A DNA stretch of 64,000 nucleotides from a virus (taxonomy: Duplodnaviria; Heunggongvirae; Uroviricota; Caudoviricetes). The notes under the pieces were generated by a model that did not search any database, was not told the DNA's origin, and was given only the letters and a program-made list of their open reading frames with translations. The stretch spans positions 96,380 to 160,379 of the IMG/VR virus record IMGVR_UViG_3300027861_000012. One strand, written 5' to 3'. Of this stretch, positions 1-64,000 are shown one piece after another; the stretch's first letter is position 1, and each line of letters begins with the position of its first letter. Both the position numbers and the translations under genes were made by a program.

Positions 1-3000
1 CCAACTCCAACCTCGTATGTCATACTAAGCGTGTTGGAAGCAGATCGGACCCAAATTCCAAGTTGGGCAGCGGTGTCTGAAACTGACAGGTTATGGGTCA
101 CTGCTTCAACATTGACCAACACACGACTTGCAGAATCGCTTGGTGCGAGTGTGTCTGTGATAGATTTGCCAAGCACCATACCAAGATCAAGATCGTCTCC
201 GATCACAATCGTAGAACTCAATGTGGCGGTAACAATTTTGCCGCCATCACTGATATCAGTGACGATCAAAGTGGATGTGCCGGAATGCTGCACGATAGCT
301 ACTCTGTCTATGGCGTCATCCAGATCGATGGAACTCAGCAGTGATTTACCAAGGGTTGCCACTCTGCCTAATGAATCCGACAAATCAATCGTGCTGCTAA
401 GAGCCCGATCCCAGACTACCAACACGGTATCAGAATGTGTCAGGGCAAGTGTGCTCGTACTGAACCGTAAGGCCACATGAACGCGACTGGCCACGTTACT
501 AAGCGACAGTGTATCGGTTACATCCTTCTGTAGGGTGAAGGCTAGAGCAGCCTGACTGACTGCATCGATGATACTGGAAGCTGTTCGTGGCCATACCGTG
601 TCCTGTGTAGCTGATACTGATGGGACCAGTACCGAGGTTGCAGACTTACTGGCGACAATGTTTCTGTCACCAATACTGGTTAGGTCCAGTGTATGGCTGC
701 TAGCCTTTTGTACGGTGGCGATTCTGTCTGGTGTACCAGTCAAGACCAGTGTGTTAGACAGGTCTTTGGTCAGAACAAAGCCTGCCGACATATCGTCACT
801 GAGTAAAAGAGCACCACTTGCACTACGAGGCCACACAGTATCTTGACCAGCGGTGTCAGAGAGAGCCAAAGTAGCACTGACATCCTTCTGGAGTGTGGCA
901 ATACGGCTCGCAGCATCAGAGATGCTCAGTGTATGTGTTATGGAGTATGTGAACTCGGTCTCTTCGTAACCCGTACTGGTGAGGGTTATCGTTGAGGTCA
1001 AGCTTAGATTCAAAACGATCAACCGATCTGGGTCATCGTCTAGTACCAGTGTGTCAGAAGCAGCCAGATTCAAAACACTCGTCTCGCTGGCTGTGCCGGT
1101 GAGGCTAATTGTCGAAGAGGCGGTGTGACTGACTGTGGCAATACGGTCTGCTGAGTCATCAAGACTCATTGTATCCGTTGCGGGTCGCAGGTATATTGGT
1201 GTCTGAGCCGCTGTGCTCGTGAGGTCGATATCATCAGCACTAGATAGTGACCAAATTACTGTGAGGACGCTCAAGTCTGATAGGTCGAGTGTTGAAGATG
1301 CTGACGGTGATACGAGAGCCGTTCGTGCCAGTGTGTCATCCAAGTCGAGTGTTGAACTGGCGTCGCGCGGCCAGACAGTATCTTGTGTAGCAGTTCCAGA
1401 GATGTCCAAGGTTGAGCTACTGGCTAGCGGCCATGCCCAATTCACTTCCAGCAGGTCGGATATACTGAGTGTACTTGTGATGCTTTTGCCCAAGACGGCA
1501 AGTCGGTCAGCTTCGCTGTCGAGTACCAGTGTGTCTTGAAGTGATTTATTGAGGACCCAACCAGCATCCAGTACATGGCTCAAGCTAAGTGCATTCACAG
1601 CACTACGTACCCAGGTGGTGTCAAAGATTGCAGCTTGTGTTAGTGTAATGGTGTCGCTGAGGTCATAGGTGACGATGATGTTTCGGTCACCCGTGCTTGT
1701 CAAATCAATCTCTGTGGTGACTGGCCGAGCAAAGACAGCCAACTGGCTGGCGGTACTTGTCAAAACAACCGTGTCGGAGGCAGTTCGTGCTACTGTCTGC
1801 ACGAAGGATGCAACATCGCTGGCGCTGATGGTATCAGAGGTTGTGCGATTGAATACACCAGCATACGCGGATACAGACACCCAATCAATTGTACTGCTGC
1901 TGGCTCGTTGCAGGCTGTAACCCACATTCAAGTCATCGTCTAACGGAATGGCATGTGTTGGTGTTCGCAACCAGATGGTGGTCTCAACACAATTATCGGA
2001 GATAACCAGTGTGCCAGAACTGTCTGCCGACACAGCTTTCAGCAGATCAAGAGTATCCGATATGTCAATGGTGTTGGTTGCAGTCCGGCTTCCGATTCTA
2101 ATACGGGTCGCAATGTCACTACATACAATGGTTGATGACCCACTTAACTGGAGAATCCAAGTTGGGTCCAAATCATGGCTCAGATCAAGACTGTCGGAAT
2201 CGGATGTGCTGCGTACATGAGTTGTATCCCCGACACTCACAAACGTGATGGTACTGGACGGCCCGAGCGTTAGTATCCAATTCAAACCAACCACGTCTGA
2301 GACTGTGATAGTAGATGTTAGTGTGCGGGGGAATATCCCGGTGTAGTCCAGTGTGTCACTGACTGATATACCAGATGGGGCATTCAGAGTAATGATAAAT
2401 CCTGCTTCAGCCGTTGAAGTCCAGTCCAAAGAGGACGTACCAATCCCCTGGATGTAGGTCTCACCGGTAGCAGCATGTCGGAGCCGTAACGGAGACTGCA
2501 TACCTCGTGGGATGAAGTTTCTGAATGGGAAATAATCGATACCATGATACTCTTTGCCAAAGACACCGTGATGAATGGTGGTAGTGATCCCTGTAGAAAC
2601 AACCGTCTTCTTTACGTCACGTCCCGAGGTCCAATACAACGTATCGTTGTCCTCGTTGTAACACAGGTCATCGGGCAAATTGGCATCGGTGAGCACTGTG
2701 TCTCCTGAGCCATCAATGTTGGCAACATAGATGTCCCCACCTGAGATACCACGCCCAAAGAAGATGCGCTCATTCTGGCGGTCAATGCAAATTGCTTGTG
2801 GTAGGTTCCAACCTGTAATGAGATCAGTAACGTTACTGCCGTCATAGTCACAACGCTTCACGATGTGGGCACTATAGTCACAGAAGTACAACTGATTGTT
2901 GTAGGCGGCCAAACCGTAGGGTCGCACCACGTCATCAACAGTGGCTTCCAGAATCAAAGTGATGTTGGACCCATCCAAGTCCATTCGGTAGACTTTGTTG

Positions 3001-4274
3001 TTAGTGTCCGATTCATCTACAAAGTAGATGTAGTTCTCGTATGAATCAACACACAAGCTCAACAGCGATGAGTAGGCAGGGTCATCAAGGATAACTGTTT
3101 CCCCGGTACCATCCAAATTCCCTCTATGGATGGTGTTGTCTGTGATATCGACCCAATAAATCTCATACCGATTAACATGGATGTCGGCATCGGTTGGCTT
3201 GTTACCCGTATCAAACATCGCACGTCGATTGTTTCCGTCAAAGTCCATCCTAATACATTCGTCTTCAGACCACTCCATGACAAACAACCGCTCAGAAGCA
3301 TGGGGGTCAATCCACACCGATGTATCCTGAGTGAAGTCCAGATCATCTGATGGGTGGCGTGTATACACATCGTATCCGCCAGAATTCGTATGCTCGAATG
3401 CAAGGGTGTCATCTACATCAATGGTGTGGACCACCGTGCGTTCCCAGGCACGTTGTAATAGTTGATCCATATCGAGTGTGGAGACCACCGTCTGTTGGTA
3501 CACCAGCGTAGAGGGTTTGTACAGAATGGCCTTCCAACTCTTAGCCAAGCTGTCCTGATCTGAGTCACGGAGTTTTTCGTATCCGGTGCCATAGATAGAG
3601 ACCCGGTAGATATCTCCGTCTGCCTGATCGTAAGTAAAGTACAGATAGTCATCACCAGGATCGTATTCGAGCCGAATGACATTGACACCCGTGGTATCAA
3701 TATCGTACACTAAGGCATTGTTGCCGCCGTCCATGTCACAGACACGAAGCTGGTCACCATTCGAGTAGTAGATTTTGTCATTATCAATATCCACTGAGAC
3801 CGATGGTCCGTCTGTGGTGCCCGTGATACCGGTGACGATATTCGCCAGGTTGGTACCATCCAGGTCACATGTCCGGATGCTATTATTAGTCGAATCGCAG
3901 AGCACCAATTTACCCAACGCTGGGTGGATGCCCATTTCACTGATCCAGGCCAATCCTGAAGTCAAGACATCAGTTGCACCGGTGCCATCTAAGGCAGCCT
4001 TGCGAATCTTAGCCGGACTGTATTCGTACCAATAGACTTCATCCGCACCAGGATTCACTGTGATACCAACAGGACCAGCCGTACTTGTATCCAACCAGAC
4101 TTCGCTGTTGCCACCATCAAGATCACATCGCTTGATCTCTTGATTGGCATAATGTGTCCAGTAAATCTTGTCATTGGTGAGGTCTATCGCGGCATCCTGG
4201 CAGCCGTCTACACCACTGCTGAGAATCACAGCAGCATAGGCACTATCAGGTTTGAGGCGTAGAATCTTACCCAT
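1..4274 (-). CDS. Second giant fibre-like protein, partial (>=1424 aa, open at window edge): two YWTD-like beta-propellers then 20-aa stalk repeats
   Basis: Not in ORF track because it has no stop in the window. Hand translation from ATG 4274 (SD AAGGA, 2 nt after the TAA of the 5090-aa gene) gives MGKILRLKPDS...IDLTNDKIYWTHYANQEIKRCDLDGGNSEV...EIYWVDITDNTIHRGNLDGTGE...QDTVWPRDASSTLDLDD... with no stop down to position 1. Confidence 0.9.
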   Translation of the reverse strand, partial: MGKILRLKPDSAYAAVILSSGVDGCQDAAIDLTNDKIYWTHYANQEIKRCDLDGGNSEVWLDTSTAGPVGITVNPGADEVYWYEYSPAKIRKAALDGTGATDVLTSGLAWISEMGIHPALGKLVLCDSTNNSIRTCDLDGTNLANIVTGITGTTDGPSVSVDIDNDKIYYSNGDQLRVCDMDGGNNALVYDIDTTGVNVIRLEYDPGDDYLYFTYDQADGDIYRVSIYGTGYEKLRDSDQDSLAKSWKAILYKPSTLVYQQTVVSTLDMDQLLQRAWERTVVHTIDVDDTLAFEHTNSGGYDVYTRHPSDDLDFTQDTSVWIDPHASERLFVMEWSEDECIRMDFDGNNRRAMFDTGNKPTDADIHVNRYEIYWVDITDNTIHRGNLDGTGETVILDDPAYSSLLSLCVDSYENYIYFVDESDTNNKVYRMDLDGSNITLILEATVDDVVRPYGLAAYNNQLYFCDYSAHIVKRCDYDGSNVTDLITGWNLPQAICIDRQNERIFFGRGISGGDIYVANIDGSGDTVLTDANLPDDLCYNEDNDTLYWTSGRDVKKTVVSTGITTTIHHGVFGKEYHGIDYFPFRNFIPRGMQSPLRLRHAATGETYIQGIGTSSLDWTSTAEAGFIITLNAPSGISVSDTLDYTGIFPRTLTSTITVSDVVGLNWILTLGPSSTITFVSVGDTTHVRSTSDSDSLDLSHDLDPTWILQLSGSSTIVCSDIATRIRIGSRTATNTIDISDTLDLLKAVSADSSGTLVISDNCVETTIWLRTPTHAIPLDDDLNVGYSLQRASSSTIDWVSVSAYAGVFNRTTSDTISASDVASFVQTVARTASDTVVLTSTASQLAVFARPVTTEIDLTSTGDRNIIVTYDLSDTITLTQAAIFDTTWVRSAVNALSLSHVLDAGWVLNKSLQDTLVLDSEADRLAVLGKSITSTLSISDLLEVNWAWPLASSSTLDISGTATQDTVWPRDASSTLDLDDTLARTALVSPSASSTLDLSDLSVLTVIWSLSSADDIDLTSTAAQTPIYLRPATDTMSLDDSADRIATVSHTASSTISLTGTASETSVLNLAASDTLVLDDDPDRLIVLNLSLTSTITLTSTGYEETEFTYSITHTLSISDAASRIATLQKDVSATLALSDTAGQDTVWPRSASGALLLSDDMSAGFVLTKDLSNTLVLTGTPDRIATVQKASSHTLDLTSIGDRNIVASKSATSVLVPSVSATQDTVWPRTASSIIDAVSQAALAFTLQKDVTDTLSLSNVASRVHVALRFSTSTLALTHSDTVLVVWDRALSSTIDLSDSLGRVATLGKSLLSSIDLDDAIDRVAIVQHSGTSTLIVTDISDGGKIVTATLSSTIVIGDDLDLGMVLGKSITDTLAPSDSASRVLVNVEAVTHNLSVSDTAAQLGIWVRSASNTLSMTYEVGV

Positions 4275-4276
4275 GA

Positions 4277-7200
4277 TTATTCCTTATCAATTACGTAGAG
4301 GCTACCGGACTCAGGCGGCTCAATGACAGCCGAGGCCGATGACGCTGGCACCAAAGTATCTTCTGCATCACCATCATATGTCCTTGGCCAGACACGGTGG
4401 GCCCAAGTCAGGTCATCCGAAGCTGACCGAGCAAAGGTCATTGAGCGGGTTGCAGTTTGTGTCAAGTCTCCGGTATTGTCTGCCGACTCGACTGAGGCCA
4501 GGTTGAATGTACTCTCCTGGGTTAGATCAACCACATTTTCGGTGACTCGTGGGTGTGTTGTGAAGTCGTCACCAGCATAAACGATACTGACGGCCATGTT
4601 GTCATCAAGCGTGAATGAAACCTCTGTGTCTTCAACGATAGAATCCCATGCACGACTCTGCCATGTGAGTGTATCATCAGAATCTCGGTTGTACACGCTA
4701 CTGGCCAGCGACAGGGCTTGACCAAGGGCGGCTGTCGATTCCAGGGCTTGAAGGGCCACAGTCGTTTCACCTGGGAGACTCGACAATGTGATGGTGTTGT
4801 CCCCAGTTCGATTCCTTGTGATGTTGAAGCTAGCCGCACTGGAGAGAGTCAGATCACTGGTACCACTGCGTTGGAGCGAATAACCAAGATTCAAATCGTC
4901 GGTCAATTCGATAGCGTTTGTCAGGTCACGAGCCCAAACAGTATCTTGTGTTGCCACATCGCTGGCAGCGATTTCGTGATCAACACTTCTTGGTGACACT
5001 ACGGCCTCGTTAGCACTGTCATCCATCACAAGGGTGTTCTCAGCATATCGGTCCCAAACTACATCGAAGACACTTGCATCTGACAGTATCAACGTGTTCG
5101 CAGCATTGCGGATAACTTCAACGACAATTATGTCGTCCAAATCAATGCTAGAACTTGACGCGGGACTGATGAAGTGTTCGTAGCTCAGCACTTCGTCTAG
5201 TGTCAACGTTGATTCGATAGACTTGTTAAGGATGCTGGTAAGATCAAGATCATCGTCTAGCGTCATGGTATGTGCAGCAAACCTACTGAAGATTGGCTGC
5301 TTGTCGCTAATACTGGTGAGCGTGAAAGTCGAAGACGCATCGCGGTCACGGAAAGTAATACTGGTAGCGACATCGCCAACAGTGAGATCAGTATCCAAAT
5401 CTCGCGTTAGTGTGTAACCAAGATTGAGTGCTTGGGCCAGATCAGTGGAATCCTCCCCGAATCTTGGTAACACTAACGTTTCACCACTGCTGTCGGATAG
5501 ATCCAGATCATCAGCAAGTGGTGGCCCCAGAACAAATAAGGTTGCCAACTCATCTGAAATTGTGGCAGCGTGTATGATTACTTCATTGAAATCAGTGGTC
5601 TCATAACCGATTGAATCCAGTTCAACTGTGGTGCTTCCGGCTTGCTGTGAAACGATATTTCGGTCTACAATAGAGACCAGTGTTAGGGTATTGTCGTGGG
5701 CCAAGGTTACAACAACGTTGCGGTCACCAATACTGGACAGATCAATTGCGTTACTGGCATACCGTAGATATACCATATCCGCGACGGCCAGACCAGACGC
5801 TGTCAGTGTATTGCTTAATGACTTACCAAGGGTTGCAATCCGTGTAGTGACATCACTTAGTGTAACAGCATTGGTAGCACTTCGGCCCAAGATGGAAGTT
5901 TCTGCACCTGTATCCGTGAGGTCAAGATCAGACTCACTCCATCGTTGCCTTACTGTAATGGCACCTACGGCTGTGTCCGCCAGGTCAATATCACTGGTAC
6001 TACCCTCAAGGGAGAGGAATGCCTCATCAACAACACTGGAGATGGTCAAGGTTGAAGTATCATCGGTTGTTCGGATTCGGTTTTGGGTGACGCTGTCGGA
6101 AAGATCAATGTTCGCGGTCACTTCTTTCAATGGTACAAAGACAACTGTGGATTCGTCACCCAGAGATAGCGAGACCGCAGTTGATCGTGGCCATACGGTG
6201 TCCTGCCCGGCAATGGCCGACAGGTCCAGAGTATCACTGCTGCTTCTGGGTGCCACATGTCCATAGACAAGTGAGTGTACGAAATCGAGATCACCTAGCA
6301 TCTGACGGGTTCTGGTGTAACCCGTGTATGGTGCAATGGCCAGACCCCATGGTCGTTGGTATTCGGTACCAGCCGACACTTGATTATGTGTATGAGGCGC
6401 AGTAATCTTGACACTGTGCAGCCCGATGTAGGTCCCGGCCGCAGCGTTGTCTTGGTAACAGACTGTATAGATCGAGTCGTTTACAGCGTTGAAGGCAATG
6501 TGCTCGAAGTGTCCGGACGGGATCGAAATCTCAGTAATCACCCATGCACTGGGCCCATCAACGTCGGCATAAAATGCCCGCGCGTAACCCGTGGAAAGTG
6601 ATTTGTACAACCAGAACAACCTACCATTGGTTTCGTCATAGTTCAGGTGAATCCAAGGTCTGGTCCCTGGGAAGTCGGTCAGATTACCAAGACGCACAAT
6701 TTCTGCGTTAGTATCCAAGTTCTTTTCAACGATGCGTCCGGTTGGGGATCTATCTGCGTACCACAATCTCCTGTTCGCACCATCACCTGCAAGATCGCTC
6801 GCATAGCCCGAGCCAAAATTCACGTCAGGATTCACGTTGTCCAAATCCCATATCGACCCATAACCGTTATTGAACAGAATAGCCGGAGCATGAATGGCAT
6901 ACATATTGTTGTTCTGTGAATCAACAAACGATCTACTGGCACGATAGACAGGCGGGTTGGGATACACGTAGAAGTTGGCACCGTTTAGATCGCATCCAAA
7001 CTCGTAGCCAAAGACATATGATCCGAAGTAAATACGATCATCAACAATGCCAAGATCCCAGGTATCGTTGGGATAGGCTTGTGACCCGGCTGGGTACGGA
7101 AGATCATTCAATTCAATTGCTGTTTCTTTACCGGTGAGGTCTGGCCTGAATTTCACAATTCGTGAGTGTAGCGAATCGCCTTCATAACCTTCACCTGTGT

Positions 7201-10200
7201 AGACTCTACCGTCGCCTTCGACATGCTCATCCAAGTCGTACAGAACAACGTCGGACAGAGTCAAACCCTGAGTAACTGTACGCCCGGCCGACCATAATGT
7301 ATTTGCATCACTATCCAGATCAAGGTCATTTTCACCCAACCGCAGTGGAATAGCTACGAGGTCTAGCTGGTCATCAAGCGGGATAGCTTGTTCCACTGGC
7401 TCGTATGAACCAAGGTAACCGAGAATTGTATCGTCGATATCAAGACCACTGGCGAGTGTTCGACCAAGTATGGCAATTCGATCCATCTCGTCAGTGACCG
7501 GGATGGTATGCTCAACAGTACGCGCCCATACAACATCGACACTGGCTGAATGCTCAGGTGTGAAGGAGTCGGCTGCCGACAGATGTATGATCCAGTCTTG
7601 TGGCCCGAGGGCAATACCTGTGTAGGAAGCGTCGTTGTCAATACGAATTATCTCTTGCGTCGGGAAGCTAGCATAGGCTTTGATACGCCGTACCTGGTGT
7701 GAATCCCCTTGGTGAGTATAGTAGATGTACTCATCCTCAAAGTTGTAGACCATATCCACAGCGTAGGTTGCAATGAAGGCGACCTGTGCCACATTGGAAC
7801 CATCTAAATCAGCCGACTTGATGTCCTGGTGCATCATGTCAGACCAGAACATTTTCTCGTTCACGGGGTCAATAGTAATGGCAGTGGGACCCGTGGGGTC
7901 TGTGTTTGTTTGCACCAGATTGGTCAAGTTTGACCCGGTTAATTCACATCGCTTGATGTAACCAGCACCGTTGTCAACAATGTACAGGTAACCGTTGGAA
8001 ACTTCCAAACCACGGACACGAGTTAATGACGTACCCGGAACAATTTTCTGGGGGTTGGAGCCATCGTAATTCATTCGCCAAATAGCTCGAATAGTTGAGT
8101 TGGTGCTATGCACGTAGGCAAAGACATGATCTGTGGCATCATTAACCGCCACGTTCATTACATTTGCATAGCCTGATGCCAGCATTTCCACATCGGTGCC
8201 GTCCAGGTTGGCACTCTTCAATGCCCCAGCACCACTGTATGTTTCGGCCCAGAAAATGCGTTCATCGTCTAAGGAGATTACTGCATCACCTGGGGTAAAC
8301 GGTACACCAGATTCAAACAAGTCCTTGAGGTGGCTGCCATCCAATGTGATGACACGGCAACGGTTGTCCTGGTTGTCCATGAGATGTAGGGCAAATGTAT
8401 TCGCGTTGGCATGGCCATGGACCAGCGTATGATCGAGAACCAGTGTACTCGTTGCTTCTGGCGTAAAGGTCTTCTGTGCAAAGTCACTCAATGCCACCAG
8501 AGTATCAGTTTCGCTTCGGCTAAAGATTGTCGTTTCCTGGGCCTCATGGTCCAGATCAAGGGTTGAGATAGCACTGCGGGGCCACACCACATAGCGTACT
8601 GCGGATTGGGTACTGGTAATTGAATCGGTAATTGATTGATTCGTGATAGCAGTACGATCCAAATCTTGCACGAGGACCAGAGTATCTCCATGTTCAACCT
8701 CGAAGGTGCGAGAAGTCCTGTACGATAGAGTCAGTGTGTCCTCAGCAGCCCGTAGTGCTACATGGATGGTACTCGCAGCATGGTCCAAATCAATGGAATC
8801 GGCAGTAGTCCGAATTGCCCAGAAAGTATCCTGAGCCGCTGTGGCCTCCAACACAAGTGTATCATCAAGGTCTTTGTTCAGTATCTGTTCCAGATCTAAT
8901 TCATCCGACAGCGTTAGTGGTGTTGGTGCATGGTATGAATACACCGCACTCAGGCTATGGTCCAGTGCCATGTTGTTCCAAGCCGCTCGTGGCCTGACAT
9001 GATAAAAGCTTGTGGTGTCATTCAGATCCACTGAATCGAAGTAGATGTAGGTACCTTCATCATAGGCTGATGTGTTACGCATCGTACTCAGGGACATGGT
9101 ATTCGTGTCAAGGGCATATACAGCATACTTACTAGCCAGATAGAGAATGTCACTTTCATGATCATAAACCATCTTCTCAACACCCTCATAACCGCCCTGA
9201 CCGGTCATGGTACCAACAAGTTGTAGGTTGTATGGGGCCGTCTTATTAACACGCCAGATGCGAGCATCCTGTGACGCACCGAAGTAGACGTAGTCATTGT
9301 TGTGGTCGAAAGCAATTGCATCATAGGTCTTGTTGATAGGCATGGCTACCACATGTGACCAATTGGTATACCCATTTCCGACCAACAAGTTATGGAAGGT
9401 ATGGGAACCAGTATCGCTACCAAAGGTCCAGAACAGACCTGTATTTGGATCACGTCGCAGACAGCTACCATACATGAAGACACCACCGGCTCCCAACATT
9501 TGGATGTGGTCGCCACCGTCTGACATACGCACGGTGTACATCGCCGAACAACCACCCTCTGGACAATGGCCACCATCAACTGTGAAGACCAGTCGTCCCA
9601 AACTGGGGATGATATCAAAGGTACTGTAACCACCAGCATGGTATGCCCACCACTCGCTCCAGGTACCATCGTTCAAATCAACAATCCCTACAGGGTCATT
9701 GCCATCCATGTCCCAACTGTTGATAACCTTGGGACCATCACTGGCACCATAACCATAGACACGATTCCCAACAGTATCGATCCGCAAATCCGAGTGCTTG
9801 GAGGTACCAAAGATGTGTTTGGTTTGGCCATACTCATTCATTCCCAGGATGCCATTAGCACCGCTGGAGACACCTAGCCACAACGGGCCGATAGTAACCT
9901 GGATGTCGTAGTAACTATAGCCGGAGAGGTGCAGCGTGTTGCTGGCAGCCAGATCAACCGGGAAATATACTGGAGCGTCAAGCTCAAGGGTATCGGTGGC
10001 ATCATAGGTGTAGGTGGACCCAGCCCGACTGGCGTCTTCTGTGAAGCCGATATCACTGGTGGCAAACAAGACACGGTTGATATCGAAGACAGCATCACTG
10101 GAAAGGTTGATGGTACTTGAAGCCGGTGTAGTCAGCAAGTAACCAAGATTGATATTCTGGGTCAAGTTCAGGTTGTCTTCAGCCGATTCAATATGGACCT

Positions 10201-13200
10201 TCTTGAGATCATGCTCAACGATGAGAAGGTTCGAGAGGGCTCTAACATAGACTGTCTCGCGGTTCGCATAATAGCCCCACATGATTGTCGAGTCAACAAA
10301 TTCGAGCGACAAGAAGTCTTCATGAGCATCAGCACTGAGGGTCAGGTTGGAGATGGCATCATGAGAGACCAAGGCGATGCGGTTTACATCGTCACTCAGA
10401 GACAATGTCCCAGTACCCAGTCGGTAGCTGTCGGTTTCTTCAATCGCAGTGTGCGAGAGGTCCATATCGGAGGTTGCTGAGACTTCTGTGACCAAGTAGA
10501 CGATTTGATCCAGGAACGTGAGGTTGGCTTCGATGTCGGCGGTGACAACGAAGCTGTAATCTTCAAGACTCTCAAGGACCAGGGTTGAAGTTTCTGCCCG
10601 TTCAAGAATAGCAACACGGTCAGCAACCTGTGATAGGTTGAGGGTGTGTTCAACGTCTTCAAGGAATGTTGGAATCGGAGCTTCATCAATTGCAAAGCCG
10701 TAAACGGTAGTTCGGTTGGTCGGCCGTGTAGCGTCTGGCCAGGTATGGACCACAGTACGATTGTATCCGTTCCAGTCAATTTTTTCAACATACCGACTCG
10801 AAGTGTCGCTGGATATAGAGTAGATGCAGTCATCATTGGGGTTGTAGGCAAAGTCTTTGATTTGATGTGGGTTCGGGTAGACAACCTCGATCTTAGTTTC
10901 TTCGGTATCGTCCTTATGAGCCTGATAGAAGGTACTGACGCCAGCTTGGTTGACCCACAATAGGCTCTCATGTGCTGGAACAAACTCCATATAGTATGGG
11001 TCCCCAGGTATCTCCATCCATAACGTCAGCCCTGAACCGTCTGTATTCATGCGCCAGATTTCTCCAGGCACGCCAGGATTGACAAACGTCGTTGCCCCGA
11101 TATACAGTTGCTGGTCTGCCGGGTCAATGGCGATTGAGTGCAGATTGTATGTACCCAACCCACCTGTGGAGGCGATTAGTGATTCATCGGTACCATCAAG
11201 ATTATTTTGGTACACGGCACCGAAGCCACCATTCTGGTGTGTATAATAAATCTTGTTATTGGCAGGGTCAACAGTAACATCAAGTATACCGCCAGGCCAC
11301 CCAGGTTCCAAATATGGAATCCAGGAACGAATTTCTGTGACGTTGCTGCCATCAAGATCGGCCCGCATGATTTTGTTCCGCAGATTGTCGGTCCAATACA
11401 TCTTATGATTGATGCCATCAATCACCATGTGCCAGCCACCACCTGAATTAAGGTCTGGATAAGGCGCGCCAATTTGGGTTGTGGCTACCACATAAGGGTC
11501 GGTTCCGTCTGCCTTCATCGAGAGGATTTCGTCATACAATTGATCTATCATATAGAGGCGGCCGTTTGGATCAAGGATACGTGTGACCGCCGCTGCATCA
11601 GACAATGGGAGGTAGTCGATAGGTGATTCTATTGTGGACAGGAATGCATCATCGTCCCATGTAACGGTATGACTGAGGGTATGACCCAGAACGGCAGTAC
11701 GATCACCGGTATCCGATGGCGTCAAGTCCTGGGTAATGCTCCGCTCGATGATACGCAATCCGGTGGCAGCATCTGTGAGATCAATGTCATCGGTTCCATA
11801 GTGGAACTTGACAGTGTTGTCGGCTGTGGCTTCATGGTCCAAGTCGGTGAGTTCACTGGCTGTGGTACCACCGGTAATCGGTAGTGCTTCAGCAAGCTGA
11901 CCTGGGAAGAGGTAATTGATCGCATTGCCAAATCGAACGGGCAGAACGTCAGCAGCATGATCAAGATCGATGGTATGGCTGAGAGCCCGTAAGGCCCAGA
12001 ATGTATCTTGTGTAGCTGTGTCATCCAGATCCATGGAGTGCGACATGGTCTTGTAGACGATGATAGTACGATCAGGGGTGCTAATCAGATCAAGATCATC
12101 GGTACTAGCACGATTCAAAACGCTAACCTCTGTGACCTCGTCAGAGAGGGTCAGTGTGTCAGTTATGTCTTTACCGAGTAGGAAAATGGTTTCCAGGGTG
12201 GCATCAAGATCAAGCGAGTCAGTAGCGGCTCGCGGTCGGATCATATTACCCACGAATATCTGGCTTAAATCCAGACTATGCGGCATCTCACGATCCAAGA
12301 CGTAATTGACATCCAATTGATCGTCGATTGCAACCGAGTCTCCGGCAGACCGTGGGAATACAGAATCCTGCTCGGCTGTATCATCCACAGGGATGTCGTC
12401 GGTCAACAGTTTACCCAACGAGACAATTCTGGCTAAATGGTGCCAGGTATCGAGTGGTGATTCGAGGCTCCGGGGTCGAACAGCATTCTGGGAGGCGGTT
12501 TGGTTAGGTTCCCAGATGGTGGTAGCATATCGATCCCAGACGCCAAGGAAAGTAACTGCGCTAGTGAGGTCGGTGGTGTCAGTTGGGTCACGTTGGAAGA
12601 CCATTAGTTCTTCCGCTGTGTCGCTAATAGGCACCAATGAATCGGTCAGTGATTTACCAAGAATTGCAACCCGGTCCATGGAGTCGCTCAAATCCAAAGA
12701 GTGGACGAGATGACGCAGAGATTCGGTTTCTTCCAGTACAGTATGACTCAGGTTGATTGTTTGTGTGAAGGATTTACCAAGGGTAGCAACTCGGCTGGCT
12801 ACATCCGAGAGGGTTGCTGTATTATCCGCACTTCGTGGGCGAAGGAAATTGGTATCTACTGTGCCAGAAACATCCAGAGTGTTTCCAAGGCTGTGGTCAA
12901 AGATTGCCAAGTATGAGGCTGAAGAAGATGGGTCCAATGTACCAGTTGCTGATCGGCTAACAACAAATACACGGGTTGCCGTGTCGTCCAAGTCCATTGT
13001 ATTTGTGGCTGTTCGCAGGTAGGCCCAAATATCATCCAACACCTGACTGACTATCAAAACGCTAGTCAGGTCTTTGGTAACCACAATGATTCGACCTACA
13101 ACCTGTGACAAATCAGGGGTAGATGTTGCACTTCTGGGTCGCACCATTGGGTAGACCAAGGTATGATCCAAATCAAGAGTATCATCACTGCTACGCTGGA

Positions 13201-16200
13201 GGATATAGCCAACATCGATTGCGTGCTCAAGCCCAACGGTGTTTTCAGAATCACGCGGGCGAATCAACGGATTTTCAATGTCTTGCCCCGCCAACAATAC
13301 GGAAACCAAGGTCTTGCCCAGGATGGCGGTACGGTCACCAACATGGGTAAGATCAATGGAGGTGTCGGGACTACGTGGGAAGACGGCTGTGTATGCGAGA
13401 GTATCGTCCAACGACATTGTGGTGTCAATTGAGCGATCAAAGATGGCAAGATATAGGGCCGTATGATCTGGGTCGATAGCATTGCTGCTACTACGAGCCC
13501 AGACCATAAGACCGATGAACTCATCCGTGAGGTTGAAATCACTACTGAATGATCGCCCATAGACACCATTGAATGCCAGGATGCTATTTAGTCCAACAGT
13601 ATTCTCAGAATCACGCGGACGAACGGCATCATAGTCAATGACCCCGGTGGGCTCCAATGTGTTGGTCGATTCACGCTGCAAGCTGTAAATGACATCAAGA
13701 TCGTGGTCCAGTGATGTGGTGACGCTAGCATCCAACGGGCGAGTGATATTCTGTGTAGTGGCATCACTGGGGCTCAGTGTGGAAGTCCCGTCATGACTCA
13801 CGAGTGCGATTCTATCAACGGTGTCTGATACATCAATTGAGTTTGAGCCGCTACGGGGCCACACAGTATCTTGTTCTGCTGTTGCCGATACCGTCATGAT
13901 GTTGGACAAGAGACGATCAAAGACTGCCAGGTACAGGGCTTGATCAGTTGAAGTCAGCGTGTCGCTGGAATTTCTTGGCCAAATGGTATCTTGTTCGGCA
14001 GACTGTGAAAGTGTCCCTGTATTCTCGGCTTGGAGTTGTAGGATTCCACTTCTGCTGGCAGTATCATCGGGATCGAGTGTATTACTGGCATATCGATCAA
14101 AGACCATTTGGCGCTCGGCAGTATGATCGGGCGTCAGTGTATGAGACAGGTCTTTGCCGACCACAATCAGGCGTGTTAGAAGATGACTGATGGTAACCGT
14201 GTGTGATTCAGTCCGGTCATAGGTGGCTACACGCCCCGCCGAGTCAGTGGCATCAATGGTGTTTGAAAGTACCCGATCAAAAATAGCCAGATACAAACCG
14301 CTATCACTGATGTCTAGCGATACGTCTGCTGATCGCCCAAAGATTCCCGTATAGACAAAGTCCTGACTGAGTGTAATCGTGACGGAAGGTTGCTTCCCGA
14401 GGACGGCAGTTCGGTCGCCCACACTATCAAATGTCAGGAGCAGTTCGGCATCGCGCGGCCACACCATATCCTGATCAGGGGTTGTGTCAAAGATCAAACC
14501 GCTGGTTAGCGTCTTTCCAAGGGTCGTGGTGCGGTCATAGTCATGGCTCAACACGATGGTGGATGTGCTGTCTAACGGCCGAACTGTGTCCTGCACATTG
14601 GTATCCGAGATATCCAGAGTATGATTCAAGGATTTCCCGAGGGTTGCAATCCGGTCACCCGTACCACTGAGGTCGAGTGTATCAACTGAATTTCGTGGCC
14701 AGACTGTATCCTGTTCCCCGGCATCTGACAGCGGAATGATGTGAGATGGTTGTTTCTGAAGCGTAGCAGTTCTATCAACAACATAATCCAAATCAATGGT
14801 AGACGAACTGCTTCGTGGCCAGATTGTATCCTGTTCGTTGCTGTCAGAAAGATCAAGAGTATGGCTCAAGGATTTCCCGAGGGTAGCAATCCGATCTCCA
14901 GTATCACTTAACGTGATAGTGTTGGTTGAACTCCTTGGCCAGATCGTATCTTGTTCAACTGAATCAGACAGGGTAAGCGTGTGTGAAGGTTGCTTCTGAA
15001 GCGTTGCGATTCGATCAACAACATCAGATAGTTCGAGTTCATCCAGAACTACAAAAGCCTCAAACACAGTATCTTGGGTTGCTATTGAGTCTAGTTCAAG
15101 AACACTGGTTGCAGACCGATTCAGGATGCTGGTTTCAGTAGCGGTGCTGGTCAGACTCAAAGTATCGGTGCTGTACCGATCAAAGAGCATGACACGGGAT
15201 ACCGTATCAGATAGGCTGATTGTATCCAAAAAGGCTCGACCGAGAATGGCAACACGGTCGCCAACATGGGTGAGATCAATATCGTGTGTAATATGACGCA
15301 ACCAGTCAGTATCCATTATGGCGGTACTGGTCCATGTCAATGACTGCGAGAGACCTTTACCAAGGGTAGCTGTTCTGTCACCAATATCGGTGGCTGCGAG
15401 CGTGCTGGTAGCGGATCGTGGCCAGATGGTATCTTGCTCGGCACTGATAGACCATGCGAGACTGCTGGTAGCATAACGATCCCAAAGTATGACACGGATG
15501 ACACTGTCACTCAGTGTCAGATCGTCGGTTTGATTCTTAGTCACTTGGATGAGGACATCCGGAGTCTGAGCGATGAGCACCCCAGAAGATGCGCTGCGTG
15601 GCCAGATTGTATCCTGTTCAACATCGCTGTCGATGGTAAGGGTATCAGTGAGTTCTTTGCCAAGTGTGGCAATGCGATCCACAATACTCGTGAGGTCCAG
15701 TGTATTGGCAGTATTTCGTGGCCAGATCGTATCTTGTTCTGCATCACTGTCAATGGTGAGCGTATGGGATTGATCTTTCTGCAACTCAACGATATGCTCA
15801 AGTCCGTGCCCCACACCGATGGTATTGGTAGCTGATCGTGGCCATACGGTATCTTGCTCGGCACCACTATCGATTGCTACTGTGTGGGTTAGTTCTTTAC
15901 CCAGGGTTGCAATTCGGTCTACTGTGCCAGTGAGATCAAGAGTGCTGTCAGCGGTACGGGGCCATACTGTATCTTGTGTCACAATACTGCTTAGTGTAAG
16001 CGTATGGGACTCATCTTTCTGCACAGTGATGATTCGATCAAGTTCATGATCCAACCCCATGGTATCGGCTGATGATCGTGGCCAAATTGTATCTTGCTCG
16101 ACTGTGGAATCCCATGTGAGTGTATGGGTCGGAGCACGATTCAAAATAGCAACTCGGTCTCCAAGGCTAGTCAGATTAAGCGTGTTTTCAGCATATCTGT

Positions 16201-19200
16201 CCCAGACCGTCAACTGAGTGATCACCTCAGATAGTGTCAGAGTATTACTCAGAGACCTGACAAATATGGCCAGATACAAGGCTTCATCGGTTGCAGCCAA
16301 TGTGTTATCCGCCGACCGATTGAAATCCCCGGTGTATGTGAATTCTTGGGAGACAACCAGCGTGTGCGACAAGTCTTTCCCAAGGAACAGTGTTGCATGA
16401 TTGCTGTGATCTAGGTCTAGGGTATGGTCGAGTGACCGTGGGAATAGGGCCACGTATTCAACAAGGTGGTCCAGTTTGTTCCATGTAAGGTCATCGGAGT
16501 GGACCGCCAGGTTAAGGACGATATTGCGATGCAGAAGATGTTCCACGCCAATATCACCATCAGATTGACGAACGAAAACCAACTCCCGTTCTGCCAGATC
16601 ATCCAGTGTGGTCTCGGTGCTTATGGGACGTAGGAACAGAGCCACACGCTCAGTCTCATCACCAAGACTCAGTGTAACATCAGGCAGTCGAACAAACACA
16701 CTGTCTTGAACCACGAGGTGGTCCAAAATGATATTGTCAACGAAACCCCGTTCCAAGATGTAATTGGTATGCAACAGGTGCGAGAGATCGATTGTGCTGG
16801 AGGCATCTCTTGGCCGTACAGCATCATGATCTGGTGTGCTGATTAGCTCCAGAGTTTGTTCAATATCTTTCTGAAGAATGACATTGAGATCAAGAAGCTC
16901 GCTAAGTGTCAGGGTATGTTCGACGCTACGTGGCCGCACCATGTAACCGTCAGCCTGATGATCCAAATCTGGTTCTGAATCTGTGGGCCGCTGTGCATAA
17001 ACCAACACTTCCACGATGGCATTGGCAACAATTTCGCTGGCCGCCGAGCGTGGACGATCAGAGTCATGCATGACAGCATCTGTAATCGTGATACTGTGTG
17101 CAATTGATCGGTCACGAACCGCAAGGTATGTTGCCAGGTCATTGGTGTCAAGATCACTGACCAAGTATCGTGTTCGGTCAGTAAAGAATTCTGCCGCTTG
17201 TGTGACCGTAAACAGATTATTGGTTGCATACCTATCAAAGACAGCATCGAATGTGACGACATCGTACATGGTAGACAGCATGTTGTAGGCTGTCATTGAA
17301 TAGATGTCAGCAAGTTCGGCTTCGAGTTCAACACTGGCTGTCAAACCATTTCGATGATCCCGCACGATGGGGTCCTGTGGTGAGACAATGACACCGCGCC
17401 ACTCGCGGTTTTCCCAATCTAGTAATCCAACCTCTTTACCCAGGGTTTGACGACAGAAATCTAGGAAGTTCTGTGCCTCATCTTCTGCCAGTCCGTTGAA
17501 TTGGAACGTCAAATGCTGAATCTTGGGCCAAATCTGGTCGGCAAAAACAATCAGTGTCCCGCCACGGCTCTCTCGTTTGATGCGGTGGAACGCCAGGCTG
17601 TCCTTATTGTCAAACTCTGGCCCACGTAAATGAATTGATAGTGTGGGATCGACAGCAGGGTAGAAAAAGGTGACACCACTGGAATCACCAATCACCGGTT
17701 GGCCTGTTTTTGGTGGTGATGGGGCATCAGGGTCAGTTGTTGATCCAACAAACGGTGAGTAATTATGCAGTGTTGAATCTTGAAGATTGACAAACGCCAT
17801 CGTTTGAGTCAACAAAAGATTAGTCGTAACCTCAAACGGAGCCCGCAGAATAATTCGATCAACTTCATGTAAAAGACTCAGTGTGTCACTGGCTCGCTCT
17901 GTGGTGAGTCCTCTCGCCTCATGACTGAGAGTCAAATACGAGGTTGCCGATTCTGCAATGCTTAGCTGAGCGTAATCTCCAAGATCGATGGTATTGGTAG
18001 CCGAAGCTGACGTACCCGTAGACAATGCCAGGGCCGCAGAAGCCTCACTGGTGAACCAAATGTTTTGGGTACGAATTGGAAGTGTGCCCAAAGATATGGT
18101 GTATTCGGCCGCGTGAGTTAGCTCGTAAAGACGTTCCAGATTATACTGGGTGGTCAATGGGTCATAGACTTGTACCAGCGGCCCAAGAAACTCTGATTCA
18201 GCCGAGACATGACGTGGATATCGAACATCCTCGGCATGACTCAATGAGAGGATATTACTGGCAGACACTTGCCGGATACTGGGATCAACCTGTTCGCTAA
18301 ACGACAGTGTGGACTCACAGTTGCCAATAAACGGGCGACCAACATATGCAGTCTGAACCAGGGTCAGAAAACCGGTTTCGGTTCCTGGGTACTTCGGGTA
18401 GACCAGATAGACAATGTAGTCCCAGTTGTCCAACACCGATTCGGCGTACAAACTGATCCAGGATATTCGAGCCGTCTGGCTAAGATTAAGCGAGTCGCTG
18501 GCATCGCCATGCCATGGAACTGGCGTATAGGGACCATCGACAAATTGAATCTCACTCAAGGCGTCCACAACGTGCCAAGTATGTTTTGCACGCCCAACCA
18601 GATACATCAGGTCATGAGTCATGCTCTCATTGAACGGCTGGGTGACATCATGGTCATGACTAAGATTCAATTGGCTGATGACTGGCGCAATATACCAGTC
18701 TCCCACAGCGTCGGTATTCAGAACTATATCATCCTGTGCCGAGAGACTCCAGGGTCTGACAACACTGACCACATCATTAAGGGTCAGGGTGTCCGCCACT
18801 GGAAGCACATCAGTCGCTAGGATTGAGGAAAAGGTGATGGTGTGTTCTTCAGAACGGTACCAAGGTCGAATGACATTGAGATCATCATTGAGATCAAGAT
18901 CATCTGATGCGTCACCGAAACGCAAGTGATGCCTGGAGGCGTCCGTCATGGACGAGAGATCATCGGTAGCATTGATATACCACGGCCGAGTAGTAGTGGC
19001 TACTGATGTGAGGTCCAGGTTGTTGATAGCATACTCAAAGAGCCAGTTATGTTCCGGCAAGCTGCCAAGAACAAGACTGTTACTGGCCGAGAGTTGGAAG
19101 ATAGTCTGACGCGATGCATCATTCAGAATCAGTTCGTTGGAAGCATCGCGTGTGATGCGACCAAAGGCCACATTTATGTCTTGAGTGAGCGTTTCAGACA

Positions 19201-19549
19201 GGTGGGAATGTGGAACCGTATTGAGAAGATCCCAAGAAGCATGGAGCACTTCCATGCTCAAACCTGTCATGCGGATGCGACCGCTACCGGGTTTACCTAA
19301 AACCTCGATACGCTGCTGGGACAGCCTAAGATACCCTGGATCGGGTAGGCCAAGAACATCCAGATGTTGTGTGGGTACAATCAAATCACCAGGATCGGAT
19401 TGGCCCAGTACCTCGATGTGTTGCTGCGCAGTACGAATATCACCTGGGTCTGATTGACCCATGGCAAGAATCGACTGCATAGTGACTTGTAACTCGGATG
19501 GTATTTCAGCAAATACCAAGACCGATTGTTTCGTTACACGAATCGACAT
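4277..19549 (-). CDS. Giant (5090 aa) tail-associated fibre/adhesin: N-terminal 18-aa repeats, putative distal-tail-like domain, long 20-aa repeat stalk, four YWTD-like beta-propellers
   Basis: Uninterrupted ORF, TAATG-coupled to the upstream gene, downstream of tape measure. Repeats QDTIWPRSxxxTLDLSxxxD/RIATLGKxLSHTLTLSDxxE; propeller blades such as IDGINHKMYWTDNLRNKIMRADLDGSN and IDPVNEKMFWSDMMHQDIKSADLDGSN. Confidence 0.85.
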   Translation of the reverse strand: MSIRVTKQSVLVFAEIPSELQVTMQSILAMGQSDPGDIRTAQQHIEVLGQSDPGDLIVPTQHLDVLGLPDPGYLRLSQQRIEVLGKPGSGRIRMTGLSMEVLHASWDLLNTVPHSHLSETLTQDINVAFGRITRDASNELILNDASRQTIFQLSASNSLVLGSLPEHNWLFEYAINNLDLTSVATTTRPWYINATDDLSSMTDASRHHLRFGDASDDLDLNDDLNVIRPWYRSEEHTITFSSILATDVLPVADTLTLNDVVSVVRPWSLSAQDDIVLNTDAVGDWYIAPVISQLNLSHDHDVTQPFNESMTHDLMYLVGRAKHTWHVVDALSEIQFVDGPYTPVPWHGDASDSLNLSQTARISWISLYAESVLDNWDYIVYLVYPKYPGTETGFLTLVQTAYVGRPFIGNCESTLSFSEQVDPSIRQVSASNILSLSHAEDVRYPRHVSAESEFLGPLVQVYDPLTTQYNLERLYELTHAAEYTISLGTLPIRTQNIWFTSEASAALALSTGTSASATNTIDLGDYAQLSIAESATSYLTLSHEARGLTTERASDTLSLLHEVDRIILRAPFEVTTNLLLTQTMAFVNLQDSTLHNYSPFVGSTTDPDAPSPPKTGQPVIGDSSGVTFFYPAVDPTLSIHLRGPEFDNKDSLAFHRIKRESRGGTLIVFADQIWPKIQHLTFQFNGLAEDEAQNFLDFCRQTLGKEVGLLDWENREWRGVIVSPQDPIVRDHRNGLTASVELEAELADIYSMTAYNMLSTMYDVVTFDAVFDRYATNNLFTVTQAAEFFTDRTRYLVSDLDTNDLATYLAVRDRSIAHSITITDAVMHDSDRPRSAASEIVANAIVEVLVYAQRPTDSEPDLDHQADGYMVRPRSVEHTLTLSELLDLNVILQKDIEQTLELISTPDHDAVRPRDASSTIDLSHLLHTNYILERGFVDNIILDHLVVQDSVFVRLPDVTLSLGDETERVALFLRPISTETTLDDLAERELVFVRQSDGDIGVEHLLHRNIVLNLAVHSDDLTWNKLDHLVEYVALFPRSLDHTLDLDHSNHATLFLGKDLSHTLVVSQEFTYTGDFNRSADNTLAATDEALYLAIFVRSLSNTLTLSEVITQLTVWDRYAENTLNLTSLGDRVAILNRAPTHTLTWDSTVEQDTIWPRSSADTMGLDHELDRIITVQKDESHTLTLSSIVTQDTVWPRTADSTLDLTGTVDRIATLGKELTHTVAIDSGAEQDTVWPRSATNTIGVGHGLEHIVELQKDQSHTLTIDSDAEQDTIWPRNTANTLDLTSIVDRIATLGKELTDTLTIDSDVEQDTIWPRSASSGVLIAQTPDVLIQVTKNQTDDLTLSDSVIRVILWDRYATSSLAWSISAEQDTIWPRSATSTLAATDIGDRTATLGKGLSQSLTWTSTAIMDTDWLRHITHDIDLTHVGDRVAILGRAFLDTISLSDTVSRVMLFDRYSTDTLSLTSTATETSILNRSATSVLELDSIATQDTVFEAFVVLDELELSDVVDRIATLQKQPSHTLTLSDSVEQDTIWPRSSTNTITLSDTGDRIATLGKSLSHTLDLSDSNEQDTIWPRSSSSTIDLDYVVDRTATLQKQPSHIIPLSDAGEQDTVWPRNSVDTLDLSGTGDRIATLGKSLNHTLDISDTNVQDTVRPLDSTSTIVLSHDYDRTTTLGKTLTSGLIFDTTPDQDMVWPRDAELLLTFDSVGDRTAVLGKQPSVTITLSQDFVYTGIFGRSADVSLDISDSGLYLAIFDRVLSNTIDATDSAGRVATYDRTESHTVTISHLLTRLIVVGKDLSHTLTPDHTAERQMVFDRYASNTLDPDDTASRSGILQLQAENTGTLSQSAEQDTIWPRNSSDTLTSTDQALYLAVFDRLLSNIMTVSATAEQDTVWPRSGSNSIDVSDTVDRIALVSHDGTSTLSPSDATTQNITRPLDASVTTSLDHDLDVIYSLQRESTNTLEPTGVIDYDAVRPRDSENTVGLNSILAFNGVYGRSFSSDFNLTDEFIGLMVWARSSSNAIDPDHTALYLAIFDRSIDTTMSLDDTLAYTAVFPRSPDTSIDLTHVGDRTAILGKTLVSVLLAGQDIENPLIRPRDSENTVGLEHAIDVGYILQRSSDDTLDLDHTLVYPMVRPRSATSTPDLSQVVGRIIVVTKDLTSVLIVSQVLDDIWAYLRTATNTMDLDDTATRVFVVSRSATGTLDPSSSASYLAIFDHSLGNTLDVSGTVDTNFLRPRSADNTATLSDVASRVATLGKSFTQTINLSHTVLEETESLRHLVHSLDLSDSMDRVAILGKSLTDSLVPISDTAEELMVFQRDPTDTTDLTSAVTFLGVWDRYATTIWEPNQTASQNAVRPRSLESPLDTWHHLARIVSLGKLLTDDIPVDDTAEQDSVFPRSAGDSVAIDDQLDVNYVLDREMPHSLDLSQIFVGNMIRPRAATDSLDLDATLETIFLLGKDITDTLTLSDEVTEVSVLNRASTDDLDLISTPDRTIIVYKTMSHSMDLDDTATQDTFWALRALSHTIDLDHAADVLPVRFGNAINYLFPGQLAEALPITGGTTASELTDLDHEATADNTVKFHYGTDDIDLTDAATGLRIIERSITQDLTPSDTGDRTAVLGHTLSHTVTWDDDAFLSTIESPIDYLPLSDAAAVTRILDPNGRLYMIDQLYDEILSMKADGTDPYVVATTQIGAPYPDLNSGGGWHMVIDGINHKMYWTDNLRNKIMRADLDGSNVTEIRSWIPYLEPGWPGGILDVTVDPANNKIYYTHQNGGFGAVYQNNLDGTDESLIASTGGLGTYNLHSIAIDPADQQLYIGATTFVNPGVPGEIWRMNTDGSGLTLWMEIPGDPYYMEFVPAHESLLWVNQAGVSTFYQAHKDDTEETKIEVVYPNPHQIKDFAYNPNDDCIYSISSDTSSRYVEKIDWNGYNRTVVHTWPDATRPTNRTTVYGFAIDEAPIPTFLEDVEHTLNLSQVADRVAILERAETSTLVLESLEDYSFVVTADIEANLTFLDQIVYLVTEVSATSDMDLSHTAIEETDSYRLGTGTLSLSDDVNRIALVSHDAISNLTLSADAHEDFLSLEFVDSTIMWGYYANRETVYVRALSNLLIVEHDLKKVHIESAEDNLNLTQNINLGYLLTTPASSTINLSSDAVFDINRVLFATSDIGFTEDASRAGSTYTYDATDTLELDAPVYFPVDLAASNTLHLSGYSYYDIQVTIGPLWLGVSSGANGILGMNEYGQTKHIFGTSKHSDLRIDTVGNRVYGYGASDGPKVINSWDMDGNDPVGIVDLNDGTWSEWWAYHAGGYSTFDIIPSLGRLVFTVDGGHCPEGGCSAMYTVRMSDGGDHIQMLGAGGVFMYGSCLRRDPNTGLFWTFGSDTGSHTFHNLLVGNGYTNWSHVVAMPINKTYDAIAFDHNNDYVYFGASQDARIWRVNKTAPYNLQLVGTMTGQGGYEGVEKMVYDHESDILYLASKYAVYALDTNTMSLSTMRNTSAYDEGTYIYFDSVDLNDTTSFYHVRPRAAWNNMALDHSLSAVYSYHAPTPLTLSDELDLEQILNKDLDDTLVLEATAAQDTFWAIRTTADSIDLDHAASTIHVALRAAEDTLTLSYRTSRTFEVEHGDTLVLVQDLDRTAITNQSITDSITSTQSAVRYVVWPRSAISTLDLDHEAQETTIFSRSETDTLVALSDFAQKTFTPEATSTLVLDHTLVHGHANANTFALHLMDNQDNRCRVITLDGSHLKDLFESGVPFTPGDAVISLDDERIFWAETYSGAGALKSANLDGTDVEMLASGYANVMNVAVNDATDHVFAYVHSTNSTIRAIWRMNYDGSNPQKIVPGTSLTRVRGLEVSNGYLYIVDNGAGYIKRCELTGSNLTNLVQTNTDPTGPTAITIDPVNEKMFWSDMMHQDIKSADLDGSNVAQVAFIATYAVDMVYNFEDEYIYYTHQGDSHQVRRIKAYASFPTQEIIRIDNDASYTGIALGPQDWIIHLSAADSFTPEHSASVDVVWARTVEHTIPVTDEMDRIAILGRTLASGLDIDDTILGYLGSYEPVEQAIPLDDQLDLVAIPLRLGENDLDLDSDANTLWSAGRTVTQGLTLSDVVLYDLDEHVEGDGRVYTGEGYEGDSLHSRIVKFRPDLTGKETAIELNDLPYPAGSQAYPNDTWDLGIVDDRIYFGSYVFGYEFGCDLNGANFYVYPNPPVYRASRSFVDSQNNNMYAIHAPAILFNNGYGSIWDLDNVNPDVNFGSGYASDLAGDGANRRLWYADRSPTGRIVEKNLDTNAEIVRLGNLTDFPGTRPWIHLNYDETNGRLFWLYKSLSTGYARAFYADVDGPSAWVITEISIPSGHFEHIAFNAVNDSIYTVCYQDNAAAGTYIGLHSVKITAPHTHNQVSAGTEYQRPWGLAIAPYTGYTRTRQMLGDLDFVHSLVYGHVAPRSSSDTLDLSAIAGQDTVWPRSTAVSLSLGDESTVVFVPLKEVTANIDLSDSVTQNRIRTTDDTSTLTISSVVDEAFLSLEGSTSDIDLADTAVGAITVRQRWSESDLDLTDTGAETSILGRSATNAVTLSDVTTRIATLGKSLSNTLTASGLAVADMVYLRYASNAIDLSSIGDRNVVVTLAHDNTLTLVSIVDRNIVSQQAGSTTVELDSIGYETTDFNEVIIHAATISDELATLFVLGPPLADDLDLSDSSGETLVLPRFGEDSTDLAQALNLGYTLTRDLDTDLTVGDVATSITFRDRDASSTFTLTSISDKQPIFSRFAAHTMTLDDDLDLTSILNKSIESTLTLDEVLSYEHFISPASSSSIDLDDIIVVEVIRNAANTLILSDASVFDVVWDRYAENTLVMDDSANEAVVSPRSVDHEIAASDVATQDTVWARDLTNAIELTDDLNLGYSLQRSGTSDLTLSSAASFNITRNRTGDNTITLSSLPGETTVALQALESTAALGQALSLASSVYNRDSDDTLTWQSRAWDSIVEDTEVSFTLDDNMAVSIVYAGDDFTTHPRVTENVVDLTQESTFNLASVESADNTGDLTQTATRSMTFARSASDDLTWAHRVWPRTYDGDAEDTLVPASSASAVIEPPESGSLYVIDKE

Positions 19550-20595
19550 TAAACCGCCTTAACACCGAAAGTTGCGTTATTGATGCCCTCTGGTGTCCAA
19601 ACCACACCAGTATCAGGATCTATGGTGGAAATTCCATAGTTCATCTGATAGTATTCATGGGCAGAGTATTCGTCTCCGGAATCAAAGTCTTCAATGGTGC
19701 CATTGGAATCAATTCTGAAGTACAATTCCCAACCGTGCGCCGCTAGTGTTCGGGTACATGCATTTAACTGGAGACCCAGTACCTCTAAGCTCGGGTACAA
19801 TGATCCCCAGGAGAACATGTCCACACTGCCAGATACATCGGTTTCGACGTAGCTGGCATCATCATCTAAAATCACCTCATTCAAATAAGACACATGCGAG
19901 GAGGGGCCGCTTGCATCCCATTGATTTGATGGCTCGTCACCGTACAGCGAAATCCCTTCAATCCTACATGGACCGAGGAAATCGTTGTGCGGTGCCGGAC
20001 CATCGCCATCACAGACATAAATGTCATCATACATACATGTCCGGTCTATAGTGAATTGAACACCCTGAACAGTATCATGGTTCCAGGGATCGGTATCAAT
20101 TCCAGATAAGGAGAGTACAGTGTTGCCATCCACACGAACCTCAACAGTTCCAGCGGAATCATGGATGTATGCCTTGACTTCAATGTAGTTCCACTGAAGC
20201 ACTGCTAAGTTAGCCCCAACACTTTCACCACGAAACGTGTCACCCGTGTAAATTCTAAGTTCCCCGTTCATCATCCGACGTAATCGTACTTGTTGCCACC
20301 CTACAGGCGACAGTAGCATCATAAGATCACTGTTATCAATGAACCAGTCGCTGCCACGCCACCCAAACCCGACAATCCACGTTGTATGTTCTGCCTCTAA
20401 GCGTTGACGAAAGAGACAACTATTGCTATTGGGGTATTTGAAACCAAGTCCGACCCCGTCACGCCCGACCTGGATACTGGCGCTATTATGATGCTCCAGG
20501 TAACTCCACTTTTTGTGCATAGCATCATACAGGTCGAGACCAGTAGTACCGGCCGGACCCATATTTTCAAAGCCTTCAATCCAGCGTAATGCCAT
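19549..20595 (-). CDS. Tail-associated concanavalin-A/LamG-like protein, paralog 3 (348 aa)
   Basis: Likely start ATG 20595 (MALRWIEGFEN), TAATG overlap. Shares WNYIEVK..IHDSAGTVEVRVDG, YDDIYVCD, DFLG, DPDTGVVWT..GINNATFGVK with its two neighbours. Confidence 0.7.
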   Translation of the reverse strand: MALRWIEGFENMGPAGTTGLDLYDAMHKKWSYLEHHNSASIQVGRDGVGLGFKYPNSNSCLFRQRLEAEHTTWIVGFGWRGSDWFIDNSDLMMLLSPVGWQQVRLRRMMNGELRIYTGDTFRGESVGANLAVLQWNYIEVKAYIHDSAGTVEVRVDGNTVLSLSGIDTDPWNHDTVQGVQFTIDRTCMYDDIYVCDGDGPAPHNDFLGPCRIEGISLYGDEPSNQWDASGPSSHVSYLNEVILDDDASYVETDVSGSVDMFSWGSLYPSLEVLGLQLNACTRTLAAHGWELYFRIDSNGTIEDFDSGDEYSAHEYYQMNYGISTIDPDTGVVWTPEGINNATFGVKAV

Positions 20596-21632
20596 TAGCC
20601 TACCTTCACACCAGCCTGTATTGCATTGATGCCACCTGTGGTCCAATCAACAGCAGTGTCGGGGTCTTGTTCATAGATGTCGTGGTACGCGAGGGCATCT
20701 ACACCAGAGACACGATGCGTGGCCCCATCTTGTTCCGTGGTACCAGATTTCACTACAGGGATGAGGTCTTGTGACGTGGCGGCTGATACCATGGCAAGCG
20801 TCGAAACCTGTACTGCTTTGATACCTGATTGAATATCACTCAGGCTACCAAAATCATACAGGTCTTTGTCACCTGGCGTAACTGACGACACATAGTCTGT
20901 GTCATCAGGGTAGTCATCGTCCACAAGGGCATAGTTATCAATACCTGTGCTTGGGGTCCAGTCTGCTTGTGCCGTATCAGCAGAGGGCCTGATAGTCTCC
21001 ACAATGTGTTCACCCATGAAGTCTTGACCACCCGCACCGTCTGCGATATAGAAGTCTGCCACTTTGCTGCCACCGTACCCGGCACGGAGTATGATCTGGT
21101 TGATGATACCGTCCGATTCGGCGGCTGTATCAATACCAGATTGGTTGATCACCACATTCTCGTTGACCCGGACCTCAATGCTACCGGCAGAATTATCACA
21201 GACAAGCTTCAGTTCGATGTGGTTCCATGAATTGCCACGCAGCACATTCACGGCTGAGTTGCCAACAAGAACACTATTACGGTACACATGTATGGAGCCA
21301 TCATTCCAAGTGGCTAATCGAAATTGCAGGTCTGACCAGCGATAGAAGTCAAGAATGTAGTCCCCATGGCTGATATAGCCAGGGACGTAGTAATTGAATC
21401 CAACGAACCAGGTTGCGGAATTCGGCAGGAACTTCTTCATGTAGTGATCTCGTCCAGCACCCCAATAAATGCTCTGACCGATCCCACCACGTCCGGCTGC
21501 AATTTTCGTTTCGTATCCACCAAAGGTAACCGCAGCACGGTCCCAATGTTGCCGCATCCGGGCTTCCAACGTAGTGCCATTGGTGTCATTGGCCCCATAG
21601 TTGGCGAATCCTTCGAGAAACTTGATAGACAT
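20595..21632 (-). CDS. Tail-associated concanavalin-A/LamG-like protein, paralog 2 (345 aa)
   Basis: Likely start ATG 21632 (SD AAGGAG; MSIKFLEGFANYG); same motifs (WNHIELK, SIEVRVNE, DFYIAD, DPDTAVDWTTGGINAIQAGVKV). Confidence 0.7.
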   Translation of the reverse strand: MSIKFLEGFANYGANDTNGTTLEARMRQHWDRAAVTFGGYETKIAAGRGGIGQSIYWGAGRDHYMKKFLPNSATWFVGFNYYVPGYISHGDYILDFYRWSDLQFRLATWNDGSIHVYRNSVLVGNSAVNVLRGNSWNHIELKLVCDNSAGSIEVRVNENVVINQSGIDTAAESDGIINQIILRAGYGGSKVADFYIADGAGGQDFMGEHIVETIRPSADTAQADWTPSTGIDNYALVDDDYPDDTDYVSSVTPGDKDLYDFGSLSDIQSGIKAVQVSTLAMVSAATSQDLIPVVKSGTTEQDGATHRVSGVDALAYHDIYEQDPDTAVDWTTGGINAIQAGVKVG

Positions 21633-21642
21633 GGTGTGCTCC

Positions 21643-22719
21643 TTATCCGACTTTAACGCCAAACTGGGCTGCATTAAACCCAGCCTCTGTCCAGGCAGCC
21701 GCCGTGTTGGGGTCCTGTAACATCCGGCGGTGAAATGTTGTGTATGCAGTATCCGTGACGGCTTCAGTTGATCCATCACTGTGGGTCGCGCCCGACTGGC
21801 AAGTAAGGACCAAAGATTCTGATCCGGCAACAGACAGGGCTGCTTGGGTCCAAATGTCAACCAGCATCACGTCTCCAATGGTGGCCGGTAAGTCACTGTA
21901 ATCATACAGGTCTTCGTTACCCGCGAGGCTGTCATAGACATAGTCGGTCCCATCATTGCCACCATCTTCGTCGATGTTCGCATAATGTGAACCGGCCGGT
22001 TGAGCCGACCAATCAAGCTGTGCCGTATCTGCACTTGGTGTTAGTCCGAGTACCGTGTGTTGGTGTCCCAGGAAATCATCGAACGACCCACCGAGATCAT
22101 CGCAGATATAGACATCATCGATTTTCATGTTGTATTTGGCATTGAGAAAAATGTGCTTGGCAACATCACCGTCACCAGAGAAGTCAGTATCAAGTCCGCT
22201 ACCGCTCATTATAGTGAGGCCATTGACACGAACCTCATAGCTCCCCACAGTGGCATCAATGGTATACTTGAACTCAACAAAATTCCAAACACCAGTCCTG
22301 AATGTCCCTGGGAGTGATTCCTGATGCAGATAGGCTCCACCATCCCAAAAGCCTATCCACACCCCTATGCTGTCGGTATGCCCCAATCGCAATGTGATTT
22401 GAGAAGCCTCAACGTCCGACTGCGCGGAATACATGTACCGCCAATTGTCATCATAGGTACTGTCCGTTGGTAGTAAAACGGCAAACCCGATGATCCATGT
22501 CTGTTTTGGGTCCCCGACAAAATGCTTGCCCACAAAGCTGTAGCCGTTGGGTGATAAATTCAAACATGCACCGAATCCATTACGGCCCGGTACAGTGATG
22601 TACGAATAGGTGTCGCCGTCAGCATCTGTCCAGATTTGCTCTAAGTCGGTCTCAAGGTTGACACCAGTGATGCCACCCGAGCCGTATGTTTCAAAACCAT
22701 CAAGGAGTAAAAGAGCCAT
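21643..22719 (-). CDS. Tail-associated concanavalin-A/LamG-like protein, paralog 1 (358 aa)
   Basis: MALLLLDGFETYG...WNFVEFK...YEVRVNG...IDDVYICD...DPNTAAAWTEAGFNAAQFGVKV. Confidence 0.7.
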   Translation of the reverse strand: MALLLLDGFETYGSGGITGVNLETDLEQIWTDADGDTYSYITVPGRNGFGACLNLSPNGYSFVGKHFVGDPKQTWIIGFAVLLPTDSTYDDNWRYMYSAQSDVEASQITLRLGHTDSIGVWIGFWDGGAYLHQESLPGTFRTGVWNFVEFKYTIDATVGSYEVRVNGLTIMSGSGLDTDFSGDGDVAKHIFLNAKYNMKIDDVYICDDLGGSFDDFLGHQHTVLGLTPSADTAQLDWSAQPAGSHYANIDEDGGNDGTDYVYDSLAGNEDLYDYSDLPATIGDVMLVDIWTQAALSVAGSESLVLTCQSGATHSDGSTEAVTDTAYTTFHRRMLQDPNTAAAWTEAGFNAAQFGVKVG

Positions 22720-22730
22720 AGTCTACCTTG

Positions 22731-22774
22731 AAAGAAAAAGAACCGAATGGCAGCATCATGCTGCCATTCGGGTT
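22731..22774 (-). terminator. Intrinsic terminator
   Basis: Perfect 14-bp inverted repeat CCGAATGGCAGCAT/ATGCTGCCATTCGG (22743-22771) followed on the minus strand by TTCTTTTTCTTT. Confidence 0.8.
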
Positions 22775-22784
22775 GGCGAGGAAA

Positions 22785-23405
22785 TCACGCAGAGACAGTG
22801 TACGTGACCTTCAGTTGGTCACCACTTTGCACTGCAACGTCACCGCTACCAAAGTTGGCAGTGGCCCAAAGAATACCATCGGCCCCGTGGTCGTCCTTCG
22901 TCATGGCAGCCGCACCGAGGCCAACCACGAAGATACCCTTGACAGTACCTGAGCCGGTGATGTTGAAGATGGCAACTGACGAGTTCGTAATCGAAGCCGC
23001 TGAAGCTGCATCTTCCGGCCATTCCGGTCGAGTCGTGGTATTGTCAGAATTGTTACCGTCCGTGTAGGAAGTGAACTCCATCCAGTTGTTTGGATTGTCG
23101 ATCGTGGTGTACTGACCGATCCAATCATACTCGTCCACAGTCGTAACGTAAGCACCGAAGCTCGCGTTATCGACCAAGCCGATGTACCAAGTACTCGCAG
23201 CCGATGTACCATGGAACATCACGTCCAGCAAGAAGGTCTTACCTTCTGTGACAATGTCATTGGGGAAATCGTATTCGCCAATGACCTGGCCGTCACGCAG
23301 ATGCTCGACTACCAAACGCCCACCAAGAGGCAACTGTGCCTTCGGATGTTGGGGGGCCTTGTCGAGTGTCAAAGCGGCAGCCTGGTTCAGTTTCATCGTG
23401 TTCAT
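22785..23405 (-). CDS. Minor tail / tail-tip-associated structural protein (206 aa)
   Basis: SD TAAGGAG before ATG 23405; directly after tape measure; WYIGLVD, RPEW..AASAASITNSS..FNITGSGTVKGIF, GILWATANF pattern typical of phage tail-tip proteins. Confidence 0.55.
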   Translation of the reverse strand: MNTMKLNQAAALTLDKAPQHPKAQLPLGGRLVVEHLRDGQVIGEYDFPNDIVTEGKTFLLDVMFHGTSAASTWYIGLVDNASFGAYVTTVDEYDWIGQYTTIDNPNNWMEFTSYTDGNNSDNTTTRPEWPEDAASAASITNSSVAIFNITGSGTVKGIFVVGLGAAAMTKDDHGADGILWATANFGSGDVAVQSGDQLKVTYTVSA

Positions 23406-23434
23406 AGTAGAACTCCTTAAAAAAGTTGTGGGCA

Positions 23435-26400
23435 TTAGCCCAGGGTAGATGATCGTCTTCGCAACTCACGGCGAACACGGGTAACAATGTTTCTCGCAGA
23501 CTCACGGTCGGTGGTACCACCTGTAACAGAGATATTGATATCACCTACGTTGGTGACAGGCCCGCCCTCTGATCGATAAATCGGCTGACGGCCGGAATTC
23601 ATCGCCACAAGCTGCGAGTAGAACTTCCTTGTGGAACGGGCATTGACTACATATTCACCCGGCGACAACATCGCCGGTACGGTATCTGTACCTTTTCGTG
23701 CAAAACCACCATTGGCAAAATAGCTGATCATACCGCCCTTGGATTGATTAACGGTGGCAGCGCCAGGGGTTGGGATGTCAGGTTGCTGTAGTCTGGAGGC
23801 TTTCTCCATCCAGTTATGAAAACCCTCGGCCGCAGTTTCACCACGCTCCATACCACCTGCCAGCGTGACAGACTGAGTAGCAACGGTGGTCATAGGTTTT
23901 GTTGAGTCTACCATAGCTGTCTTAAAGACACCCCCGCTATCAGCGGCTAGCTTCCATTTTGCCTTGGCTGTGGTAGAGTATGTCTGGATTTTCTCCATGT
24001 TGGTTTCGACGGTAGCCCATTTTTCTACATCGTTGTTCTCATTGAGCTTTGTGAGATTTTGGAAAATGGCATTGAAACCATCATATGCTGATGTCAGATC
24101 GGTGATTATCTTATCTAACGGGACCGTCTCAAAATCGAACATACTAGGGCCAGTCGGAACATACAGACTGGGAGTATCCGAACCTGTTGCGTCCTTTACA
24201 GCAGTCCGCCATTCAGATACCATATCCAAAAGCTCTTTCAGATTCTCCTTGTATACCCGTATCTGGTCTTTGCCTTCCTTGGACCAAAACTCAATCGGTT
24301 TTTCCTCAGCCTGTTTTTGTATCGAGGTATACTGCGATTTTGATTGAGACAACTTTTCAATGATTGCATTGATCGCGGGGCTAGTGTTCCCAGTATTCTT
24401 TTCGAGCTTGCCCATTTCCTTGTCAAGAGAATCATAGAACTTACCCATTTCCCCAATGGCGACTTTTGTCTTCCCCGTGATGCCAGCTTGTATGCCTATG
24501 AATTTCTTCCCGGAGCCTTCATACTCGGCTTCAATTTGAGTCAAAGCATCTTTGTATTGGTTGAGAAAATTAGCCGGGTCCCACTTGATTGGCTCTTTCC
24601 CAAGTGCGGCAAATATCTCATCAACCATTGTCCGCATCTCTGCGGGAACCTCTCGGAATGCAGCTTCTATGTTGGTTTTGAATTGGGCCTCATCTGCATT
24701 CAATTCTGCATTGATACTTACCGCATATTTGTCGGCGAACTGATCCAAAGATGACTGGAAACCCTCAATAGTATCGAAACCGATATCCACGGACTTAGAC
24801 AACGTTATCAGTCCTTTGAGGGCTGTACGCGCAGCTTCTAAATCGGTAGCTTTTTGTGCCGAAGTTTTGGCCACCCCGTCCTCAGTGGCTGCGAAACCCT
24901 TCCTGACTACATCAGCCAACTTTATGGCCTTCTGCAACTTTTGGTAGGTCTCATCGTAATTCATCTTGACCGGCTCTTTGAAAACCTCACGCAGAGATTT
25001 AACGGCCTTGACAAACGCTGCGGTTTGCTTTTCCATAGCTGCATTGTTGGCATCAATCAGTTTCTGGGATTCTGCTGCGGCTTTCTCTTCAAATTTGGCC
25101 CGCTTCTCAGCCTCGGCAGCCATGTCCAAATCTTTTTGCTGCTCCATGATGTTCAGAAGCGTTTTACCAGCCTTGTTGGCAGTCCACATGGACCCCGCTG
25201 ATTGGGCCATAGACATGGCGCGTCGTGCCTCTGCCGCCGCCAAATCCAGGGATGCTTTTTTAGACTCGGCCGTACCGCCTCTTGGATCGGCTAGCTGTTG
25301 AGCGTTTTTAAGGATCTTGTTTGCCTTGTAGACACCATCCTTCAATCTGGATATACTTTGATTGAATCTTTCCTGACCAATTGCTATGTCCCAGTTAGCT
25401 GATGTAGTGGCTGCTTGTCGTGCTAGCTCATGACGTTTCTCGCTGTGCTTTTCGCGTAGATCCTCGACTTTTTTGTCCAGTTTTATTCGTAAATCTGTCG
25501 CTTTCTTGGCTTGATCCATAACTTTGGAGCCAGAGACTGTGAGCGCTTTTTGTCGCTTGGCCTGGCTTTGCCGTTCCATTTGATCAATATGATCCACTGC
25601 CTTCTTCCAGGCATTTACGTACCGGTCCAGCATATGGTCTGCGGAATCGGCACGTAGCTTGTTATCAATCTTGTAGTCTTCGGCAGTATTGTTTTGTACC
25701 TTTTGCAATGTAGAGAATGCTTTAATTCCAGCCGCAGTCATCGCCTTTAGCCCTTTGGCCCATTCTTCGGCTATTTCAGCGGCCTTTTTCCGAACGGCCT
25801 CCATTTCTTTCTCAATAAGATCATTCACTTCTTTACGTAGGCGTCTAGCTGCTTGCGCTGATGACTCAAATGAGTCAGCAATTTGAAGACCAAGGAAAAC
25901 CCCTATCCCTAAGCCTATTGCGATGGGTCCCAATACCGCTAGGATTGCTGCCCCTGCTGTTGCCGTGGTAGTTGCTGCTACGGCTGTCGTCGCCGATGAC
26001 GCAGCTACTGCCGCTGCTGGCCCCACTGTTGCAGCCGTTGACGCTGCCGTGGCACCTGCTGCCGTGGCAGTAACAGCGGATGCACCCGCAATTGTGGTTG
26101 ATGCTGTGGCCCACCCGGCTACCATTATACCAAGTTTGGCAGCAACAAGTATATTGGCAACGAGAACGACTCCCTTTAATGCGTTCTTTATCGCATCAGC
26201 GTTGTCCGCAATGGTAGCCAATCCCTGTGTAAGGGTAGTGAACAGCGGCAATAACTCTTGGCCAAGCTCCATCATGGCCGTTCTCAAGTTGTTCATTGCC
26301 GTTTCAGCTTTTTTGGCATCCGTAGCCATCACACTCATAAACGGATCTTCGATAGCCTGCTCGGCAAGGATCTTTTCCATATTGATTGCAAAGCGTTTGG

Positions 26401-27751
26401 CATTATCCCCAGCCAAACCTAAAACACCCGCCACGGCCCGTACACGATTGAAGAACTCAGACATCTGTTGTGTGCTGCCATTAGCCTCTTTGCTTAATTC
26501 TGCAAGCAACCCCCTGAGCCCACCAAACATTCTCAATGCTTCTTGTGCATTCTCGACGCCCCAACGTTCTTGGAATATCTTTGTCAATTCCGTTGAGGGT
26601 TTCAACAGCTTGATCATGATAGCACGTAACTGGGTGACGGCAGTATCAGCTTTCACACCCGTAACGGTCATGGTTGCTAGAGCAGCCGACATCTCCTCAA
26701 TACTTCCCCCCATCTGTGAGTACAGCGGGGCAATACGACCAAGAATGTTAGCGAGTTCACTAGCACGCAAACGACCTTGTTTGATCGTTGTGAACAAAAT
26801 GCCAGAAACACGTTCGGCATGATCGGCCGACAACCCAAACCCATTGAGAGCGGCTGTCAGAAGGGCAACTGCATCGGCTGTAGAGGTATTGGTTGCTACG
26901 GCTAACTTGTTGGCTTGGATAAATGCATGGAGTGACTCTTCGGCATTACCAACCTGGTTTGAGATTGTTTGGTATAAACCTTCAGCCACATCGGCTGCCG
27001 GGCGACCAAATTCTTTGGCAATCTTGATTACCTCAGCACTGATGTTTTGCAACCCGCCCAGTTGGCCTTCAGCAATGGTGCCGATTTCAGCAATACGCAA
27101 GCCAAACTCAATAGCATCGCTGATGGCCTGCCGCAATGCGGCTCTAATCAGAGAGAGTGCGCGCACAATGGCTTGAGTTGCAACTACACGAACCATTGTT
27201 TGCCATGAAACTGTGAAGGTCCCAATGCCCTTGGTCATGCTTTTACTGGCAGCATTCACGGTGTTGGCAGCCGTTTGCATCTTGTTGGCCATCATTCGAT
27301 TCTGGCCACTCAGATTCGTTGCAGATTTAGTCCAGGCAGCATCCACTGACTTCAATGACATCTTTGTTTTTTGGGCATACTCAGACGCTGCCATCACGGC
27401 GTTTTGATAAGCACGCTTTTGTTTGCGAGTGGCCGACTCTGTCGCTTCGCCTACATGCTTTCGCACGGCCATTTCGTATTCACGGAGGGTGGGCAACGCC
27501 TTTTTCAATTCATCAGCAGCCGCCTTGGCTCCAGTACCACCGCCTGCACCTTTTGCGCCTCCGAAAGTGATCCCACCGGCCACAGACTTCAAGGCATTCA
27601 TCTTGCGAGTGACATCATTGACATACCGCGATATGTTGGCTTTGTTTGTTGCCAAAGCTTTGTCAAATGAGTCAAAGGCTGTATTGACGGAACTGATAGC
27701 CGCGAGGGCATCGCTCACATCAAAGCCAAGTTTTTGGTTGATTTCAGACAT
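23435..27751 (-). CDS. Tail tape measure protein (1438 aa)
   Basis: Ala/Lys-rich helical protein with TP901-type core (AEGLYQTISN, LTAALNGFGL, ELANILGRIAP), hydrophobic central stretch and C-terminal FANGG...DTVPAMLSPGEYVVNA; follows the tail chaperone. Confidence 0.93.
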   Translation of the reverse strand: MSEINQKLGFDVSDALAAISSVNTAFDSFDKALATNKANISRYVNDVTRKMNALKSVAGGITFGGAKGAGGGTGAKAAADELKKALPTLREYEMAVRKHVGEATESATRKQKRAYQNAVMAASEYAQKTKMSLKSVDAAWTKSATNLSGQNRMMANKMQTAANTVNAASKSMTKGIGTFTVSWQTMVRVVATQAIVRALSLIRAALRQAISDAIEFGLRIAEIGTIAEGQLGGLQNISAEVIKIAKEFGRPAADVAEGLYQTISNQVGNAEESLHAFIQANKLAVATNTSTADAVALLTAALNGFGLSADHAERVSGILFTTIKQGRLRASELANILGRIAPLYSQMGGSIEEMSAALATMTVTGVKADTAVTQLRAIMIKLLKPSTELTKIFQERWGVENAQEALRMFGGLRGLLAELSKEANGSTQQMSEFFNRVRAVAGVLGLAGDNAKRFAINMEKILAEQAIEDPFMSVMATDAKKAETAMNNLRTAMMELGQELLPLFTTLTQGLATIADNADAIKNALKGVVLVANILVAAKLGIMVAGWATASTTIAGASAVTATAAGATAASTAATVGPAAAVAASSATTAVAATTTATAGAAILAVLGPIAIGLGIGVFLGLQIADSFESSAQAARRLRKEVNDLIEKEMEAVRKKAAEIAEEWAKGLKAMTAAGIKAFSTLQKVQNNTAEDYKIDNKLRADSADHMLDRYVNAWKKAVDHIDQMERQSQAKRQKALTVSGSKVMDQAKKATDLRIKLDKKVEDLREKHSEKRHELARQAATTSANWDIAIGQERFNQSISRLKDGVYKANKILKNAQQLADPRGGTAESKKASLDLAAAEARRAMSMAQSAGSMWTANKAGKTLLNIMEQQKDLDMAAEAEKRAKFEEKAAAESQKLIDANNAAMEKQTAAFVKAVKSLREVFKEPVKMNYDETYQKLQKAIKLADVVRKGFAATEDGVAKTSAQKATDLEAARTALKGLITLSKSVDIGFDTIEGFQSSLDQFADKYAVSINAELNADEAQFKTNIEAAFREVPAEMRTMVDEIFAALGKEPIKWDPANFLNQYKDALTQIEAEYEGSGKKFIGIQAGITGKTKVAIGEMGKFYDSLDKEMGKLEKNTGNTSPAINAIIEKLSQSKSQYTSIQKQAEEKPIEFWSKEGKDQIRVYKENLKELLDMVSEWRTAVKDATGSDTPSLYVPTGPSMFDFETVPLDKIITDLTSAYDGFNAIFQNLTKLNENNDVEKWATVETNMEKIQTYSTTAKAKWKLAADSGGVFKTAMVDSTKPMTTVATQSVTLAGGMERGETAAEGFHNWMEKASRLQQPDIPTPGAATVNQSKGGMISYFANGGFARKGTDTVPAMLSPGEYVVNARSTRKFYSQLVAMNSGRQPIYRSEGGPVTNVGDINISVTGGTTDRESARNIVTRVRRELRRRSSTLG

Positions 27752-28254
27752 TAGATTCGTTTCGTTACAAGTTGCTTCATCGGATTAGGGAGGTGAACGC
27801 TCTCAGAAAAGAATCGAAAAAGAGTTTGGCCCGCGTTCTGAAAATGATACGGACCTGGCTTGCGAAGTCTGGAGAAAACTGTGGGGTCACCTTCAGCGTT
27901 GGCATCATGTAACTCGTTGTATACCAAGTGGGCCAAATTAGTTGAATACTTGAAGTAGTATTTCCCGCTAGCAGCATCAGCAACAAGAATCCCGGTACTT
28001 GATCCTGTGGCCTCAGTTCGTCCACTCCTGTTAAAAGAGGACGCAGTTGCGATGGGCCAGGCCATACCAACCTCGCGTGCTAGTTCAGAAAATGTCCTAC
28101 GGGAAGCTCCACTCCATACTGGTATGATCGCGGCTGCGGAGTGCAGCCATAGTTTTGCCGCATCCTTGATAGCCCCTGAAAAATACTGATGCAATACAGA
28201 TCGGTACTTGGCCATGTCGATTCTTATCGATTTGTATTGAACATCAGCTTTCAT
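27751..28254 (-). CDS. Putative tail-completion protein (HK97 gp10-like, tentative), 167 aa
   Basis: ATGA-coupled to the chaperone extension; IPVWSGASR motif resembles gp10-like PVxTGxLR; lies between chaperone and tape measure. Confidence 0.4.
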   Translation of the reverse strand: MKADVQYKSIRIDMAKYRSVLHQYFSGAIKDAAKLWLHSAAAIIPVWSGASRRTFSELAREVGMAWPIATASSFNRSGRTEATGSSTGILVADAASGKYYFKYSTNLAHLVYNELHDANAEGDPTVFSRLRKPGPYHFQNAGQTLFRFFSESVHLPNPMKQLVTKRI

Positions 28255-28481
28255 TTTACACCGATTCCGGCCGTGGCTTTCACGATTTCCATTTCTTCGT
28301 GCTCCATCACTTGATCAAATGCTAGCATCCGTGCTTGTGTCCAGACATCAATGTCGTCCCAGTCGGCCTTTATGCCAGAAGGTTTTACTCCGAAGCGGGC
28401 ACAGGCTCTCCAGATGGCGTACTCTCCGGTTCTTCCTGGTGGCCAGAGGTGGCTTTTGCTTGTTCCTCCAGCCCACGTACA
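28251..28481 (-). CDS. -1 frameshift extension of tail assembly chaperone (G-T-like, about 221 aa fused)
   Basis: -1 frame reads CTWAGGTSKSHLWPPGRTGEYAIWRACARFGVKPSGIKADWDDIDVWTQARMLAFDQVMEHEEMEIVKATAGIGVK*; its TGA (28251-28253) overlaps the next ATG (ATGA). Confidence 0.75.
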   Translation of the reverse strand, partial: CTWAGGTSKSHLWPPGRTGEYAIWRACARFGVKPSGIKADWDDIDVWTQARMLAFDQVMEHEEMEIVKATAGIGVK

Positions 28482-28915
28482 AAAGTTGCCCGCGCCTCTT
28501 TCAGCATGTCTTCGTCCAACGCATTGGCTCGCATCACTGTCTGGATGATCCGGTTGACCTCAATTTGTGTCAAACCAGCTTCCTTGAGTTCAGCTTGCCA
28601 GTGTCGCCAGGTTTTGGGGTTGTCGATATCAACTTTTGCCCACTCAACTTCGCTGGGCTCCAGTGATATGATCACCATGTAAGCCAACCGTTGTTCACTG
28701 TGGTGCTCCATCATCTTCTTGAAGTTGTCATCGTCCTTGTTCGGAACAAACCCGTCCTTTGTCAGCCTACCGGGTGGCTTTGGTTCAGGGCAGATTTTCT
28801 CGAATGGGTCCATGTCCGCCACGGCTCGTGCGCGGAATACAACTTGATCTTCGCCTCGTGGCAGGACCAGCAATTCCTCATGTGGCCCACTGATTTCTTT
28901 TCCACCGATTTTCAT
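28385..28915 (-). CDS. Tail assembly chaperone (176 aa)
   Basis: Position between major tail protein and tape measure; acidic helical protein; overlapping open -1 frame. Confidence 0.8.
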   Translation of the reverse strand: MKIGGKEISGPHEELLVLPRGEDQVVFRARAVADMDPFEKICPEPKPPGRLTKDGFVPNKDDDNFKKMMEHHSEQRLAYMVIISLEPSEVEWAKVDIDNPKTWRHWQAELKEAGLTQIEVNRIIQTVMRANALDEDMLKEARATFVRGLEEQAKATSGHQEEPESTPSGEPVPASE

Positions 28916-28984
28916 GATTTTACCTCGCTAAAGGAAAGAGAAAGTAAGTGAGGTAGGTCGGTCCTACCCCACTTACAGGATTGA

Positions 28985-29722
28985 TTACTGGTCTTGTCGG
29001 CTGTGATCAGCTTCCGTGATGTTACAGCGTCCACCAGTTGAAATTGTCGCGTCACCCAGATTGAATTCCAGCGACTCATATCGGAAGTCCGACAAAGTGG
29101 TAACTTCCGTCTGGGCCCCACCGCACGGCGGGATATGCTCAACTTCCATGTCCAACGCAAACGGTTCGCAGGGGTCAGCCGCAGCCGAGACCCATTCCGC
29201 AGCACCGTTCTTACGCTTGAGGGCATCCACAGGCGTAATAGCTTCGTTTGTGCCGGATGTGACAAACTCATACACAAAGTCCAGGCTCACGTCTACCGGT
29301 TGCTCGTCGCCTTCTCGTACAGTGTCAAGCGACCCGCGATCCAGCAGGTATTCGTATTCCTTGGCTTCAGTGTAGGTCAAGTTGCCATCACCGATCTTGA
29401 TCTCAATTTGCTGTGGCATGAAGGTCAACACAGCATCATCGACGGGGGCGGTACCCCAGGCCGGGGTGAAATCAACACTGGTTGTCGGGCTCGCACTGGC
29501 AGGGGTCCGTGCTGTGACCGTATAGACTTGGTCAGCGGCAGCACCGACACAAGTGAAACGGGCACCAACAGGAATCATTTCGGTGTCAGCAGAGTTCAAC
29601 ACCAATGAGTCAACACCAACTGTGGTGTCCAAAATATCCGGGGTGGGCTCATTCAGCGCACCCGAACCGCTGAGTCCATCCTTCAGCCGGATGGTGGCAT
29701 CGCGTAGTTCGATTCGTGCCAT
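28985..29722 (-). CDS. Major tail (tube) protein with inserted beta-barrel module (245 aa)
   Basis: SD AGGAG; IEIKIGDGNLTYTE, VDVSLDFVYE, FRYESLEFN..ATISTGGRC tube-like motifs; canonical position. Confidence 0.8.
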   Translation of the reverse strand: MARIELRDATIRLKDGLSGSGALNEPTPDILDTTVGVDSLVLNSADTEMIPVGARFTCVGAAADQVYTVTARTPASASPTTSVDFTPAWGTAPVDDAVLTFMPQQIEIKIGDGNLTYTEAKEYEYLLDRGSLDTVREGDEQPVDVSLDFVYEFVTSGTNEAITPVDALKRKNGAAEWVSAAADPCEPFALDMEVEHIPPCGGAQTEVTTLSDFRYESLEFNLGDATISTGGRCNITEADHSRQDQ

Positions 29723-29804
29723 TGTGGTTATCTCCTAATCAAAAGGAACCGGTTCTAATTCAGGTGTGTACATCACCTATAGGCTTCTCGGAACACTCCG
29801 AGTA

Positions 29805-30296
29805 TCAAGCCTCAACTTGGAGGTCCATGTAAAACATGGCATCGACAGCAATCTGTCGAAGTTCTTCAGTACGTCCAATCTGGCCAAATTGCCAGACTTT
29901 AACACTGTCTCCTTTATTGCTGCGGGGCACCAAGCACCCCAGCAATGTTTTGTCATCTTCAGGGCCGTTTCCGGAACGAAACACTTCAATCTCTTCACCA
30001 AGAGCAACTTGAAATTCTCCGGCCCAACGATCTGGGTCAAACATATTTTTGTTGCCCGTCATATTGAACGTAAGCAGGATATTGACCCCGACTGTCAGTT
30101 CGTACATACGCGGGCTTTGTTCTTTCGCCCATGGCCCATTCAAACGGAATTCTGCTCGATCATTCTCCATAATCTCCGGAGTACGCATATCGATTCCTTC
30201 AATCAGAATCGGAAGCGATAAACCTTGAGCCACTTGTCTGCAATACTTTGCAGCAGAACTCAGAATCCATCGTGGCCAATTAGGGTTGGATGCCAT
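29805..30296 (-). CDS. Tail terminator-like protein (163 aa)
   Basis: Size and position just before the major tail protein; TGATG coupling. Confidence 0.55.
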   Translation of the reverse strand: MASNPNWPRWILSSAAKYCRQVAQGLSLPILIEGIDMRTPEIMENDRAEFRLNGPWAKEQSPRMYELTVGVNILLTFNMTGNKNMFDPDRWAGEFQVALGEEIEVFRSGNGPEDDKTLLGCLVPRSNKGDSVKVWQFGQIGRTEELRQIAVDAMFYMDLQVEA

Positions 30297-30808
30297 CAGC
30301 TTTGCTCACTTACACCATTGAGATCAAGGTAACTGTCCGTTACCAGTGGGAAGATTTGTTCGTGTGTGCTGCCGTATGTCCGCTTGCCTGTAATCATCCA
30401 TGCTCCACCCAGATCAAATTCCTCAATCTGCTTGATCTCGTACCGGTGGCCCTTGTAAACGATCCAGTCATCTTCCCGTATGTCAGTGTCACCAACTTCA
30501 GGGATGTCGCGTTGATCAATGATGAACACTCGTGCTGCGCTGTCAAAGCTACCACCATAGACCATGGATTTGTTGGCCGAGATTTGAGAGATGCTCTGAA
30601 GCACTTCTCGCATGATTTTAGCTGGTAACACAATGGCACGACGAATCGGATGAACCTCTTTGGGTACAACTTTGAGTCCAGTATCCAGATCCGTCACGGC
30701 TTCCCCTGTGAGTCTGTATAGATCAATGGGCGCACCCCACTGACGCTTCAGTGAGTACATCACTTGGCGTCCGAATCGATCAATCTGTGCGTTGGGTCGT
30801 TGTGTCAT
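30296..30808 (-). CDS. Head closure / head-tail joining protein (170 aa)
   Basis: Beta-rich, DDWIVYKGHRYEIKQI motif typical of head-closure proteins; position. Confidence 0.6.
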   Translation of the reverse strand: MTQRPNAQIDRFGRQVMYSLKRQWGAPIDLYRLTGEAVTDLDTGLKVVPKEVHPIRRAIVLPAKIMREVLQSISQISANKSMVYGGSFDSAARVFIIDQRDIPEVGDTDIREDDWIVYKGHRYEIKQIEEFDLGGAWMITGKRTYGSTHEQIFPLVTDSYLDLNGVSEQS

Positions 30809-31230
30809 TTTCTTACAGTGTCGAGCTTTCGGCGGATGTCACGCAATTCGGAGTCGATGTTTACCTCAAGCTTGCTTGCAAACTTGGCCATGATGTCACA
30901 GAATCCCAGCCCGGCCTCGTGCAGAGCGATTGTGGCAAAAGGGGCATTGAGGTCACTATGCTTCTCTGCCAATTCGTGGACTTCGTCGTAGATCTTGGTG
31001 GTGAGTTCAGTCTGGGTCATTTGAACCTGCATAAGCTGGCCCTGTGTCTCGGCATTCTTTGCCATGATCCCGGCCGACTCGTCTACGAAGCGGATGTGAC
31101 GCTTACCGACTTCAGTGAGGATACCACCCTCTTTCGCAAGGAACCGCCTGAGTATCCAGGTTGCTGATAGCAAGACAAAACCAACGACTAGCCCGATGAG
31201 CCCATATTCGGTAAACAGTCCTAAGTCCAT
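30805..31230 (-). CDS. Single-TM protein with coiled-coil tail (holin-like, tentative), 141 aa
   Basis: N-terminal hydrophobic LIGLVVGFVLLSATWIL then helical region; SD AAGGAG. Confidence 0.4.
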   Translation of the reverse strand: MDLGLFTEYGLIGLVVGFVLLSATWILRRFLAKEGGILTEVGKRHIRFVDESAGIMAKNAETQGQLMQVQMTQTELTTKIYDEVHELAEKHSDLNAPFATIALHEAGLGFCDIMAKFASKLEVNIDSELRDIRRKLDTVRK

Positions 31231-31241
31231 TGTGTATCTCC

Positions 31242-31907
31242 TTATTCCACACGCCTGATTCTTAGTCTACAACCACTGGCGGGATACCGCCATGCTAATG
31301 ATCCTGATGTACGCTGGGCGACCACAGAAATTTCGTCTTCGTTTACAACGTCCAATGAAGATCGGCCCATCACCACGGATTGCACTTCACCCGCGTGTAA
31401 TACCGTGCCACGTAAGGTTCCGGGGACGAATACCCCATTCTTTTCTAGCCACATCTCGATTCCTGATATCCCTGATCCACTGTCTGCCGCGACACTGACT
31501 TCAGCATGGATATCAATTGCCCCATCAAAATTTATGTCCACATGTGTACTGGATGGGGACAACGCCATACAACAACTCTCAATCGATGTGACATTCAGCG
31601 GACGGACTGCCATCACGCCTGTAGTATATGCGTCACTATCAGCAGTGTTATAGGCTTCAAATCGAGGTCGGGTATTGAGTCGGTCTTGAATCCAAAGTTC
31701 CAAACCTTCAACCGGAACTAGGGTCGGGGTTGTGTCATAGACTTCAAGGTCGCCATCTACCAGGGCGGTTTCGATATCGAGTGACAAGCGAATCCGATGC
31801 AGATCATCGGGCTCATCAAGATCGAGGGCCTCAGCAATGGCAAGCACGACCCCGAAATCAGGGACATCAAGAGCCGCACCGCTTGCATTTTTCAGGGTTC
31901 CGTACAT
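31242..31907 (-). CDS. Putative head-decoration protein with C1q/BclA-like C-terminal jelly roll (221 aa)
   Basis: N-terminus (MYGTLKNASG..LDVPDFGV) loosely resembles the neighbouring paralogs; C-terminus beta-rich (IDIHAEVSV, MWLEKNG, DEISVVAQR, RLRIRRV). Confidence 0.4.
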   Translation of the reverse strand: MYGTLKNASGAALDVPDFGVVLAIAEALDLDEPDDLHRIRLSLDIETALVDGDLEVYDTTPTLVPVEGLELWIQDRLNTRPRFEAYNTADSDAYTTGVMAVRPLNVTSIESCCMALSPSSTHVDINFDGAIDIHAEVSVAADSGSGISGIEMWLEKNGVFVPGTLRGTVLHAGEVQSVVMGRSSLDVVNEDEISVVAQRTSGSLAWRYPASGCRLRIRRVE

Positions 31908-32572
31908 CAGTCTTCCTCGAATTGAAACTCAACTCGTACCTTCTTGAACTTCGATTTGTCTTGTGTCCCAGTTTTGCGGTAGATCACGAGCCCATATTCA
32001 TCAGCCGTTAGAGCCAGGTTCAGTGTGACATCAATTACCCGCCTGGCGTTGGTTGGCAGGGTTACCACATCATCATGGACCAAAGTCTGTGTGCCAGCCG
32101 GATCTCTGTAAATCTGGATCACATAGGTCTGGTCCGGGTCCTTCTTGTTGACGGTAAGCGACAGTGCCTTTAAGTGGCTGGACTTCATGATCTGGAAACC
32201 AGATTCCAGGTGGCTATCGGCATCCGAGCATTTGAACCAGTGCTTGAAGTGCTTCTTCACTACTCCTTTGAAAATCGCCGTGGTCTTGTAGGTTGGTTTT
32301 CCGACTCCAGTTGCTTGTCCAGGTGGTCCGACTTCCCATTCAGTTGCGATCCAAGTTCCGACCCCACCGGCTGCGATAGATTGGCTCCCGGCATCCCGCA
32401 GTATAATGGTGCTACTGGTAAGGATAGCTATGAGTTCGCCTTCCGCTGCTTTGACCTTGTTGTAATGCACTTTGTTGGGGATTGTGACAGTATCAAAAGC
32501 AGGGATCAACCATCCAAGAGATCGGATGTTGATTTGTGCTGCTGTCAAATTTTCGATACTGCCGCGAGACAT
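31907..32572 (-). CDS. Paralog array member, type B' (221 aa), putative virion decoration
   Basis: MSRGSIENLTAAQINIRSLGWLIPAF...EWEVGPPGQ; C-terminal IYRDPAGT/DEYGLVIYRK/KSKF domain. Confidence 0.6.
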   Translation of the reverse strand: MSRGSIENLTAAQINIRSLGWLIPAFDTVTIPNKVHYNKVKAAEGELIAILTSSTIILRDAGSQSIAAGGVGTWIATEWEVGPPGQATGVGKPTYKTTAIFKGVVKKHFKHWFKCSDADSHLESGFQIMKSSHLKALSLTVNKKDPDQTYVIQIYRDPAGTQTLVHDDVVTLPTNARRVIDVTLNLALTADEYGLVIYRKTGTQDKSKFKKVRVEFQFEED

Positions 32573-33222
32573 TATTGTTCCTCAACCACAAGCAAGGCAG
32601 AACCACTGGTGAAGGTGGATTCGCCGGAACCTGTCAACCGCTCGATTGCAATTCCGTACTCACCGGCATCTAGGTCAACACCAACCAGACTATTCACCTG
32701 GAAGACACGGGTTGATCCGGCCGTGATCGTGACCTTGCCGCTCACCACGAGAGTTGGTGAGGCATCTGTTGGGTTCTCGTAGACACGGATGTCATATGTA
32801 TTCGTCGGCTCGGCGGCATCCAATGCAACATAGATTCGACGAAGTGTGGAATCCATATCAATGCCAAAACCAACCGTGGTATGTGGCACACCAGATGCGT
32901 GCGAAAGGAAGAGTGACCCCATTGATGGAACCGGCGTATCAAAGAGGGCTTCAATACGATGCCCCTTGGCAATGTTCCGGTCAACGATCCATGCCTGTTT
33001 CATCCAAACACGGAATTTGTTGACAGACATGGCTGTAGCAGTCGCGTCCTGGATTTCAATGTCACTCGCCGTGATCAGTGCTTCAAGTTCGGCTTGAGCC
33101 CGATTGAATGTCTCGAAGTCTGCATCGTCTTCGATAGTAATAGTGATGTTGCCAGTAAGCCACCACCCCATTTTCTTGATGATGACATCATAGGCTCTCA
33201 GATTTTTGACATAACCTTTCAT
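32572..33222 (-). CDS. Paralog array member, type A' (216 aa), putative virion decoration
   Basis: MKGYVKNLRAY..MGWW; VPSMGSLFLSH..GVPHTTVGF; EPTNTYDIRVYENPT; AGEYGIAIER. Confidence 0.6.
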   Translation of the reverse strand: MKGYVKNLRAYDVIIKKMGWWLTGNITITIEDDADFETFNRAQAELEALITASDIEIQDATATAMSVNKFRVWMKQAWIVDRNIAKGHRIEALFDTPVPSMGSLFLSHASGVPHTTVGFGIDMDSTLRRIYVALDAAEPTNTYDIRVYENPTDASPTLVVSGKVTITAGSTRVFQVNSLVGVDLDAGEYGIAIERLTGSGESTFTSGSALLVVEEQ

Positions 33223-33887
33223 TATGCACTTGCCTCCTCAATGACCAGGACTACACGTCCCTTGCGGAATTTCGATGAGCCGGTACCGCCCGCTGTCTTA
33301 TACAAGAACAACCCGTATTCCCCGGCTGGGAGCGAGTCACTCAGCCCGGTCACAGTGAATTGCCTACCGGCACTTGGGGTGATGGAAAGTTTCCCGCTGA
33401 TGAACACCGTAGGAGACCCTGTAGGATCTGAGTAGATGCGGAGGTCATAGGTCTCACTGTCTTCTTCCACATTGATGACGATTGACATCGACTTCAAAAT
33501 GGAGTTCTTGGAGACAATGAAGCCAACCTCTGTATGTGGTACTTCACCACCAAGGGCCACAATGCCCGATCCGCCAGTGACCCTACCCTTCAAGACGACA
33601 TCAATCGTCAGTTGGTTTACGCCCTGGCCGCTGGTGCCTGGTCCGACTTCCCATTCGTCGGCGATCCAAGTATCAATATCATCGGATGCAACAACTGCTG
33701 CTCCGGCATTTTTGAGTTCGACCGTCTCCGCAGTAATAAGGGCCTTGAGTTCCTTTTCTGCGTTCTTTACGGCCGCATATTTAATCTCGTCGGGAATGTC
33801 TACTGTAGCTAGACCTGGGATCAACCATCCCAACTTCCTGATATTGATTTGTCCAGCACCTTTGTTTTCAATCGTTCCGCGTGCCAT
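33222..33887 (-). CDS. Paralog array member, type B (221 aa), putative virion decoration
   Basis: MARGTIENKGAGQINIRKLGWLIPGL...EWEVGPGTSGQ; VPHTEVGF; YDLRIYSDPTG; AGEYGLF. Confidence 0.6.
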   Translation of the reverse strand: MARGTIENKGAGQINIRKLGWLIPGLATVDIPDEIKYAAVKNAEKELKALITAETVELKNAGAAVVASDDIDTWIADEWEVGPGTSGQGVNQLTIDVVLKGRVTGGSGIVALGGEVPHTEVGFIVSKNSILKSMSIVINVEEDSETYDLRIYSDPTGSPTVFISGKLSITPSAGRQFTVTGLSDSLPAGEYGLFLYKTAGGTGSSKFRKGRVVLVIEEASA

Positions 33888-34540
33888 TATTGCTCCTCAA
33901 GTACAAGTATTACGGTGCCGTGTATGAATGCTGACTGTCCGGTTCCGGCTGTTCTCTCGATAATGATGCCATATTCTCCTGTCCCCACCTCAACGTCCGC
34001 CAAGTCTAATACCTGAAACAGTCGTGTTGATCCGGGGGTAATTGACAACTTTCCGCCTACTGTCAGTGCTGGTGAGTTTGTTGTTGGGTTCGAGTAGATC
34101 CGGATGTCATAGGTGTTTGTTGGTTCCGCTGTGTTTAGGCTAACAAAAATCTCTTTCAACCGCGAGGCAACCGGAACTACGAATCCAGTATCCGAGTGTG
34201 GCAGCCCCAATGGGTGTGACAGGAAAAGTGTCCCCGTACCCGGAACCGGTGCTTCAAAGGTCGCATGTATCCTGTAGGTTGGAAGTGGTAGTGCTCGCTC
34301 GTCAGCCCAGTTGACTCGTATCCATTCATGCAGTTCGCTCGCCGCTAGAACTGTGTCACTGGCATCTAAAACTTGAATGTCTCCGGCAACGATTTTGTCA
34401 TACAACTCTTGTTCAGCAGATTCGATGGCTCGGAAATCGAAAGCATCATCAATCGTTGTTTCACTCAGGGCAGGCATTCTCCAGCCCAACCAACGAATTA
34501 CGATCCAATAGTTTCTGAGACTTTTGATCTTTCCCTTCAT
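33887..34540 (-). CDS. Paralog array member, type A (217 aa), putative virion decoration
   Basis: MKGKIKSLRNY..LGWR; VPGTGTLFLSH..GLPHSDTGF; EPTNTYDIRIYSNPT; GEYGIIIER. Confidence 0.6.
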   Translation of the reverse strand: MKGKIKSLRNYWIVIRWLGWRMPALSETTIDDAFDFRAIESAEQELYDKIVAGDIQVLDASDTVLAASELHEWIRVNWADERALPLPTYRIHATFEAPVPGTGTLFLSHPLGLPHSDTGFVVPVASRLKEIFVSLNTAEPTNTYDIRIYSNPTTNSPALTVGGKLSITPGSTRLFQVLDLADVEVGTGEYGIIIERTAGTGQSAFIHGTVILVLEEQ

Positions 34541-34544
34541 TGGA

Positions 34545-35114
34545 TCACCCGAATGCTATCATGCCATACCCGGACTTGAATTTCGATTTACCGCTGCCAC
34601 TGGTACGCTCAATGAATAGTCCGTATTCCCCGGCCGGTAATGCAAGATCAAGCGAAGCTATCCCGATAATCCTGGTGTTGGTTGGTAACGTGACTAAGGT
34701 GTGGACTAAGACCGGGGTTCCCGTTGGATCGGAGTAAATTCTTAACGCATATGCATTATCAGGGTCAACTTTGGAAACTACCAGGCCAGCTTGATGAATC
34801 TCTGTATCCGCAGCGATAATAAACCCGCAAACGGTGAATGGTAACAAGTTATCAGTCCCCAGTGATAATGACCCAGTACCTGGTACCGCTGTGGAAAAGG
34901 TTGCATCAATTCGTTGACGATCTTGTTCCGCTGAGGTTGTGAGACCTACTGTGACTTCACCTGTTCCAGACTCGCCGCCAGTTTCTGATAATACAACTCC
35001 TGAACCGGCGAGGAGGCGAGTGATCATCGCCTCCCCTGCGGTCAGGATATTCATATCATCTCGTGTCAGTCCTCCATCACGAACTTGATGCCCTGGAACT
35101 TGCGTTCTAGCCAT
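34545..35114 (-). CDS. Paralog array member with only the C-terminal shared domain (189 aa)
   Basis: VPGTGSLSLG..LPFTVCGF; YALRIYSDPTG; AGEYGLFIERTSGSGKSKF; different N-terminus (MARTQVPGHQVRDG). Confidence 0.6.
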   Translation of the reverse strand: MARTQVPGHQVRDGGLTRDDMNILTAGEAMITRLLAGSGVVLSETGGESGTGEVTVGLTTSAEQDRQRIDATFSTAVPGTGSLSLGTDNLLPFTVCGFIIAADTEIHQAGLVVSKVDPDNAYALRIYSDPTGTPVLVHTLVTLPTNTRIIGIASLDLALPAGEYGLFIERTSGSGKSKFKSGYGMIAFG

Positions 35115-35129
35115 ACGGTCACCTTATGA

Positions 35130-35921
35130 TCAATACTCGTAGTCCACAACAACAACGTCGTTTGCCGCAGCGGGACCGGGTGAATGCAAGTTGAACGTGA
35201 ATGTGACCACGCCAGTTGAATACACAACGGTATAATCGTTGCTTGCTCCCTCACGCTGCCGTACACCATTCAGATACACCCGTTCTGTACCCGAGGCTAC
35301 CGGAAGGTTGGACAAAGCAGCAATGGCCGCTGCACCATTGGTGACAGCAGGTTCTTCATTGTAGACATGTGTGTTACCAGAAGACACGTTGGAGAATTTG
35401 GCCCACAGCAACGTGTGTGTTGCGATTGTGGCCGCACCGGCATCGTTGGTAACCACCCAAGCGGTATCAGCATACGCTGTGCCTTCTTCAACAAGAGTTG
35501 CATAGCTGGAGGCATCGGCTCCGGTTGGCCAGTCGGCGGCTCGTGTCCATGCTCCAGAGTGGGCAATCCATACACCATTCTCTGTGGCTGTGGACTGCTG
35601 AGTGAGAAGAACTCGATCCCCATCAGCATCAACATCGATTCCGTCAATGGTGAGGGCCAAACCAGAGAGGCTGGCTTCATTTGCCACTGCGATAACCTTG
35701 ACAGATTCCTTCCAAGAATTTCCGTTGACCAAGTTGTCAACGTAAGATTTGATCGTGTAGTCATTGGCATTGACAGGTACATCACCACCGGTGATCACAG
35801 CATCGTTGCTACCATTGGAGTGATTCCAATCACTACCGGCTGTGAAGTCGGCTTCCAAACGACCGACATCAATGGTGTTAGCCTTAATCTGAGACTTCCC
35901 GCGAATCATCGTAACAGCCAT
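35130..35921 (-). CDS. Virion fibre/collar-like structural protein (263 aa)
   Basis: KSYVD..VNGNSWKESVKV...LSGL..TIDG...GDRVLLTQQ..ATENGVW...GAWTRAAD, a common phage fibre-base motif, plus C-terminal VYLNGVRQ..NDYTV module. Confidence 0.6.
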   Translation of the reverse strand: MAVTMIRGKSQIKANTIDVGRLEADFTAGSDWNHSNGSNDAVITGGDVPVNANDYTIKSYVDNLVNGNSWKESVKVIAVANEASLSGLALTIDGIDVDADGDRVLLTQQSTATENGVWIAHSGAWTRAADWPTGADASSYATLVEEGTAYADTAWVVTNDAGAATIATHTLLWAKFSNVSSGNTHVYNEEPAVTNGAAAIAALSNLPVASGTERVYLNGVRQREGASNDYTVVYSTGVVTFTFNLHSPGPAAANDVVVVDYEY

Positions 35922-35933
35922 GTTGCATCTCCT

Positions 35934-36476
35934 TTACACTACTCTGAGGTATTTGACAGTAATCTTGTCGTCCAATTCAAAGATCCAACTCGCGTGGAAC
36001 ACTATTGTGGACCCAACAATAATGTAGTCTTCCGTGCTTCCTCTTGTGTGTTGGTTACCATTCACCAACACGATTTCCGATCCTTCAATCGGTGGCCCGT
36101 GTTCCAGGGTTACCGACTTTGATGAGATTATCCCGGCATCCGCGTAGAAAATCTCCTCGACTCGTGCAAATAGTTGCTGCCCGCCTGCTGCGGTGGAGTC
36201 TGTGGTAAAGTTCAAGGTTGATGTTGATTCGTGGCTGAGAATTTTCTGACTGAGGGCTGCGTCGGATAATCCCAGTGTGTTTTGTGCATCAAGCGATATG
36301 ATGTCTGAGAGTCTGTGATCCAATGCGAGGGTGCTGTTGGCCGAGCGCATAAGAAAAGCCACCCTGGACACATTGTGTTCTAAATCCAGGTAGCTCAGCG
36401 GATCTATGTCTGGTCCGGCCGTTGCGGGCTGTATACCACGAAACCGAACGGTAGCCATCATTGAGGTTGTTTGCAT
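35934..36476 (-). CDS. Structural protein with short stalk-repeat segment and VNG-Q..DY module (180 aa)
   Basis: RSANSTLALDH/LDAQNTLGLSD/SHESTSTLNFT resemble the giant-fibre repeat; C-terminus IVLVNGNQHTRGSTEDYIIVG. Confidence 0.55.
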   Translation of the reverse strand: MQTTSMMATVRFRGIQPATAGPDIDPLSYLDLEHNVSRVAFLMRSANSTLALDHRLSDIISLDAQNTLGLSDAALSQKILSHESTSTLNFTTDSTAAGGQQLFARVEEIFYADAGIISSKSVTLEHGPPIEGSEIVLVNGNQHTRGSTEDYIIVGSTIVFHASWIFELDDKITVKYLRVV

Positions 36477-36482
36477 ATACCA

Positions 36483-36761
36483 TCATCGGTAAAAAGAGAC
36501 GTTGATTTCTGCGCCATTTCCTACCTCGATAAACTTGATTTTGGTCACATCACCTGTGTACCAAAAATCTCGGCCTGCTTCGAGTAGCATCCCGATTGTG
36601 TCTGTAGGATCAACTCCATCATCTCGCCACCGCACCGCTTTTTGAGCCGCTTGAATCAAAGCAATACGACCACCCTGCGAATTCAGACCCTGAACGGTGT
36701 CTAAACCAGTGAGTTGCTGATAACCAGTGGGTTGGATATTGCCATCGGTAACTAGAGTCAT
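36483..36761 (-). CDS. Small conserved phage structural protein, putative capsid decoration (92 aa)
   Basis: GYQQLT...AVRWRDDG.DPT..IGM.L.AG...Y.GD..KIKFIE pattern recurrent in phages; directly after MCP. Confidence 0.55.
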   Translation of the reverse strand: MTLVTDGNIQPTGYQQLTGLDTVQGLNSQGGRIALIQAAQKAVRWRDDGVDPTDTIGMLLEAGRDFWYTGDVTKIKFIEVGNGAEINVSFYR

Positions 36762-36775
36762 GATATGATCTCGCT

Positions 36776-36816
36776 AAGAAAAGAAACGCCTCTCGGCGGC
36801 ACAGTGCCGCCGAGAG
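36776..36816 (-). terminator. Intrinsic terminator after major capsid gene
   Basis: Perfect 13-bp inverted repeat CTCTCGGCGGCAC/GTGCCGCCGAGAG (36790-36816) followed on the minus strand by GCGTTTCTTTTCTT. Confidence 0.8.
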
Positions 36817-36834
36817 ACGAGATTGACAATGGGA

Positions 36835-38208
36835 TCAGCCCAAGACCACGCAAGCGAGGTCCTCATCCAGCATAGCGACACCACACAGCATGTCCAGGGT
36901 CACGATTGTGCCCTGAGCATTGATGTCGTACTGCATCGAGACACGCATGGCAACGTCATTGTAGACGCCAACCTGCGAACGAACACCCGTGTCGGCCGGT
37001 GGCAACGCCAGCGGACGAGAAACGAGAGCCAGCGAATCCCGATGGAACGCCAGGTTCATAGAACCAGCCGGGCCAGGATAGGCTTCAGCATCGTTGACGA
37101 GAGCGACTTCGAGGGGACGATCAAGCAGGAGGTCACCACCATCGGCTTCGATGATCGTGTACACTCGGCGGCTTGCGCCTGAACCGAACGCGATCAACTG
37201 GCCAACCTGTGGGGCATTCGTGTAGCCATCCACGTTGACTTCCTTGGCCCAATCAACGGCAAAACCGCCATTGACTGCACACTTCTTGTACGCCCGAACC
37301 ACACTGGCTGCGGCAACCGCATTGGCCAGGGGTGCGCTGAGTGTCACGGCAGTCGTGTCACCTGTGGCGACTGTTGCGGCAGTAGCGTAGGTCGGTTGAC
37401 CATCGTCTTCCATCACAACATACTCACCAGCACTGACACCATGACCGACGATGCTCACAGCTTGAGAAGCAGCCACACCAGCCGCAGCGGCGTTGGTGAC
37501 TGTACCTTCGGCAACGTCAGAGTTGACGTTCAGAATGCCGGGGGTGTTCTGGTCCATGTAGGTATCGAAACCAAGGACCCGACCCAGGCTCGCGTCACGC
37601 AGGGCAGTACCCTGGTCACCACGCTTCTCGGCCGAAATGAAGAGGTCGTTCTTCAACATCTGGGTTTCCGCTTGCGGGCTCAACACGAGGTTACGGCCGT
37701 TCGGATACGCCTTGTTGATGTTCATCTTTTCGCGGGCTTCCAAGAGCACGTCCTTGGCGTTGGACGAATGGAGACCGTTGAGCTTGCCAACAGCATTCGG
37801 CAGGAACTGGTGAACGCGACCCAGGAGGCAGCGATCCACAGATCGGGCAATCCCCTGCATACCGGGCAGGAGGTAGATCTCGATCAGATCCTGGAAGGAC
37901 TTGCTGGCTTCGCCGTCCTTGATGGTGAACGAAATGTAGAAGTGCTGGTCCAGCGGAACCCGCACGTTCGTGGCGCTCGCGTCCTGGAGCGTGATGTTAT
38001 CCTGGTCAGTCTTTCTCTTCGACCGGAATGTACCGGGCCGACGAGTATTGACCACATCACCGTATTCGGCCACAATGGGCTCGAAGTCACGGTGGACGAG
38101 ACGGGACATGACCATGTTCTCTTCGAGAATGGCCAGACCTTCCATTGCCCACATCTCGGGGATGAGGGCATTGTTGTCGTTAGCGTAGCAAACTTTGAAA
38201 GGATTCAT
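36835..38208 (-). CDS. Major capsid protein, P22 coat-protein type (457 aa)
   Basis: LIPEMWA.E.L.ILEENMV..RLVHRDF, GDVVNTRRP, V.LDQH...SFTI.D, NLAFHRDSLALVSRPL, MRV...YD, LD.LCGVA.L; SD GGAG; preceded by scaffold, no prohead protease nearby. Confidence 0.9.
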   Translation of the reverse strand: MNPFKVCYANDNNALIPEMWAMEGLAILEENMVMSRLVHRDFEPIVAEYGDVVNTRRPGTFRSKRKTDQDNITLQDASATNVRVPLDQHFYISFTIKDGEASKSFQDLIEIYLLPGMQGIARSVDRCLLGRVHQFLPNAVGKLNGLHSSNAKDVLLEAREKMNINKAYPNGRNLVLSPQAETQMLKNDLFISAEKRGDQGTALRDASLGRVLGFDTYMDQNTPGILNVNSDVAEGTVTNAAAAGVAASQAVSIVGHGVSAGEYVVMEDDGQPTYATAATVATGDTTAVTLSAPLANAVAAASVVRAYKKCAVNGGFAVDWAKEVNVDGYTNAPQVGQLIAFGSGASRRVYTIIEADGGDLLLDRPLEVALVNDAEAYPGPAGSMNLAFHRDSLALVSRPLALPPADTGVRSQVGVYNDVAMRVSMQYDINAQGTIVTLDMLCGVAMLDEDLACVVLG

Positions 38209-38287
38209 TTGGTTTTCTCCGTATGGGAGTTAAGGTTACAAAAACGTGTGTTTGTTTCGACACGTACTTAGGAACCCCCGACTAGAA

Positions 38288-39289
38288 TTATCGGCCTTTC
38301 AATCCAAGAGCTTCGGGGTTTTCTCTTCGGATCTTATTGTACTGATCCTGCGTCAAATTGGATGGATCAATCCGGCCACCTTCGCCTGGTGTGACGCCAC
38401 CAGTAGCGGAGTTCCCTCCGATGCCTGAAACAACATTGGCTTTGAAGAGGTTACCAAATTGGTCAGGCAGCGCTTTCATCCGCTTGACCGCCTCCTCGGG
38501 GGTTCTCTGAGTCATGATGTGCTTTCCAGTTGTCTCATCGACATCCGGGAAGTCAATCACTGGTACAAGCTTGCCAGTAGAATGGCCAGCGTCATCAACC
38601 TCGTCTGCGATCTTCGTCATTGGAGTCAGAAGAGTCACAACTTGTGCGGGGTTGAAGGCATCTGCCATCACGGCAGCATCTTGCAATGCTCGATCTCGGA
38701 GGGTCGTCTTGAAACGATCCTCCCACTCTGTGGCCCTGGACGTGAGCTTTTCCATATCGCTCTGGTACAGGGTTTCCAATTGCTTCTTTTCGTAAGCAAG
38801 CTGTTGTTCCTTGGAACGAAACTGCTTTTGCAAGTCTTCCAATTGGGTTTGGAGTTTGTCACGCTGTTCTTGGCCCAGATTCTGGTCCTGCAAGGCTTCC
38901 TTGTATGCCTCTTCCAGCCCTTCGTACTTCTGCTGATGCTTACGGCGATCATCCGCAAGGAACCGATTCAATTGGTCCTGTGTGAACTTGCCATCGACAG
39001 TCGGTTCGTCCAGTTTGGCTTGCTCTGCCGCAATCTTTGCTCTGGTGGCAGCCTCAGCCAGCCTTCGATCCACTTCTTTGTCCTTGGCTGCCAATTTGTC
39101 GGCAACAATCTTCTCCGCAGCTTCAGAAATCTCTTTCTGCCGCCTTGCTTCAAGCAATGCGATAGCTGATGAGTCATCATCGCCAACTTCTGGGTTCAGC
39201 ATAGTTGGGACGGTGGGCAACTGTGGTTCAGTTTCACCATCGTAACAAACAGACACGGGCATGGAACGAATTGTCAGGTTAGTGTACAT
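38288..39289 (-). CDS. Capsid scaffolding protein (333 aa)
   Basis: Coiled-coil, K/E/Q-rich, FTQDQLN motif, C-terminal G-rich linker and LTQDQYNKIR; immediately upstream of MCP. Confidence 0.8.
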   Translation of the reverse strand: MYTNLTIRSMPVSVCYDGETEPQLPTVPTMLNPEVGDDDSSAIALLEARRQKEISEAAEKIVADKLAAKDKEVDRRLAEAATRAKIAAEQAKLDEPTVDGKFTQDQLNRFLADDRRKHQQKYEGLEEAYKEALQDQNLGQEQRDKLQTQLEDLQKQFRSKEQQLAYEKKQLETLYQSDMEKLTSRATEWEDRFKTTLRDRALQDAAVMADAFNPAQVVTLLTPMTKIADEVDDAGHSTGKLVPVIDFPDVDETTGKHIMTQRTPEEAVKRMKALPDQFGNLFKANVVSGIGGNSATGGVTPGEGGRIDPSNLTQDQYNKIRRENPEALGLKGR

Positions 39290-39302
39290 GTGACACCTCC
39301 GG

Positions 39303-39815
39303 TTACGAAACCCTACTCATCTTAATTGCGTCACTATCCCGTAAGAGCGGCTTGAGAAGTCGCCATGCAGTCGCGCTCGGCACACCGTTCATCAAGTGTT
39401 CAATCGAGATATTGGCACGGTTGTAGGTCGTCCGTACCGACGCATACCCTTGGCTTACAATTCCAAGGTTTTCCAATTCTGCATCAGGGTCCACGCCGTC
39501 AAGAAGTGCGTGCGCGATCTCGTAACAAGCTTGCTTGATTTCAACAAGCACTTCAGTATCAGTGTCACGAGGGAACTCTAATGCTTGTGCGGCCTCTGCT
39601 GCCCGGATTTGCGTTGGTGTTGCATCCGGGTTGTTTTCCAGCAGTTCATAGACCGAACGTTTACACCCATCAAAATTCAGGGTGTCAATGATTCGTGTAG
39701 CTTGCAGCAACGCCTTCGGTCTGTCCGAAGCCCTAGCAGTAGACCAGGCCCGCTCATGAAGACGTTCTTCAAAATAGGCTTGTGCTTCAATAACTGTGGC
39801 GTATGCTGTGCTCAT
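39303..39815 (-). CDS. Head-tail adaptor (DnaT-like domain type), 170 aa
   Basis: YATVIEAQAYF..R....W, KALLQATRIID, QALEFPR, EIKQACYEIA. Confidence 0.65.
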   Translation of the reverse strand: MSTAYATVIEAQAYFEERLHERAWSTARASDRPKALLQATRIIDTLNFDGCKRSVYELLENNPDATPTQIRAAEAAQALEFPRDTDTEVLVEIKQACYEIAHALLDGVDPDAELENLGIVSQGYASVRTTYNRANISIEHLMNGVPSATAWRLLKPLLRDSDAIKMSRVS

Positions 39816-39825
39816 GGCTTACTCC

Positions 39826-40107
39826 TTATTGAGCGATCCAGGAGTATTTCTGGGACGCGGCGCTGGCAATCACATAGATTGCCCCCGGTCTGTCAAATTC
39901 CAGTTCCAGTTCTTGTGTTGCAGACAACTCAAAACCAGTACCGGCAGTGACTCCGATCCTACCGATATAGATTTGGCCAGCATTACCCGCAGCGGCTCTA
40001 ATCTTGATACAACGCTGCACTGCCATGCCGAGTTCGGGGAGAGCAACTTGGGCCGCCACCCCTACTGTCCCCTGCCCTGTGCGAAATGAGTTTACTGGTT
40101 TCTTCAT
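39826..40107 (-). CDS. Hypothetical structural protein (93 aa)
   Basis: Tightly coupled, SD AGGAG; beta-rich (IKIRAAAGNAGQIYIG, GFELSA, AIYVIAS). Confidence 0.55.
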   Translation of the reverse strand: MKKPVNSFRTGQGTVGVAAQVALPELGMAVQRCIKIRAAAGNAGQIYIGRIGVTAGTGFELSATQELELEFDRPGAIYVIASAASQKYSWIAQ

Positions 40108-40110
40108 GGG

Positions 40111-41976
40111 TTACTCCTCGTTGGTCTTACGGCCCTTGCCGCGAGTTTTTGATTTGGTCTCATCTTCTAGGGTGGTATCTCTGCTTGTTTCTTTCTCGCC
40201 CTTCGCCTCGGCTGCTGGGTCACCAGACAGGTCTTTTAACCCTCGTGACCCAGCGTTCTCGTCTTTGGGATCGGGCTGGCCGTTTTCCCCGTCCTTGGCT
40301 GGCGCACCTGCGCCCGATCCCTTTGACTGTGCTTCAGCAATACGCAGGATGCGATCCAGATGGTCCTTCTTGGCCTGCTTGTATTCGTCATCGTCGAAAC
40401 CGAGTGCTACAGAGGCTACCTGTTCGCCACATAGACCAGCATCCCGTGCTGGGATAATGATTTCAGGATCACTGGTGGTGTAATGTGCCTCTTCAATCTC
40501 TTTCATGATTTTGGTCATCAGATCAACAGAAGCACTACCTCCGAGAAGCTTACCAGCAATGAGCTTGGCCATCTCTTTCTTGACTGTGCGGCCCGGTACT
40601 GTGGCCATCAGTGCCACAAGTTTCTCAGATTCTTCGATCCGATCCTTGTCCGACTTCAAGCTATACCGATCTGGGTACTTGACCGTCGCAATTGTTCGCT
40701 TGGATTCTATTTTGTCTTCGTAAGCGGCCCAGTGTTCAGCAATTTGACGCTCCGCAGCTTCAAGAACCAGCCCGATAAATGAGAGTCCGGCTTCTAAACC
40801 TTGGTTGTCCATCTTCTTGGACTCAGCCGACACTCGTTTACCAACCCTGTTTGATACTGCCAGATTCACGAGCTTCCGGATATCATCTTCGAGTTTCTCT
40901 TGCAACTCGACTGAGGCTTTGAGGGGCTCTGACGATGGATGAATGAAACCTGGAGGTTCGGCTTTGAGGTCATAAGCTCGACCCTGTGTAACACCTACCT
41001 TGATGGCTTCGTCTGATCCCGGTTGGCCGCCCTTGGTAGCTGTACCATCGGCTGACTTTGGTGATTTCAGATGATCACCTGCGCCCCGTAAGTCACGTTG
41101 TTCGATATAGAACGGGAAGTTGGCTAATAGAGCATAGTTGACATCACTGGATTGCAGGTTTAGGAGCGCTACTTGGTGCTTAGACACATCCTTGAGCAGA
41201 CTATCACCAATATCGAGTAACACGAATGGAATCTTTGTGAGTTCTGTATGTATGGGCTCTTCTGTGGGTTGCTCGACCCCAACTGCATTGATCGGTTTTG
41301 CCTGTTGGTTGTAGAATTGAATGTTGACCGTCTTGGTTTCCTCATCAATCCAAATCAGCCGATATCGCTCGAAGGAACCGCCGGGAAGATTGATACCAAA
41401 GCGACTGGTATTATAGCTGACACCATGGTCACGCAGCAGGATGGCTTGAAATTGATTCGGTTCTTCTGGGAGCGTACATGACCAGGACAGGATATCTTCA
41501 ACACGGTACATATACAGGTACGGGCGTGCGTCTCCGACTGTAGCCAAGGTGTCCCCGTGCAATGCTGGCATGTCTGTGTAGACGCCAACTTTCCCCATCG
41601 TCAACAACTCTGTTAGCAAATGCACACCAATAAACGAACTCATGCTGGCCCCACGACGATCCACACCACCGTTTTGACCCTCGATTGCTCTGTGATAATT
41701 CTCTGAACCACCACGACGCACGATGTCACGCATACGCTGAAAAATCGCATTCCGAATATCGTTGATTGCAGCTTTTGCAAACAACGGTGTAGGTGTAATG
41801 GACTTCCGCATGTTAAAGTCATTGGCATCTTCACGACGGGTAAATTGCTGTAGATACCGATCAACGTACCGTTGGCCGCCATCATATGTCATCCGCCAGA
41901 GGTCCCACTGGTCCTGATCTTTCAGGTAGAGGGGGTGTCTAGTGTTGACAATCTTTGTGAGTGGTGTCTCTGGCAT
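40111..41976 (-). CDS. Portal protein (621 aa)
   Basis: Position after terL; W..WRMTY.GG..YV..YL..F..RE, IPFV, charged C-terminal tail typical of portals. Confidence 0.8.
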   Translation of the reverse strand: MPETPLTKIVNTRHPLYLKDQDQWDLWRMTYDGGQRYVDRYLQQFTRREDANDFNMRKSITPTPLFAKAAINDIRNAIFQRMRDIVRRGGSENYHRAIEGQNGGVDRRGASMSSFIGVHLLTELLTMGKVGVYTDMPALHGDTLATVGDARPYLYMYRVEDILSWSCTLPEEPNQFQAILLRDHGVSYNTSRFGINLPGGSFERYRLIWIDEETKTVNIQFYNQQAKPINAVGVEQPTEEPIHTELTKIPFVLLDIGDSLLKDVSKHQVALLNLQSSDVNYALLANFPFYIEQRDLRGAGDHLKSPKSADGTATKGGQPGSDEAIKVGVTQGRAYDLKAEPPGFIHPSSEPLKASVELQEKLEDDIRKLVNLAVSNRVGKRVSAESKKMDNQGLEAGLSFIGLVLEAAERQIAEHWAAYEDKIESKRTIATVKYPDRYSLKSDKDRIEESEKLVALMATVPGRTVKKEMAKLIAGKLLGGSASVDLMTKIMKEIEEAHYTTSDPEIIIPARDAGLCGEQVASVALGFDDDEYKQAKKDHLDRILRIAEAQSKGSGAGAPAKDGENGQPDPKDENAGSRGLKDLSGDPAAEAKGEKETSRDTTLEDETKSKTRGKGRKTNEE

Positions 41977-42135
41977 AATCAGTCATCCTGCTTGGGCGAT
42001 TTGCGGTACCAGCGAAGAATCAATTGACGAAACTGTTGTCGTCGCCGTTCTCGTATCCTTCGTCGTGGTCGTTCCATTATGGGTTCCAATCTGGAAATAT
42101 CGTCGCGTCGTTGCAAGTATTTCTGCCACCCTGTT

Positions 42136-43809
42136 TTAGAGAAACTTGCTAATGTCTTCATGAGTTGTACGGGATGCCGCAAATGGTAGAGCAATTTCAC
42201 AATATGTCCGAGCGTGGGCAAAGTGGTCCGGGCCTGTTTCCGTGTAGATTGCCTTCGCGTTTCCAAGCTCGTCTTTTTCATACGTTCGCGCTGGGGACAT
42301 GATTTGGTCTTTGTATTGTTCGGATGTATCGCGTGGCAAGAGAATACGTCCAGGGACATGAAAACGACCTAATGCGGCGTCTATCCAATTTGTACGATCC
42401 ACAGTAGCAATTGGGGCATCAGTTTCATCATCTTGGATTGAAATTTCCTTCCCTGTGATTCCGCGTCGATAACGGCAAAGTGTAACAAATCCTGGGAAGC
42501 GTCGTGCAAAGCGTCGTACTTCATTGATTTGTGGGTCGGCGTCTACGACACAATGTAGAATTTGCCATTCTCGCATCAGTTGATCTGCAATGTGCCATTC
42601 GTCTTCGGTGAATGTTCCTTCCCATAGAACTTTTGCCACCGCAGCAACATTCAGGTCTCTTCCCCATTCCTCAAAAAACCATTCCGTGATCTCAACGTAG
42701 TTCCATTTTCCTTGATCCAACCCCATGGTAATCAGTCGTGCCGAATTAGTTGGTCTTGGGTCGCTTTTGGTGTGGCCACAAATACAATTGGCGATCATCT
42801 CATCATCGACTTGTCCGCCGGATGGGACATACGGCAGCCCCAATTTCGAGTTGTTAAATTCGACTCCAGCCGATTCGTCCCCCAAACCTCGAAAATGAGC
42901 GATAACCATGTCGCTCGGTTTCACCGTAAACGAGTACAACTGGTTGATGTGGAATCCACGGTTGTCTGGGTTGTGCGGAACTGTTGGAACCCATTTTGCA
43001 CCTGCTAACCATTCAGGTTTTTCTGCTTGTACCAAATGACCCTTGCATTCTTTGCAAATTAGCCGTGAATTCAAACACTCGGGGTCCCTTACAGACTCAC
43101 CATGGATTTCCATACAATCTGGCCAGATCAGTTCCGTCCATCTACCGCACCGAGGACATTGGAATTTGTATTCCTCTTGTGTGCTATCGAGGAACAGTTT
43201 GTGAACTCCCTTTTTGGGTACGGTGGGAGTTGAAACTGCACAGATATGTTTCTCCAGTTTTCCGCTTAAACGTTCCAGTGCCAACCAAATCTGCTTCTGA
43301 TCCATCCTGTCTACTTCGTCCAAGATTAGCTCAGACACGGGGATGGATACTAGGTTGCTGTCTCCACGCGATCCTCTGATGTAGAGGCATGTGCCTCCGG
43401 CTTGTTTCAACCCTACTGTGTTGGTATCAGTAAAGATGTCTTTGAGATAGGGGCTGAGAACCAATGCGCCACCAAAACGTGCTTTTGAAAAGTCAGACGC
43501 AGTGACGGCGGTCGGAAGAACATACAGTACGTCTCGTTTCAGGACATCAATGGTGTAAAATGCGCGGTTGATGGCAACTTCCGTGACCCCCATCTGGGCA
43601 GCCTTCATCGCAGTATTCCAGGTAGCCTGCGAGTCATGAATCTCTCGGCACCAAGGGTGCAACCTGAACGAAAATGGCAGCGAAATCGTAGGGTCTTCTA
43701 TGGTGGGGATGATCCTTCGATACTCAGCCCACCTGGAGCACGATGTAAGTGTTTTACTACGTAGTCCGGAGGAGATCGATTCTGCAAATTCGTCTGCGAG
43801 CTTGTTCAT
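42136..43809 (-). CDS. terL: Terminase large subunit, lambda gpA type (about 557 aa)
   Basis: Walker A KAAQMGVTE, Walker B ILDEVD, STPT, CPRCG...CKEC zinc motif, nuclease MGLDQG and DHFAHA. Start placed at ATG 43809. Confidence 0.9.
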   Translation of the reverse strand: MNKLADEFAESISSGLRSKTLTSCSRWAEYRRIIPTIEDPTISLPFSFRLHPWCREIHDSQATWNTAMKAAQMGVTEVAINRAFYTIDVLKRDVLYVLPTAVTASDFSKARFGGALVLSPYLKDIFTDTNTVGLKQAGGTCLYIRGSRGDSNLVSIPVSELILDEVDRMDQKQIWLALERLSGKLEKHICAVSTPTVPKKGVHKLFLDSTQEEYKFQCPRCGRWTELIWPDCMEIHGESVRDPECLNSRLICKECKGHLVQAEKPEWLAGAKWVPTVPHNPDNRGFHINQLYSFTVKPSDMVIAHFRGLGDESAGVEFNNSKLGLPYVPSGGQVDDEMIANCICGHTKSDPRPTNSARLITMGLDQGKWNYVEITEWFFEEWGRDLNVAAVAKVLWEGTFTEDEWHIADQLMREWQILHCVVDADPQINEVRRFARRFPGFVTLCRYRRGITGKEISIQDDETDAPIATVDRTNWIDAALGRFHVPGRILLPRDTSEQYKDQIMSPARTYEKDELGNAKAIYTETGPDHFAHARTYCEIALPFAASRTTHEDISKFL

Positions 43810-43920
43810 GCATTGTATGGGAGACTGGCCAAGACTCGCTCTGCCGCACAACGGTCACGTTTAATAGTTGGACGGTTGTTTGGATACTGGCGTTCATTCT
43901 TGCCAATCTCTTGTTCGGGG

Positions 43921-44382
43921 TTATTTCTTCTTGCCCTTTTTGGCTTCTTCCTTGATCTCCTCAGCCAGCTTCTTAGGCGAAACGGGTTTTGGGGCCACTG
44001 AGAACAGTGGTTTGGGCTTCACGACTTCAGCGGAAAGTGGTTCCATCCGATCCATTGACTCCAGTGGTTCCAATGACTCCAATGGCTTCGGTTCCGGCTT
44101 CGGTTCCGGCTTCGGTTCCGGCTTCGGTTCCGGCTTCGGTTCCGGCTCCACTGTGCCAGCACTGATCCATTGGTCATCACGACGGACCCAACCGGTGTCG
44201 GTTGGTTTCCCCTGGTCAGACATAGGGATACATCGAATGACATTCGCCACGGCCCCGGCTGGGATCGCAACTTCAACCTCTCGAATTTCGGCAGCGAATG
44301 CACTGCATTCGAGGGTATGTTTGTCATCCAATTCGACTTCAATTCGTACCAGACTTTGTGTTCTTGGAAGATCGAGTTTCAT
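43921..44382 (-). CDS. Hypothetical protein with (PEPK)n linker (153 aa)
   Basis: SD GAGGAGG; N-terminus paralogous to 44426..44689. Confidence 0.7.
   Translation of the reverse strand: MKLDLPRTQSLVRIEVELDDKHTLECSAFAAEIREVEVAIPAGAVANVIRCIPMSDQGKPTDTGWVRRDDQWISAGTVEPEPKPEPKPEPKPEPKPEPKPLESLEPLESMDRMEPLSAEVVKPKPLFSVAPKPVSPKKLAEEIKEEAKKGKKK
44084..44143. repeat. 12-bp tandem repeat GGCTTCGGTTCC x5 (encodes PEPK)
   Basis: Five perfect copies read directly. Confidence 0.95.
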
Positions 44383-44425
44383 GTTTGTTTACCTCCTCGG
44401 GTAATGCTAGTTGGTAGTTTGATGT

Positions 44426-44689
44426 TTATGGTGTCGTAACGTCAACATCGACTGAATGTGTCATCAGATTGGGGCGTTCCCAAACACTGTTTTTCAGGAC
44501 CCAGCCTTCACCGGCACGTTGATCATCAACGGACGGGTAGCATTCGATTAGTTCCACGGTACCGGCTGGCAGAACTACATCGATTTGCCGAATCTCGTTG
44601 GCAAACGCCTCTACCACTACCGGAGCCTCACCGGCAACTTTGATCTCGACACGTACAGTACCATCATATTCTGGGAGTGCAATAATCAT
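44426..44689 (-). CDS. Hypothetical protein, paralog of 43921..44382 (87 aa)
   Basis: VEAFANEIRQIDVVLPAG vs CSAFAAEIREVEVAIPAG; DDQRAGEGW vs DQGKPTDTGW. Confidence 0.65.
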   Translation of the reverse strand: MIIALPEYDGTVRVEIKVAGEAPVVVEAFANEIRQIDVVLPAGTVELIECYPSVDDQRAGEGWVLKNSVWERPNLMTHSVDVDVTTP

Positions 44690-44692
44690 GAT

Positions 44693-44995
44693 TTACCCTT
44701 CAGTGGGGTCATCGAGAAAGGCCAACAACATGAGAATGAAGCGAATAATCTCAGGGAGATTCTCCACAATCCAATCAACCCATGCTCGCCAATCAATGTC
44801 AATTTCTGTTAATTCGAGTTCTAACCGAACCCACTTCTCTACTTTGAGAAGTACGTTGATCATCCGACCCGAACCTGGGTCAACTCGCATGGGCTGATCA
44901 ATGACCCGTTGAAGCAACCGAAGACGCGCCCGTGGGAACATCTTGTTACGACTCGCCTGTAGGCGAGCTTCTTGCAAAGCTACTTTGAATGTCAT
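44693..44995 (-). CDS. Protein with amphipathic hydrophobic C-terminus (100 aa)
   Basis: ATG 1 nt after the thioredoxin stop; C-terminal IDWRAWVDWIVENLPEIIRFILMLLAFL. Confidence 0.65.
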   Translation of the reverse strand: MTFKVALQEARLQASRNKMFPRARLRLLQRVIDQPMRVDPGSGRMINVLLKVEKWVRLELELTEIDIDWRAWVDWIVENLPEIIRFILMLLAFLDDPTEG

Positions 44996-44996
44996 G

Positions 44997-45593
44997 TTAC
45001 CAGATGTCATAGTCAGGTTCCTCGGGATCGGGTGGAGTCGGTGGAGTCGGTGGTACATCAGTGGGCTTCTTGAGATATTTCTTCAGAGTTTTGCTGTCCA
45101 TAGTTCCAACAAACTGTTTCACGACTCGTGGTGTTGTTTCTGTTTCTTCAAAGATGATGGTCTGTGGAATTTGGGCCACGTTATACTTCTTCACCATCTC
45201 TGAGTGTTCATCCGTATTGATTAAGGTAACCTTGTATCCAGCTTTCTTCAGGCTCGCCGCGATGGTTTTCATCGTAGTACACTTGGTACACCAGGGAGCC
45301 CAGAAAAGGAACATTTCGTTGGTTACTGGTTTGACCTCTTCCCTGACAAAAAAGGGTCGGTGGGTTTCTCCAACTTCGGATACCCCTCGATGTCCATGTA
45401 CTTGTTGGCCAGTCCCGTCATCTCGGCCATCCGGCGTACCCATTTGATTTTCTTGCCCTTGCTGATATCGAGTAACAAGGTGCGTAGCCATTTCACCAGG
45501 TCTCGCCAGAGGCCCAGTAATTTGAGTTTCTTGCCCATAGTAGACTCCTATGATCAAGCCAAGGGTCAACAGTAGCAGTGTTCGTTTGAACAT
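44997..45593 (-). CDS. Exported/anchored thioredoxin-family protein (198 aa)
   Basis: Signal-like MFKRTLLLLTLGLIIGVYY; FWAPWCTKC CxxC; INTDEH..MVKKYNVAQIPQTII cis-Pro loop. Confidence 0.85.
   Translation of the reverse strand: MFKRTLLLLTLGLIIGVYYGQETQITGPLARPGEMATHLVTRYQQGQENQMGTPDGRDDGTGQQVHGHRGVSEVGETHRPFFVREEVKPVTNEMFLFWAPWCTKCTTMKTIAASLKKAGYKVTLINTDEHSEMVKKYNVAQIPQTIIFEETETTPRVVKQFVGTMDSKTLKKYLKKPTDVPPTPPTPPDPEEPDYDIW
45323..45538 (-). CDS. Nested +1-frame ORF inside thioredoxin gene (71 aa, amphipathic basic)
   Basis: Own SD AGGAG 6 nt before ATG; G/C-ending codons dominate in this frame; C CCT TTT slippery heptamer near its end. Confidence 0.55.
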   Translation of the reverse strand: MGKKLKLLGLWRDLVKWLRTLLLDISKGKKIKWVRRMAEMTGLANKYMDIEGYPKLEKPTDPFLSGKRSNQ

Positions 45594-45595
45594 TG

Positions 45596-46597
45596 TCACC
45601 AAATCCTGTAATCGTCGATGTCCTGTCTAGGATAACCAACGTAACCACTCAAAGCAAAGCTATCACCTTGCTTGAGTGCCATTTCGATGTTTTTCGCATC
45701 GGCCCAAAATGAACCTTCAGGTTGTTCGTGTCGCGTTGGCCCGCTTACCCAGTTGTGTCCCCATGAATTTTGGATACAACCACCTTTACGTTCCGATTGA
45801 TTATCGATTGCAATCAGAAGCATGGCGTGCATCCATGGTCGTCCGCGCCTCAAGAAACCAGCTTTGTCTCGTTTGTTGGTATAACCAATTGAACTACAGA
45901 GTGTAACTGGGTAGCCGTTTGCAACACAGTCACAAGCTTCGTCCCAATTGGTGACCAACTTTGCTGTCCGTACCGGATGCAACTTGGTCAGTGGTTCTAA
46001 ATCATTGGGGACACCCTTTGCCCCCAATTCGCGTGCCTTGAAACCATTGTAGAATGTGAAGTCATACTTCCCATTCAAGTAAGGTTGTCTCAGCAGTGAG
46101 CCGTATTGCTCACAGTAGTCTTTGGCCCACGTACCCATTGAGCCATCACCACGCAGGCCGCCTCCGATTTCAACACGCGAACCAGCGTAAATAATCTCAG
46201 TAGCGGCTTTTGCAATCCACTGCTCTTGGCTATTGAAGAGAGTCATCTGGATTGCTGTTAGCATATCCACGCCGAGTGCCCATGCATGTGAGACACAGTC
46301 ACCAATCTCTTGGATATGCGGTACTAGCGGCCCACCAGTGATGTGCTCAAACAGCTTCCAGAGTAAGACTTTCTTGTTACGGCCAGAGCCCTTGATTGCT
46401 TGGTTGTGCTGTGAGAACAGCGGACGATGTGTGTTGTTGAATGCATGTTGCCGAGCAGCCTTGTTGTCCAACCAGCCTGCAAAGATCGGGCTCTTCTGAC
46501 TTTCGGCGGCATAGACTTGCTGCAAGATAGGGTTATTGAAAATGGCACCAAGCGATGCAACCCCAGATGTCTTCAAAAAGTCTCGGCGTGTGAACAT
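45596..46597 (-). CDS. Tat-exported papain-like (C1) cysteine protease (333 aa)
   Basis: Exact Tat consensus TRRDFLK; QEIGDCVS (Cys), WMHAM (His), IQNSWG (Asn). Confidence 0.85.
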   Translation of the reverse strand: MFTRRDFLKTSGVASLGAIFNNPILQQVYAAESQKSPIFAGWLDNKAARQHAFNNTHRPLFSQHNQAIKGSGRNKKVLLWKLFEHITGGPLVPHIQEIGDCVSHAWALGVDMLTAIQMTLFNSQEQWIAKAATEIIYAGSRVEIGGGLRGDGSMGTWAKDYCEQYGSLLRQPYLNGKYDFTFYNGFKARELGAKGVPNDLEPLTKLHPVRTAKLVTNWDEACDCVANGYPVTLCSSIGYTNKRDKAGFLRRGRPWMHAMLLIAIDNQSERKGGCIQNSWGHNWVSGPTRHEQPEGSFWADAKNIEMALKQGDSFALSGYVGYPRQDIDDYRIW

Positions 46598-46608
46598 TCT
46601 CTACTCCT

Positions 46609-47532
46609 TTATCGACTGACAGCTTCCTCTTCCGGTGACGCCCCGGCTTTGATGATATCCTTCTTGTTGGAAGGACCAGCATACTTGTTCAATGCCATCC
46701 CGATCTTCTTCCACAGCTTCTCGTGGTCATCCGCAGTTTTCAGAGTACCTGCTTGGGAACGTGCAACAATTTCAGTCTGGAGGTTTTCCATAAATGGTGT
46801 CCAAACCTCAGACCTGTGCCCCAAGGCCGTTCGACTTGATTCCTTAGTAGCAGCCGCAACCTTGTTGACTGGAATCACTCCGGCTTTGATTTGAGCCGCA
46901 ATACTGTTGAAGCTTTGACCCAAACGAGCACAGTCACCTTTATTGGCGCTCATTGAATCCAGCCAGTACGCAACCTTGGTTTCAATCGGGGCGTTTGGAT
47001 TAACCGGTTCTGGATTCGGTGGATTGGGCCCTGGCGCGGGTGGATCAGGATACTGATTCAATACGCGGATCACAATGATCTTGTGGTCCAGTTCCTCCGC
47101 TGAGGCACAACATGACACAAAGAAGGTATAGTCGCCGGGAACACCGCTGGAGAATACGGCAATTTGGCCATCATTGAATACACGGAAATTCTTTGTCTTC
47201 GGCATCACGCTCCATTTGTATTTTGTTCCAGAACTCTGCGTCACATCAATGAATACCAGTTGTCCGATTTTGACTTCAAGTTCAGTTTCGACAACCAGCA
47301 TCGAATCCTCATCTTGCATGACCAATGACAAATCAGCATCGGTATCAACAATCTGTGCGCGAACTGTCATAGATGACGAAGTAAGGATTTTCGGTTGCTG
47401 TGTCAACAGTATTTGGGCATCCGACACCGCTGTCTTTGGCGGTACTTCAGTTGGGTAATAGTTTGAAACTGTAAAGATGCTGGCAACCACCAACATCACA
47501 CTGAAAATCGTAGTTGTGATTGCTCTTTTCAT
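46609..47532 (-). CDS. Exported protein: signal anchor, PKD/Ig-like domain, Pro-rich linker, helical C-domain (307 aa)
   Basis: Hydrophobic N-terminus; YKWSV...AVFSSGVPGDYTFFVSC; PDPPAPGPNPPNPEP. Confidence 0.7.
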   Translation of the reverse strand: MKRAITTTIFSVMLVVASIFTVSNYYPTEVPPKTAVSDAQILLTQQPKILTSSSMTVRAQIVDTDADLSLVMQDEDSMLVVETELEVKIGQLVFIDVTQSSGTKYKWSVMPKTKNFRVFNDGQIAVFSSGVPGDYTFFVSCCASAEELDHKIIVIRVLNQYPDPPAPGPNPPNPEPVNPNAPIETKVAYWLDSMSANKGDCARLGQSFNSIAAQIKAGVIPVNKVAAATKESSRTALGHRSEVWTPFMENLQTEIVARSQAGTLKTADDHEKLWKKIGMALNKYAGPSNKKDIIKAGASPEEEAVSR

Positions 47533-47765
47533 TGTGGGTCCTCTACTTCTACTGATCTGTGCAGAGCTACTGCTTGACTATAGCCTGAGTGCCGCATTTG
47601 ATCCGTGGCCCAGCAATTTTCGCAACGATCCTCGTTTGAAAGTGTCACTGGGTTCTCACATCCCGGTTTAGTGCAATATAGTGTCAGGCCGACTCGCCTA
47701 ATGGGTTCACTGGTTGGTTCTGATTTGGGTGACGCTTGGATACCTTTTCTGAAATACCGTGTCAT
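47529..47765 (-). CDS. Small Cys-rich (zinc-finger-like) protein (78 aa)
   Basis: SD GGAG before ATG 47765; CTKPGC...CENC. Confidence 0.5.
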   Translation of the reverse strand: MTRYFRKGIQASPKSEPTSEPIRRVGLTLYCTKPGCENPVTLSNEDRCENCWATDQMRHSGYSQAVALHRSVEVEDPQ

Positions 47766-47904
47766 ACTAGCTCCAACTTTAACTCCACCCCCAAGGGTCG
47801 GGAGCGGCACCCAAGAACCGCTCCCGACCCACCGACATGCGACGTGTCTACAGCCAAAACACGCCTTCCGACCTCACCCTGGGGCAGGGCAGTCGGTTAA
47901 TCGA

Positions 47905-48090
47905 TCAGACAATGGGCTTGCTGGTGACGAATCGCAACGCGATATTCAAAGCACCAACGACGGCACCAAAGATGGCCACAACCTGTGGGTATTCCTGGAT
48001 GACGGCATGACCCTGCATATAGCCAAGGACACCGGCACCGAGTACCAACATGTTGACCCACAACGTTTTCGATTTGAGAGGATTTTTCAT
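47905..48090 (-). CDS. Small two-TM holin-like protein (61 aa)
   Basis: KSKTLWVN...two hydrophobic helices...NIALRFVTSKP, a recurrent small phage membrane-protein pattern; ATGA-coupled to terS. Confidence 0.6.
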   Translation of the reverse strand: MKNPLKSKTLWVNMLVLGAGVLGYMQGHAVIQEYPQVVAIFGAVVGALNIALRFVTSKPIV

Positions 48091-48623
48091 GAATCTTCGC
48101 TCCTTTGTTCAGTGATATTTTGCACAATCCGTTTGGAAATACGGTCTACGATTTCTTCGTAGCCCGGAACATCTTGTAGTTCTTCAACGATGATTTCGAC
48201 GATTTGCCGACCCATGACGAGCACGGATGACTTGGCGAGGAGGGAGCCAAGATTCTGTTCAATAGCGTGGGCGCTTCTTACGAGTCTCTCAACAGTGAGG
48301 AGGAGTGTGTTGAGACCGCCGATGGCGGCTAGCAGATCGCTCTCGCATTTGATAGCATTGAAACGCTCTTCGATCAGCATCCGAGTGATAGAGATTTCTT
48401 CCCGCAGGGATTTGATCTCCTCATGCTCGACAAAACGGGTCAGCTTTTCTCGATGTTTCATCTGATCCAGATGATACATATGGGTATTGGCACGCTTAGC
48501 TGATGCGGTACTCCCTGAGTGAATCTCACAGAAGTCATACCCATCAACCACATCTCGGTGGCATTGTTTCTGGTCGCCGGTGTATTTACAGCGATTGGGG
48601 CGTGCTGGATCAGCTTTTGCCAT
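48087..48623 (-). CDS. terS: Terminase small subunit (putative, 178 aa)
   Basis: First late gene, SD AGGAGG; N-terminal C..C...C..H(S)G zinc-like motif then SLREEISITR helix. Confidence 0.6.
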   Translation of the reverse strand: MAKADPARPNRCKYTGDQKQCHRDVVDGYDFCEIHSGSTASAKRANTHMYHLDQMKHREKLTRFVEHEEIKSLREEISITRMLIEERFNAIKCESDLLAAIGGLNTLLLTVERLVRSAHAIEQNLGSLLAKSSVLVMGRQIVEIIVEELQDVPGYEEIVDRISKRIVQNITEQRSEDS

Positions 48624-48785
48624 TAGAACTCCTCCTACCCTACTATACGGTAGTATTGGCCCGGATATTTGATAAAACCCTGAAAATCGGAATAACCCTC
48701 ATAATCCTCGTATTCTACGCCCGTTTCCTGATAGTTCTGCCTGACAGAACATTTAGCCCACAAGAGGGGCTTTCCCCTATTAGAG

Positions 48786-48818
48786 GGGTAATTGACGGGT
48801 AATTGACGGGTAATTGAC
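48786..48818. repeat. 11-bp direct repeat GGGTAATTGAC x3
   Basis: Copies at 48786, 48797, 48808 in the divergent intergenic region. Confidence 0.95.
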
Positions 48819-48842
48819 TTCCCGCCCATAGTGTGGTAAGCT
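48814..48842 (+). promoter_or_regulatory. sigma70-type promoter TTGACT-17-TAAGCT (TG extended -10)
   Basis: Near-consensus spacing at the start of the rightward arm. Confidence 0.65.
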
Positions 48843-48990
48843 TGAAGTACTTGACTAAAGGAAACCTGTGTTTCCCTAGCGTACAGGCCCGTTCGATGGT
48901 CGAAAGGTGACTGCTCCTGCCACGGCTCCCGGTGCCGCGCGGTGGCCCTTTCCGCACGTTCAAGGCTATCGAAATGAAACCGGGGTAAGT

Positions 48991-49044
48991 ATGTGAGGGA
49001 TCAAACCCTTACGTGGATGCGTGCGGGGGTCAAACCCCGCACGC
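48991..49044 (+). promoter_or_regulatory. Tandem hairpins sharing an RTCAAA loop in the early leader
   Basis: ATGTGAGGG-ATCAAA-CCCTTACGT and GCGTGCGGGG-GTCAAA-CCCCGCACGC. Confidence 0.5.
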
Positions 49045-49069
49045 TTACTTTGACATTGAGGCGGTGCCG

Positions 49070-49399
49070 ATGGAGATGTTACGTGGCCACGAAATACACA
49101 TGGGCCCCGATGAGGAATTCGTTTTCTCGGATACCGGTGCTTCCGTGCCTGATACTTGGGAATCTCGCCCTTGCGGGTACTGTGGGCGATCAAATACGCC
49201 AGAAGGATATGACGGGTGTGTCGGGCACTTACCCGGCGTGCGGAACGCCTGTTGCGGTCATGGACAGCTAAAAGCAGCCTACATCCAGTATGTCGGCGGA
49301 CGTATTATCCGGGGCATCCGTGCAAGAACAGTGATTTTGATACATTCCAGCATCGGGAGATTGACATGTTGCTTGAGGAACTTGCTGAGAAGGCCCTGA
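49070..49399 (+). CDS. Cys-rich conserved phage protein (109 aa)
   Basis: RGHEI, RPCGYCG, EGYDGCVGHLPGVRNACCGHG..AYIQ motif; SD GAGG. Confidence 0.65.
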   Translation: MEMLRGHEIHMGPDEEFVFSDTGASVPDTWESRPCGYCGRSNTPEGYDGCVGHLPGVRNACCGHGQLKAAYIQYVGGRIIRGIRARTVILIHSSIGRLTCCLRNLLRRP

Positions 49400-50286
49400 T
49401 AAGCCCTCCAGGCTTCGTAAGGTCCAATACCCAATATCTTACAGTCATGGGCTCTATCGCCTATGGCGTGTCCACAGACACGTCTGATTATGACTGCTAC
49501 GGATTCTGTATCCCACCCCGTAGTATGGTCTTTCCCCATTTGAGGGGTGAGATTCAAGGTTTTGGAACCCAGATTCAACGCTTCGAGAACTGGCAGAAAC
49601 ACCATGTCAAGGACCCCAACGCCCTGGGTGGCCGTGGCCGTGAGTATGACTTTGCAGTCTATTCTATCGTGCAGTTTTTTCATCTGTGCTTGCAGAACAA
49701 CCCAAACATCATCGACAGCCTGTTTGTGCCACAGGAATGTGTCCTCTTCGCCACCAGGGTTGGTCAGATGGTGCGAGAGAAGCGACACCGCTTTCTCCAC
49801 AAAGGTTGCTGGCACCGGTTCAAGGGCTACGCCTACTCGCAGATGAAGAAAGCCAAGAGTCAGACACGCGAAGGTAAACGGGCACAGATGGTTCAAGAAC
49901 ATGGCTATGATCTCAAGTTTGCCTATCACATTGTGCGGCTGCTCAACGAAGTCGAGCAGCTTCTCACCGAAGGTGATCTTGATCTACGTCGCAACCGTGA
50001 ACAACTCAAATCGATTCGTCGTGGGGACTGGACCTTGGAGCAGATCGAGAAGTATTTCGCGTCCAAGGAAGCCCAATTGGAGAAGGTCTATGCCGAGTGC
50101 AAGATTCTCCCATACAGCCCACAAAAGGACGGGGTGGAAGAAGAGATTCACACGCTGTTGTTGCAATGTTTGGAAGAACATTATGGTTCCATTGACGGGG
50201 CCGTGGTCTCTGAAGCTGCCGCTATACAATCCCTACGACGCATACAACAGGAAGCCGAGAACACTTTGAGGAGTTTTGGCGGATAG
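49366..50286 (+). CDS. RlaP/YcgL-like Pol-beta-family nucleotidyltransferase (306 aa)
   Basis: GSIAYG.S...SDYD catalytic motif, NNPNIIDSLF, KGYAYSQ, YDLKFAYHIVRLL; SD GGGAG before ATG 49366. Confidence 0.85.
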   Translation: MLLEELAEKALISPPGFVRSNTQYLTVMGSIAYGVSTDTSDYDCYGFCIPPRSMVFPHLRGEIQGFGTQIQRFENWQKHHVKDPNALGGRGREYDFAVYSIVQFFHLCLQNNPNIIDSLFVPQECVLFATRVGQMVREKRHRFLHKGCWHRFKGYAYSQMKKAKSQTREGKRAQMVQEHGYDLKFAYHIVRLLNEVEQLLTEGDLDLRRNREQLKSIRRGDWTLEQIEKYFASKEAQLEKVYAECKILPYSPQKDGVEEEIHTLLLQCLEEHYGSIDGAVVSEAAAIQSLRRIQQEAENTLRSFGG

Positions 50287-50289
50287 GGC

Positions 50290-50318
50290 TTGACACCGCC
50301 CCCAGGGCTTGATAAGGT
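50290..50318 (+). promoter_or_regulatory. sigma70-type promoter TTGACA-17-TAAGGT
   Basis: Consensus -35, 17-nt spacer, TG extension; SD AAGGAG follows. Confidence 0.7.
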
Positions 50319-50339
50319 AGAGATACAAGGAGCATTCGC

Positions 50340-50648
50340 ATGAATTACAATGACCGATGGGACGCATTCAAAGCCTTCCATAACTCCCACCCCAATATCT
50401 ACCCGCAATTGGTAGGTATGGCCTTTCAAATGTTGGAGGTCGGCCGCCCACACTGGCTGATGAGCAACCTGTGGGAAGTGATGAAGTTCCGTTTGGCTCA
50501 CAACCGTCTTTTGGACGTGTCTGACATGCTCGATGAGTACATTCCCTTTTATGCAGAACTCATTATGAAACGCAATCCAGAACTCCGTTGTTGGTTGTGG
50601 GCTAACGACCTCCCACTGGATCAACTGATTATGGAGCAACTGGCATGA
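50340..50648 (+). CDS. Conserved phage hypothetical protein (102 aa)
   Basis: F..FH..HP.IY...PFYAELIM..NP pattern; SD AAGGAG. Confidence 0.65.
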   Translation: MNYNDRWDAFKAFHNSHPNIYPQLVGMAFQMLEVGRPHWLMSNLWEVMKFRLAHNRLLDVSDMLDEYIPFYAELIMKRNPELRCWLWANDLPLDQLIMEQLA

Positions 50649-50815
50649 AGCTTGAGGTACACGAAGCGTGCTGTGTCTTAGAAATGGCCACCGAGCTTGA
50701 ATTTGATACACCAACCGGTATCTCGGGTACTCACATGGATTTGATTCGATCCATTTTCTGTTACTTTCCAGACTTGATTGAAGAGTACGAGCCGCTGTTT
50801 AGGGAGAGTCGTTGA
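50645..50815 (+). CDS. Small hypothetical protein (56 aa, not in ORF track)
   Basis: ATGA overlap upstream and TGATG overlap downstream. Confidence 0.55.
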   Translation: MKLEVHEACCVLEMATELEFDTPTGISGTHMDLIRSIFCYFPDLIEEYEPLFRESR

Positions 50816-51225
50816 TGTCCGCTACTGACCGTATTAAGGCACTAGCCGCTGTGATCCCAGACCCATTGAGGGTGCTCACAGACCCGGAACTCAGTGATAG
50901 TGAGGTCGCACGCGACATGACGTTGCTGAATTTTTGGCGACTCAATTTGATCATCGAAGACGGTGGGTTTCGTTATTACCTTGACCATGGTCACTATATG
51001 GAGATCGTGCAGCTTGATCACCTACTCGCGGGTACAAACCTACCGATATTACGTGAGTTCTGGAGGTTGCTGCACGAACTGACAATCATGGATGAAGACT
51101 TTGAGGGTGATGACTGGTTGCACGATGACTTGACCTTGAAGTACCTGGACCAGACAGAAGACCGCTTCCTACAATTCAATACAGAGGAGCTTTGCCAAGC
51201 ACTGGTGGAGCACTTGAAGCTATGA
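50815..51225 (+). CDS. DUF4375/DMP19-like acidic protein (tentative, 136 aa)
   Basis: IEDGGFRYYL resembles the V.NGGF.QYF motif; acidic helical C-terminus LDQTEDRF. Confidence 0.45.
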   Translation: MSATDRIKALAAVIPDPLRVLTDPELSDSEVARDMTLLNFWRLNLIIEDGGFRYYLDHGHYMEIVQLDHLLAGTNLPILREFWRLLHELTIMDEDFEGDDWLHDDLTLKYLDQTEDRFLQFNTEELCQALVEHLKL

Positions 51226-52394
51226 ACGAAATCTACCTTGATCACAATGCGACGACGTTTATGTGCCTTGAAGCTATGGGTGCCATGCGCAACTGCGCGC
51301 ATCTTGGTAATGCATCCAGTAAGCACCACAAAGGGGTCGAAGCTGACCGGAAATTGGTTGCCGAGACTAAAATCATCCGCGACATTCTCAATATCCCCAA
51401 CGATGCGAGGATTCTGTTCACCAGTGGGGCGACTGAAGCCAACAATCTCGCCATGCTTGGTTTTGGTGGCTGGAATGACCGCGACTCATACCCAGGTGCG
51501 GTTATGACTTCAGGGATTGAGCATCCCAGCATTTTGGCCCCCGTTGATGAGATGGGGGATGCCGGGTGGGAGACATTCGTCGCTGGTACCGAGAAAGGTG
51601 GCAGCGTGGATCTTGATTCAATCGAGCGTATTCTACGCGATGAGGCCACTGGAAATCAGGTTAGTGTGATGGCCCTGATACGAGCCAACCATGAGACTGG
51701 GACCATACAGCCTACACGCGCTGCCTCAATGATTTGCAAAGAGTATGACTGCCGACTGCATGTTGATGCCACCCAAGCCGTTGGCAAAATGAGCGTGGAT
51801 TTCATGCACTTGGGAGCCACATCAATGAGTTTCAGTGCTCACAAGTTCGGCGGGCCCGTTGGAATTGGGTGCCTTGTCGTGAAAGAGCCCGATATAGGCT
51901 GGATTAAGCCACTTTTGTTTGGTGGGCACCAGCAAAGGGGTTTCCGGCCGGGGACCTTACCTGTGGCACTTGTGGCAGGTATGGCGGCAGCCCTGAAACA
52001 CCGTGACGACTATGCTGGGAGCCTACGCAGCCAAGCTGCAAAGCATGTGACACTACTGGAAGAACTTCTGACCGGTGCGGGTATTGTAGCTGCAATACAC
52101 GGTGGCCCGCCACATACCCGTGTCGGCAACACAACCAATATCTCGTTGAAGGGTATACGTGCAACCAACTTTGTGTCAGCCTTGAATGATCGTAAAGTGT
52201 ACTGTTCGACCGGCGCAGCTTGTTCGGGTGAAGATGAACCATCACCGACTCTGCGAGCAATGAGTGTTGGTAAAGACCTGGAACGTAGTGCGATACGGTT
52301 CTCGGTAGGCATCTCGAATACCGAAGGCGACATTAGGGAGGCCGCACGACGAATCATTGAACTGTATCAGGAGAATCATGATGTTAGAGGCTAA
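51222..52394 (+). CDS. iscS: Cysteine desulfurase, IscS/NifS group I (390 aa)
   Basis: IYLDHNATT, FTSGATEANN, IEHPS, NHETG, HVDATQ, SAHKFGGP (PLP Lys), STGAACS (catalytic Cys). Confidence 0.93.
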   Translation: MNEIYLDHNATTFMCLEAMGAMRNCAHLGNASSKHHKGVEADRKLVAETKIIRDILNIPNDARILFTSGATEANNLAMLGFGGWNDRDSYPGAVMTSGIEHPSILAPVDEMGDAGWETFVAGTEKGGSVDLDSIERILRDEATGNQVSVMALIRANHETGTIQPTRAASMICKEYDCRLHVDATQAVGKMSVDFMHLGATSMSFSAHKFGGPVGIGCLVVKEPDIGWIKPLLFGGHQQRGFRPGTLPVALVAGMAAALKHRDDYAGSLRSQAAKHVTLLEELLTGAGIVAAIHGGPPHTRVGNTTNISLKGIRATNFVSALNDRKVYCSTGAACSGEDEPSPTLRAMSVGKDLERSAIRFSVGISNTEGDIREAARRIIELYQENHDVRG

Positions 52395-52556
52395 GTTTAG
52401 ACACTGTGTGATACAGTGAGCCTTGCTGTTTGGTTTTGTACGTTTCCCAGACAGTCTCTAAGCTGCTCATTGGAGGGAAACCCTGAGTGTCGTGAGGAGG
52501 AATGTCACAGCCACGGGAGGCGGTGAGTTTTACTCACCACCTCCCGGAGACAGATT

Positions 52557-52898
52557 ATGCAAAATGAAATGTGGACACACCGTGTTGAGATTCTCTTGAA
52601 CGGGGAATGGAAACACTATGGATTCGGCGATATTGCCAGTGAATCAGGTGATCGAATACCAGAAGAAACCATGGACGAGATGGCAGCAAAGCTGTCTGTG
52701 AAAATTGGACTACCGATTCGGTTGATCCCGATCCACAAGGTTCGATACATTGTGGAACGAAAGGACCCAGATAAGGGCTGGCATTCAACCGGGGAAGATT
52801 TCATGGCCGATAAGAAGGAGTTAGAGTTGTTCATGGACATGGCCAAGGACATGGAAGACATACATCAAGTACCGTACCGTATCAAACGCGCTCAGTAA
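52557..52898 (+). CDS. Hypothetical protein (113 aa)
   Basis: SD GGAG, ORF in operon. Confidence 0.6.
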   Translation: MQNEMWTHRVEILLNGEWKHYGFGDIASESGDRIPEETMDEMAAKLSVKIGLPIRLIPIHKVRYIVERKDPDKGWHSTGEDFMADKKELELFMDMAKDMEDIHQVPYRIKRAQ

Positions 52899-52911
52899 CA
52901 GGAGAATTGAC

Positions 52912-53238
52912 ATGTTGCTTTTTGGTTTTGTAGGCGGGCTGGTAGTTATGGGTCTGATTTGGGTAATCAGTGGTGTATTTCACACTGAGGGTAAGTCTAA
53001 CCAGACACCCGAGGAACAATTGGTCAATGCCATCGGTGCATTGGGGATACGCGAGATCAGTGTAGGTCGCTTACGTCGCGGGGAGTTCGTTGTTGGCCCG
53101 TACTCGACTGCAAAGAACTACACACTGCTGAAGGTTGCACCTTCACTGCTATGGAACAACAAGAGTGCTATGGCATTCCTGTTTAATCATGAAGGGGAGC
53201 TTGACTCCTGTGGCTGTGAACCGGATCAGGTAGGATGA
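52912..53238 (+). CDS. Membrane-anchored hypothetical protein (108 aa)
   Basis: SD AGGAG; N-terminal TM. Confidence 0.6.
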   Translation: MLLFGFVGGLVVMGLIWVISGVFHTEGKSNQTPEEQLVNAIGALGIREISVGRLRRGEFVVGPYSTAKNYTLLKVAPSLLWNNKSAMAFLFNHEGELDSCGCEPDQVG

Positions 53239-53969
53239 CTGCTAAGAGTGACAGAGAGCGTGACAGAGAGCGTGTTCTGATGAACATTGCCGTTGATACG
53301 GCGGGCTCGGTACACAACACAATGCAGCCTCTTAACGGAGGCTGGTATTTGCGATTCACTTTTGATCGTCCAGCCACCCAGTTCATTCCAGCAGAATTGG
53401 CAGAGAAAATCGGTATGCCATTGAAGCCGGGTGACATTGTGCGATGCCGCACCAATCCGAATCACCGATGGGGCATTGCGGAACTGGTCGAATGTAGGGA
53501 ACATGCTTGTTTTTTACTCCGTGAAATCGGCGGTAACAAGCTTTGCAGAATACAGAACGAAAGTGTTGATGTCTTGCGATTTATGTGCCCGGATCGTCTT
53601 TACACCGGTATACAGCATCGAGTCTATCAATGGGCCTATAAGGCATTCTCAGGGCGATACAACCCAGTCGCGGACAGGGGTAAACGATGTGGGGGCGTAG
53701 AGTTTGAGGGCGACAAGCTCACAATCTGGTGTCGAGCCCACATCTTTGTGCAGGAAACACACCCCAAAGACGGGCCAAAAATGTATGCCCAACCCAAAAA
53801 GTTTACGATGACATGGGGCAACAAAACGCGATTAAAAGACATCGTGGCCGCTATGCATGAACAGGGGTTTGCTGACGATTTCATCTATGGTCCGAATGAG
53901 CCAACCGAGGGACAAGGTGGGTTTGCGAAGTTTACACGCGACGACATTTTGCGAGGTTTGCAGCTATGA
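53235..53969 (+). CDS. Hypothetical protein (244 aa)
   Basis: ATGA overlaps at both ends. Confidence 0.7.
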   Translation: MTAKSDRERDRERVLMNIAVDTAGSVHNTMQPLNGGWYLRFTFDRPATQFIPAELAEKIGMPLKPGDIVRCRTNPNHRWGIAELVECREHACFLLREIGGNKLCRIQNESVDVLRFMCPDRLYTGIQHRVYQWAYKAFSGRYNPVADRGKRCGGVEFEGDKLTIWCRAHIFVQETHPKDGPKMYAQPKKFTMTWGNKTRLKDIVAAMHEQGFADDFIYGPNEPTEGQGGFAKFTRDDILRGLQL

Positions 53970-54286
53970 ACATACAAGAAATTGCATCAATCATGCAGGC
54001 TACGATGAGCCAATACTCGTTTCCAGAACATTGGGAGCAATGGGAAGCTCTATCTTGGCCATCTAAGGCAATACGCTGGACGTATTGGGCCGTGGTTATC
54101 GTACTGGCTTCCCTTCTAAAGCCATTGTTACTGGAGGAAGGACGCGGTACATTTTGTGCTATCTTCCCTGGGATACTGATTTTCATTGACTTCCATTGTG
54201 GGCGACGTACTACTATGACGCAGCTTGCTGTGGCGTTGGGAAAAACCAGTTTTGTGGAGCCGAGTGATGACTCAGCCATACAATGA
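53966..54286 (+). CDS. Membrane hypothetical protein (106 aa)
   Basis: Two hydrophobic segments; ATGA coupling. Confidence 0.55.
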   Translation: MNIQEIASIMQATMSQYSFPEHWEQWEALSWPSKAIRWTYWAVVIVLASLLKPLLLEEGRGTFCAIFPGILIFIDFHCGRRTTMTQLAVALGKTSFVEPSDDSAIQ

Positions 54287-55328
54287 TCTACGTGCGCGGG
54301 CTACCCAGCTTCTGAAAGCCTACGGGTTTGAGGCAAAGCTCAAAGAACTGCACCAACTGGAATCTCAGATGGTGAATCCCGCTCTTTGTATGACGTTACC
54401 AACGACTGTTTTACAAAAACATGGCGAGCTTGCAGCCGAGTTGGTTCCATGGGTGTATATTCTGAATCAACGCGAGGCATTAGACTCCATGCGGGACCAT
54501 CTTGATGGCTTCTCTGAGGATGTTTTGGACTTCGAGAAGATAATCGACAGCCTCGAATTCAAAGCCATGATGTCGGACAAAAATGCCCGTAAGTCAGCCA
54601 TCCTCACGATACACGCGCGTGACGGTGGTATGGAAGCATGTGACTGGTGCGACATGTTGGCCAGTATGTACACCAAATGGGCGGTTGCTCAAGACTTCGG
54701 GATCGAGCTTGTATCACGACATTCTGGTAAAGGAAATGCCGGCATCTCATCCATGTGCATTGAGATCACTGGGTCATATGCCTATGGGTATCTGTCCGGC
54801 GAGAATGGCCTTCACCGTCTGGTGCGAAGAAGCCCATTCAATGCCCAAGGGAAACGACAAACCAGTTTTGCCTCCGTTCAGGTTGATCCCGTGCTACCAG
54901 TGAAGACCAAAATCATATTGGAGTCAGATTTAGAGTGGGATTTCTTCATAGCACCTGGACCGGGTGGGCAACACAAAAACAAAACCGAGTCTGGGGTACG
55001 TCTCACGCACAAACCTACAGCAGTGACAGTAACTTGTGTCACAGATCGTAGTCAAAACACGAACAAGGCTAACGCCCGTGTGATGCTCGCCGGTCGGCTT
55101 GCCCGCCTACAAGAAGAGCATGATGCTACCACGCGAGCTACACAACGGAACGAGAAACCTACAGTTGGTTTCGGGTCACAAATCCGAAGCTACTTCCTAC
55201 ACCCTAAACAACGTGTCATTGACGCCCGTACTGGGCACAAGTGTGGCAATTTTGATGCTGTGCTTGATGGTAAACTTCAACCATTCCTAGATGCTTATCT
55301 GTTATGGAAAGCCCAACAAGGAGATTGA
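54267..55328 (+). CDS. prfB: Peptide chain release factor 2 (353 aa)
   Basis: GG.EACDW..ML, G.HRLVRRSPF (RF2 SPF anticodon), RQTSFA, GPGGQH.NKTESGVR, GSQIRSY; SD GGAG before ATG 54267. Confidence 0.93.
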   Translation: MTQPYNDLRARATQLLKAYGFEAKLKELHQLESQMVNPALCMTLPTTVLQKHGELAAELVPWVYILNQREALDSMRDHLDGFSEDVLDFEKIIDSLEFKAMMSDKNARKSAILTIHARDGGMEACDWCDMLASMYTKWAVAQDFGIELVSRHSGKGNAGISSMCIEITGSYAYGYLSGENGLHRLVRRSPFNAQGKRQTSFASVQVDPVLPVKTKIILESDLEWDFFIAPGPGGQHKNKTESGVRLTHKPTAVTVTCVTDRSQNTNKANARVMLAGRLARLQEEHDATTRATQRNEKPTVGFGSQIRSYFLHPKQRVIDARTGHKCGNFDAVLDGKLQPFLDAYLLWKAQQGD

Positions 55329-55330
55329 TC

Positions 55331-56182
55331 ATGCGAGCTTTTCTGATTCTGCTACTATGTTTGGTACCTGGTACTCTTGATGCGCAAGAAATCAAGTGCA
55401 AGCACTTTTTTCAGGGGATGCCTAGTGTTGATACTACCCCCTCTGAAATCATCATTCGTGATTGCTATGCACTGCAAACTAATCGGGAAACGAAGTTCCC
55501 AGCTTGGGTAGCATACCGCCTCACACTACGCGAGGTATGTGGTACCCTTGATCTTGGTCGTAAATGGCGTACTGATCCGTGGCTAGCCGCCGATGCCACC
55601 TTGGAAACCAATCGTGATGATTACCGTGGCGCTGCAACCCTGCTGTATGATCGTGGCCACCTGGTTCCGTTGGCGTCCTTCAAAGGCTCACTGAATGCCT
55701 CGCAAGTCAATTACTATTCTGTGATTGCCCCGCAACGCCGAGCTTTGAATCGTGGCCCGTGGCTTGACCTGGAGAATGCTGTTCGTGACCTCGTGTGGTC
55801 TGAAGGATCAGTTTATGTGATCGTAGGCCCACTGTACGAGAAGAAAATGGCACCATTGCCTAATGCAGACGAGCCGCATCGCGTACCGTCTGGATTTTGG
55901 ATGATTGTTGCCGCACCAACCGGCGTAAACATTGAGTATGACTCCGGAACTGGCAACTACTCGAATGGAACACAAGCAGTTGGTTTCATTGTGTCACAGG
56001 TGCCAGGCTTGTACAATTCCATCAGGGACTTCATTGTACCCATCCAAGAGATTGAGGCCCGCGCAGCCATTCAAGTCTTTCCGAATATGGACGAGGTTGA
56101 GGCTGCGCGTGTCAAGGGTTCAGTTTCATGGTACTGGATCGACGATACCTTCCTTGAGGGGGACTATTATGTCGAAGAATGA
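55331..56182 (+). CDS. Secreted DNA/RNA non-specific endonuclease (NucA/EndA type, 283 aa)
   Basis: Signal MRAFLILLLCLVPGTLDA; YDRGHL, LNRGPW..LEN.VR, VIVGPLY, VPSGFW. Confidence 0.88.
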   Translation: MRAFLILLLCLVPGTLDAQEIKCKHFFQGMPSVDTTPSEIIIRDCYALQTNRETKFPAWVAYRLTLREVCGTLDLGRKWRTDPWLAADATLETNRDDYRGAATLLYDRGHLVPLASFKGSLNASQVNYYSVIAPQRRALNRGPWLDLENAVRDLVWSEGSVYVIVGPLYEKKMAPLPNADEPHRVPSGFWMIVAAPTGVNIEYDSGTGNYSNGTQAVGFIVSQVPGLYNSIRDFIVPIQEIEARAAIQVFPNMDEVEAARVKGSVSWYWIDDTFLEGDYYVEE

Positions 56183-56315
56183 TGGCCCTACACCTGAAGC
56201 GGCCGACGAGTTTTTTACCACCTATGCCCATATCGAGTCGATGGTCTTGATTGCCAAACTCGATGCGTCTTTTGATGAATTGGAGGGGTATCTTGACCGA
56301 GAAACCAATGTCTGA
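56169..56315 (+). CDS. Small acidic hypothetical protein (48 aa)
   Basis: SD GAGGG; overlaps both neighbours. Confidence 0.45.
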   Translation: MSKNDGPTPEAADEFFTTYAHIESMVLIAKLDASFDELEGYLDRETNV

Positions 56316-56625
56316 GTCTCAATTGAAACTCGAAGCTGAAATACGTGCTCTTTACAGCCGATATCAGGCTTTGAAGAGTGAAGTCGCGGCTGTGAATGCT
56401 ACGACACACTTGTTCATCACTGAACTTGATCTGTTCATCGTGGCCACCGGCATTGCAGAGAAGGTTGGATTGTCTCTGCGCAGTTGGTCCAAGTGGAACA
56501 AGACATGGAACGATCTGTTGAAAAAGGCAGAGGTCTTTGTCGAGGGTAAGAAGCTCGAATATGGTATCACGGAAGAGACACAACCTGAACCCCAACCTGA
56601 ACCCGAGGAGAGTGCCAATGTGTGA
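56308..56625 (+). CDS. Hypothetical protein (105 aa)
   Basis: Coiled-coil N-terminus; EPQP repeat tail. Confidence 0.55.
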   Translation: MSESQLKLEAEIRALYSRYQALKSEVAAVNATTHLFITELDLFIVATGIAEKVGLSLRSWSKWNKTWNDLLKKAEVFVEGKKLEYGITEETQPEPQPEPEESANV

Positions 56626-56791
56626 CGCATGTGTAAGAAATGGTGGCCGTAGCCCGATGGCCCAGTGTTTCCCGGTGATTCTACGATTTCGGTCGTAATC
56701 ACCCAAGATGGCGATGAGACCGAGCCGGTAAAAGACTGGACCGGGGCTGGTCGGATGCGTATTCGTGTCGAGCAACCGGAGGCCGAATAGC

Positions 56792-57298
56792 ATGTATCGC
56801 TTTGCCTTGTGTCAAACTCATCCTAAGTGTCCCGATGTCCAGGGTTGGTACCTGATTCTGGAGCCCGATGATCTTGATACCTTGATGAAGTTGCATAAAG
56901 GCGTAATCAGCCTGTACTACCACACGTTCGGCATGGACCCCCACATCGACAAGTCTGATCTGGCATGGTACTACAACCCCATCAGACTTGGCGCGTCGTG
57001 GCTGGGGTCCATGGAGAAGTTCTTGGCTGCCGGGACTACCCTTGCCGTCAATTACAGGGGTGGTATGGTTTCGTTTGACGGCCTGAAGGTACTGAACGTC
57101 ATCGAATCGAAGCTACTGCACTGGCCTGACATCCAGAATGATGAGGTGATCACGATTTCGCGGTGGCCACACGGACATCACTACTATTTGGCCAGTGACG
57201 TAGGCCGGGTCTTTGTACCGGACAAGTACGTTCGTTACGAAGACGCTCGGCGGGCGGCCGAGAAGTACACAGACAACATCAACGACAAGGGCTGCTAG
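56792..57298 (+). CDS. Hypothetical protein (168 aa)
   Basis: SD GGAGG before ATG 56792; ends TAG. Confidence 0.6.
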   Translation: MYRFALCQTHPKCPDVQGWYLILEPDDLDTLMKLHKGVISLYYHTFGMDPHIDKSDLAWYYNPIRLGASWLGSMEKFLAAGTTLAVNYRGGMVSFDGLKVLNVIESKLLHWPDIQNDEVITISRWPHGHHYYLASDVGRVFVPDKYVRYEDARRAAEKYTDNINDKGC

Positions 57299-57374
57299 CA
57301 CCCCTCTAATGGGTGGTGATTAAAATAAATGGCCCGAAATTTTAACGTGGACGCTTCCGTTAAAGGAATCTTGC

Positions 57375-57716
57375 ATGAATTTTAAGCGGATACCCGCCGT
57401 GATCAACGCAATTGACCATCTGATGATGGTTCGAGAGGAAGTGGCCCGCAAAAAGGCTGCTGGGGACCACGAGAAGCTCCCGGAGAGTCGCTTTCGATTC
57501 CTGGTCCGGGCGATCTCGGAAGAGGGCGGGGCGTTCTCCTACGAGAATGCCTATGCCTTCTGGATTGACGACTGGTTCTGTGTGGTGGCCGAGCATTGCC
57601 CAGCAGAAGCCTACCATCGTGACGAGCTTCTGTGGTGGGGCATCTATGCACGGCAAGAAGAACCCAACTTCACGGACACCTACGATGACCTACTGAACAT
57701 GGAGGCAACCCTTTGA
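57375..57716 (+). CDS. Hypothetical protein (113 aa)
   Basis: SD AAAGGA; ORF in operon. Confidence 0.6.
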   Translation: MNFKRIPAVINAIDHLMMVREEVARKKAAGDHEKLPESRFRFLVRAISEEGGAFSYENAYAFWIDDWFCVVAEHCPAEAYHRDELLWWGIYARQEEPNFTDTYDDLLNMEATL

Positions 57717-58219
57717 TCGGATATCACTACACCACCAAGTTGGCATGGGAGAACAGCATCTCGGAACACGGGTTGTTCCCACACCGTATCCGCAAGCATG
57801 AGTTGGAGAAATTTCGCCAGTCTCTCCCACGGTTGCCCGAGGCTGCCATTTGGGTGTGGCAATGCCCACTAACAAACGAGCAAGCATGGATTGTTGCCAC
57901 CACATTGGCGGCTATGCACGATGAATACGAGTTGGTGCTACTGAAAGTGGAATATAGCTGGGACAATGCCGCTTCATTACTCTACAATGACGAGCCTATT
58001 GATGACTTTGCCAGCGTCAACCTCAATTGCAGCTTTGGTATGGGCGGTCTTGACACAGGGTCGCTTCCCATTGAGTTGTTGGTCAACCACATCCCGCCAG
58101 AACAGATTGAGTGTATCTGGGAAACCGATATGATGTGTTCGGTGTACGGGCGGCATCCCACAGAAGAACTGGTGAGACCGTACATAGTAGAATCCGAAGA
58201 ATCGGCACAACCGGCTTAA
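57713..58219 (+). CDS. ADP-ribosyltransferase-fold protein (Tpt1/KptA/DUF952-like, tentative), 168 aa
   Basis: YHYT....NSISEHGLFP, LVLLKV, HIPPEQI match the YHxT..I..GL.P / IPPxxI skeleton. Confidence 0.5.
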   Translation: MIGYHYTTKLAWENSISEHGLFPHRIRKHELEKFRQSLPRLPEAAIWVWQCPLTNEQAWIVATTLAAMHDEYELVLLKVEYSWDNAASLLYNDEPIDDFASVNLNCSFGMGGLDTGSLPIELLVNHIPPEQIECIWETDMMCSVYGRHPTEELVRPYIVESEESAQPA

Positions 58220-58241
58220 TCAGAGTTGGTGAATTTGCGTC

Positions 58242-58270
58242 TTGACATCGGACTGTGGCATTGGTAAGAT
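58242..58270 (+). promoter_or_regulatory. sigma70-type promoter TTGACA-17-TAAGAT
   Basis: Consensus -35, 17-nt spacer, TG extension, upstream of ndk. Confidence 0.75.
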
Positions 58271-58302
58271 AGAACTATCAACACTACACGAAGGAGAATG
58301 AC

Positions 58303-58740
58303 ATGAGAACATTTGCGATCCTCAAACCCGATGCTATCCAGCGTGGGCTCGTTGGCGAGATCATCAACCGCATTGAGCGGAAGGGATTCGAGATTATGCG
58401 TATGGAGCTTCGGGCCAAAACGGCTGAGTGGTGTCGGCGACACTACTCGCAGTTTGACCCAGCAGTGACCAAGGACCGTGAGATTTATGAGCGGTTGCAA
58501 CGCGCTATGATCTACAAGCCACTCATAGGCATCCTGCTTGAGGGTGACATAGACCACGGGATTCGCACACTGCGGAACCTGGTGGGCGCTACTAACAGCA
58601 TGGAAGCCGCCCCTGGCACTATTCGTGGTGATTTTGGTACCCTACCGATTCATCTGAACCTGATTCACGCATCCGCCAGTGTTGAGGCTGTTCAAAGAGA
58701 GGTAGCGTTGTTCTTCAATGATGACACTGACTGGAATTGA
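58303..58740 (+). CDS. ndk: Nucleoside diphosphate kinase (145 aa)
   Basis: TFAILKPDAIQRGLVGEII.R.E.KG, GAT...AAPGTIRGDFG, NLIHAS (phospho-His). Confidence 0.95.
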   Translation: MRTFAILKPDAIQRGLVGEIINRIERKGFEIMRMELRAKTAEWCRRHYSQFDPAVTKDREIYERLQRAMIYKPLIGILLEGDIDHGIRTLRNLVGATNSMEAAPGTIRGDFGTLPIHLNLIHASASVEAVQREVALFFNDDTDWN

Positions 58741-59008
58741 CACCCGGCACGTCGATCTTCTGACGTATGTGTTGGACAAAGTGGCTGGGGTTGAGTGGTA
58801 CTTTGTGCGGGGTGACTCGCCTGAATGTCGTTCATCGCTAACCCCCGCTGACATGGAGTTTCACTTCAAGGATGACCATGTACTAGGCTTCCGCTTCCTA
58901 CGTAATGGAGCGTACAGAATCTTTGATGATGGCATGGACTGCGGGACTTGGCCACCCGAATACTTACACCGTTTCTTTGACACCTTGTACTTTGGAGAGT
59001 TTTTATGA
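58718..59008 (+). CDS. Hypothetical protein (96 aa)
   Basis: Overlap-coupled ORF. Confidence 0.5.
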   Translation: MMTLTGIDTRHVDLLTYVLDKVAGVEWYFVRGDSPECRSSLTPADMEFHFKDDHVLGFRFLRNGAYRIFDDGMDCGTWPPEYLHRFFDTLYFGEFL

Positions 59009-59778
59009 AGACGCGACAATTAGCGAAGATTCTTGAGCCTGCCTTCCGTGCCTATCAGGTTCAGATGCTTCCGCACACGTTTTTAGGGGTTCGTTTGAGC
59101 CTCCAAATCTCGCAAGAGGTTATGAAGGCCCGTGAAGAGTCACATGTGAGTCTTACATGGCGAGACTCTTTCAATGTGGTGGCTTCCAGATTGATGGAGA
59201 CCTCCGGTTTCGATGTTGAATTCGCCTATGTATTCGACAGCGAAATCCATCTGCTGATCAGCGAAAGTGGTAATGTCTTCCAACGTGACCTGCAACGATC
59301 CGTTTCGTCGCTGGCTGTACAAGCATCCCTGATCTTCTCTCACAAGCAACATGCTCCCGGCATGTTTGATTGCCGCATCTCCGGATTGCCGTCTTGGGAA
59401 TACGCCTTTGACTACTTCAGCCATCAGCGTACCAACTGCCGCAGCCATGCCGTCAATGCCATGTGCCAGTATGCCATGGAGCTTACCTTCCCGGACTTGA
59501 ACACACATACAGTCAATCAGCGTATGAGCAAGATGGATCACGATGCTCGATTGAAGTATGCCCAAGCTTTCGGCACACTGCATCGCGGTGGCGGGCATAT
59601 GTGTGACTGGTTCCAGTTCGGTCACTTACTGAAATGGACCGAATGCACCCGGCCATGTACTGGCAAAGACGGCACGCCTTCGTCTTACGAGACACGTCGT
59701 ATCGACATGCGACCCGCGCCTGGCGACACGGGTGTCTTCTGTGACGAACTTTCCTGTATCGTTTATGGTGACGAATGA
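59005..59778 (+). CDS. tRNA(His) guanylyltransferase (Thg1)-like protein, catalytic site altered (257 aa)
   Basis: LP...GVRL, LME, FAYVFDSEI.L.I, F.R...R..S, MFDCRISGLP, FDYF..QR, ETRRID match the Thg1-like skeleton. Confidence 0.7.
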   Translation: MKTRQLAKILEPAFRAYQVQMLPHTFLGVRLSLQISQEVMKAREESHVSLTWRDSFNVVASRLMETSGFDVEFAYVFDSEIHLLISESGNVFQRDLQRSVSSLAVQASLIFSHKQHAPGMFDCRISGLPSWEYAFDYFSHQRTNCRSHAVNAMCQYAMELTFPDLNTHTVNQRMSKMDHDARLKYAQAFGTLHRGGGHMCDWFQFGHLLKWTECTRPCTGKDGTPSSYETRRIDMRPAPGDTGVFCDELSCIVYGDE

Positions 59779-59880
59779 TTCGTCTGGAATATGACCCACA
59801 GTCTGCTGGTGTCATCATACTCGATGCGGAGTATTATGGTGAACCATTAACGCTTGACGCCAGGTACGTAAAAGCACTTC

Positions 59881-60150
59881 ATGAGCTTTGATAACAAAGA
59901 CTACCCGAACCGCAAGGATCACCGAAAGCCCTACCCGCACAAAGGGCCACGACGCTTCGCAGCGTCCTGTCGCCCCGGCGGTAGCTGTAAGTTCTGCACC
60001 CACGGGCGATGTCATTCACAGATACGTGATGAACGGGACGCTGACGACCAGATAGAAGAGTTTCACAATTTCGATGCCACTGAAGAACAAGCCTGGCTTG
60101 ATGATGAGGCCATGTGGCGAGACATGGAAGATGACCCCAACTGGCCCTAA
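59881..60150 (+). CDS. Small basic/Cys-rich conserved phage protein (89 aa)
   Basis: KDHRKPY...F.ASCR.GGSC.FC..GR.H motif; acidic tail. Confidence 0.6.
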   Translation: MSFDNKDYPNRKDHRKPYPHKGPRRFAASCRPGGSCKFCTHGRCHSQIRDERDADDQIEEFHNFDATEEQAWLDDEAMWRDMEDDPNWP

Positions 60151-60167
60151 CTTGACGGACTCCCACA

Positions 60168-61061
60168 ATGAATCTCCCCGATTTCTGTGCGCTTGAGCCC
60201 TGGCCCAAGTACAAAGCATACTTACAGCTAAAGGCTGCACTTCGCCAGTATGGTCGGTGTCTCTTTTGGGAAGATCAAGATATTGATCTCCTCCCTGGCA
60301 TAGGTCGCTCACTTGCCCGCCAAATACTCTACTATTTTGCCAGTGGGGATGCTGATACCACCGTGCATTCAGTGTGTTCCAGTGTCGAGTGTATCGAACC
60401 ACGACACAATTATCCGATTGGTCAAGTGGTAGCCAGGAAGAATTGTTGGGAACACATCCGCCAGCAGTCATCCCGCCGTGGAGACTGTCTTATCTGGTGC
60501 GGCGGGGATGTCAATAGTCTACCCACCTACTACACAGATGGTGTCAAGCGGTCAGTGGCTCAACACATCTACGAGCTTCACTACGGCGTGAAGTTCTTCG
60601 CTAAAGCCCGCTTTCGCCCAACCTGTGGTGTCCCAAATTGTATTGCGCCAAAGCATCTTCAACCGCTAAACCCGGCGTTTGTACAACACTGGGAGGGCCC
60701 AACACCCGAGGCGTTTGCGCACAACCTTCTGGATTATATTGCGCTGATACCGACCGATAAAACAACCGGGTGTACGTATTGGCCGGGGTCTATGAACAAT
60801 GGTCGCACGCCAATGATCAAGGTTGGACAGTCACAGAGGTATAGTGTCACAAGCCTGTTGTTTAACTATGCATACGGGCCACCATCAGAGTTGGAACGTA
60901 GTACCTCTATGTCATGCGGATGCAAAAACTGCGTCGAACCCCATCACATTGTCATGCGTCACACCAGTTGGTCTGATCCTAAGTTGGAACACCCGGTGGA
61001 GATGTCACAATGTGAGAATCAACCTGAAGATACAGCCGTCCCGGTTCCAGCTATCCATTAA
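60168..61061 (+). CDS. Protein with three degenerate His-Cys-box/HNH zinc-finger repeats (297 aa)
   Basis: Three units each opening CxxW and ending CxxxxC(I/V)xPxH. Confidence 0.7.
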   Translation: MNLPDFCALEPWPKYKAYLQLKAALRQYGRCLFWEDQDIDLLPGIGRSLARQILYYFASGDADTTVHSVCSSVECIEPRHNYPIGQVVARKNCWEHIRQQSSRRGDCLIWCGGDVNSLPTYYTDGVKRSVAQHIYELHYGVKFFAKARFRPTCGVPNCIAPKHLQPLNPAFVQHWEGPTPEAFAHNLLDYIALIPTDKTTGCTYWPGSMNNGRTPMIKVGQSQRYSVTSLLFNYAYGPPSELERSTSMSCGCKNCVEPHHIVMRHTSWSDPKLEHPVEMSQCENQPEDTAVPVPAIH

Positions 61062-61066
61062 ACCTA

Positions 61067-61095
61067 TTGACACTGAGACCTCAGCATGATACAAT
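61067..61095 (+). promoter_or_regulatory. sigma70-type promoter TTGACA-17-TACAAT
   Basis: Near-perfect consensus with TG extension, intergenic. Confidence 0.85.
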
Positions 61096-61130
61096 GAAAT
61101 AATACTCACGAATTTCAATAAGGACTCCCC

Positions 61131-61523
61131 ATGATCTATCTTGGTTCTACGTACACCCACGATGACCCTGCCGTTCAAGAGTGGCGTTTCCAAGCCGTTT
61201 GCAAAGCTGCTGCCCACTTTTTGAAGCAAGGGTTTCACATTCTTTCCCCTATTGCCCATGCGCACCCCATCGCACAGTATGGGCTCCCAACTGACTGGGG
61301 TTTCTGGGCAGAGTATGATGAAGCATGTATCAAGACCTGTGAAGTCATGTGGATACTCATGCTTGACGGTTGGGAAATCAGCCGAGGCGTGAATGCAGAG
61401 ATCCAGATCGCTAAATCTCTGTCTATACCGATCAAGTACGTACAGATCATCAACCCCGACTCAGACCAGCCAGAATATCATGTACGTAATACGCCATATG
61501 ATTACGGGAGGCTCAGTCAGTGA
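61131..61523 (+). CDS. DUF1937 / nucleoside 2-deoxyribosyltransferase-like protein (130 aa)
   Basis: MIYL.S.YTH, SPIAHAHP, W.FW..YD, L.GW..SRGV.AEI..A. Confidence 0.85.
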   Translation: MIYLGSTYTHDDPAVQEWRFQAVCKAAAHFLKQGFHILSPIAHAHPIAQYGLPTDWGFWAEYDEACIKTCEVMWILMLDGWEISRGVNAEIQIAKSLSIPIKYVQIINPDSDQPEYHVRNTPYDYGRLSQ

Positions 61524-61861
61524 AACATCGTGTCACAGTGAACTTCGATGGCCAGATCAATTTTCGTGATCGTTCAGAAATGGCGGACACGCTCCAGAAA
61601 TGGTTTGAGACACGGGACTATTTCCGTATCGTCCTCCATTTTGAACTGGTCTCGACCAGCATTGTTGAAATTCATTATGAGGAACGCCACTTTGCCTTCG
61701 TCACCGGTGAAGTGGTATGGGATATTGAAGGGCTGCATCAAGAGAATTTGATGGACACCATCTTCATGACTCTGTGCAGTCAAGTTTGTGGTCCGACCAT
61801 TGATGTCAGCGTTAAGGCTTGGCATGACCCCGAGATGGAGGTACTGGAATGTACGCCTTAG
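61520..61861 (+). CDS. Hypothetical protein (113 aa)
   Basis: GTGA overlap, SD GGGAGG; ends TAG. Confidence 0.6.
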   Translation: MKHRVTVNFDGQINFRDRSEMADTLQKWFETRDYFRIVLHFELVSTSIVEIHYEERHFAFVTGEVVWDIEGLHQENLMDTIFMTLCSQVCGPTIDVSVKAWHDPEMEVLECTP

Positions 61862-62286
61862 ATCATGCCTCAATGAGGCAAGAAAAAGAGATCGTGTGGC
61901 TCGGGATAGCTCCGATTGGAATCGCATGGGTATTTCAAGCACAGGTTCTTGTACCAGAAAAGTCTGGACGTTTGTCACAACATACCCACTTTGGCTGCGA
62001 AATTGTTGGGTACACAGATTTAGCAGACTGGGCCATGCCAATCTCGTATATCCATGACGGCCAGCGGGTGCTTTTCATACGGCGAGTCTTTTACTTGTCG
62101 CCAGACTGGGACCATGGTGAAATCCCGGAAGACCTTCCCGACGACTTGGTGGTTACGCCAGATTCTATTTCCCCTGGGCGTCTTGGGGACATGCCTTGGG
62201 ACGAAGTGCTCTGGGGTATGGCGGACGATGACGAAGATGAAGAAGATTACGGAGGCTTTGATGAAGAAGATTCTGACTTCTGTTAG
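61849..62286 (+). CDS. Hypothetical protein with acidic tail (145 aa)
   Basis: SD GGAGG; ends TAG. Confidence 0.6.
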   Translation: MYALDHASMRQEKEIVWLGIAPIGIAWVFQAQVLVPEKSGRLSQHTHFGCEIVGYTDLADWAMPISYIHDGQRVLFIRRVFYLSPDWDHGEIPEDLPDDLVVTPDSISPGRLGDMPWDEVLWGMADDDEDEEDYGGFDEEDSDFC

Positions 62287-63031
62287 GTGTGTAATCAATG
62301 CCAAACCGACAGTTACCGTACCCATCCTGCTGTGCATACTGCTAGTGCAGGCTTGGCACTGGTGGTATCCCGCCGGACATGTGTCTGTGACAACAGTGAT
62401 TCCCGTGACCATAGTTCAGTTGCGTGGCCACGAATACTATCGGTGTCTCTCCATTAAGCATGGGATACGAACGGTCCAAAAGGCAAGTGAGTATTGGGAG
62501 CAATACGGTATCAAGTTCAAAGTTGTGAACTTTGGTATCATCAAAGATTGTGAATGGGCGACGATCTCAAGTGACAAACATGGCGACGGCGAGCTATCGC
62601 TTATCATAGATGAGATTGAACAGGCTACTAGGACCTTTGTGGTGGTGCTTCCAGAGAAGTTTACCAATCTTGATGGCTCGTGGGCACCAGAAATTGCTGG
62701 TCTAGCATCTACCAATCGCAATGGATTCGCCCTTGTCGATTCTGATTGGCGCGTCACAGCGCATGAATTCGGCCATGCTCTATGTGGTTGTTACCACACA
62801 TACGTACAACCAGGGAACTTATTGGAATCGGGAATTTTAGATCGGAGGCCAGCCAAGGAAGACATTGTACTGACAGTTTGGCAAGCGTTTTGGGCACGGA
62901 AATTTGCACGGGACCTGGAGACAAGGTACACCAATGGCACATTCACTGAAGAAAAACGACCTCCGTACAATTTTGGCACTTATCGACGCAAGAATTTCAT
63001 CACTGGACCTATGGTCCATGGGGGTACATAG
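62261..63031 (+). CDS. Membrane-anchored zinc metalloprotease, metzincin-like (256 aa)
   Basis: SD GGAGG before ATG 62261; TM VPILLCILLVQAW; HEFGHALCGCYH. Confidence 0.6.
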   Translation: MKKILTSVRCVINAKPTVTVPILLCILLVQAWHWWYPAGHVSVTTVIPVTIVQLRGHEYYRCLSIKHGIRTVQKASEYWEQYGIKFKVVNFGIIKDCEWATISSDKHGDGELSLIIDEIEQATRTFVVVLPEKFTNLDGSWAPEIAGLASTNRNGFALVDSDWRVTAHEFGHALCGCYHTYVQPGNLLESGILDRRPAKEDIVLTVWQAFWARKFARDLETRYTNGTFTEEKRPPYNFGTYRRKNFITGPMVHGGT

Positions 63032-63338
63032 GAAAGAGGCCCGGAAACTGATGTTGTTGGGCAATAGACTGGCTCAGCGGCGCGTTTATGACGACAAGTT
63101 CCTGACTGAAGGCGGTTTTACCTTCATGAAGATGGTATGGTCGGTTTCCGGGAACCGGATGGACGGGAAGACTATGCGATTCAGTAGACTGCAAGACACC
63201 AAGCGTCGGTATGCCCAGCAGTTTTTGAAGCTTGGCTTCTTGCAACTTGTTACACACCCTGATTGTGGCGACAACCTGGACCGACTTGTTGTCACCAAAC
63301 TTGGCGAAGACCAACTTTACATGAGGCACAAACGATGA
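62934..63338 (+). CDS. Hypothetical protein (134 aa)
   Basis: Likely ATG 62934; ATGA-coupled to next gene. Confidence 0.5.
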   Translation: MAHSLKKNDLRTILALIDARISSLDLWSMGVHRKEARKLMLLGNRLAQRRVYDDKFLTEGGFTFMKMVWSVSGNRMDGKTMRFSRLQDTKRRYAQQFLKLGFLQLVTHPDCGDNLDRLVVTKLGEDQLYMRHKR

Positions 63339-63970
63339 GCGTGAAGATACGACCCGATAACAGGTTGATTATCACAGTGGGTTACCCTCGCAGCGGTAAA
63401 TCAACCTGGGCAATGGGAACATGTATCCCTACTGTGTCCTCTGATGCCCTCCGTATGGCCCTATTTGGCAGCCTATGGAGCGAAGCACAGGAACACCTTG
63501 TCTTGCCGTTGGCTCGAACCATGGTTCAGACACTGTTCTTCGCTGGTCACCCGCGAGTGGTTTTTGATTCCATCAGCACTACTCGTGCCCTACGTGATTT
63601 CTGGCGGCCATCACCTGAATGCCCCTGGACACGAACCTACCATATTTTAGAAACCAGTGCTGAAGTCTGCAAAGAGCGAGCCGTCGAGTCCGGGGATGAC
63701 TATCTGGTACCGGTGATTGACCGCCTGCAAAGCAAATACGAGCCTGTGGAGCCATGCGAAGAGGGTCCCAGATTCGTTATGCGCCGTGGCGAAGAGGATT
63801 TCGTTCAAGAAACAGCAGAAATGCGGGCCGACCACAAGGAATTGTTTCATGCCATCTTGGAACAGCACGAAGCTGGGATGCGTGAGCTACGGGAGACTGG
63901 CACCTACACCGGTGAACTCTCTGTAGGCATGATCCTGGCGATACGGGATGCACTGGAGTTGCCAGTATGA
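63335..63970 (+). CDS. P-loop kinase, polynucleotide-kinase (AAA_33) type (211 aa)
   Basis: LIITVGYPRSGKSTWA, VSSDALR, VVFDS, C.ER; ATG 63335. Confidence 0.85.
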   Translation: MSVKIRPDNRLIITVGYPRSGKSTWAMGTCIPTVSSDALRMALFGSLWSEAQEHLVLPLARTMVQTLFFAGHPRVVFDSISTTRALRDFWRPSPECPWTRTYHILETSAEVCKERAVESGDDYLVPVIDRLQSKYEPVEPCEEGPRFVMRRGEEDFVQETAEMRADHKELFHAILEQHEAGMRELRETGTYTGELSVGMILAIRDALELPV

Positions 63971-64000
63971 CTGACCGAGAAACCTTTGCTAGCTGTGTCA

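Follow-up and report, generated by a model that had tools for sequence, protein, structure and literature searches.

Two tandem giant genes of an uncultured marine phage probably encode tail-tip fibres of a siphovirus-like virion that have become hugely enlarged in a variable receptor-binding slot, a reading to which we give a probability of about 0.62. The genes lie in a window of 64,000 nucleotides (the whole stretch of DNA analysed here), which is part of a 177,656-bp record from a phage of ~178 kb known only from seawater metagenomes. The array to which they belong is best read as a set of multivalent adhesion and receptor-binding fibres, predicted to combine a long repeat stalk with YWTD-type propellers. 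All features given below with window coordinates are located on the minus strand.

Gene array and conserved tail-tip adaptor

The first giant gene (P0001; 4277–19549) was shown to be an intact ORF of 5090 aa with an ATG start and zero internal stops, encoding a protein of 560 kDa with a pI of 4.4. The junction at the start of P0001 is a tight TAATG, and a gap of 2 nt separates it from the second giant gene, P0003; the giant ORFs are translationally coupled. Within the window, P0003 is open from 4274 to 3, up to the window edge (N-terminal 1424 aa, feature 1–4274), and in the full record it extends 6541 nt past the window start and encodes 3604 aa. The two ORFs of 5090 and at least 1424 aa noted in the sequence-only reading are thus both open. 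Logan contigs from several seawater runs spanned the stretch at 99% identity or higher with zero indels. Besides a third propeller, P0003 contains a C-terminal module unlike that of P0001. Two more genes (781 and 2408 aa) are found downstream of P0003 in the same array, and the complete four-gene fibre set comprises ~11,900 residues with ten propellers in the whole locus. The N-termini of all four array proteins, as read, contain no hydrophobic leader. At 560 and 384 kDa, the giants would be among the larger phage structural proteins known to us.

The giants are located in a siphovirus-like late operon, past the genes for the portal, the major head protein and the tape measure protein (TMP). 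PHROG matches showed the order to be TMP (1438 aa), a 216-aa gene, three phrog_2448 paralogues (365, 421, and 358 aa) and then the giants, in agreement with the tail-tip position that had been proposed earlier. These upstream conserved tail genes (19549–27751) are syntenic in ~60 related viral contigs, which share the order TMP, gp216, phrog_2448 paralogues, anchor, variable genes and a homologue of P0006, a conserved 955-aa tail protein that follows the array. The slot between the anchor and the P0006 homologue holds 0–3 variable genes of 300–2250 aa in the relatives. In the phage studied here, it is occupied by the remaining 4340 aa of P0001 and three genes (3604, 781, and 2408 aa), and the giants are thereby placed downstream of the TMP in the variable slot of the tail module.

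The N-terminal part of P0001 (aa 1–760; 17270–19549) is a tail-tip anchor with homologues of 370–1025 aa in 72 loci on uncultured viral contigs (IMG/VR). The anchor consists of short N-terminal repeats of the type R-x-T-x-Q-x-[IV]-E-V-L-G, a variable middle and a conserved terminal domain, and is 34% identical to that of a related phage. The terminal domain (aa 595–750; 17300–17767) is its best-conserved part, with 68% identity to P0008, whereas the N-terminal 590 aa reach 34%; it probably serves for attachment to the tail. This domain gave no sequence match in Pfam, PHROG or PDB, and an Atlas feature search with it returned DUF6711 and Phage_min_tail as leads only. In PHROGs and Pfam, the anchor and its relatives matched just phrog_13560, a family of unknown function, through the N-terminal motif. 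In 70–72 of the relatives, the anchor protein terminates at the equivalent of P0001 aa 750, and the giant can therefore be described as an adaptor fused to cargo of the variable slot. Sequence comparison thus shows the first 750 aa of P0001 to be a conserved tail-tip adaptor that is free-standing in relatives. The joining of an adaptor to cargo in a hypervariable slot would represent a clear evolutionary route to a giant virion protein.

The anchor family is undescribed. No PHROG or Pfam fibre family was found on the anchor, the stalk, the C-terminal modules or P0006, and a PDB sequence search with the anchor and the P0003 C-terminal modules gave nothing meaningful. Queries with single proteins and with the propeller alignment detected no related loci in viral or genome contigs. 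Among 50,697 GenBank phage records, tblastn of stalk, propellers and anchor gave no match, in line with the first impression that this is not a standard fibre architecture; GenBank phages likewise gave no match to P0006 by tblastn or to the structural region by megablast. Protein Atlas feature searches returned unnamed viral clusters and weak leads only, and literature searches found no paper that links YWTD or DUF5050 to the fibres of phages.

The 20-residue stalk and its propellers

Both giants are built from a strict 20-aa repeat, as noted in the sequence-only reading. BLOSUM autocorrelation of the stalk showed peaks solely at multiples of 20 residues, up to a lag of 300, and an iterated HMM detected 131 units in P0001 and 64 in P0003, with a spacing of mostly exactly 20 residues (~152 and 69 units, respectively, when counted by span). 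The proposed pairing into a 40-aa unit was confirmed for P0001, where identity is 29% between units two places apart vs 21% between neighbours, but unit-to-unit identity showed it to be absent in P0003. The unit pattern is R7/D11/D17, positions 8 to 20 alternate between hydrophobic residues and Ser/Thr, Gly or Pro is found at position 6 in 34% of units, and the composition is high in Thr, Ser, Val and Ile and low in Glu, Lys and Ala. N-glycosylation sequons were not enriched (37 observed vs 41 expected in P0001; 29 vs 38 in P0003). Tandem Repeats Finder detected no tandem repeat in the stalk DNA, which indicates that the repeats are old and not an assembly artefact. The repeat is carried by ~200 cluster representatives, the contexts examined looking phage-like, and constitutes an undescribed family that has no Pfam or PHROG model.

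By autocorrelation and HMM, the longest stalk segment of P0001 (aa 770–2640; 11630–17242) contains ~93 units; in the HMM run covering aa 1035–2537, 64 of 70 spacings equal 20. Propellers interrupt the remaining repeats, leaving a first linker of ~13 units detected by the repeat HMM (aa 2961–3216; 9902–10669), whose length is kept in the related phage (255 of 256 residues aligned), and two linkers defined by HMM and alignment with the relative, of ~8 units (aa 3556–3713; 8411–8884) and 5 units (aa 4007–4106; 7232–7531). The C-terminal stalk (aa 4432–5090; 4280–6256; ~33 units by the repeat HMM) aligns to the relative over 659 of 659 residues with unchanged length. In P0003, the stalk was recognised by autocorrelation and HMM from aa 607 to 1424 within the window (3–2456) and reaches aa 1766, with 58 units in total; as 1159 of its 1160 residues could be aligned, the relative has an equal number of units.

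Six propeller blocks were found in the window within ~120 nt of the positions at which the sequence-only reading had placed them, and they are predicted to be six-bladed propellers of the YWTD type, the closed fold being deduced from homology. In P0001, propeller 1 (aa 2655–2955; 10685–11587) has six YWTD-type blades and an Ldl_recept_b match; the blade HMM found five of the blades, and six in the orthologue. Propeller 3 (aa 3725–4000; 7550–8377) is a canonical YWTD propeller of six blades with PDB and Pfam matches (DUF5050, 45.7 bits) and draws the best PDB matches by phmmer, namely to LRP4 8s9p (whole-query E 4.9e-29), LRP2 and LRP6. Propeller 2 (aa 3225–3550; 8900–9877), the most divergent, and the divergent propeller 4 (aa 4110–4430; 6260–7222) were assigned by hhalign against the YWTD profile, with probabilities of 96% (E 2.6e-9, 210 columns, block profile) and 98% (E 5e-13), respectively; propeller 2 is 52% identical to its counterpart in the relative. 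In P0003, propeller 1 (aa 1–262; 3489–4274) has a PDB match and is 68% identical to the relative, and propeller 2 (aa 315–600; 2475–3332), supported by Pfam, PDB and the blade HMM, is 73% identical. Both match LRP2 8jut (E 3.3e-57, phmmer), and also LRP4, LRP6, LDLR and nidogen, which brings to three the blocks with a sequence match to solved propellers of LRP2/4/6.

The Pfam check that had been suggested for the blocks gave Ldl_recept_b and DUF5050 above threshold, with hhalign covering the divergent ones. For the C-terminal half of P0001, PF00058 scored 40.0 bits (cut-off 21) and PF16472 45.7 bits (cut-off 27); for P0003, PF16472 scored 84.2 bits and PF00058 19.1 bits, just under the cut-off of 21. 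The blade HMM found 5–6 blades in P0003 blocks 1–3 and P0001 blocks 1 and 3 and 1–3 blades in the divergent P0001 blocks 2 and 4 (5 in the block-4 orthologue); by eye, six blade-like motifs are readable in all blocks. The YWTD propeller is familiar chiefly from the lipoprotein and Wnt co-receptors of animals, in which a C-terminal EGF-like module marks the metazoan receptor context and not the propeller domain itself. Pfam detected no EGF-like module after the phage propellers, and P0001 contains just 0.2% Cys.

One other phage, ~45% identical, showed a collinear layout with nearly identical repeat numbers; a homologue of P0005 is also present in the related phage. That repeat number and propeller spacing are nearly fixed at this level of identity suggests selection on fibre length and bead spacing. 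Most propellers are 49–73% identical between the two phages compared to 31–47% for the stalk. In this higher conservation they differ from typical receptor-binding tips, which evolve fast.

Function of the array and alternative readings

The stalk most likely folds as a single-chain beta-solenoid in which every repeat makes one coil, although the models are of low confidence. An AF2 model from a 51-row alignment contained two short strands per unit at low confidence (pLDDT 59). This model matched viral protein models in the ESM Atlas (TM 0.87 and 0.85) and superposed on solved beta-helices with Z 12–15 and an rmsd of 2.4–3.0 Å over 170–180 residues, and Foldseek against PDB gave weak beta-helix rows, all with E >0.5. 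Single-sequence AF2 of 16 units, in which one of five models exceeded pLDDT 50, gave an antiparallel meander of long strands (pLDDT 64) that had no Foldseek match in PDB (best TM 0.1–0.2) and no Atlas shape match. The two models disagree on topology, and that of the single-sequence model was not relied on. Mutual information over 365 three-unit windows was equally strong at i+20 and i+40, an anti-diagonal signal being absent; the equal signals reflect similarity between repeats and thus carry no information on parallel vs antiparallel packing. The hydrophobicity spectrum showed mixed components at 72, 108, and 180 degrees.

If the stalk is such a solenoid, each 20-aa repeat would form one coil with an outer face rich in Ser/Thr, and at 0.48 nm per coil the stalk would extend ~73 nm in P0001 and ~33 nm in P0003. 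As its two ends adjoin, each YWTD propeller would form a lateral bead on the stalk. The propellers and the downstream LamG domains would serve as non-catalytic binding modules, whose many weak contacts could widen the radius of capture and keep the virion on a host envelope or matrix before irreversible adsorption. The giants might then offer natural material for the study of very long beta-solenoids, and the YWTD propeller would join the phage receptor-binding toolkit. A more speculative extension, which we consider improbable, is that the four proteins, with ten different YWTD propellers and two LamG domains per chain set, form a branched net of >100 nm across at each tail tip, with the Ser/Thr solenoid decorated by the HMW1C-like glycosyltransferases of the phage, and that this net parks the phage on non-host surfaces (marine particles, algal or animal mucus, host sheath or stalk) to await hosts; if true, it would be a virus-encoded, glycosylated, LDL-receptor-like adhesion organelle.

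The same architecture could be built on a homotrimeric intertwined fibre instead of a single-chain solenoid, in which case the fibre would be several times longer per residue and carry three propellers at each node. With few exceptions, the phage tail fibres and spikes characterised so far are trimers, the T4 gp5 C-terminal triple beta-helix family was among the Atlas shape matches (TM 0.63), and AF2 models the monomeric solenoid with low confidence. However, each 20-aa unit contains two strand-like segments whose hydrophobic positions can fill a core alone, and the monomer model fits single-chain beta-helices over its full length; a three-copy prediction for a 180-aa stalk piece (51-row alignment) scored 0.00 in both runs and is evidence neither way, and covariation likewise favoured neither form. 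We give the trimer a modest chance of being correct. An alpha-solenoid, with one capped helix per 20-aa unit as in designed helical repeats, is the least probable of the readings weighed here. The stalk profile matched DHR14 5h7c (whole-sequence E 8e-11) and 5cwh (6e-5), covariation at i,i+4 was found for positions 1–5 and 2–6, and the 108-degree hydrophobicity component would fit helices. The per-domain E is just 3e-4, though, on an idealised repeat of equal 20-residue period, and the DHR14 match was judged to reflect similarity of period and composition; both AF2 runs were all-beta, and the Thr/Ser/Val/Ile-rich, Glu/Lys/Ala-poor composition and the frequent Gly or Pro at position 6 also argue against helices.

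Alternatively, the propellers would be depolymerases spaced along the fibre. Near-threshold Pfam matches to Vgb_lyase (47 bits vs a cut-off of 50) and SGL (25.5 vs 26.3), the Arylesterase, SGL and Vgb_lyase annotations of the bacterial relative P0156, and the fact that many phage tail appendages are depolymerases would fit enzymes of the lactonase, lyase or esterase type acting on a host surface polymer. By far the best matches, however, are those to LRP2/4/6, whose YWTD propellers are non-catalytic (E to 3e-57), DUF5050 and Ldl_recept_b exceed their thresholds, and overlapping hits to enzyme families would be expected within a single propeller clan; catalysis is accordingly judged quite unlikely. 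Gene position suggests that the giants are virion parts. They might instead be made late and released as adhesins or decoys, or modify the surface of the infected cell, as proteins of 384–560 kDa burden assembly heavily. This is very unlikely: P0001 continues in frame from a conserved tail-tip protein, conserved tail genes flank the array on both sides exactly where relatives have variable fibre-sized genes, and the four N-termini as read lack a hydrophobic leader. Fibres located at the tail tip, with single-chain stalks and binding propellers, remain the preferred reading.

Relation to known systems

The phage blocks share the organization of six blades of ~42–50 aa, together with the motifs [YF]W[TS]D and LDG[ST]N, with the propellers of LRP2, LRP4, LRP6, LDLR and nidogen (8jut, 8s9p, 3s94, 1ijq, 1npe; PF00058) and with bacterial DUF5050 (PF16472), except that P0001 blocks 2 and 4 are recognisable as YWTD propellers only by profile comparison. 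Whereas LRP, LDLR and nidogen carry EGF modules, the phage propellers have none and are set in a repeat stalk instead. The closest non-phage relatives of the propellers that were found are bacterial surface proteins (30% identity, E 4e-100), which suggests a bacterial origin of the propellers and leaves the eukaryotic partner proposed earlier unsupported. P0156 (1885 aa) contains PKD, Ldl_recept_b, Laminin_G_3 and a T9SS sorting tail, and P0157 contains dockerin, cohesin, LRR and Ldl_recept_b. P0156 pairs propellers with LamG like the phage array, but both are cellular secreted proteins that have no tail-tip anchor and for which no 20-aa stalk family is listed.

The low-confidence stalk model superposed on single-chain beta-helices of the putative adhesins 3lyc, 3jx8 and 3ljy and of SufD 1vh4, and further on the antifreeze beta-helix 3p4g, the TPS domains 1rwr and 2odl, the phage 7-7-1 tail fibre 9rkv and tailspikes. 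Sequence identity to these beta-solenoids was 4–11%, and the phage unit differs from them in having no Pfam or PHROG family. A run of ~93 unbroken coils would be far beyond any solved example known to us. In their general plan, the giants resemble the modular long tail fibres of T4 (gp34–gp37), which are assembled from a succession of gene products, and the giant repeat adhesins of bacteria, which combine extender and ligand-binding modules; in these systems, likewise, co-transcribed fibre proteins stand in a row, or a long spacer carries binding domains. No sequence relationship between these systems and the phage proteins was detected; in the latter, the binding domains are spread along the stalk and not placed just at its tip.

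Reading frames and extent of the fibre array

The giant fibre protein P0001 is encoded by an uninterrupted ORF of 5090 aa (window 4277–19549, minus strand), followed by a second ORF (window 3–4274, minus strand) of which 1424 aa (P0002) lie in the window, open to its edge. The sequence-only reading had described the first of these ORFs as 5090 aa and the second as at least 1424 aa; both were found again. The window covers positions 96380–160379 of a 177,656-bp virus record estimated to be 100% complete (CheckV); read over the whole record, the second ORF encodes a protein of 3604 aa (P0003). The start of P0001 overlaps the upstream stop codon as TAATG, and P0003 starts 2 nt past the P0001 stop with an AAGGAA motif ahead of the start. 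The GC content was flat across the fibre region (0.48–0.50), and Tandem Repeats Finder detected no DNA-level repeat in the stalk-encoding DNA. The 19.6 kb were covered by Logan contigs from four seawater runs with at least 99% identity and zero indels; two of the four runs carried no flag marking them as a possible origin of the DNA. Thus, the giant reading frame is not an assembly artefact.

The samples containing this phage were seawater metagenomes. In contigs of other seawater runs, linked single-base variants were observed in two short clusters (window 15032–15100 and 19375–19418), corresponding to a stalk unit (aa 1483–1506) and to N-terminal motif repeats (aa 44–58) of P0001; outside these clusters, the 19.6 kb were nearly invariant among the seawater-run contigs.

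The rest of the array was located just before the window start (record positions 74001–96379; L003, L004) and comprises the remainder of P0003 and, downstream of it, three further genes. Of their products, P0004 (781 aa) combines a Laminin_G_3 domain with a module of approximately 290 aa, P0005 (2408 aa) carries repeats of this module, a LamG domain and, in addition, three YWTD propellers, and P0006 (955 aa) is the conserved tail protein. The module found in P0004 and P0005 also makes up the C-terminal 1350 aa of P0003, in about four copies. This module showed no match in Pfam, PHROG or PDB, and weak ESM Atlas leads to beta-helical adhesin passengers were the sole hints.

A tail-tip adaptor and a variable slot

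When aa 1–780 of P0001 were aligned with a single close homologue, a search with this alignment retrieved 72 IMG/VR loci (L008–L079) containing the conserved tail-tip adaptor (anchor). In about 70 of the 72, the anchor homologue comprised just 370–1025 aa and stopped a few residues past the domain equivalent to P0001 aa 595–750. Comparison of the tail genes of the window with these loci (tblastn) showed a conserved order: gp245, gp176, gp167, the tape measure protein (TMP), gp216, one to three phrog_2448 paralogues, the anchor, a slot and a P0006 homologue. Here, three tandem phrog_2448 paralogues (365, 421, and 358 aa) and a 216-aa gene are found between TMP and P0001 (window 19549–23435, minus strand); in related viral contigs, the paralogue copy number varied from zero to three. 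The slot was empty in relatives or contained one to three genes of 300–2250 aa, none of them with YWTD blades, and in this phage it is filled by the 4340-aa extension of P0001 together with P0003, P0004 and P0005 (approximately 11,100 aa; the four giant proteins sum to approximately 11,900 aa). Since the anchor homologues end near aa 750 and the slot content varies, P0001 is a tail-tip adaptor fused to cargo of a hypervariable slot. Such a slot is the usual place of receptor-binding genes. Judged by gene position and architecture, the giant proteins are putative virion appendages that would serve in adhesion or in binding a receptor.

The N-terminus of the anchor (P0001 aa 1–110; window 19220–19549, minus strand) contains repeats of a motif of approximately 18–20 aa, present in four to six copies of the type R-V-T-R-Q-x-V-E-V-L-G across the family, with phrog_13560 as the sole database match. 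The anchor clade consisted of uncultured phages throughout (contigs up to 175 kb) with the tail-tip module (anchor and P0006 families) in common, and no GenBank phage showed a tblastn match to the anchor, P0006, stalk or propellers.

YWTD propellers

All six blocks proposed in the sequence-only reading to be YWTD propellers were shown to be YWTD-type, with positions correct to within approximately 120 nt. This was based on Pfam (DUF5050 and Ldl_recept_b above threshold), a blade HMM (five to six blades in most blocks), phmmer against PDB sequences and profile comparison. The P0001 propeller region matched LRP4 (E 4.9e-29), LRP2 and LRP6, best on block 3, and the two N-terminal blocks of P0003 matched LRP2 (E 3.3e-57), LRP4, LRP6, LDLR, and nidogen. 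The two divergent P0001 blocks, aligned with their orthologues and compared to a ten-block YWTD profile, showed 96% (E 2.6e-9) and 98% (E 5e-13) probability. By homology, the blocks probably adopt the six-bladed propeller fold; enzymatic propellers of the same clan gave sub-threshold matches only. A third propeller in P0003 (aa 1767–2025, outside the window) and the three in P0005 bring the whole locus to ten.

The closest non-phage relatives of the propellers were large bacterial multidomain proteins, containing either PKD, LamG and a T9SS sorting tail, or dockerin, cohesin and LRR, which points to a probable origin from a bacterial adhesin and not a metazoan protein. Nothing found here spoke for or against the eukaryotic partner that the sequence-only reading had named among possible binding targets. 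In solved YWTD propellers, the ring is closed by joining the first and last strands, so each block would hang beside the stalk, which itself would not be interrupted.

The 20-aa repeat stalk

Autocorrelation of the stalk segments showed peaks at multiples of 20 only, with lag 40 stronger than lag 20 in P0001. A repeat HMM, iterated from 19 seed units, converged to a 14-residue core and detected units in both proteins (P0001, 131; P0003, 64); in its longest run (P0001 aa 1035–2537), 64 of 70 spacings were exactly 20. By span, the P0001 stalk segments correspond to approximately 93 (aa 770–2640), 13 (aa 2961–3216), 8 (aa 3556–3713), 5 (aa 4007–4106), and 33 units (aa 4432–5090), and those of P0003 to 58 (aa 607–1766) and 11 (aa 2026–2245), that is, approximately 152 and 69 units in total. 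Identity between units was only about 22%. The 40-aa pairing suggested previously held in P0001, where units showed 29% identity to the next but one vs. 21% to the next, but not in P0003. Hydrophobic residues occupy positions 3–5, 9, 13, 15, and 19 of the unit, with Gly/Pro at 6, Arg/Lys at 7 and often also at 1, Asp/Asn at 11 and 17, and Ser/Thr at 8, 10, 12, 14, and 16. The 107 N-x-S/T sequons in the fibres were not above the composition expectation.

Two AF2 runs on the stalk gave differing answers, both of low confidence. The single-sequence run produced a long-strand meander (pLDDT 64) that had no shape match anywhere searched. In the run on a 51-row alignment, each unit formed two short strands (pLDDT 59); this model resembled those of hypothetical viral proteins in the ESM Atlas (TM 0.87 and 0.85, rmsd 2.1–2.3 Å) and superposed on many solved single-chain beta-helices (Z 12–15). 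The unit profile, in our reading, fits a flattened solenoid, in which positions 3, 5, 13, and 15 would form the core, positions 9 and 19 would lie in arcs, Arg and Asp would line the edges and Ser/Thr would point outward. A beta-solenoid is our best guess; at 0.48 nm per coil, the predicted stalk length would be approximately 73 nm for P0001 and 33 nm for P0003. The stalk profile also matched a designed helical repeat, DHR14, which most likely reflects a period and composition common to both.

When 1.84 billion cluster representatives were searched in full with HMMER, 201 proteins matched the repeat at E ≤1e-3 (34 at ≤1e-10), most of those examined having the same 20-residue period, with the consensus R-x2-[ST]-[DE]-[ST]-L-x-L-[ST]-D-x3-R-x5. 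Those looked up in the source databases were without name or only "hypothetical protein", and the gene contexts sampled look phage-like. In another phage (ENA ERZ25039541 contig), a 1082-aa repeat protein (P0015) is encoded with a ClpP-type protease gene on one side and the major capsid gene on the other, and the repeat may thus also be used in head-associated fibres. Besides, a 3254-aa repeat protein was found on a 19-kb contig with viral-looking small genes nearby in a binned Bathyarchaeia genome (GCA_046760665.1; L007); the contig may stem from an archaeal virus or have been binned wrongly.

Among the 150 best matches, the repeat and YWTD blades occurred together only in this phage and its relative, which encodes P0008 (4885 aa, homologous to P0001) and an adjoining 3617-aa protein of the same layout. 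The pair was found on a Logan contig (L005) and in IMGVR_UViG_3300007764_000001 (L008), which appear to be one phage since their tblastn results were identical; a P0005 homologue was also present. Global alignment of the fibre proteins was collinear. In the P0003 stalk, 1159 of 1160 residues aligned, and the unit number is therefore the same; the C-terminal P0001 stalk aligned over 659 of 659 residues, and the lengths of the three linkers were kept. Only stalk 1 differed, by approximately 8 units. Identity was 68% in the anchor domain, 49–73% in all propellers but one (propeller 1 of P0001, 33%) and 31–47% in the stalk segments. With layout, unit numbers and linker lengths kept, fibre length and bead spacing look to be under selection rather than subject to repeat drift.

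The earlier observation of tandem giant fibres carrying propellers was thus confirmed and extended, and its interpretation as a long multivalent appendage was borne out in part. The fibre array is an extreme form of the modular phage tail fibre, the same kind of system, from which it is set apart by the YWTD domain and the 20-aa repeat, neither of them described in phages before.

Follow-up and report, generated by a model that had tools for sequence, protein, structure and literature searches.

The virus genome is 177,656 bp long and was rated 100% complete by CheckV. The part analyzed here, referred to as the window, is a stretch of 64,000 nucleotides in which a cassette of small genes forms the opening of the minus-strand late arm and ends at the TerL gene. 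Every cassette ORF claimed in an earlier sequence-only reading was found on the minus strand at the positions given there. The features are as follows, in the order of transcription.

48087..48623, minus strand: g178, the first gene of the late arm, 178 aa, in which a Cys/His-rich (zinc-finger-like) stretch at the N-terminus precedes helical sequence
47905..48090, minus strand: g61, holin-like, 61 aa, with two hydrophobic segments (sequence; family alignment)
47529..47810, minus strand: g93, a small 4-Cys protein with a weak 4-Cys prefix match to NF045510 (E 0.007)
46609..47532, minus strand: g307, a predicted exported/signal-anchored protein of 307 aa, with an N-terminal TM helix, an Ig/PKD-like beta domain, a Pro-rich linker, and a conserved helical C-domain
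45596..46597, minus strand: papain-fold (C1-like, xylellain-type) cysteine peptidase with a Tat signal, 333 aa (AF2 and structural matches)
46508..46597, minus strand: residues 1-30 of the protease, its Tat signal peptide, with VYA at the end and AE next (TIGR01409)
46295..46312, minus strand: catalytic motif Q96-E-I-G-D-C101 (translation), whose G-D/C junction is where inteins are inserted in relatives
45599..45613, minus strand: C-terminal tail of the protease, D-Y-R-I-W, disordered in the model
44997..45602, minus strand: thioredoxin (Trx), signal-anchored, with a Pro-rich stalk (PF00085, 1.7e-11; C105-T-K-C108, cis-Pro146)
45000..45014, minus strand: C-terminal tail of Trx, D-Y-D-I-W (translation)
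44693..45058, minus strand: g121, small and basic, with a hydrophobic C-terminal segment (sequence)
44426..44689, minus strand: g87, small and beta-rich, paralogous to g153 over the N-terminal half of the latter (the two hit one common position in each of L001 and L004)
43921..44382, minus strand: g153, combining a (PEPK)n repeat with an amphipathic, Lys-rich C-terminus (sequence)
42136..43851, minus strand: TerL of the GpA type (PF05876, 4e-28; PF20454, 1e-7; phrog_675, 7.9e-83), the downstream boundary of the cassette

From g178 to TerL, successive starts and stops overlap or almost touch, and no convincing internal terminator was found between the two genes. The cassette had been described as wedged between terS and terL. 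The terL call was borne out, whereas the terS call is unsupported because neither g178 nor its 23 orthologues match a TerS family in Pfam, PHROGs, or NCBIfam. In the 24 orthologues, C12, C21, and C32 of g178 are invariant and H35 is nearly so; its gene overlaps g61 by 4 nt and is kept upstream of g61 in 30 loci. The description of g61 as a holin-like protein with two TM helices held as to its hydrophobic segments, and the family alignment revealed invariant K2, S7, N13, N49, L52, and R53. Three of the 26 orthologues of g61 have matches to holin-annotated PHROG families (best E 2e-5), but the window's own copy matches none of these families. The g93 gene overlaps g307 by 4 nt and is present in only nine related loci. 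The g121 ORF shares 62 nt with the Trx gene, and its real start therefore probably lies inside the ORF; relatives repeatedly carry comparable tail-anchored proteins, about 100 aa long, ahead of TerL, one of them with a DUF1360 match (2.5e-6). No family match was obtained for g87 in Pfam or PHROGs, and g153 gave only low-complexity matches in family searches.

The AF2 model of the protease (pLDDT 82.8) best matched xylellain of Xylella fastidiosa (3OIS; Z 22.5, rmsd 2.8 A, 237 residues aligned), with which it shares the two-domain papain fold and the Cys/His/Asn/Gln set, at about 17% identity and below the Pfam C1 thresholds. Procathepsins and propapain followed at Z ~19, and the propeptide end in these zymogens coincides with a short segment at the N-terminus of the phage enzyme. 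All of the top PDB neighbours are genuine proteinases that have the complete two-domain C1 fold and not the minimal NlpC/P60 or CHAP fold. The invariant residues are R4, R5, Q96, D100, C101, H257, N277, S278, W279, and G280. The spacing Q96-x4-C101 is one residue shorter than in papain, as the sequence-only reading had noted, and also one shorter than in xylellain; the Tat signal, the conserved C-terminal tail, and the g307 and Trx partners further distinguish the phage enzyme from xylellain. The Tat motif reported earlier was likewise recovered: the protein starts with MFTRRDFLK, passed TIGR01409 (18.3 bits, cut-off 16.7), fell slightly under the cut-off of PF10518, and has an RR pair that is invariant in 30/30 sequences, so that it is predicted to be exported by the Tat pathway.

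The protease family comprises more than 566 close relatives and 1,810 representative clusters, with signal-less, Sec-like, and Tat forms all present; varied signal types are likewise found among endolysins. In the wider family the majority lack a signal peptide and some lie among ordinary cellular genes, suggesting that the ancestral role may be cytoplasmic. Tailed phages are reported to have acquired "short bacterial, xylellain-type" C1A peptidases (PMC10380794); this paper gives the phage copies no function or context. In relatives, inteins split the protease precisely at GD/C101 or after NSWG; in six loci the intein follows IGD, making C101 the +1 residue, and inteins thus interrupt the gene exactly at the catalytic Cys. 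About one quarter of the top 150 family representatives bear an intein, an indication that catalysis is essential and that the protein is under strong selection. No fusion to a wall-binding domain was found in the family, the longer forms all being intein-bearing (32/32).

The exported CxxC thioredoxin of the earlier description was confirmed by its PF00085 match, its active-site motif, and a hydrophobic N-terminus that predicts export. Its residues C105, C108, P146, G166, and Y198 are invariant, and its gene overlaps that of the protease by 7 nt. Protease and Trx have a C-terminal tail in common, [DN]-Y-x-[IL]-[WYF], which in the protease falls where pLDDT is <50 (residues 328-333); it lies outside the modelled interface and is explained by no model. 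The call of a signal-anchored PKD/Pro-rich protein also held up in g307, whose AF2 model (pLDDT 80.8) gave Ig/PKD-like structural matches for the beta domain at Z ~10 (VIA). The g307 gene lies immediately upstream of the protease gene in 72/101 loci, and in an unrelated 226-kb viral contig it precedes a signal-less protease (hhalign 98.6%, E 9.5e-16).

When the protease was modelled with g307 and Trx, the complex reached an ipSAE of 0.61, a mark attained by 58/80 solved complexes and 2/110 mismatched pairs, compared with 0.02 for the best control. The runs had at least 28% of contacts in common and a partner pLDDT of at least 84. Confident contacts linked Trx 141-147 and 160-168 to protease 87-95 and 280-282, so that the model would place the catalytic face of Trx on the rim of the protease active site. 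However, a control in which g307 was replaced and Trx kept scored 0.00, indicating that the Trx-protease interface was not robustly reproduced. In the synteny clade, 34/74 Trx orthologues (46%) are without a hydrophobic anchor at the N-terminus and have a Tat-signal protein as neighbour, and 24 of these 34 bear the protease's C-terminal tail. A signal-less partner can be exported by Tat as a hitch-hiker, as the hydrogenase small subunit carries the large subunit. The anchorless orthologues and the modelled contact resemble this arrangement; in contrast, the window's Trx has its own anchor, and the shared tail is outside the modelled interface.

The order g307-protease-TerL-portal-MCP is kept in about 75/80 related viral loci, and a Trx lies a short way downstream of the protease in 75/77 synteny loci. 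Because the protease gene is directly upstream of TerL-portal-adaptor-scaffold-like-MCP and most of the wider family lacks a signal, the enzyme could be a capsid or virion maturation protease accompanied by a thiol oxidoreductase of the head module, with a Tat signal that is non-functional or otherwise used. We consider this highly improbable. The RR motif is invariant and TIGR01409 was passed, g307 and Trx are predicted to be exported as well, and the gene is upstream of TerL and not between portal and coat, the usual prohead protease site. Moreover, the coat protein is of the P22 type (PF11651, 1.1e-32); such coats assemble with a recycled scaffold and mature without a protease, and therefore no prohead protease is expected. 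The suggestion of virion maturation in the periplasm is disfavoured by the same coat and by a protease predicted to be exported away from capsid assembly.

The absence of an endolysin, first noted for the late arm of the window, extends to the whole genome, in which eleven muralytic Pfam families had no match. Five of these families also had no match in eight relatives at least 96% complete. A single weak muralytic match among these eight was judged spurious. No convincing candidate for a spanin-type lipoprotein was found, as had been reported before. Among 18 cellular-genome matches, ten were to Planctomycetota, and one phage ORF has a sub-threshold Planc_extracel leader. The lysis or envelope-attack part of the sequence-only reading is the best supported, given a place next to a holin-like gene where the late operon begins, the predicted exported enzymes, the lack of a recognizable endolysin here and in the eight relatives, and the Planctomycetota link. 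We infer, at roughly even odds (about 0.5), that the cassette is a lysis-type, envelope-opening module of this phage clade with the protease as its exported enzyme. The combination of a holin-like gene and predicted exported enzymes is circumstantial evidence for such a role. Within this reading, envelope proteins are a possible, tentatively favoured substrate, whereas peptidoglycan stem peptides are the unlikelier one. An unrecognized endolysin among the many unannotated genes, or a virion-borne lysin, may be compatible with the missing families.

The claim that the module is non-muralytic and takes apart a disulfide-linked protein envelope fared less well. Its non-muralytic part conflicts with an alternative that overlaps the lysis-type reading in its stem-peptide share: an ordinary holin-endolysin system with an unusual enzyme, in which the protease would represent a new, Tat-exported muralytic family cutting stem peptides or cross-links, and Trx would control or protect the catalytic Cys in analogy to the disulfide-caged SAR endolysin of P1. 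Structural neighbours of the protease in BFVD include phage proteins annotated as peptidoglycan-binding-like (484 aa, E 2e-4), as an N-acetylmuramidase fragment (385 aa, E 1e-6), as Lysin A of a mycobacteriophage, and as an endolysin of a Gordonia phage; 19/30 family members have sub-threshold Peptidase_C39_2 matches, and no other wall hydrolase was found in nine complete or near-complete genomes. To our knowledge, a phage of a peptidoglycan-bearing host must always cut the wall, and in such a host a pure proteinase alone could not breach it. The BFVD matches weaken the non-muralytic claim, which is unproven because wall-binding annotations occur for some of the C1-like folds in phages. However, these wall-annotated proteins have the same general fold (Foldseek E 1e-6 to 8e-3) but are less similar to the protease than plain C1 peptidases, and their names are automatic annotations. 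Together with the proteinase character of the best PDB neighbours and the lack of a fused wall-binding domain, this leaves a muralytic enzyme rather unlikely.

Two other roles can be considered for a protease and reductase acting in the periplasm. They might cleave host receptors, transporters, or secretion machinery, thereby blocking superinfection, keeping progeny from adsorbing to debris, or remodelling the envelope during infection. The predicted export of the cassette proteins and the Ig/PKD domain, a type that commonly binds surface molecules, are in keeping with such a takeover, and a signal-bearing Endonuclease_NS in the same genome (55304-56182, 1.3e-32) suggests a wider periplasm-directed programme. 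Exclusion genes, however, are as a rule little conserved and expressed early or in lysogeny, whereas this cassette is almost universal in the clade, stands in the late operon beside a holin-like gene, and has an intein occupancy that points to an essential gene, so that we regard host takeover as unlikely. Alternatively, the pair could, like lysosomal cathepsins with the thiol reductase GILT, digest periplasmic or imported proteins and feed phage replication, for example in Planctomycetes, which take up macromolecules into an enlarged periplasm. A cathepsin-like fold coupled with a thiol reductase, the exported nuclease, and the Planctomycetota matches and leader would fit. This is very doubtful, as the cassette belongs to the late operon and adjoins the packaging genes, the protease-Trx pair is near-universal in the clade, unlike auxiliary metabolic genes with their usually patchy distribution, and no transporter or peptidase cascade lies nearby.

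Several known systems resemble the cassette in part. The lambda cassette (holin S, endolysin R, spanins Rz/Rz1) likewise precedes the terminase genes at the start of the late operon and combines small membrane proteins with an envelope-directed enzyme. In contrast to lambda, the enzyme here has no known muralytic fold and is predicted to travel by Tat and not to be released through the holin, no spanin-like lipoprotein was found, and Trx and an Ig/PKD protein are added. SAR and signal-peptide endolysins such as P1 Lyz are exported before lysis independently of the holin, through the Sec route; they have a lysozyme fold, and the disulfide-caged catalytic Cys provides intramolecular redox control. 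Predicted export before lysis and the relevance of the periplasmic redox state to the catalytic Cys are common to both, whereas the phage cassette has Tat, a papain fold, and a separate Trx predicted on the active-site rim. In lysosomes, cathepsins and the thiol reductase GILT unfold and digest disulfide-bonded proteins in an oxidizing compartment. The pairing of a papain-family protease with a CxxC reductase is similar, but the analogy is one of logic only, GILT belonging to a eukaryotic organelle and sharing no homology with the phage reductase.

Under the lysis-type reading, transcription of the late operon would begin with the cassette, as it does with the lambda lysis genes. The protease would fold in the cytoplasm, where intein-bearing relatives must also splice, and the folded enzyme would pass through the host Tat pathway into the periplasm to attack an envelope constituent, either peptide or protein. 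Membrane-anchored Trx, its CxxC face against the active-site rim, would make or keep the catalytic thiol reduced in the oxidizing periplasm and may also reduce disulfides of the substrate. As the exported Ig/PKD and helical partner, g307 may target or regulate the protease, in a pairing that is probably older than the Tat signal, and g61 would be a holin-like timing or membrane component. If true, this would be a so far undescribed means of envelope opening in a large group of uncultured phages.

The window comes from a single viral contig of 177,656 bp, which CheckV rated as 100% complete. Its late arm is carried on the minus strand and runs down from about 48.6 kb of the window, with the following features:

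48087-48623, minus strand: g178, first gene of the late arm
47905-48090, minus strand: g61, second in order
47529-47810, minus strand: g93, third in order
46609-47532, minus strand: g307, fourth in order, directly before the protease gene; signal-anchored protein with an Ig/PKD-like domain
45596-46597, minus strand: protease with papain fold and Tat signal
44997-45602, minus strand: thioredoxin (Trx), after the protease
Between Trx and TerL, minus strand, in gene order: g121, g87 and g153
42136-43851, minus strand: GpA-type large terminase, TerL (PF05876, 4e-28; phrog_675, 8e-83)
After TerL, minus strand, in gene order: portal, Ad1-type adaptor, scaffold-sized protein and P22-type coat protein
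39303-39815: Ad1-like adaptor (phrog_477)
36835-38208, minus strand: P22-type major capsid protein (PF11651, 1.1e-32; phrog_283, 6e-59)
35130-35921, minus strand: head decoration protein (phrog_2647, 2e-24), adjoining the major capsid protein

Adjacent cassette genes either overlapped by 4-7 nt or were separated by gaps of 11-94 nt, and no convincing minus-strand terminator was found inside the cassette block. Where the late (minus) and early (plus) arms diverge, a strong GC-rich hairpin of 10 bp, 9 of them G-C pairs, was located at 49019-49044. The sequence-only reading had taken g178 for the small terminase subunit. Neither g178 nor any of its 23 orthologues matched a TerS family in Pfam, PHROGs, or NCBIfam, and the gene was not immediately upstream of terL, lying 4.2 kb from it here and 4-12 kb from it in relatives; the label was dropped for want of family support. 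The slot directly before TerL, the normal expected site of a small terminase, is filled by g87 (44426-44689, minus strand) and g153 (43921-44382, minus strand). The N-terminal half of g153 is a paralogue of g87; the remainder of g153 adds a tail rich in Lys and a (PEPK)n repeat. The 178-kb contig of P0003, a relative with 72% identity, kept the same early-arm neighbours, namely an RlaP nucleotidyltransferase, a cysteine desulfurase-like Aminotran_5 protein, a class-I release factor (PCRF/RF-1 domains), NDK, and Thg1.

The AlphaFold model of the protease, computed from an alignment of 30 relatives, had a pLDDT of 82.8 and adopted a two-domain papain fold. The best PDB match to the model was xylellain (Z 22.5, rmsd 2.8 Å, 237 residues aligned); a long series of procathepsins and propapain matched at a Z of about 19, more than 300 C1 chains matched at a Z of at least 8, and Foldseek returned an E value of 1.6e-9. 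The alignments to zymogens started at model residues 29-41, so that the segment following the signal overlays the end of the propeptide, and the protease may be made in a latent form. R4, R5, Q96, D100, C101, H257, and N277-S-W-G280 were invariant in the 30 sequences. C101 stands at the start of central helix 101-120 of the model, the position expected of a papain-family catalytic Cys, and is accompanied by the His, the Asn, and the oxyanion-hole Gln; peptidase activity is predicted. The Q-x4-C spacing, one residue shorter than in papain, was seen in the translation as previously described. In a profile alignment the H..NSWG region fell on H..NSWG of cathepsin K; the profile search matched cathepsin K below threshold, whereas a single-sequence search against PDB gave noise alone. 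The window protease had no match to PF00112 at the gathering score; 9 of the 30 relatives matched that family, only at E values of 0.0075 or higher, and 19 of 30 matched Peptidase_C39_2 at 0.0013 or higher, also below threshold. Because the sequences fall below the thresholds of both Peptidase_C1 and Peptidase_C39_2, the protease represents a distinct unnamed family in the papain clan. Short C1A peptidases of the xylellain type have been reported as acquired by tailed phages, with no context or function stated (PMC10380794).

The N-terminus of the protease (MFTRRDFLK...VYA/AE) combines the S/T-R-R-x-F-L-K motif, a moderately hydrophobic h-region, and an A-x-A site, and with all three signal features present, export by the Tat pathway is predicted. 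The exact Tat motif noted earlier was confirmed by TIGR01409 (18.3 bits against a cut-off of 16.7; RR invariant), and PF10518 scored 21.1, slightly below its cut-off of 22.7. A role in capsid or prohead maturation is unlikely for such an enzyme, since the coat protein is of the P22 type and the protease is predicted to be exported; in addition, its gene is upstream of TerL and not between portal and coat, as would be expected of a prohead protease.

The protease belongs to a large family. More than 566 relatives were found by word-index search, and an exhaustive profile search gave 1,810 representative clusters (50% identity), 819 of them at E <= 1e-30. No homologue was present in 50,697 GenBank phage records, among which the portal found one remote match only, to a pelagiphage. 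The Tat motif and a C-terminal tail described below occurred together in 102 of the 120 nearest relatives. In the wider family, most of the 150 best-ranked representatives had neither signal nor tail; approximately 33 carried a Tat motif and approximately 16 a Sec-like N-terminus. Endolysins likewise occur as signal-less, Sec, and Tat forms, a mix that the protease family shares. Nothing useful emerged when the membrane proteins next to signal-less homologues (loci L083, L070, and L098) were scanned against PHROGs.

All 32 longer relatives were intein-bearing, which accounted for every one of them and left no fused form that might hint at the substrate. The insertions were located directly before the catalytic Cys (IGD/C) in six loci and after NSWG in one. 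Folding and splicing of intein-bearing precursors must take place in the cytoplasm, in keeping with the export of a folded protein by Tat. The family is an intein hot-spot, with mini-inteins and endonuclease-bearing inteins at GD/C101 and after NSWG280 (loci L030, L054, L075, L076, L073, L081, and L048; proteins P0121-P0152); proteases of approximately 1,000-1,200 aa that match in three stretches probably contain two.

The neighbourhood of the protease was conserved. Among 101 fetched loci, 72 had g307 immediately ahead of the protease, 79 had TerL after it, and 69 had the portal after it; g178 and g61 were present upstream in 30 and 36, respectively, and the order never varied. In 75 of the 77 synteny loci, a profile search detected Trx downstream of the protease at a distance of at most 3 kb. 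The parts of g307 are a signal or anchor, an Ig/PKD-like domain (Z about 10), a linker rich in Pro, and a helical domain that is conserved. On an unrelated viral contig of 226 kb, a signal-less protease is preceded by a homologue of g307 (hhalign 98.6%), indicating that the pair predates the Tat signal. The CxxC thioredoxin was likewise verified (PF00085, 44.4 bits against a cut-off of 23.5), with C105, C108, and cis-Pro P146 invariant. The 61-aa g61 protein has two hydrophobic segments and the C-terminus RFVTSKPIV, the small-TM, charged-C-terminus form of a holin; 3 of 26 orthologues matched phrog_4712 (2e-5) or phrog_34682 (1.4e-3), both annotated as holin, and the window copy matched no described holin family.

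In relatives with a short signal-less Trx, the protease and Trx genes flanked one for a protein of 78-141 aa that begins with a hydrophobic/basic helix of the pattern W-x-x-x-V/L-W-L-R (L036:5181-5417, L047:1460-1699, L075:10724-10981, and L034:11038-11463), and in locus L077 this helix was fused to Trx. The small protein looks like a split-off membrane-association element.

The protease and Trx end in DYRIW and DYDIW, respectively, and thus in the same motif, [DN]-Y-x-[IL]-[WYF]-COOH. The loci contain 8,828 six-frame ORFs, and in this set the tail terminated 65 proteases, 38 thioredoxins, and 5 small membrane proteins occupying the Trx slot, against a chance expectation of about 2; in the window genome, 2 of 238 ORFs carried it, the protease and Trx only. 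The protease tail was disordered in the model. Many Trx orthologues were bare 87-100-aa domains that lacked a signal and had the tail. An inverse relation between membrane anchor and tail among the orthologues was not upheld: once these were dereplicated it amounted to no more than a trend (odds ratio 0.31, p 0.057; rows phylogenetically non-independent).

When the protease was modelled with g307 and Trx as three chains, from our own alignment, ipSAE values of 0.61, 0.62, and 0.49 were obtained, compared with 0.02 for the best control. In calibration, which used jobs of a different set-up, 58 of the 80 solved complexes attained the score mark, as did 2 of the 110 mismatched pairs. At least 28% of contacts were common to the runs, and partner pLDDT was at least 84. 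Confident contacts joined the substrate groove of Trx (cis-Pro loop 141-147 and 160-168) to protease residues 87-95, beside Q96, and 280-282, beside W279. The model offered no receptor for the shared tail, since both tails lay outside the confidently predicted interface, and none of the confident contacts listed involved g307; in the control with g307 replaced, the score fell to 0.00. The prediction supports binding.

A six-frame search of the whole genome for eleven common muralytic families (PF00959, PF01510, PF01464, PF05838, PF01520, PF00182, PF13539, PF01551, PF05257, PF00877, and PF01183) gave no match, extending to the genome the lack of an endolysin first noted in the late arm of the window; hydrolases of unlisted or novel families lie outside the reach of such searches. 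Phage_lysozyme, Amidase_2, SLT, Peptidase_M15_4, and GH108 were also without a match in 8 relatives that were at least 96% complete, the GH108 result carrying little weight because control genomes gave no signal either. The sole weak match, of Amidase_2 in relative genome G008, was spurious and fell on an HTH protein. No wall-binding domain was fused to the protease in the 120 nearest or the 32 longer relatives, which contained just TAT_signal and intein domains. The PDB neighbours of the protease model were true proteinases, and its BFVD neighbours included phage proteins annotated as peptidoglycan-binding, muramidase, Lysin A, or endolysin. Owing to these wall-directed annotations, the earlier conclusion that the cassette is non-muralytic is not established.

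With respect to the host, cellular copies of the protease were rare; 18 loci were found in 185,579 species genomes, 10 of the 18 in Planctomycetota. Sampling detected it in 3 of 300 further Planctomycetota genomes, which rules out a common gene of that phylum, and in about 1 of 300 from Bacteroidota. Among the Planctomycetota loci are two in Planctomicrobium sp. SH661 (L098 and L099; chromosome positions 496761-497615 and 4806317-4807171), identical distant homologues of 402 aa with a Sec-like signal. Each is preceded by a gene for a membrane protein and followed, some 4.5 kb downstream, by TerL and portal, so that this cultured Planctomycete probably harbours the same prophage twice. The phage itself has a terminal ORF of 539 aa that runs off the contig end, in the first 1.6 kb of the genome and outside the window:

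L102:1-1617, minus strand: terminal ORF starting RIEPLESRNLLS

This start resembles PF07595, the Planctomycete extracellular leader, at an E value of 0.011, below the Pfam cut-off, and offers a hint of the host only. The ORF further contains a beta-propeller region resembling DUF5050 and a repeat that is acidic and rich in Pro. These sequence matches point only tentatively to Planctomycetota as the host.

The cassette opens the late operon and includes a holin-like gene, its enzymes are predicted to be exported, and no known endolysin was detected; taken jointly, these points make a lysis-type module the best reading of the cassette, to which we assign a probability of about one half. Most plausibly, Trx would keep the catalytic thiol of the protease reduced in the periplasm, and it may reduce substrate disulfides as well. 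Lysis without any peptidoglycan hydrolase is a doubtful extension: a complex of the Tat-exported cathepsin-like protease and Trx, signal-less Trx being co-carried or docked by its tail, would act on the stress-bearing part of Planctomycete-like envelopes, a protein layer cross-linked by disulfides, and would break it down by reduction and digestion. Alternatively, the cassette may serve exclusion or receptor cleavage, or may scavenge nutrients together with a signal-bearing nuclease of the early arm:

55304-56182, plus strand: 292-aa DNA/RNA non-specific endonuclease (PF01223, 1.3e-32)

The N-terminus of this nuclease is signal-like (MESPTRRLIMRAFLILLLCLVPG...), making it the second exported hydrolase of the phage by signal.

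On the prevailing view, phage lysis almost always depends on a peptidoglycan hydrolase. In the literature, neither a Tat-exported phage cysteine protease nor lysis by a Planctomycete phage was found described. The lysis-type reading concerns a very large clade of purely uncultured sequence that has no recognised peptidoglycan hydrolase, yet conserves an exported papain-type protease and a dedicated Trx in the position of a lysis cassette. If it is correct, inteins would be exemplified in a Tat-exported enzyme, and two secreted partners would share a candidate short docking motif. If the protease is the lysis enzyme, it would represent either a new class of endolysin whose redox control is external or the first lysis system built on a protease for protein-rich envelopes, and would provide a handle on phages of Planctomycetota and similar little-studied hosts.

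Follow-up and report, generated by a model that had tools for sequence, protein, structure and literature searches.

The window, a 64,000-nucleotide stretch of a 177,656-bp IMG/VR virus record (a ~178-kb marine phage), carries on its minus strand a long thioredoxin ORF within which a second, shorter ORF lies in the +1 frame (Table 1). The original prediction, made from the letters alone, had placed both frames and a nearby AGGAG here, and all were located where it put them. A look-up of public runs found the phage locus, whose host is uncultured, in seawater metagenomes; none of the runs holding it is listed as RNA, and the contigs are DNA. A blastn search of GenBank phages with positions 44400-46700 gave zero matches, and a profile search of genome contigs with the thioredoxin alignment returned zero relatives. 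We used five distinct loci for close comparison (the window plus L001, L002, L003 and L004), representing ~3 lineages, with L011 as an additional locus. Duplicates were left out (L005 is the same as L002, and L006 and L007 the same as L001); the viral and metagenome scans had returned only such duplicates.

The thioredoxin domain was recognized by three approaches: Pfam PF00085 matched residues 95-176 (44.5 bits against a cut-off of 23.5; E = 1.7e-11), PDB profile matches to thioredoxins begin at residue ~93, and in the AF2 model residues 94-174 follow the order beta-alpha-beta-alpha-beta-beta-alpha of the minimal thioredoxin fold. The W-C-T-K-C active site occupies residues 101-105, with both cysteines invariant, and lies between a predicted strand (94-98) and helix (106-117), so that a beta strand precedes the CxxC and the first helix opens with it, as in thioredoxins. 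Homologs of the long ORF (P0002-P0004 and L001) share 49-55% identity with it. At the other end of the protein, Kyte-Doolittle hydropathy reaches its maximum of 1.77 over residues 1-17, and this N-terminal segment is hydrophobic in all five homologs, with dN/dS of 0.2-0.6. The intervening linker has AF2 pLDDT of 25-31 at residues 50-90 and, in a search with the full-length ORF, was found only within the clade. The upstream peptidase ends in a motif similar to the D-Y-D-I-W that closes the C-terminal tail.

For the peptidase itself, the TAT_signal match (E = 2.8e-4) falls below Pfam's cut-off and Atlas structural matches reach TM 0.85-0.91 to viral papain-family clusters; a phmmer search of the 333-aa protein against PDB sequences gave nothing meaningful. 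Relatives whose contigs extend that far carry a gene of 328-350 aa at this position, and a Tat-like start and D-Y ending are common to the counterparts in L001, L009 and L011. On the other side, L001-L004 and L010 encode a homologous downstream protein with the same 14-nt overlap.

Table 1. Features of the peptidase-thioredoxin locus, in window coordinates.
Feature	Position	Strand	Basis or remark
Papain-fold cysteine peptidase gene, 333 aa, twin-arginine signal	45596..46597	-	Upstream partner of thioredoxin ORF
Thioredoxin ORF, 198 aa: hydrophobic anchor, linker, minimal thioredoxin domain, Pro-rich tail	44997..45593	-	ORF list, Pfam
New 5' end: ATG and hydrophobic signal-anchor (residues 1-19)	45537..45593	-	ATG 2 nt past peptidase stop codon
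AGGAG SD-like site	45545..45549	-	6 nt upstream of nested ATG
Nested +1-frame gene, 71-aa basic two-helix LWR-family protein	45323..45538 (stop included)	-	Openness, dN/dS, profile matches
Linker, ~residues 20-90, alternative frame of nested gene	45326..45536	-	Apparent dN/dS 0.8-2.0; low-complexity
C_CCT_TTT heptamer in nested frame, within T6 run 45348-45353	45350..45356	-	Window only; judged incidental
Invariant Met94 codon	45312..45314	-	Alignment A2; 8 nt after nested TAA; 7 residues before WC of WCxxC
Minimal thioredoxin domain, WCTKC active site	45066..45311	-	Pfam, PDB profile matches, AF2
Pro-rich C-terminal tail ending D-Y-D-I-W	45000..45065	-	Alignment A2
Downstream gene, ~105 aa, hydrophobic C-terminus	44693..45010	-	Start overlaps thioredoxin 3' end by 14 nt

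The nested gene and the LWR family

The nested frame is open in all five loci, with an identical ATG and stop position, and in-frame stops precede the ATG in every one of the five sequences. An SD-like GGAG or GGGG stands 6-8 nt upstream of this ATG at 5/5 loci, despite differing thioredoxin-frame residues there, and in L004 the ATG is retained although the thioredoxin-frame residue has changed from Tyr to Asp. The nested TAA (45323-45325) sits within a conserved K-P-V-T of the thioredoxin frame in all five sequences, and indels between lineages in the nested ORF are whole codons.

The original prediction had proposed aligning homologs to see which frame is under purifying selection. Over the overlap, pairwise dN/dS (Nei-Gojobori) was 0.10-0.21 in the nested frame versus 0.8-2.0 in the thioredoxin frame, and the former resembles the ~0.11 of the non-overlapped thioredoxin domain. 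Variable alignment columns made up 28, 21 and 41 of 60 at nested codon positions 1, 2 and 3, respectively (chi-square p = 0.001), a spread that reads as the normal coding pattern for the nested frame and as the inverse of normal for the thioredoxin frame. Codon endings differ as had been described, with third-position GC of 0.74 in the nested frame versus 0.35 in the thioredoxin frame. The product is also the basic, amphipathic peptide that had been expected: its pI is 10.2 and its hydrophobic moment 0.67, the N-terminal helix being strongly amphipathic. The window's product has neither a cysteine nor a hydrophobic signal (Kyte-Doolittle maximum 0.90), and AF2 models helices at residues 3-26 and 30-47 with modest confidence (pLDDT 62).

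A chance open frame, whose G/C-ending codons would stem from a G-rich first position in the low-complexity linker, could account for some of these properties, as high GC1 in one frame automatically yields high GC3 in the next and, with the thioredoxin protein held fixed, the nested frame stayed open in 16-38% of synonymous resamplings. This reading is contradicted by the retention of the nested ATG, SD and length at 5/5 loci, by nested-frame dN/dS of 0.1-0.2 and by stand-alone homologs of the nested protein (E down to 3e-11) in the same gene neighbourhood, and we consider it very improbable. On these comparative grounds the nested ORF is identified as a real, conserved gene.

We named the encoded family LWR, a name coined here after its conserved Leu-Trp-Arg start. 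A profile built from the five nested proteins was searched against 1.84 billion representatives and gave 26 matches at E <= 0.001. One of these, P0005, is L001's own nested protein; another, P0006, was judged spurious and rejected as a member, being a 2055-aa tandem-repeat protein matched through 33 weak repeats. The 24 that remain (E = 2.9e-11 to 5.5e-4) are mostly stand-alone proteins of 62-131 aa that match from their first residues. Alignment A4 shows that members open with L-W-R-x-L-V-x-W-L-R, after which come I-x-W and a second helix. Further on they have a Pro-rich stretch, often with a P-D-Y-D-L-like motif, and a basic tail; a motif related to the D-Y-D-I-W of the thioredoxin ORF occurs in the tails of 11 of the 24 homologs. 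Family membership was judged by the profile match together with a position between the peptidase and thioredoxin genes, and for the latter the neighbourhood was inspected on six of the contigs that encode these homologs.

Neither the nested protein nor its LWR homologs matched Pfam or PHROGs, and the nested protein found no usable match when searched against ESM Atlas features. A Foldseek search of viral structures with the nested-protein model returned no match at E <= 0.001, as expected given that the model's pLDDT is 62. Two functional assignments were rejected: a Tat signal, suggested by the W-R-R-F of some homologs, because the twin arginine is unconserved; and a lipoprotein or spanin, since cysteine and signal peptide are both absent from the window's product. 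Complex prediction for the LWR N-domain with the thioredoxin domain scored 0.16 (mark, 0.32), which speaks neither for nor against a complex. Tight coupling of the two genes, and the single fused form described below, suggest that LWR and thioredoxin may act together within a putative peptidase-LWR-thioredoxin module.

Three gene architectures and selection on the thioredoxin frame

Across the inspected contigs, LWR lies between the papain-fold peptidase and thioredoxin genes and upstream of the large terminase where the contig reaches it. In its fullest form the order is a gene of ~240-310 aa, a gene of ~330-350 aa, LWR, thioredoxin, a hydrophobic-tailed protein of ~100-112 aa, a protein of ~105 aa and the large terminase; most contigs are short and display part of it. 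The succession of the ~330-350 aa gene, LWR and thioredoxin is seen on the L009, L011 and P0028 contigs. The shorter contigs L010 and L013 carry LWR together with thioredoxin, and on L012 LWR comes after a 350-aa gene. The large terminase was recognized by Pfam or PHROGs in the window and by GpA_ATPase matches on the L003, L009 and P0003 contigs.

Within this shared order, the LWR and thioredoxin genes occur in three architectures. In the separate form (L010, L013 and the P0028 contig), LWR is followed by a minimal thioredoxin gene of 82-90 aa whose start overlaps the region of the LWR stop, as ATGA in L010 and L013. DNA could be read for these two, and in both several stops lie in the thioredoxin frame upstream of its ATG. 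The fused form is known from one metagenomic contig, L009, whose 228-aa protein P0016 joins an LWR N-domain to a thioredoxin domain through a Ser/Pro/Gly linker and a Cys-rich segment. A search for further fused forms among longer proteins returned P0022 only, and the same search missed the known L009 fusion. The nested form is that of the window's clade and of the more distant L011: here no stop interrupts the thioredoxin frame anywhere along LWR. All six of these overprinted loci have a hydrophobic N-terminus and an ATG at or within 5 nt of the peptidase stop. The long thioredoxin ORF of L011 encodes 177 aa with a Sec-like signal peptide and contains a nested LWR gene; the gene caller had split this locus into LWR and a short thioredoxin. 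In the database gene calls for the other loci, L001's nested ORF is listed (as P0005) and the rest have the long thioredoxin ORF only; gene callers miss fully nested same-strand genes.

To what extent the thioredoxin frame is held open by selection was assessed by resampling. With the LWR protein fixed and synonymous codons redrawn from phage usage, the probability of a stop-free thioredoxin frame was 0.0003-0.03 per genome, and the same procedure gave 0.001 for L011. A stricter permutation within each gene's own codon set gave a weak result (0.05-0.66 per genome), since those sets had already been cleared of T-ending codons. We then scored T-ending codons in risky contexts, defined as a codon before one starting with AA, AG or GA, against the phage's long genes as a baseline, in which 27% of the codons in such contexts end in T. 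The window's LWR gene had 0 of 23 such contexts ending in T, against 27% in ordinary genes (P = 6e-4), and the four lineages together had 0 of 83, against the same 27% (binomial P ~3e-12). The case for an open thioredoxin frame rests on the combined lineages and on this T-ending-codon test. Avoidance of T-ending codons that would create thioredoxin-frame stops also largely explains the G/C-ending codon bias of the nested gene.

These codon statistics and the conserved hydrophobic N-terminus together show that the frame that begins at 45593, crosses the linker and enters the thioredoxin domain is selected for translation; the linker sequence is nearly free to vary and selected mainly to remain open. 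Overlapping genes can arise by an upstream shift of the start codon or by overprinting (PMC2268670, PMC8227390), and, as would be expected of a pair formed in this way, both frames are selected and one of them is more widely distributed.

Probable independent initiation, possible reinitiation and the slippery heptamer

The reading that we favour, and hold to be highly probable, is that this is a true dual-coding stretch in which the thioredoxin ORF was extended 5' over an older LWR gene, and in which two proteins are made by independent initiation with no frameshift. Most relatives have a Tat-signal papain-fold peptidase, LWR and a minimal 82-90 aa thioredoxin whose ATG overlaps the LWR stop. 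The state seen in L011 and the window's clade would have come about by growth of the thioredoxin frame in the 5' direction over all of LWR, read at -1 from the LWR frame, as far as a new ATG adjoining the peptidase stop codon; the gain would be a hydrophobic signal-anchor and a spacer of ~70 residues that is predicted to be disordered. From its wider distribution, helical fold and purifying selection we infer that LWR is the older partner. The extension, which is clade-restricted, evolves at dN/dS of ~1 or more and has predicted disorder, would be the younger.

Under independent initiation, one late mRNA would carry two initiation sites 55 nt apart, at 45593 and 45538. The first would give an anchor-linker-thioredoxin protein, and the second, with its own SD, a cytoplasmic LWR protein. 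Positive residues precede the hydrophobic segment, so the anchored protein would probably adopt an N-in/C-out topology, which would bring the redox domain into the periplasm alongside the Tat-exported cysteine peptidase. These two products are well supported by the selection found in both frames. Of the three products originally predicted, the exported or anchored thioredoxin and the small peptide from its own SD and ATG are retained, and the fusion made at a set ratio is dropped.

A third start might be added at Met94. The distance from nested stop to this codon is short: the stop's last A through the A of the ATG spans ten bases. Where relatives have a separate thioredoxin gene, its ATG overlaps the LWR stop and is about as far from the active site as Met94 is, and Met94 could possibly serve as a reinitiation start for a short cytoplasmic thioredoxin. 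In one elaboration, the overlap would be a partitioning device: the upstream ATG would give the anchored, exported thioredoxin, LWR termination with reinitiation at Met94 a cytoplasmic one, and the heptamer a trace of LWR-thioredoxin fusion. We think this unlikely. If true, one redox domain would be placed on both sides of the membrane at a ratio set by two competing starts, Met94 reinitiation would keep the ancestral coupling, and the trace fusion would mimic L009.

A more radical alternative is that the long thioredoxin ORF is an open frame only and that the products are LWR and a short cytoplasmic thioredoxin made from Met94 by termination-reinitiation. It is consistent with the overlap between ATG and LWR stop in the relatives' 82-90 aa genes, with an invariant Met94 8 nt past the nested stop, with gene calls in L011 that split exactly as LWR plus short thioredoxin, and with a linker that evolves as if unconstrained. 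We nevertheless regard it as improbable, because it leaves unexplained the avoidance of thioredoxin-frame stops (0/83 versus 27%; resampling P of 0.0003-0.03), the presence of stops in the same frame where the genes are separate (L010 and L013), and the hydrophobic N-terminus and ATG abutting the peptidase stop that all six overprinted loci keep; a short thioredoxin could, moreover, be made in addition to the long form.

The original prediction had centred on a canonical programmed -1 frameshift, in which C_CCT_TTT would shift ribosomes from the nested into the thioredoxin frame and yield a signal-less LWR-thioredoxin fusion at a set ratio. Its elements are all present in the window: CCCTTTT is in the correct frame, GGAG lies 11 nt upstream (45368-45371, minus strand), and the arms CAGGGA (45340-45345) and TCCCTG (45292-45297) follow downstream. 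The sequence C_CC.U_UU.U is frameshift-competent in E. coli, at >0.1% without stimulators (PMC4066793), and the natural in-frame fusion in L009, which indicates that an LWR-thioredoxin fusion is a viable protein, makes such a product plausible.

Comparison with homologs and with chance expectation argues against programming. The nested ORFs of L001, L002, L003 and L004 contain zero in-frame X_XXY_YYZ heptamers, and the bases aligned to CCCTTTT differ; of the features proposed for comparison among homologs, the nested SD and ATG were thus kept at 5/5 loci and the heptamer was missing from 4/4 homologs. In the phage's long genes such heptamers occur in frame at 0.0017 per codon, or ~0.12 expected per 71 codons, and CCCTTTT was observed 5 times in the window versus 7.0 expected. 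The 80 nt downstream of the heptamer fold no better than shuffled sequences (MFE -15.7 kcal/mol versus a shuffle mean of -18.2, z = +0.81), with 162 of 200 shuffles folding at least as well, and the possible 6-bp stem would close a 42-nt loop. The thioredoxin frame is, in addition, kept open over the whole nested gene, and a shift near codon 62 would need less. We judge the heptamer and its upstream SD to be incidental, in keeping with a chance occurrence, and slippage there to be at most unprogrammed, low-level and confined to this one phage; a programmed shift seems quite improbable. The observation behind the original prediction is in this way partly confirmed and its interpretation partly supported, and the locus serves as a caution: even a slippery heptamer of textbook form, preceded by an SD, may be a coincidence.

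The least probable reading, that an assembly or homopolymer error or compensating indels at the T6 run produced the apparent frame change, can be set aside as extremely improbable: homopolymer runs are prone to error in some sequencing chemistries, but a contig of ~40x depth from what may be the source run agrees with the window at every position of the stretch. Two independent runs, X4 and X5, gave contigs that match it without differences or gaps over 45043-45415 and 45323-45529, including the T6 run, so that a sequencing error at T6 is unlikely. Four homologs without the T run are collinear with the window in both frames, which are intact.

Relation to known overlapping and redox systems

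We class the pair as a new, well-supported case of nested overlapping genes in a tailed phage, apparently formed by 5' extension of the downstream gene. To our knowledge, apart from the spanins, few genes of tailed phages that lie wholly within another on the same strand have been shown by comparison to be under selection in both frames. The locus points to a route to nesting in which a downstream gene captures an upstream start, reads its neighbour out of frame and gains an anchor and a spacer, and the extension probably moves a cytoplasmic thioredoxin into the compartment of its Tat-exported peptidase neighbour. With separate, fused and nested forms available, the newly defined LWR family of small proteins makes the module good material for functional work.

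The Rz/Rz1 spanin genes of phage lambda, a gene pair known in embedded, overlapped and separated arrangements, had been cited as a parallel. The geometry holds: a small gene is embedded in the +1 frame of the gene of an N-terminally membrane-anchored protein, near the terminase, and related phages have alternative architectures of the same gene pair. The likeness ends with the products, as the embedded LWR protein lacks cysteine, lipobox and signal peptide and so is no outer-membrane lipoprotein, nor does the outer gene encode a spanin, its last domain being a thioredoxin instead of a coiled-coil periplasmic one. Here, moreover, the embedded gene would be the older one, with the outer frame over it acting as a spacer, and a fused form also exists.

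With described overprinted pairs (PMC2268670, PMC8227390), the locus shares one seemingly old, widespread frame and one young, biased frame that is predicted to be disordered, both maintained. It differs in that the new frame would add an export or anchor module to an existing downstream domain by bridging a complete upstream gene. From dnaX and IS911/IS3 it has the X_XXY_YYZ heptamer, the SD-like element 11 nt upstream and an open -1 frame; unlike in those systems, the heptamer is unconserved, the downstream structure is insignificant and the -1 frame has its own conserved start.

As for the long protein, it resembles TlpA, ResA and DsbE/CcmG in that a thioredoxin-fold CxxC domain, which would face the periplasm, comes after an N-terminal anchor or signal. 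It differs from them in its minimal fold of ~85 residues, which is without those families' insertions, in its WC(T/D/A/S)(K/N/G)C active site, and in being encoded by a phage next to a Tat-signal papain-fold peptidase.

Peptidase, thioredoxin and downstream gene

Directly upstream of the thioredoxin gene, the window encodes a 333-aa protein assigned a papain fold on structural similarity to viral papain-family clusters (Atlas TM 0.85–0.91); it had no match to the Pfam Peptidase_C1 model. The predicted Tat-exported cysteine peptidase and the thioredoxin form a pair that, lying upstream of the large terminase gene, represents an uncharacterised phage module. The 3' end of the thioredoxin gene overlaps the next gene by 14 nt, an arrangement retained in the four close homologous loci (L001–L004), so that the peptidase, thioredoxin/LWR and downstream genes make up a tightly coupled chain.

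Features of the thioredoxin/LWR locus and its relatives
Feature	Location	Strand	Description
Peptidase, 333 aa	window 45596-46597	minus	Twin-arginine signal, papain fold; neighbour of thioredoxin
C-terminal D-Y motif sites	window 44997-45014 and 45596-45616	minus	Also in L001, L009, L011
Downstream gene start (overlap)	window 44997-45010	minus	Product ~105 aa, hydrophobic C-terminus
Nested TAA stop to Met94 codon	window 45312-45325	minus
L011 long ORF	L011:3964-4497		177 aa; Sec-like signal peptide, thioredoxin domain
L011 LWR gene	L011:4001-4231		76 aa; +1 frame, inside 177-aa ORF
P0016	L009:5001-5687		Natural in-frame LWR-thioredoxin fusion

A shared C-terminal motif

Both the thioredoxin and the peptidase of the window end in D-Y-x-I-W, and the peptidase homologs of two relatives end in D-Y-I-I-W (L011) and D-Y-L-L-Y (L009). 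Among homologs of LWR, the small basic protein nested in the thioredoxin ORF, 11 of 24 carry P-D-Y-D-L or S-P-Y-D-x-L in their tails, a motif absent from the shortened LWR of the window. Judging from these sequences, this may be a short docking motif common to these proteins that was transferred from LWR to thioredoxin in the window's clade.

Nested, fused and separate forms

A nested arrangement like that of the window is also present in the more distant relative L011, where public gene calls give two genes, LWR and an 89-aa thioredoxin, instead of the 177-aa ORF. The fused form, P0016, is known from a single contig only and has an additional Cys-rich segment (7 cysteines in ~25 residues) between linker and thioredoxin domain. 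At all five close loci, including the window, the thioredoxin frame has an invariant Met94 codon 8 nt downstream of the nested stop. Because this placement resembles the ancestral coupled start of stand-alone thioredoxin genes, Met94 may give rise to a short cytoplasmic thioredoxin as an additional product.
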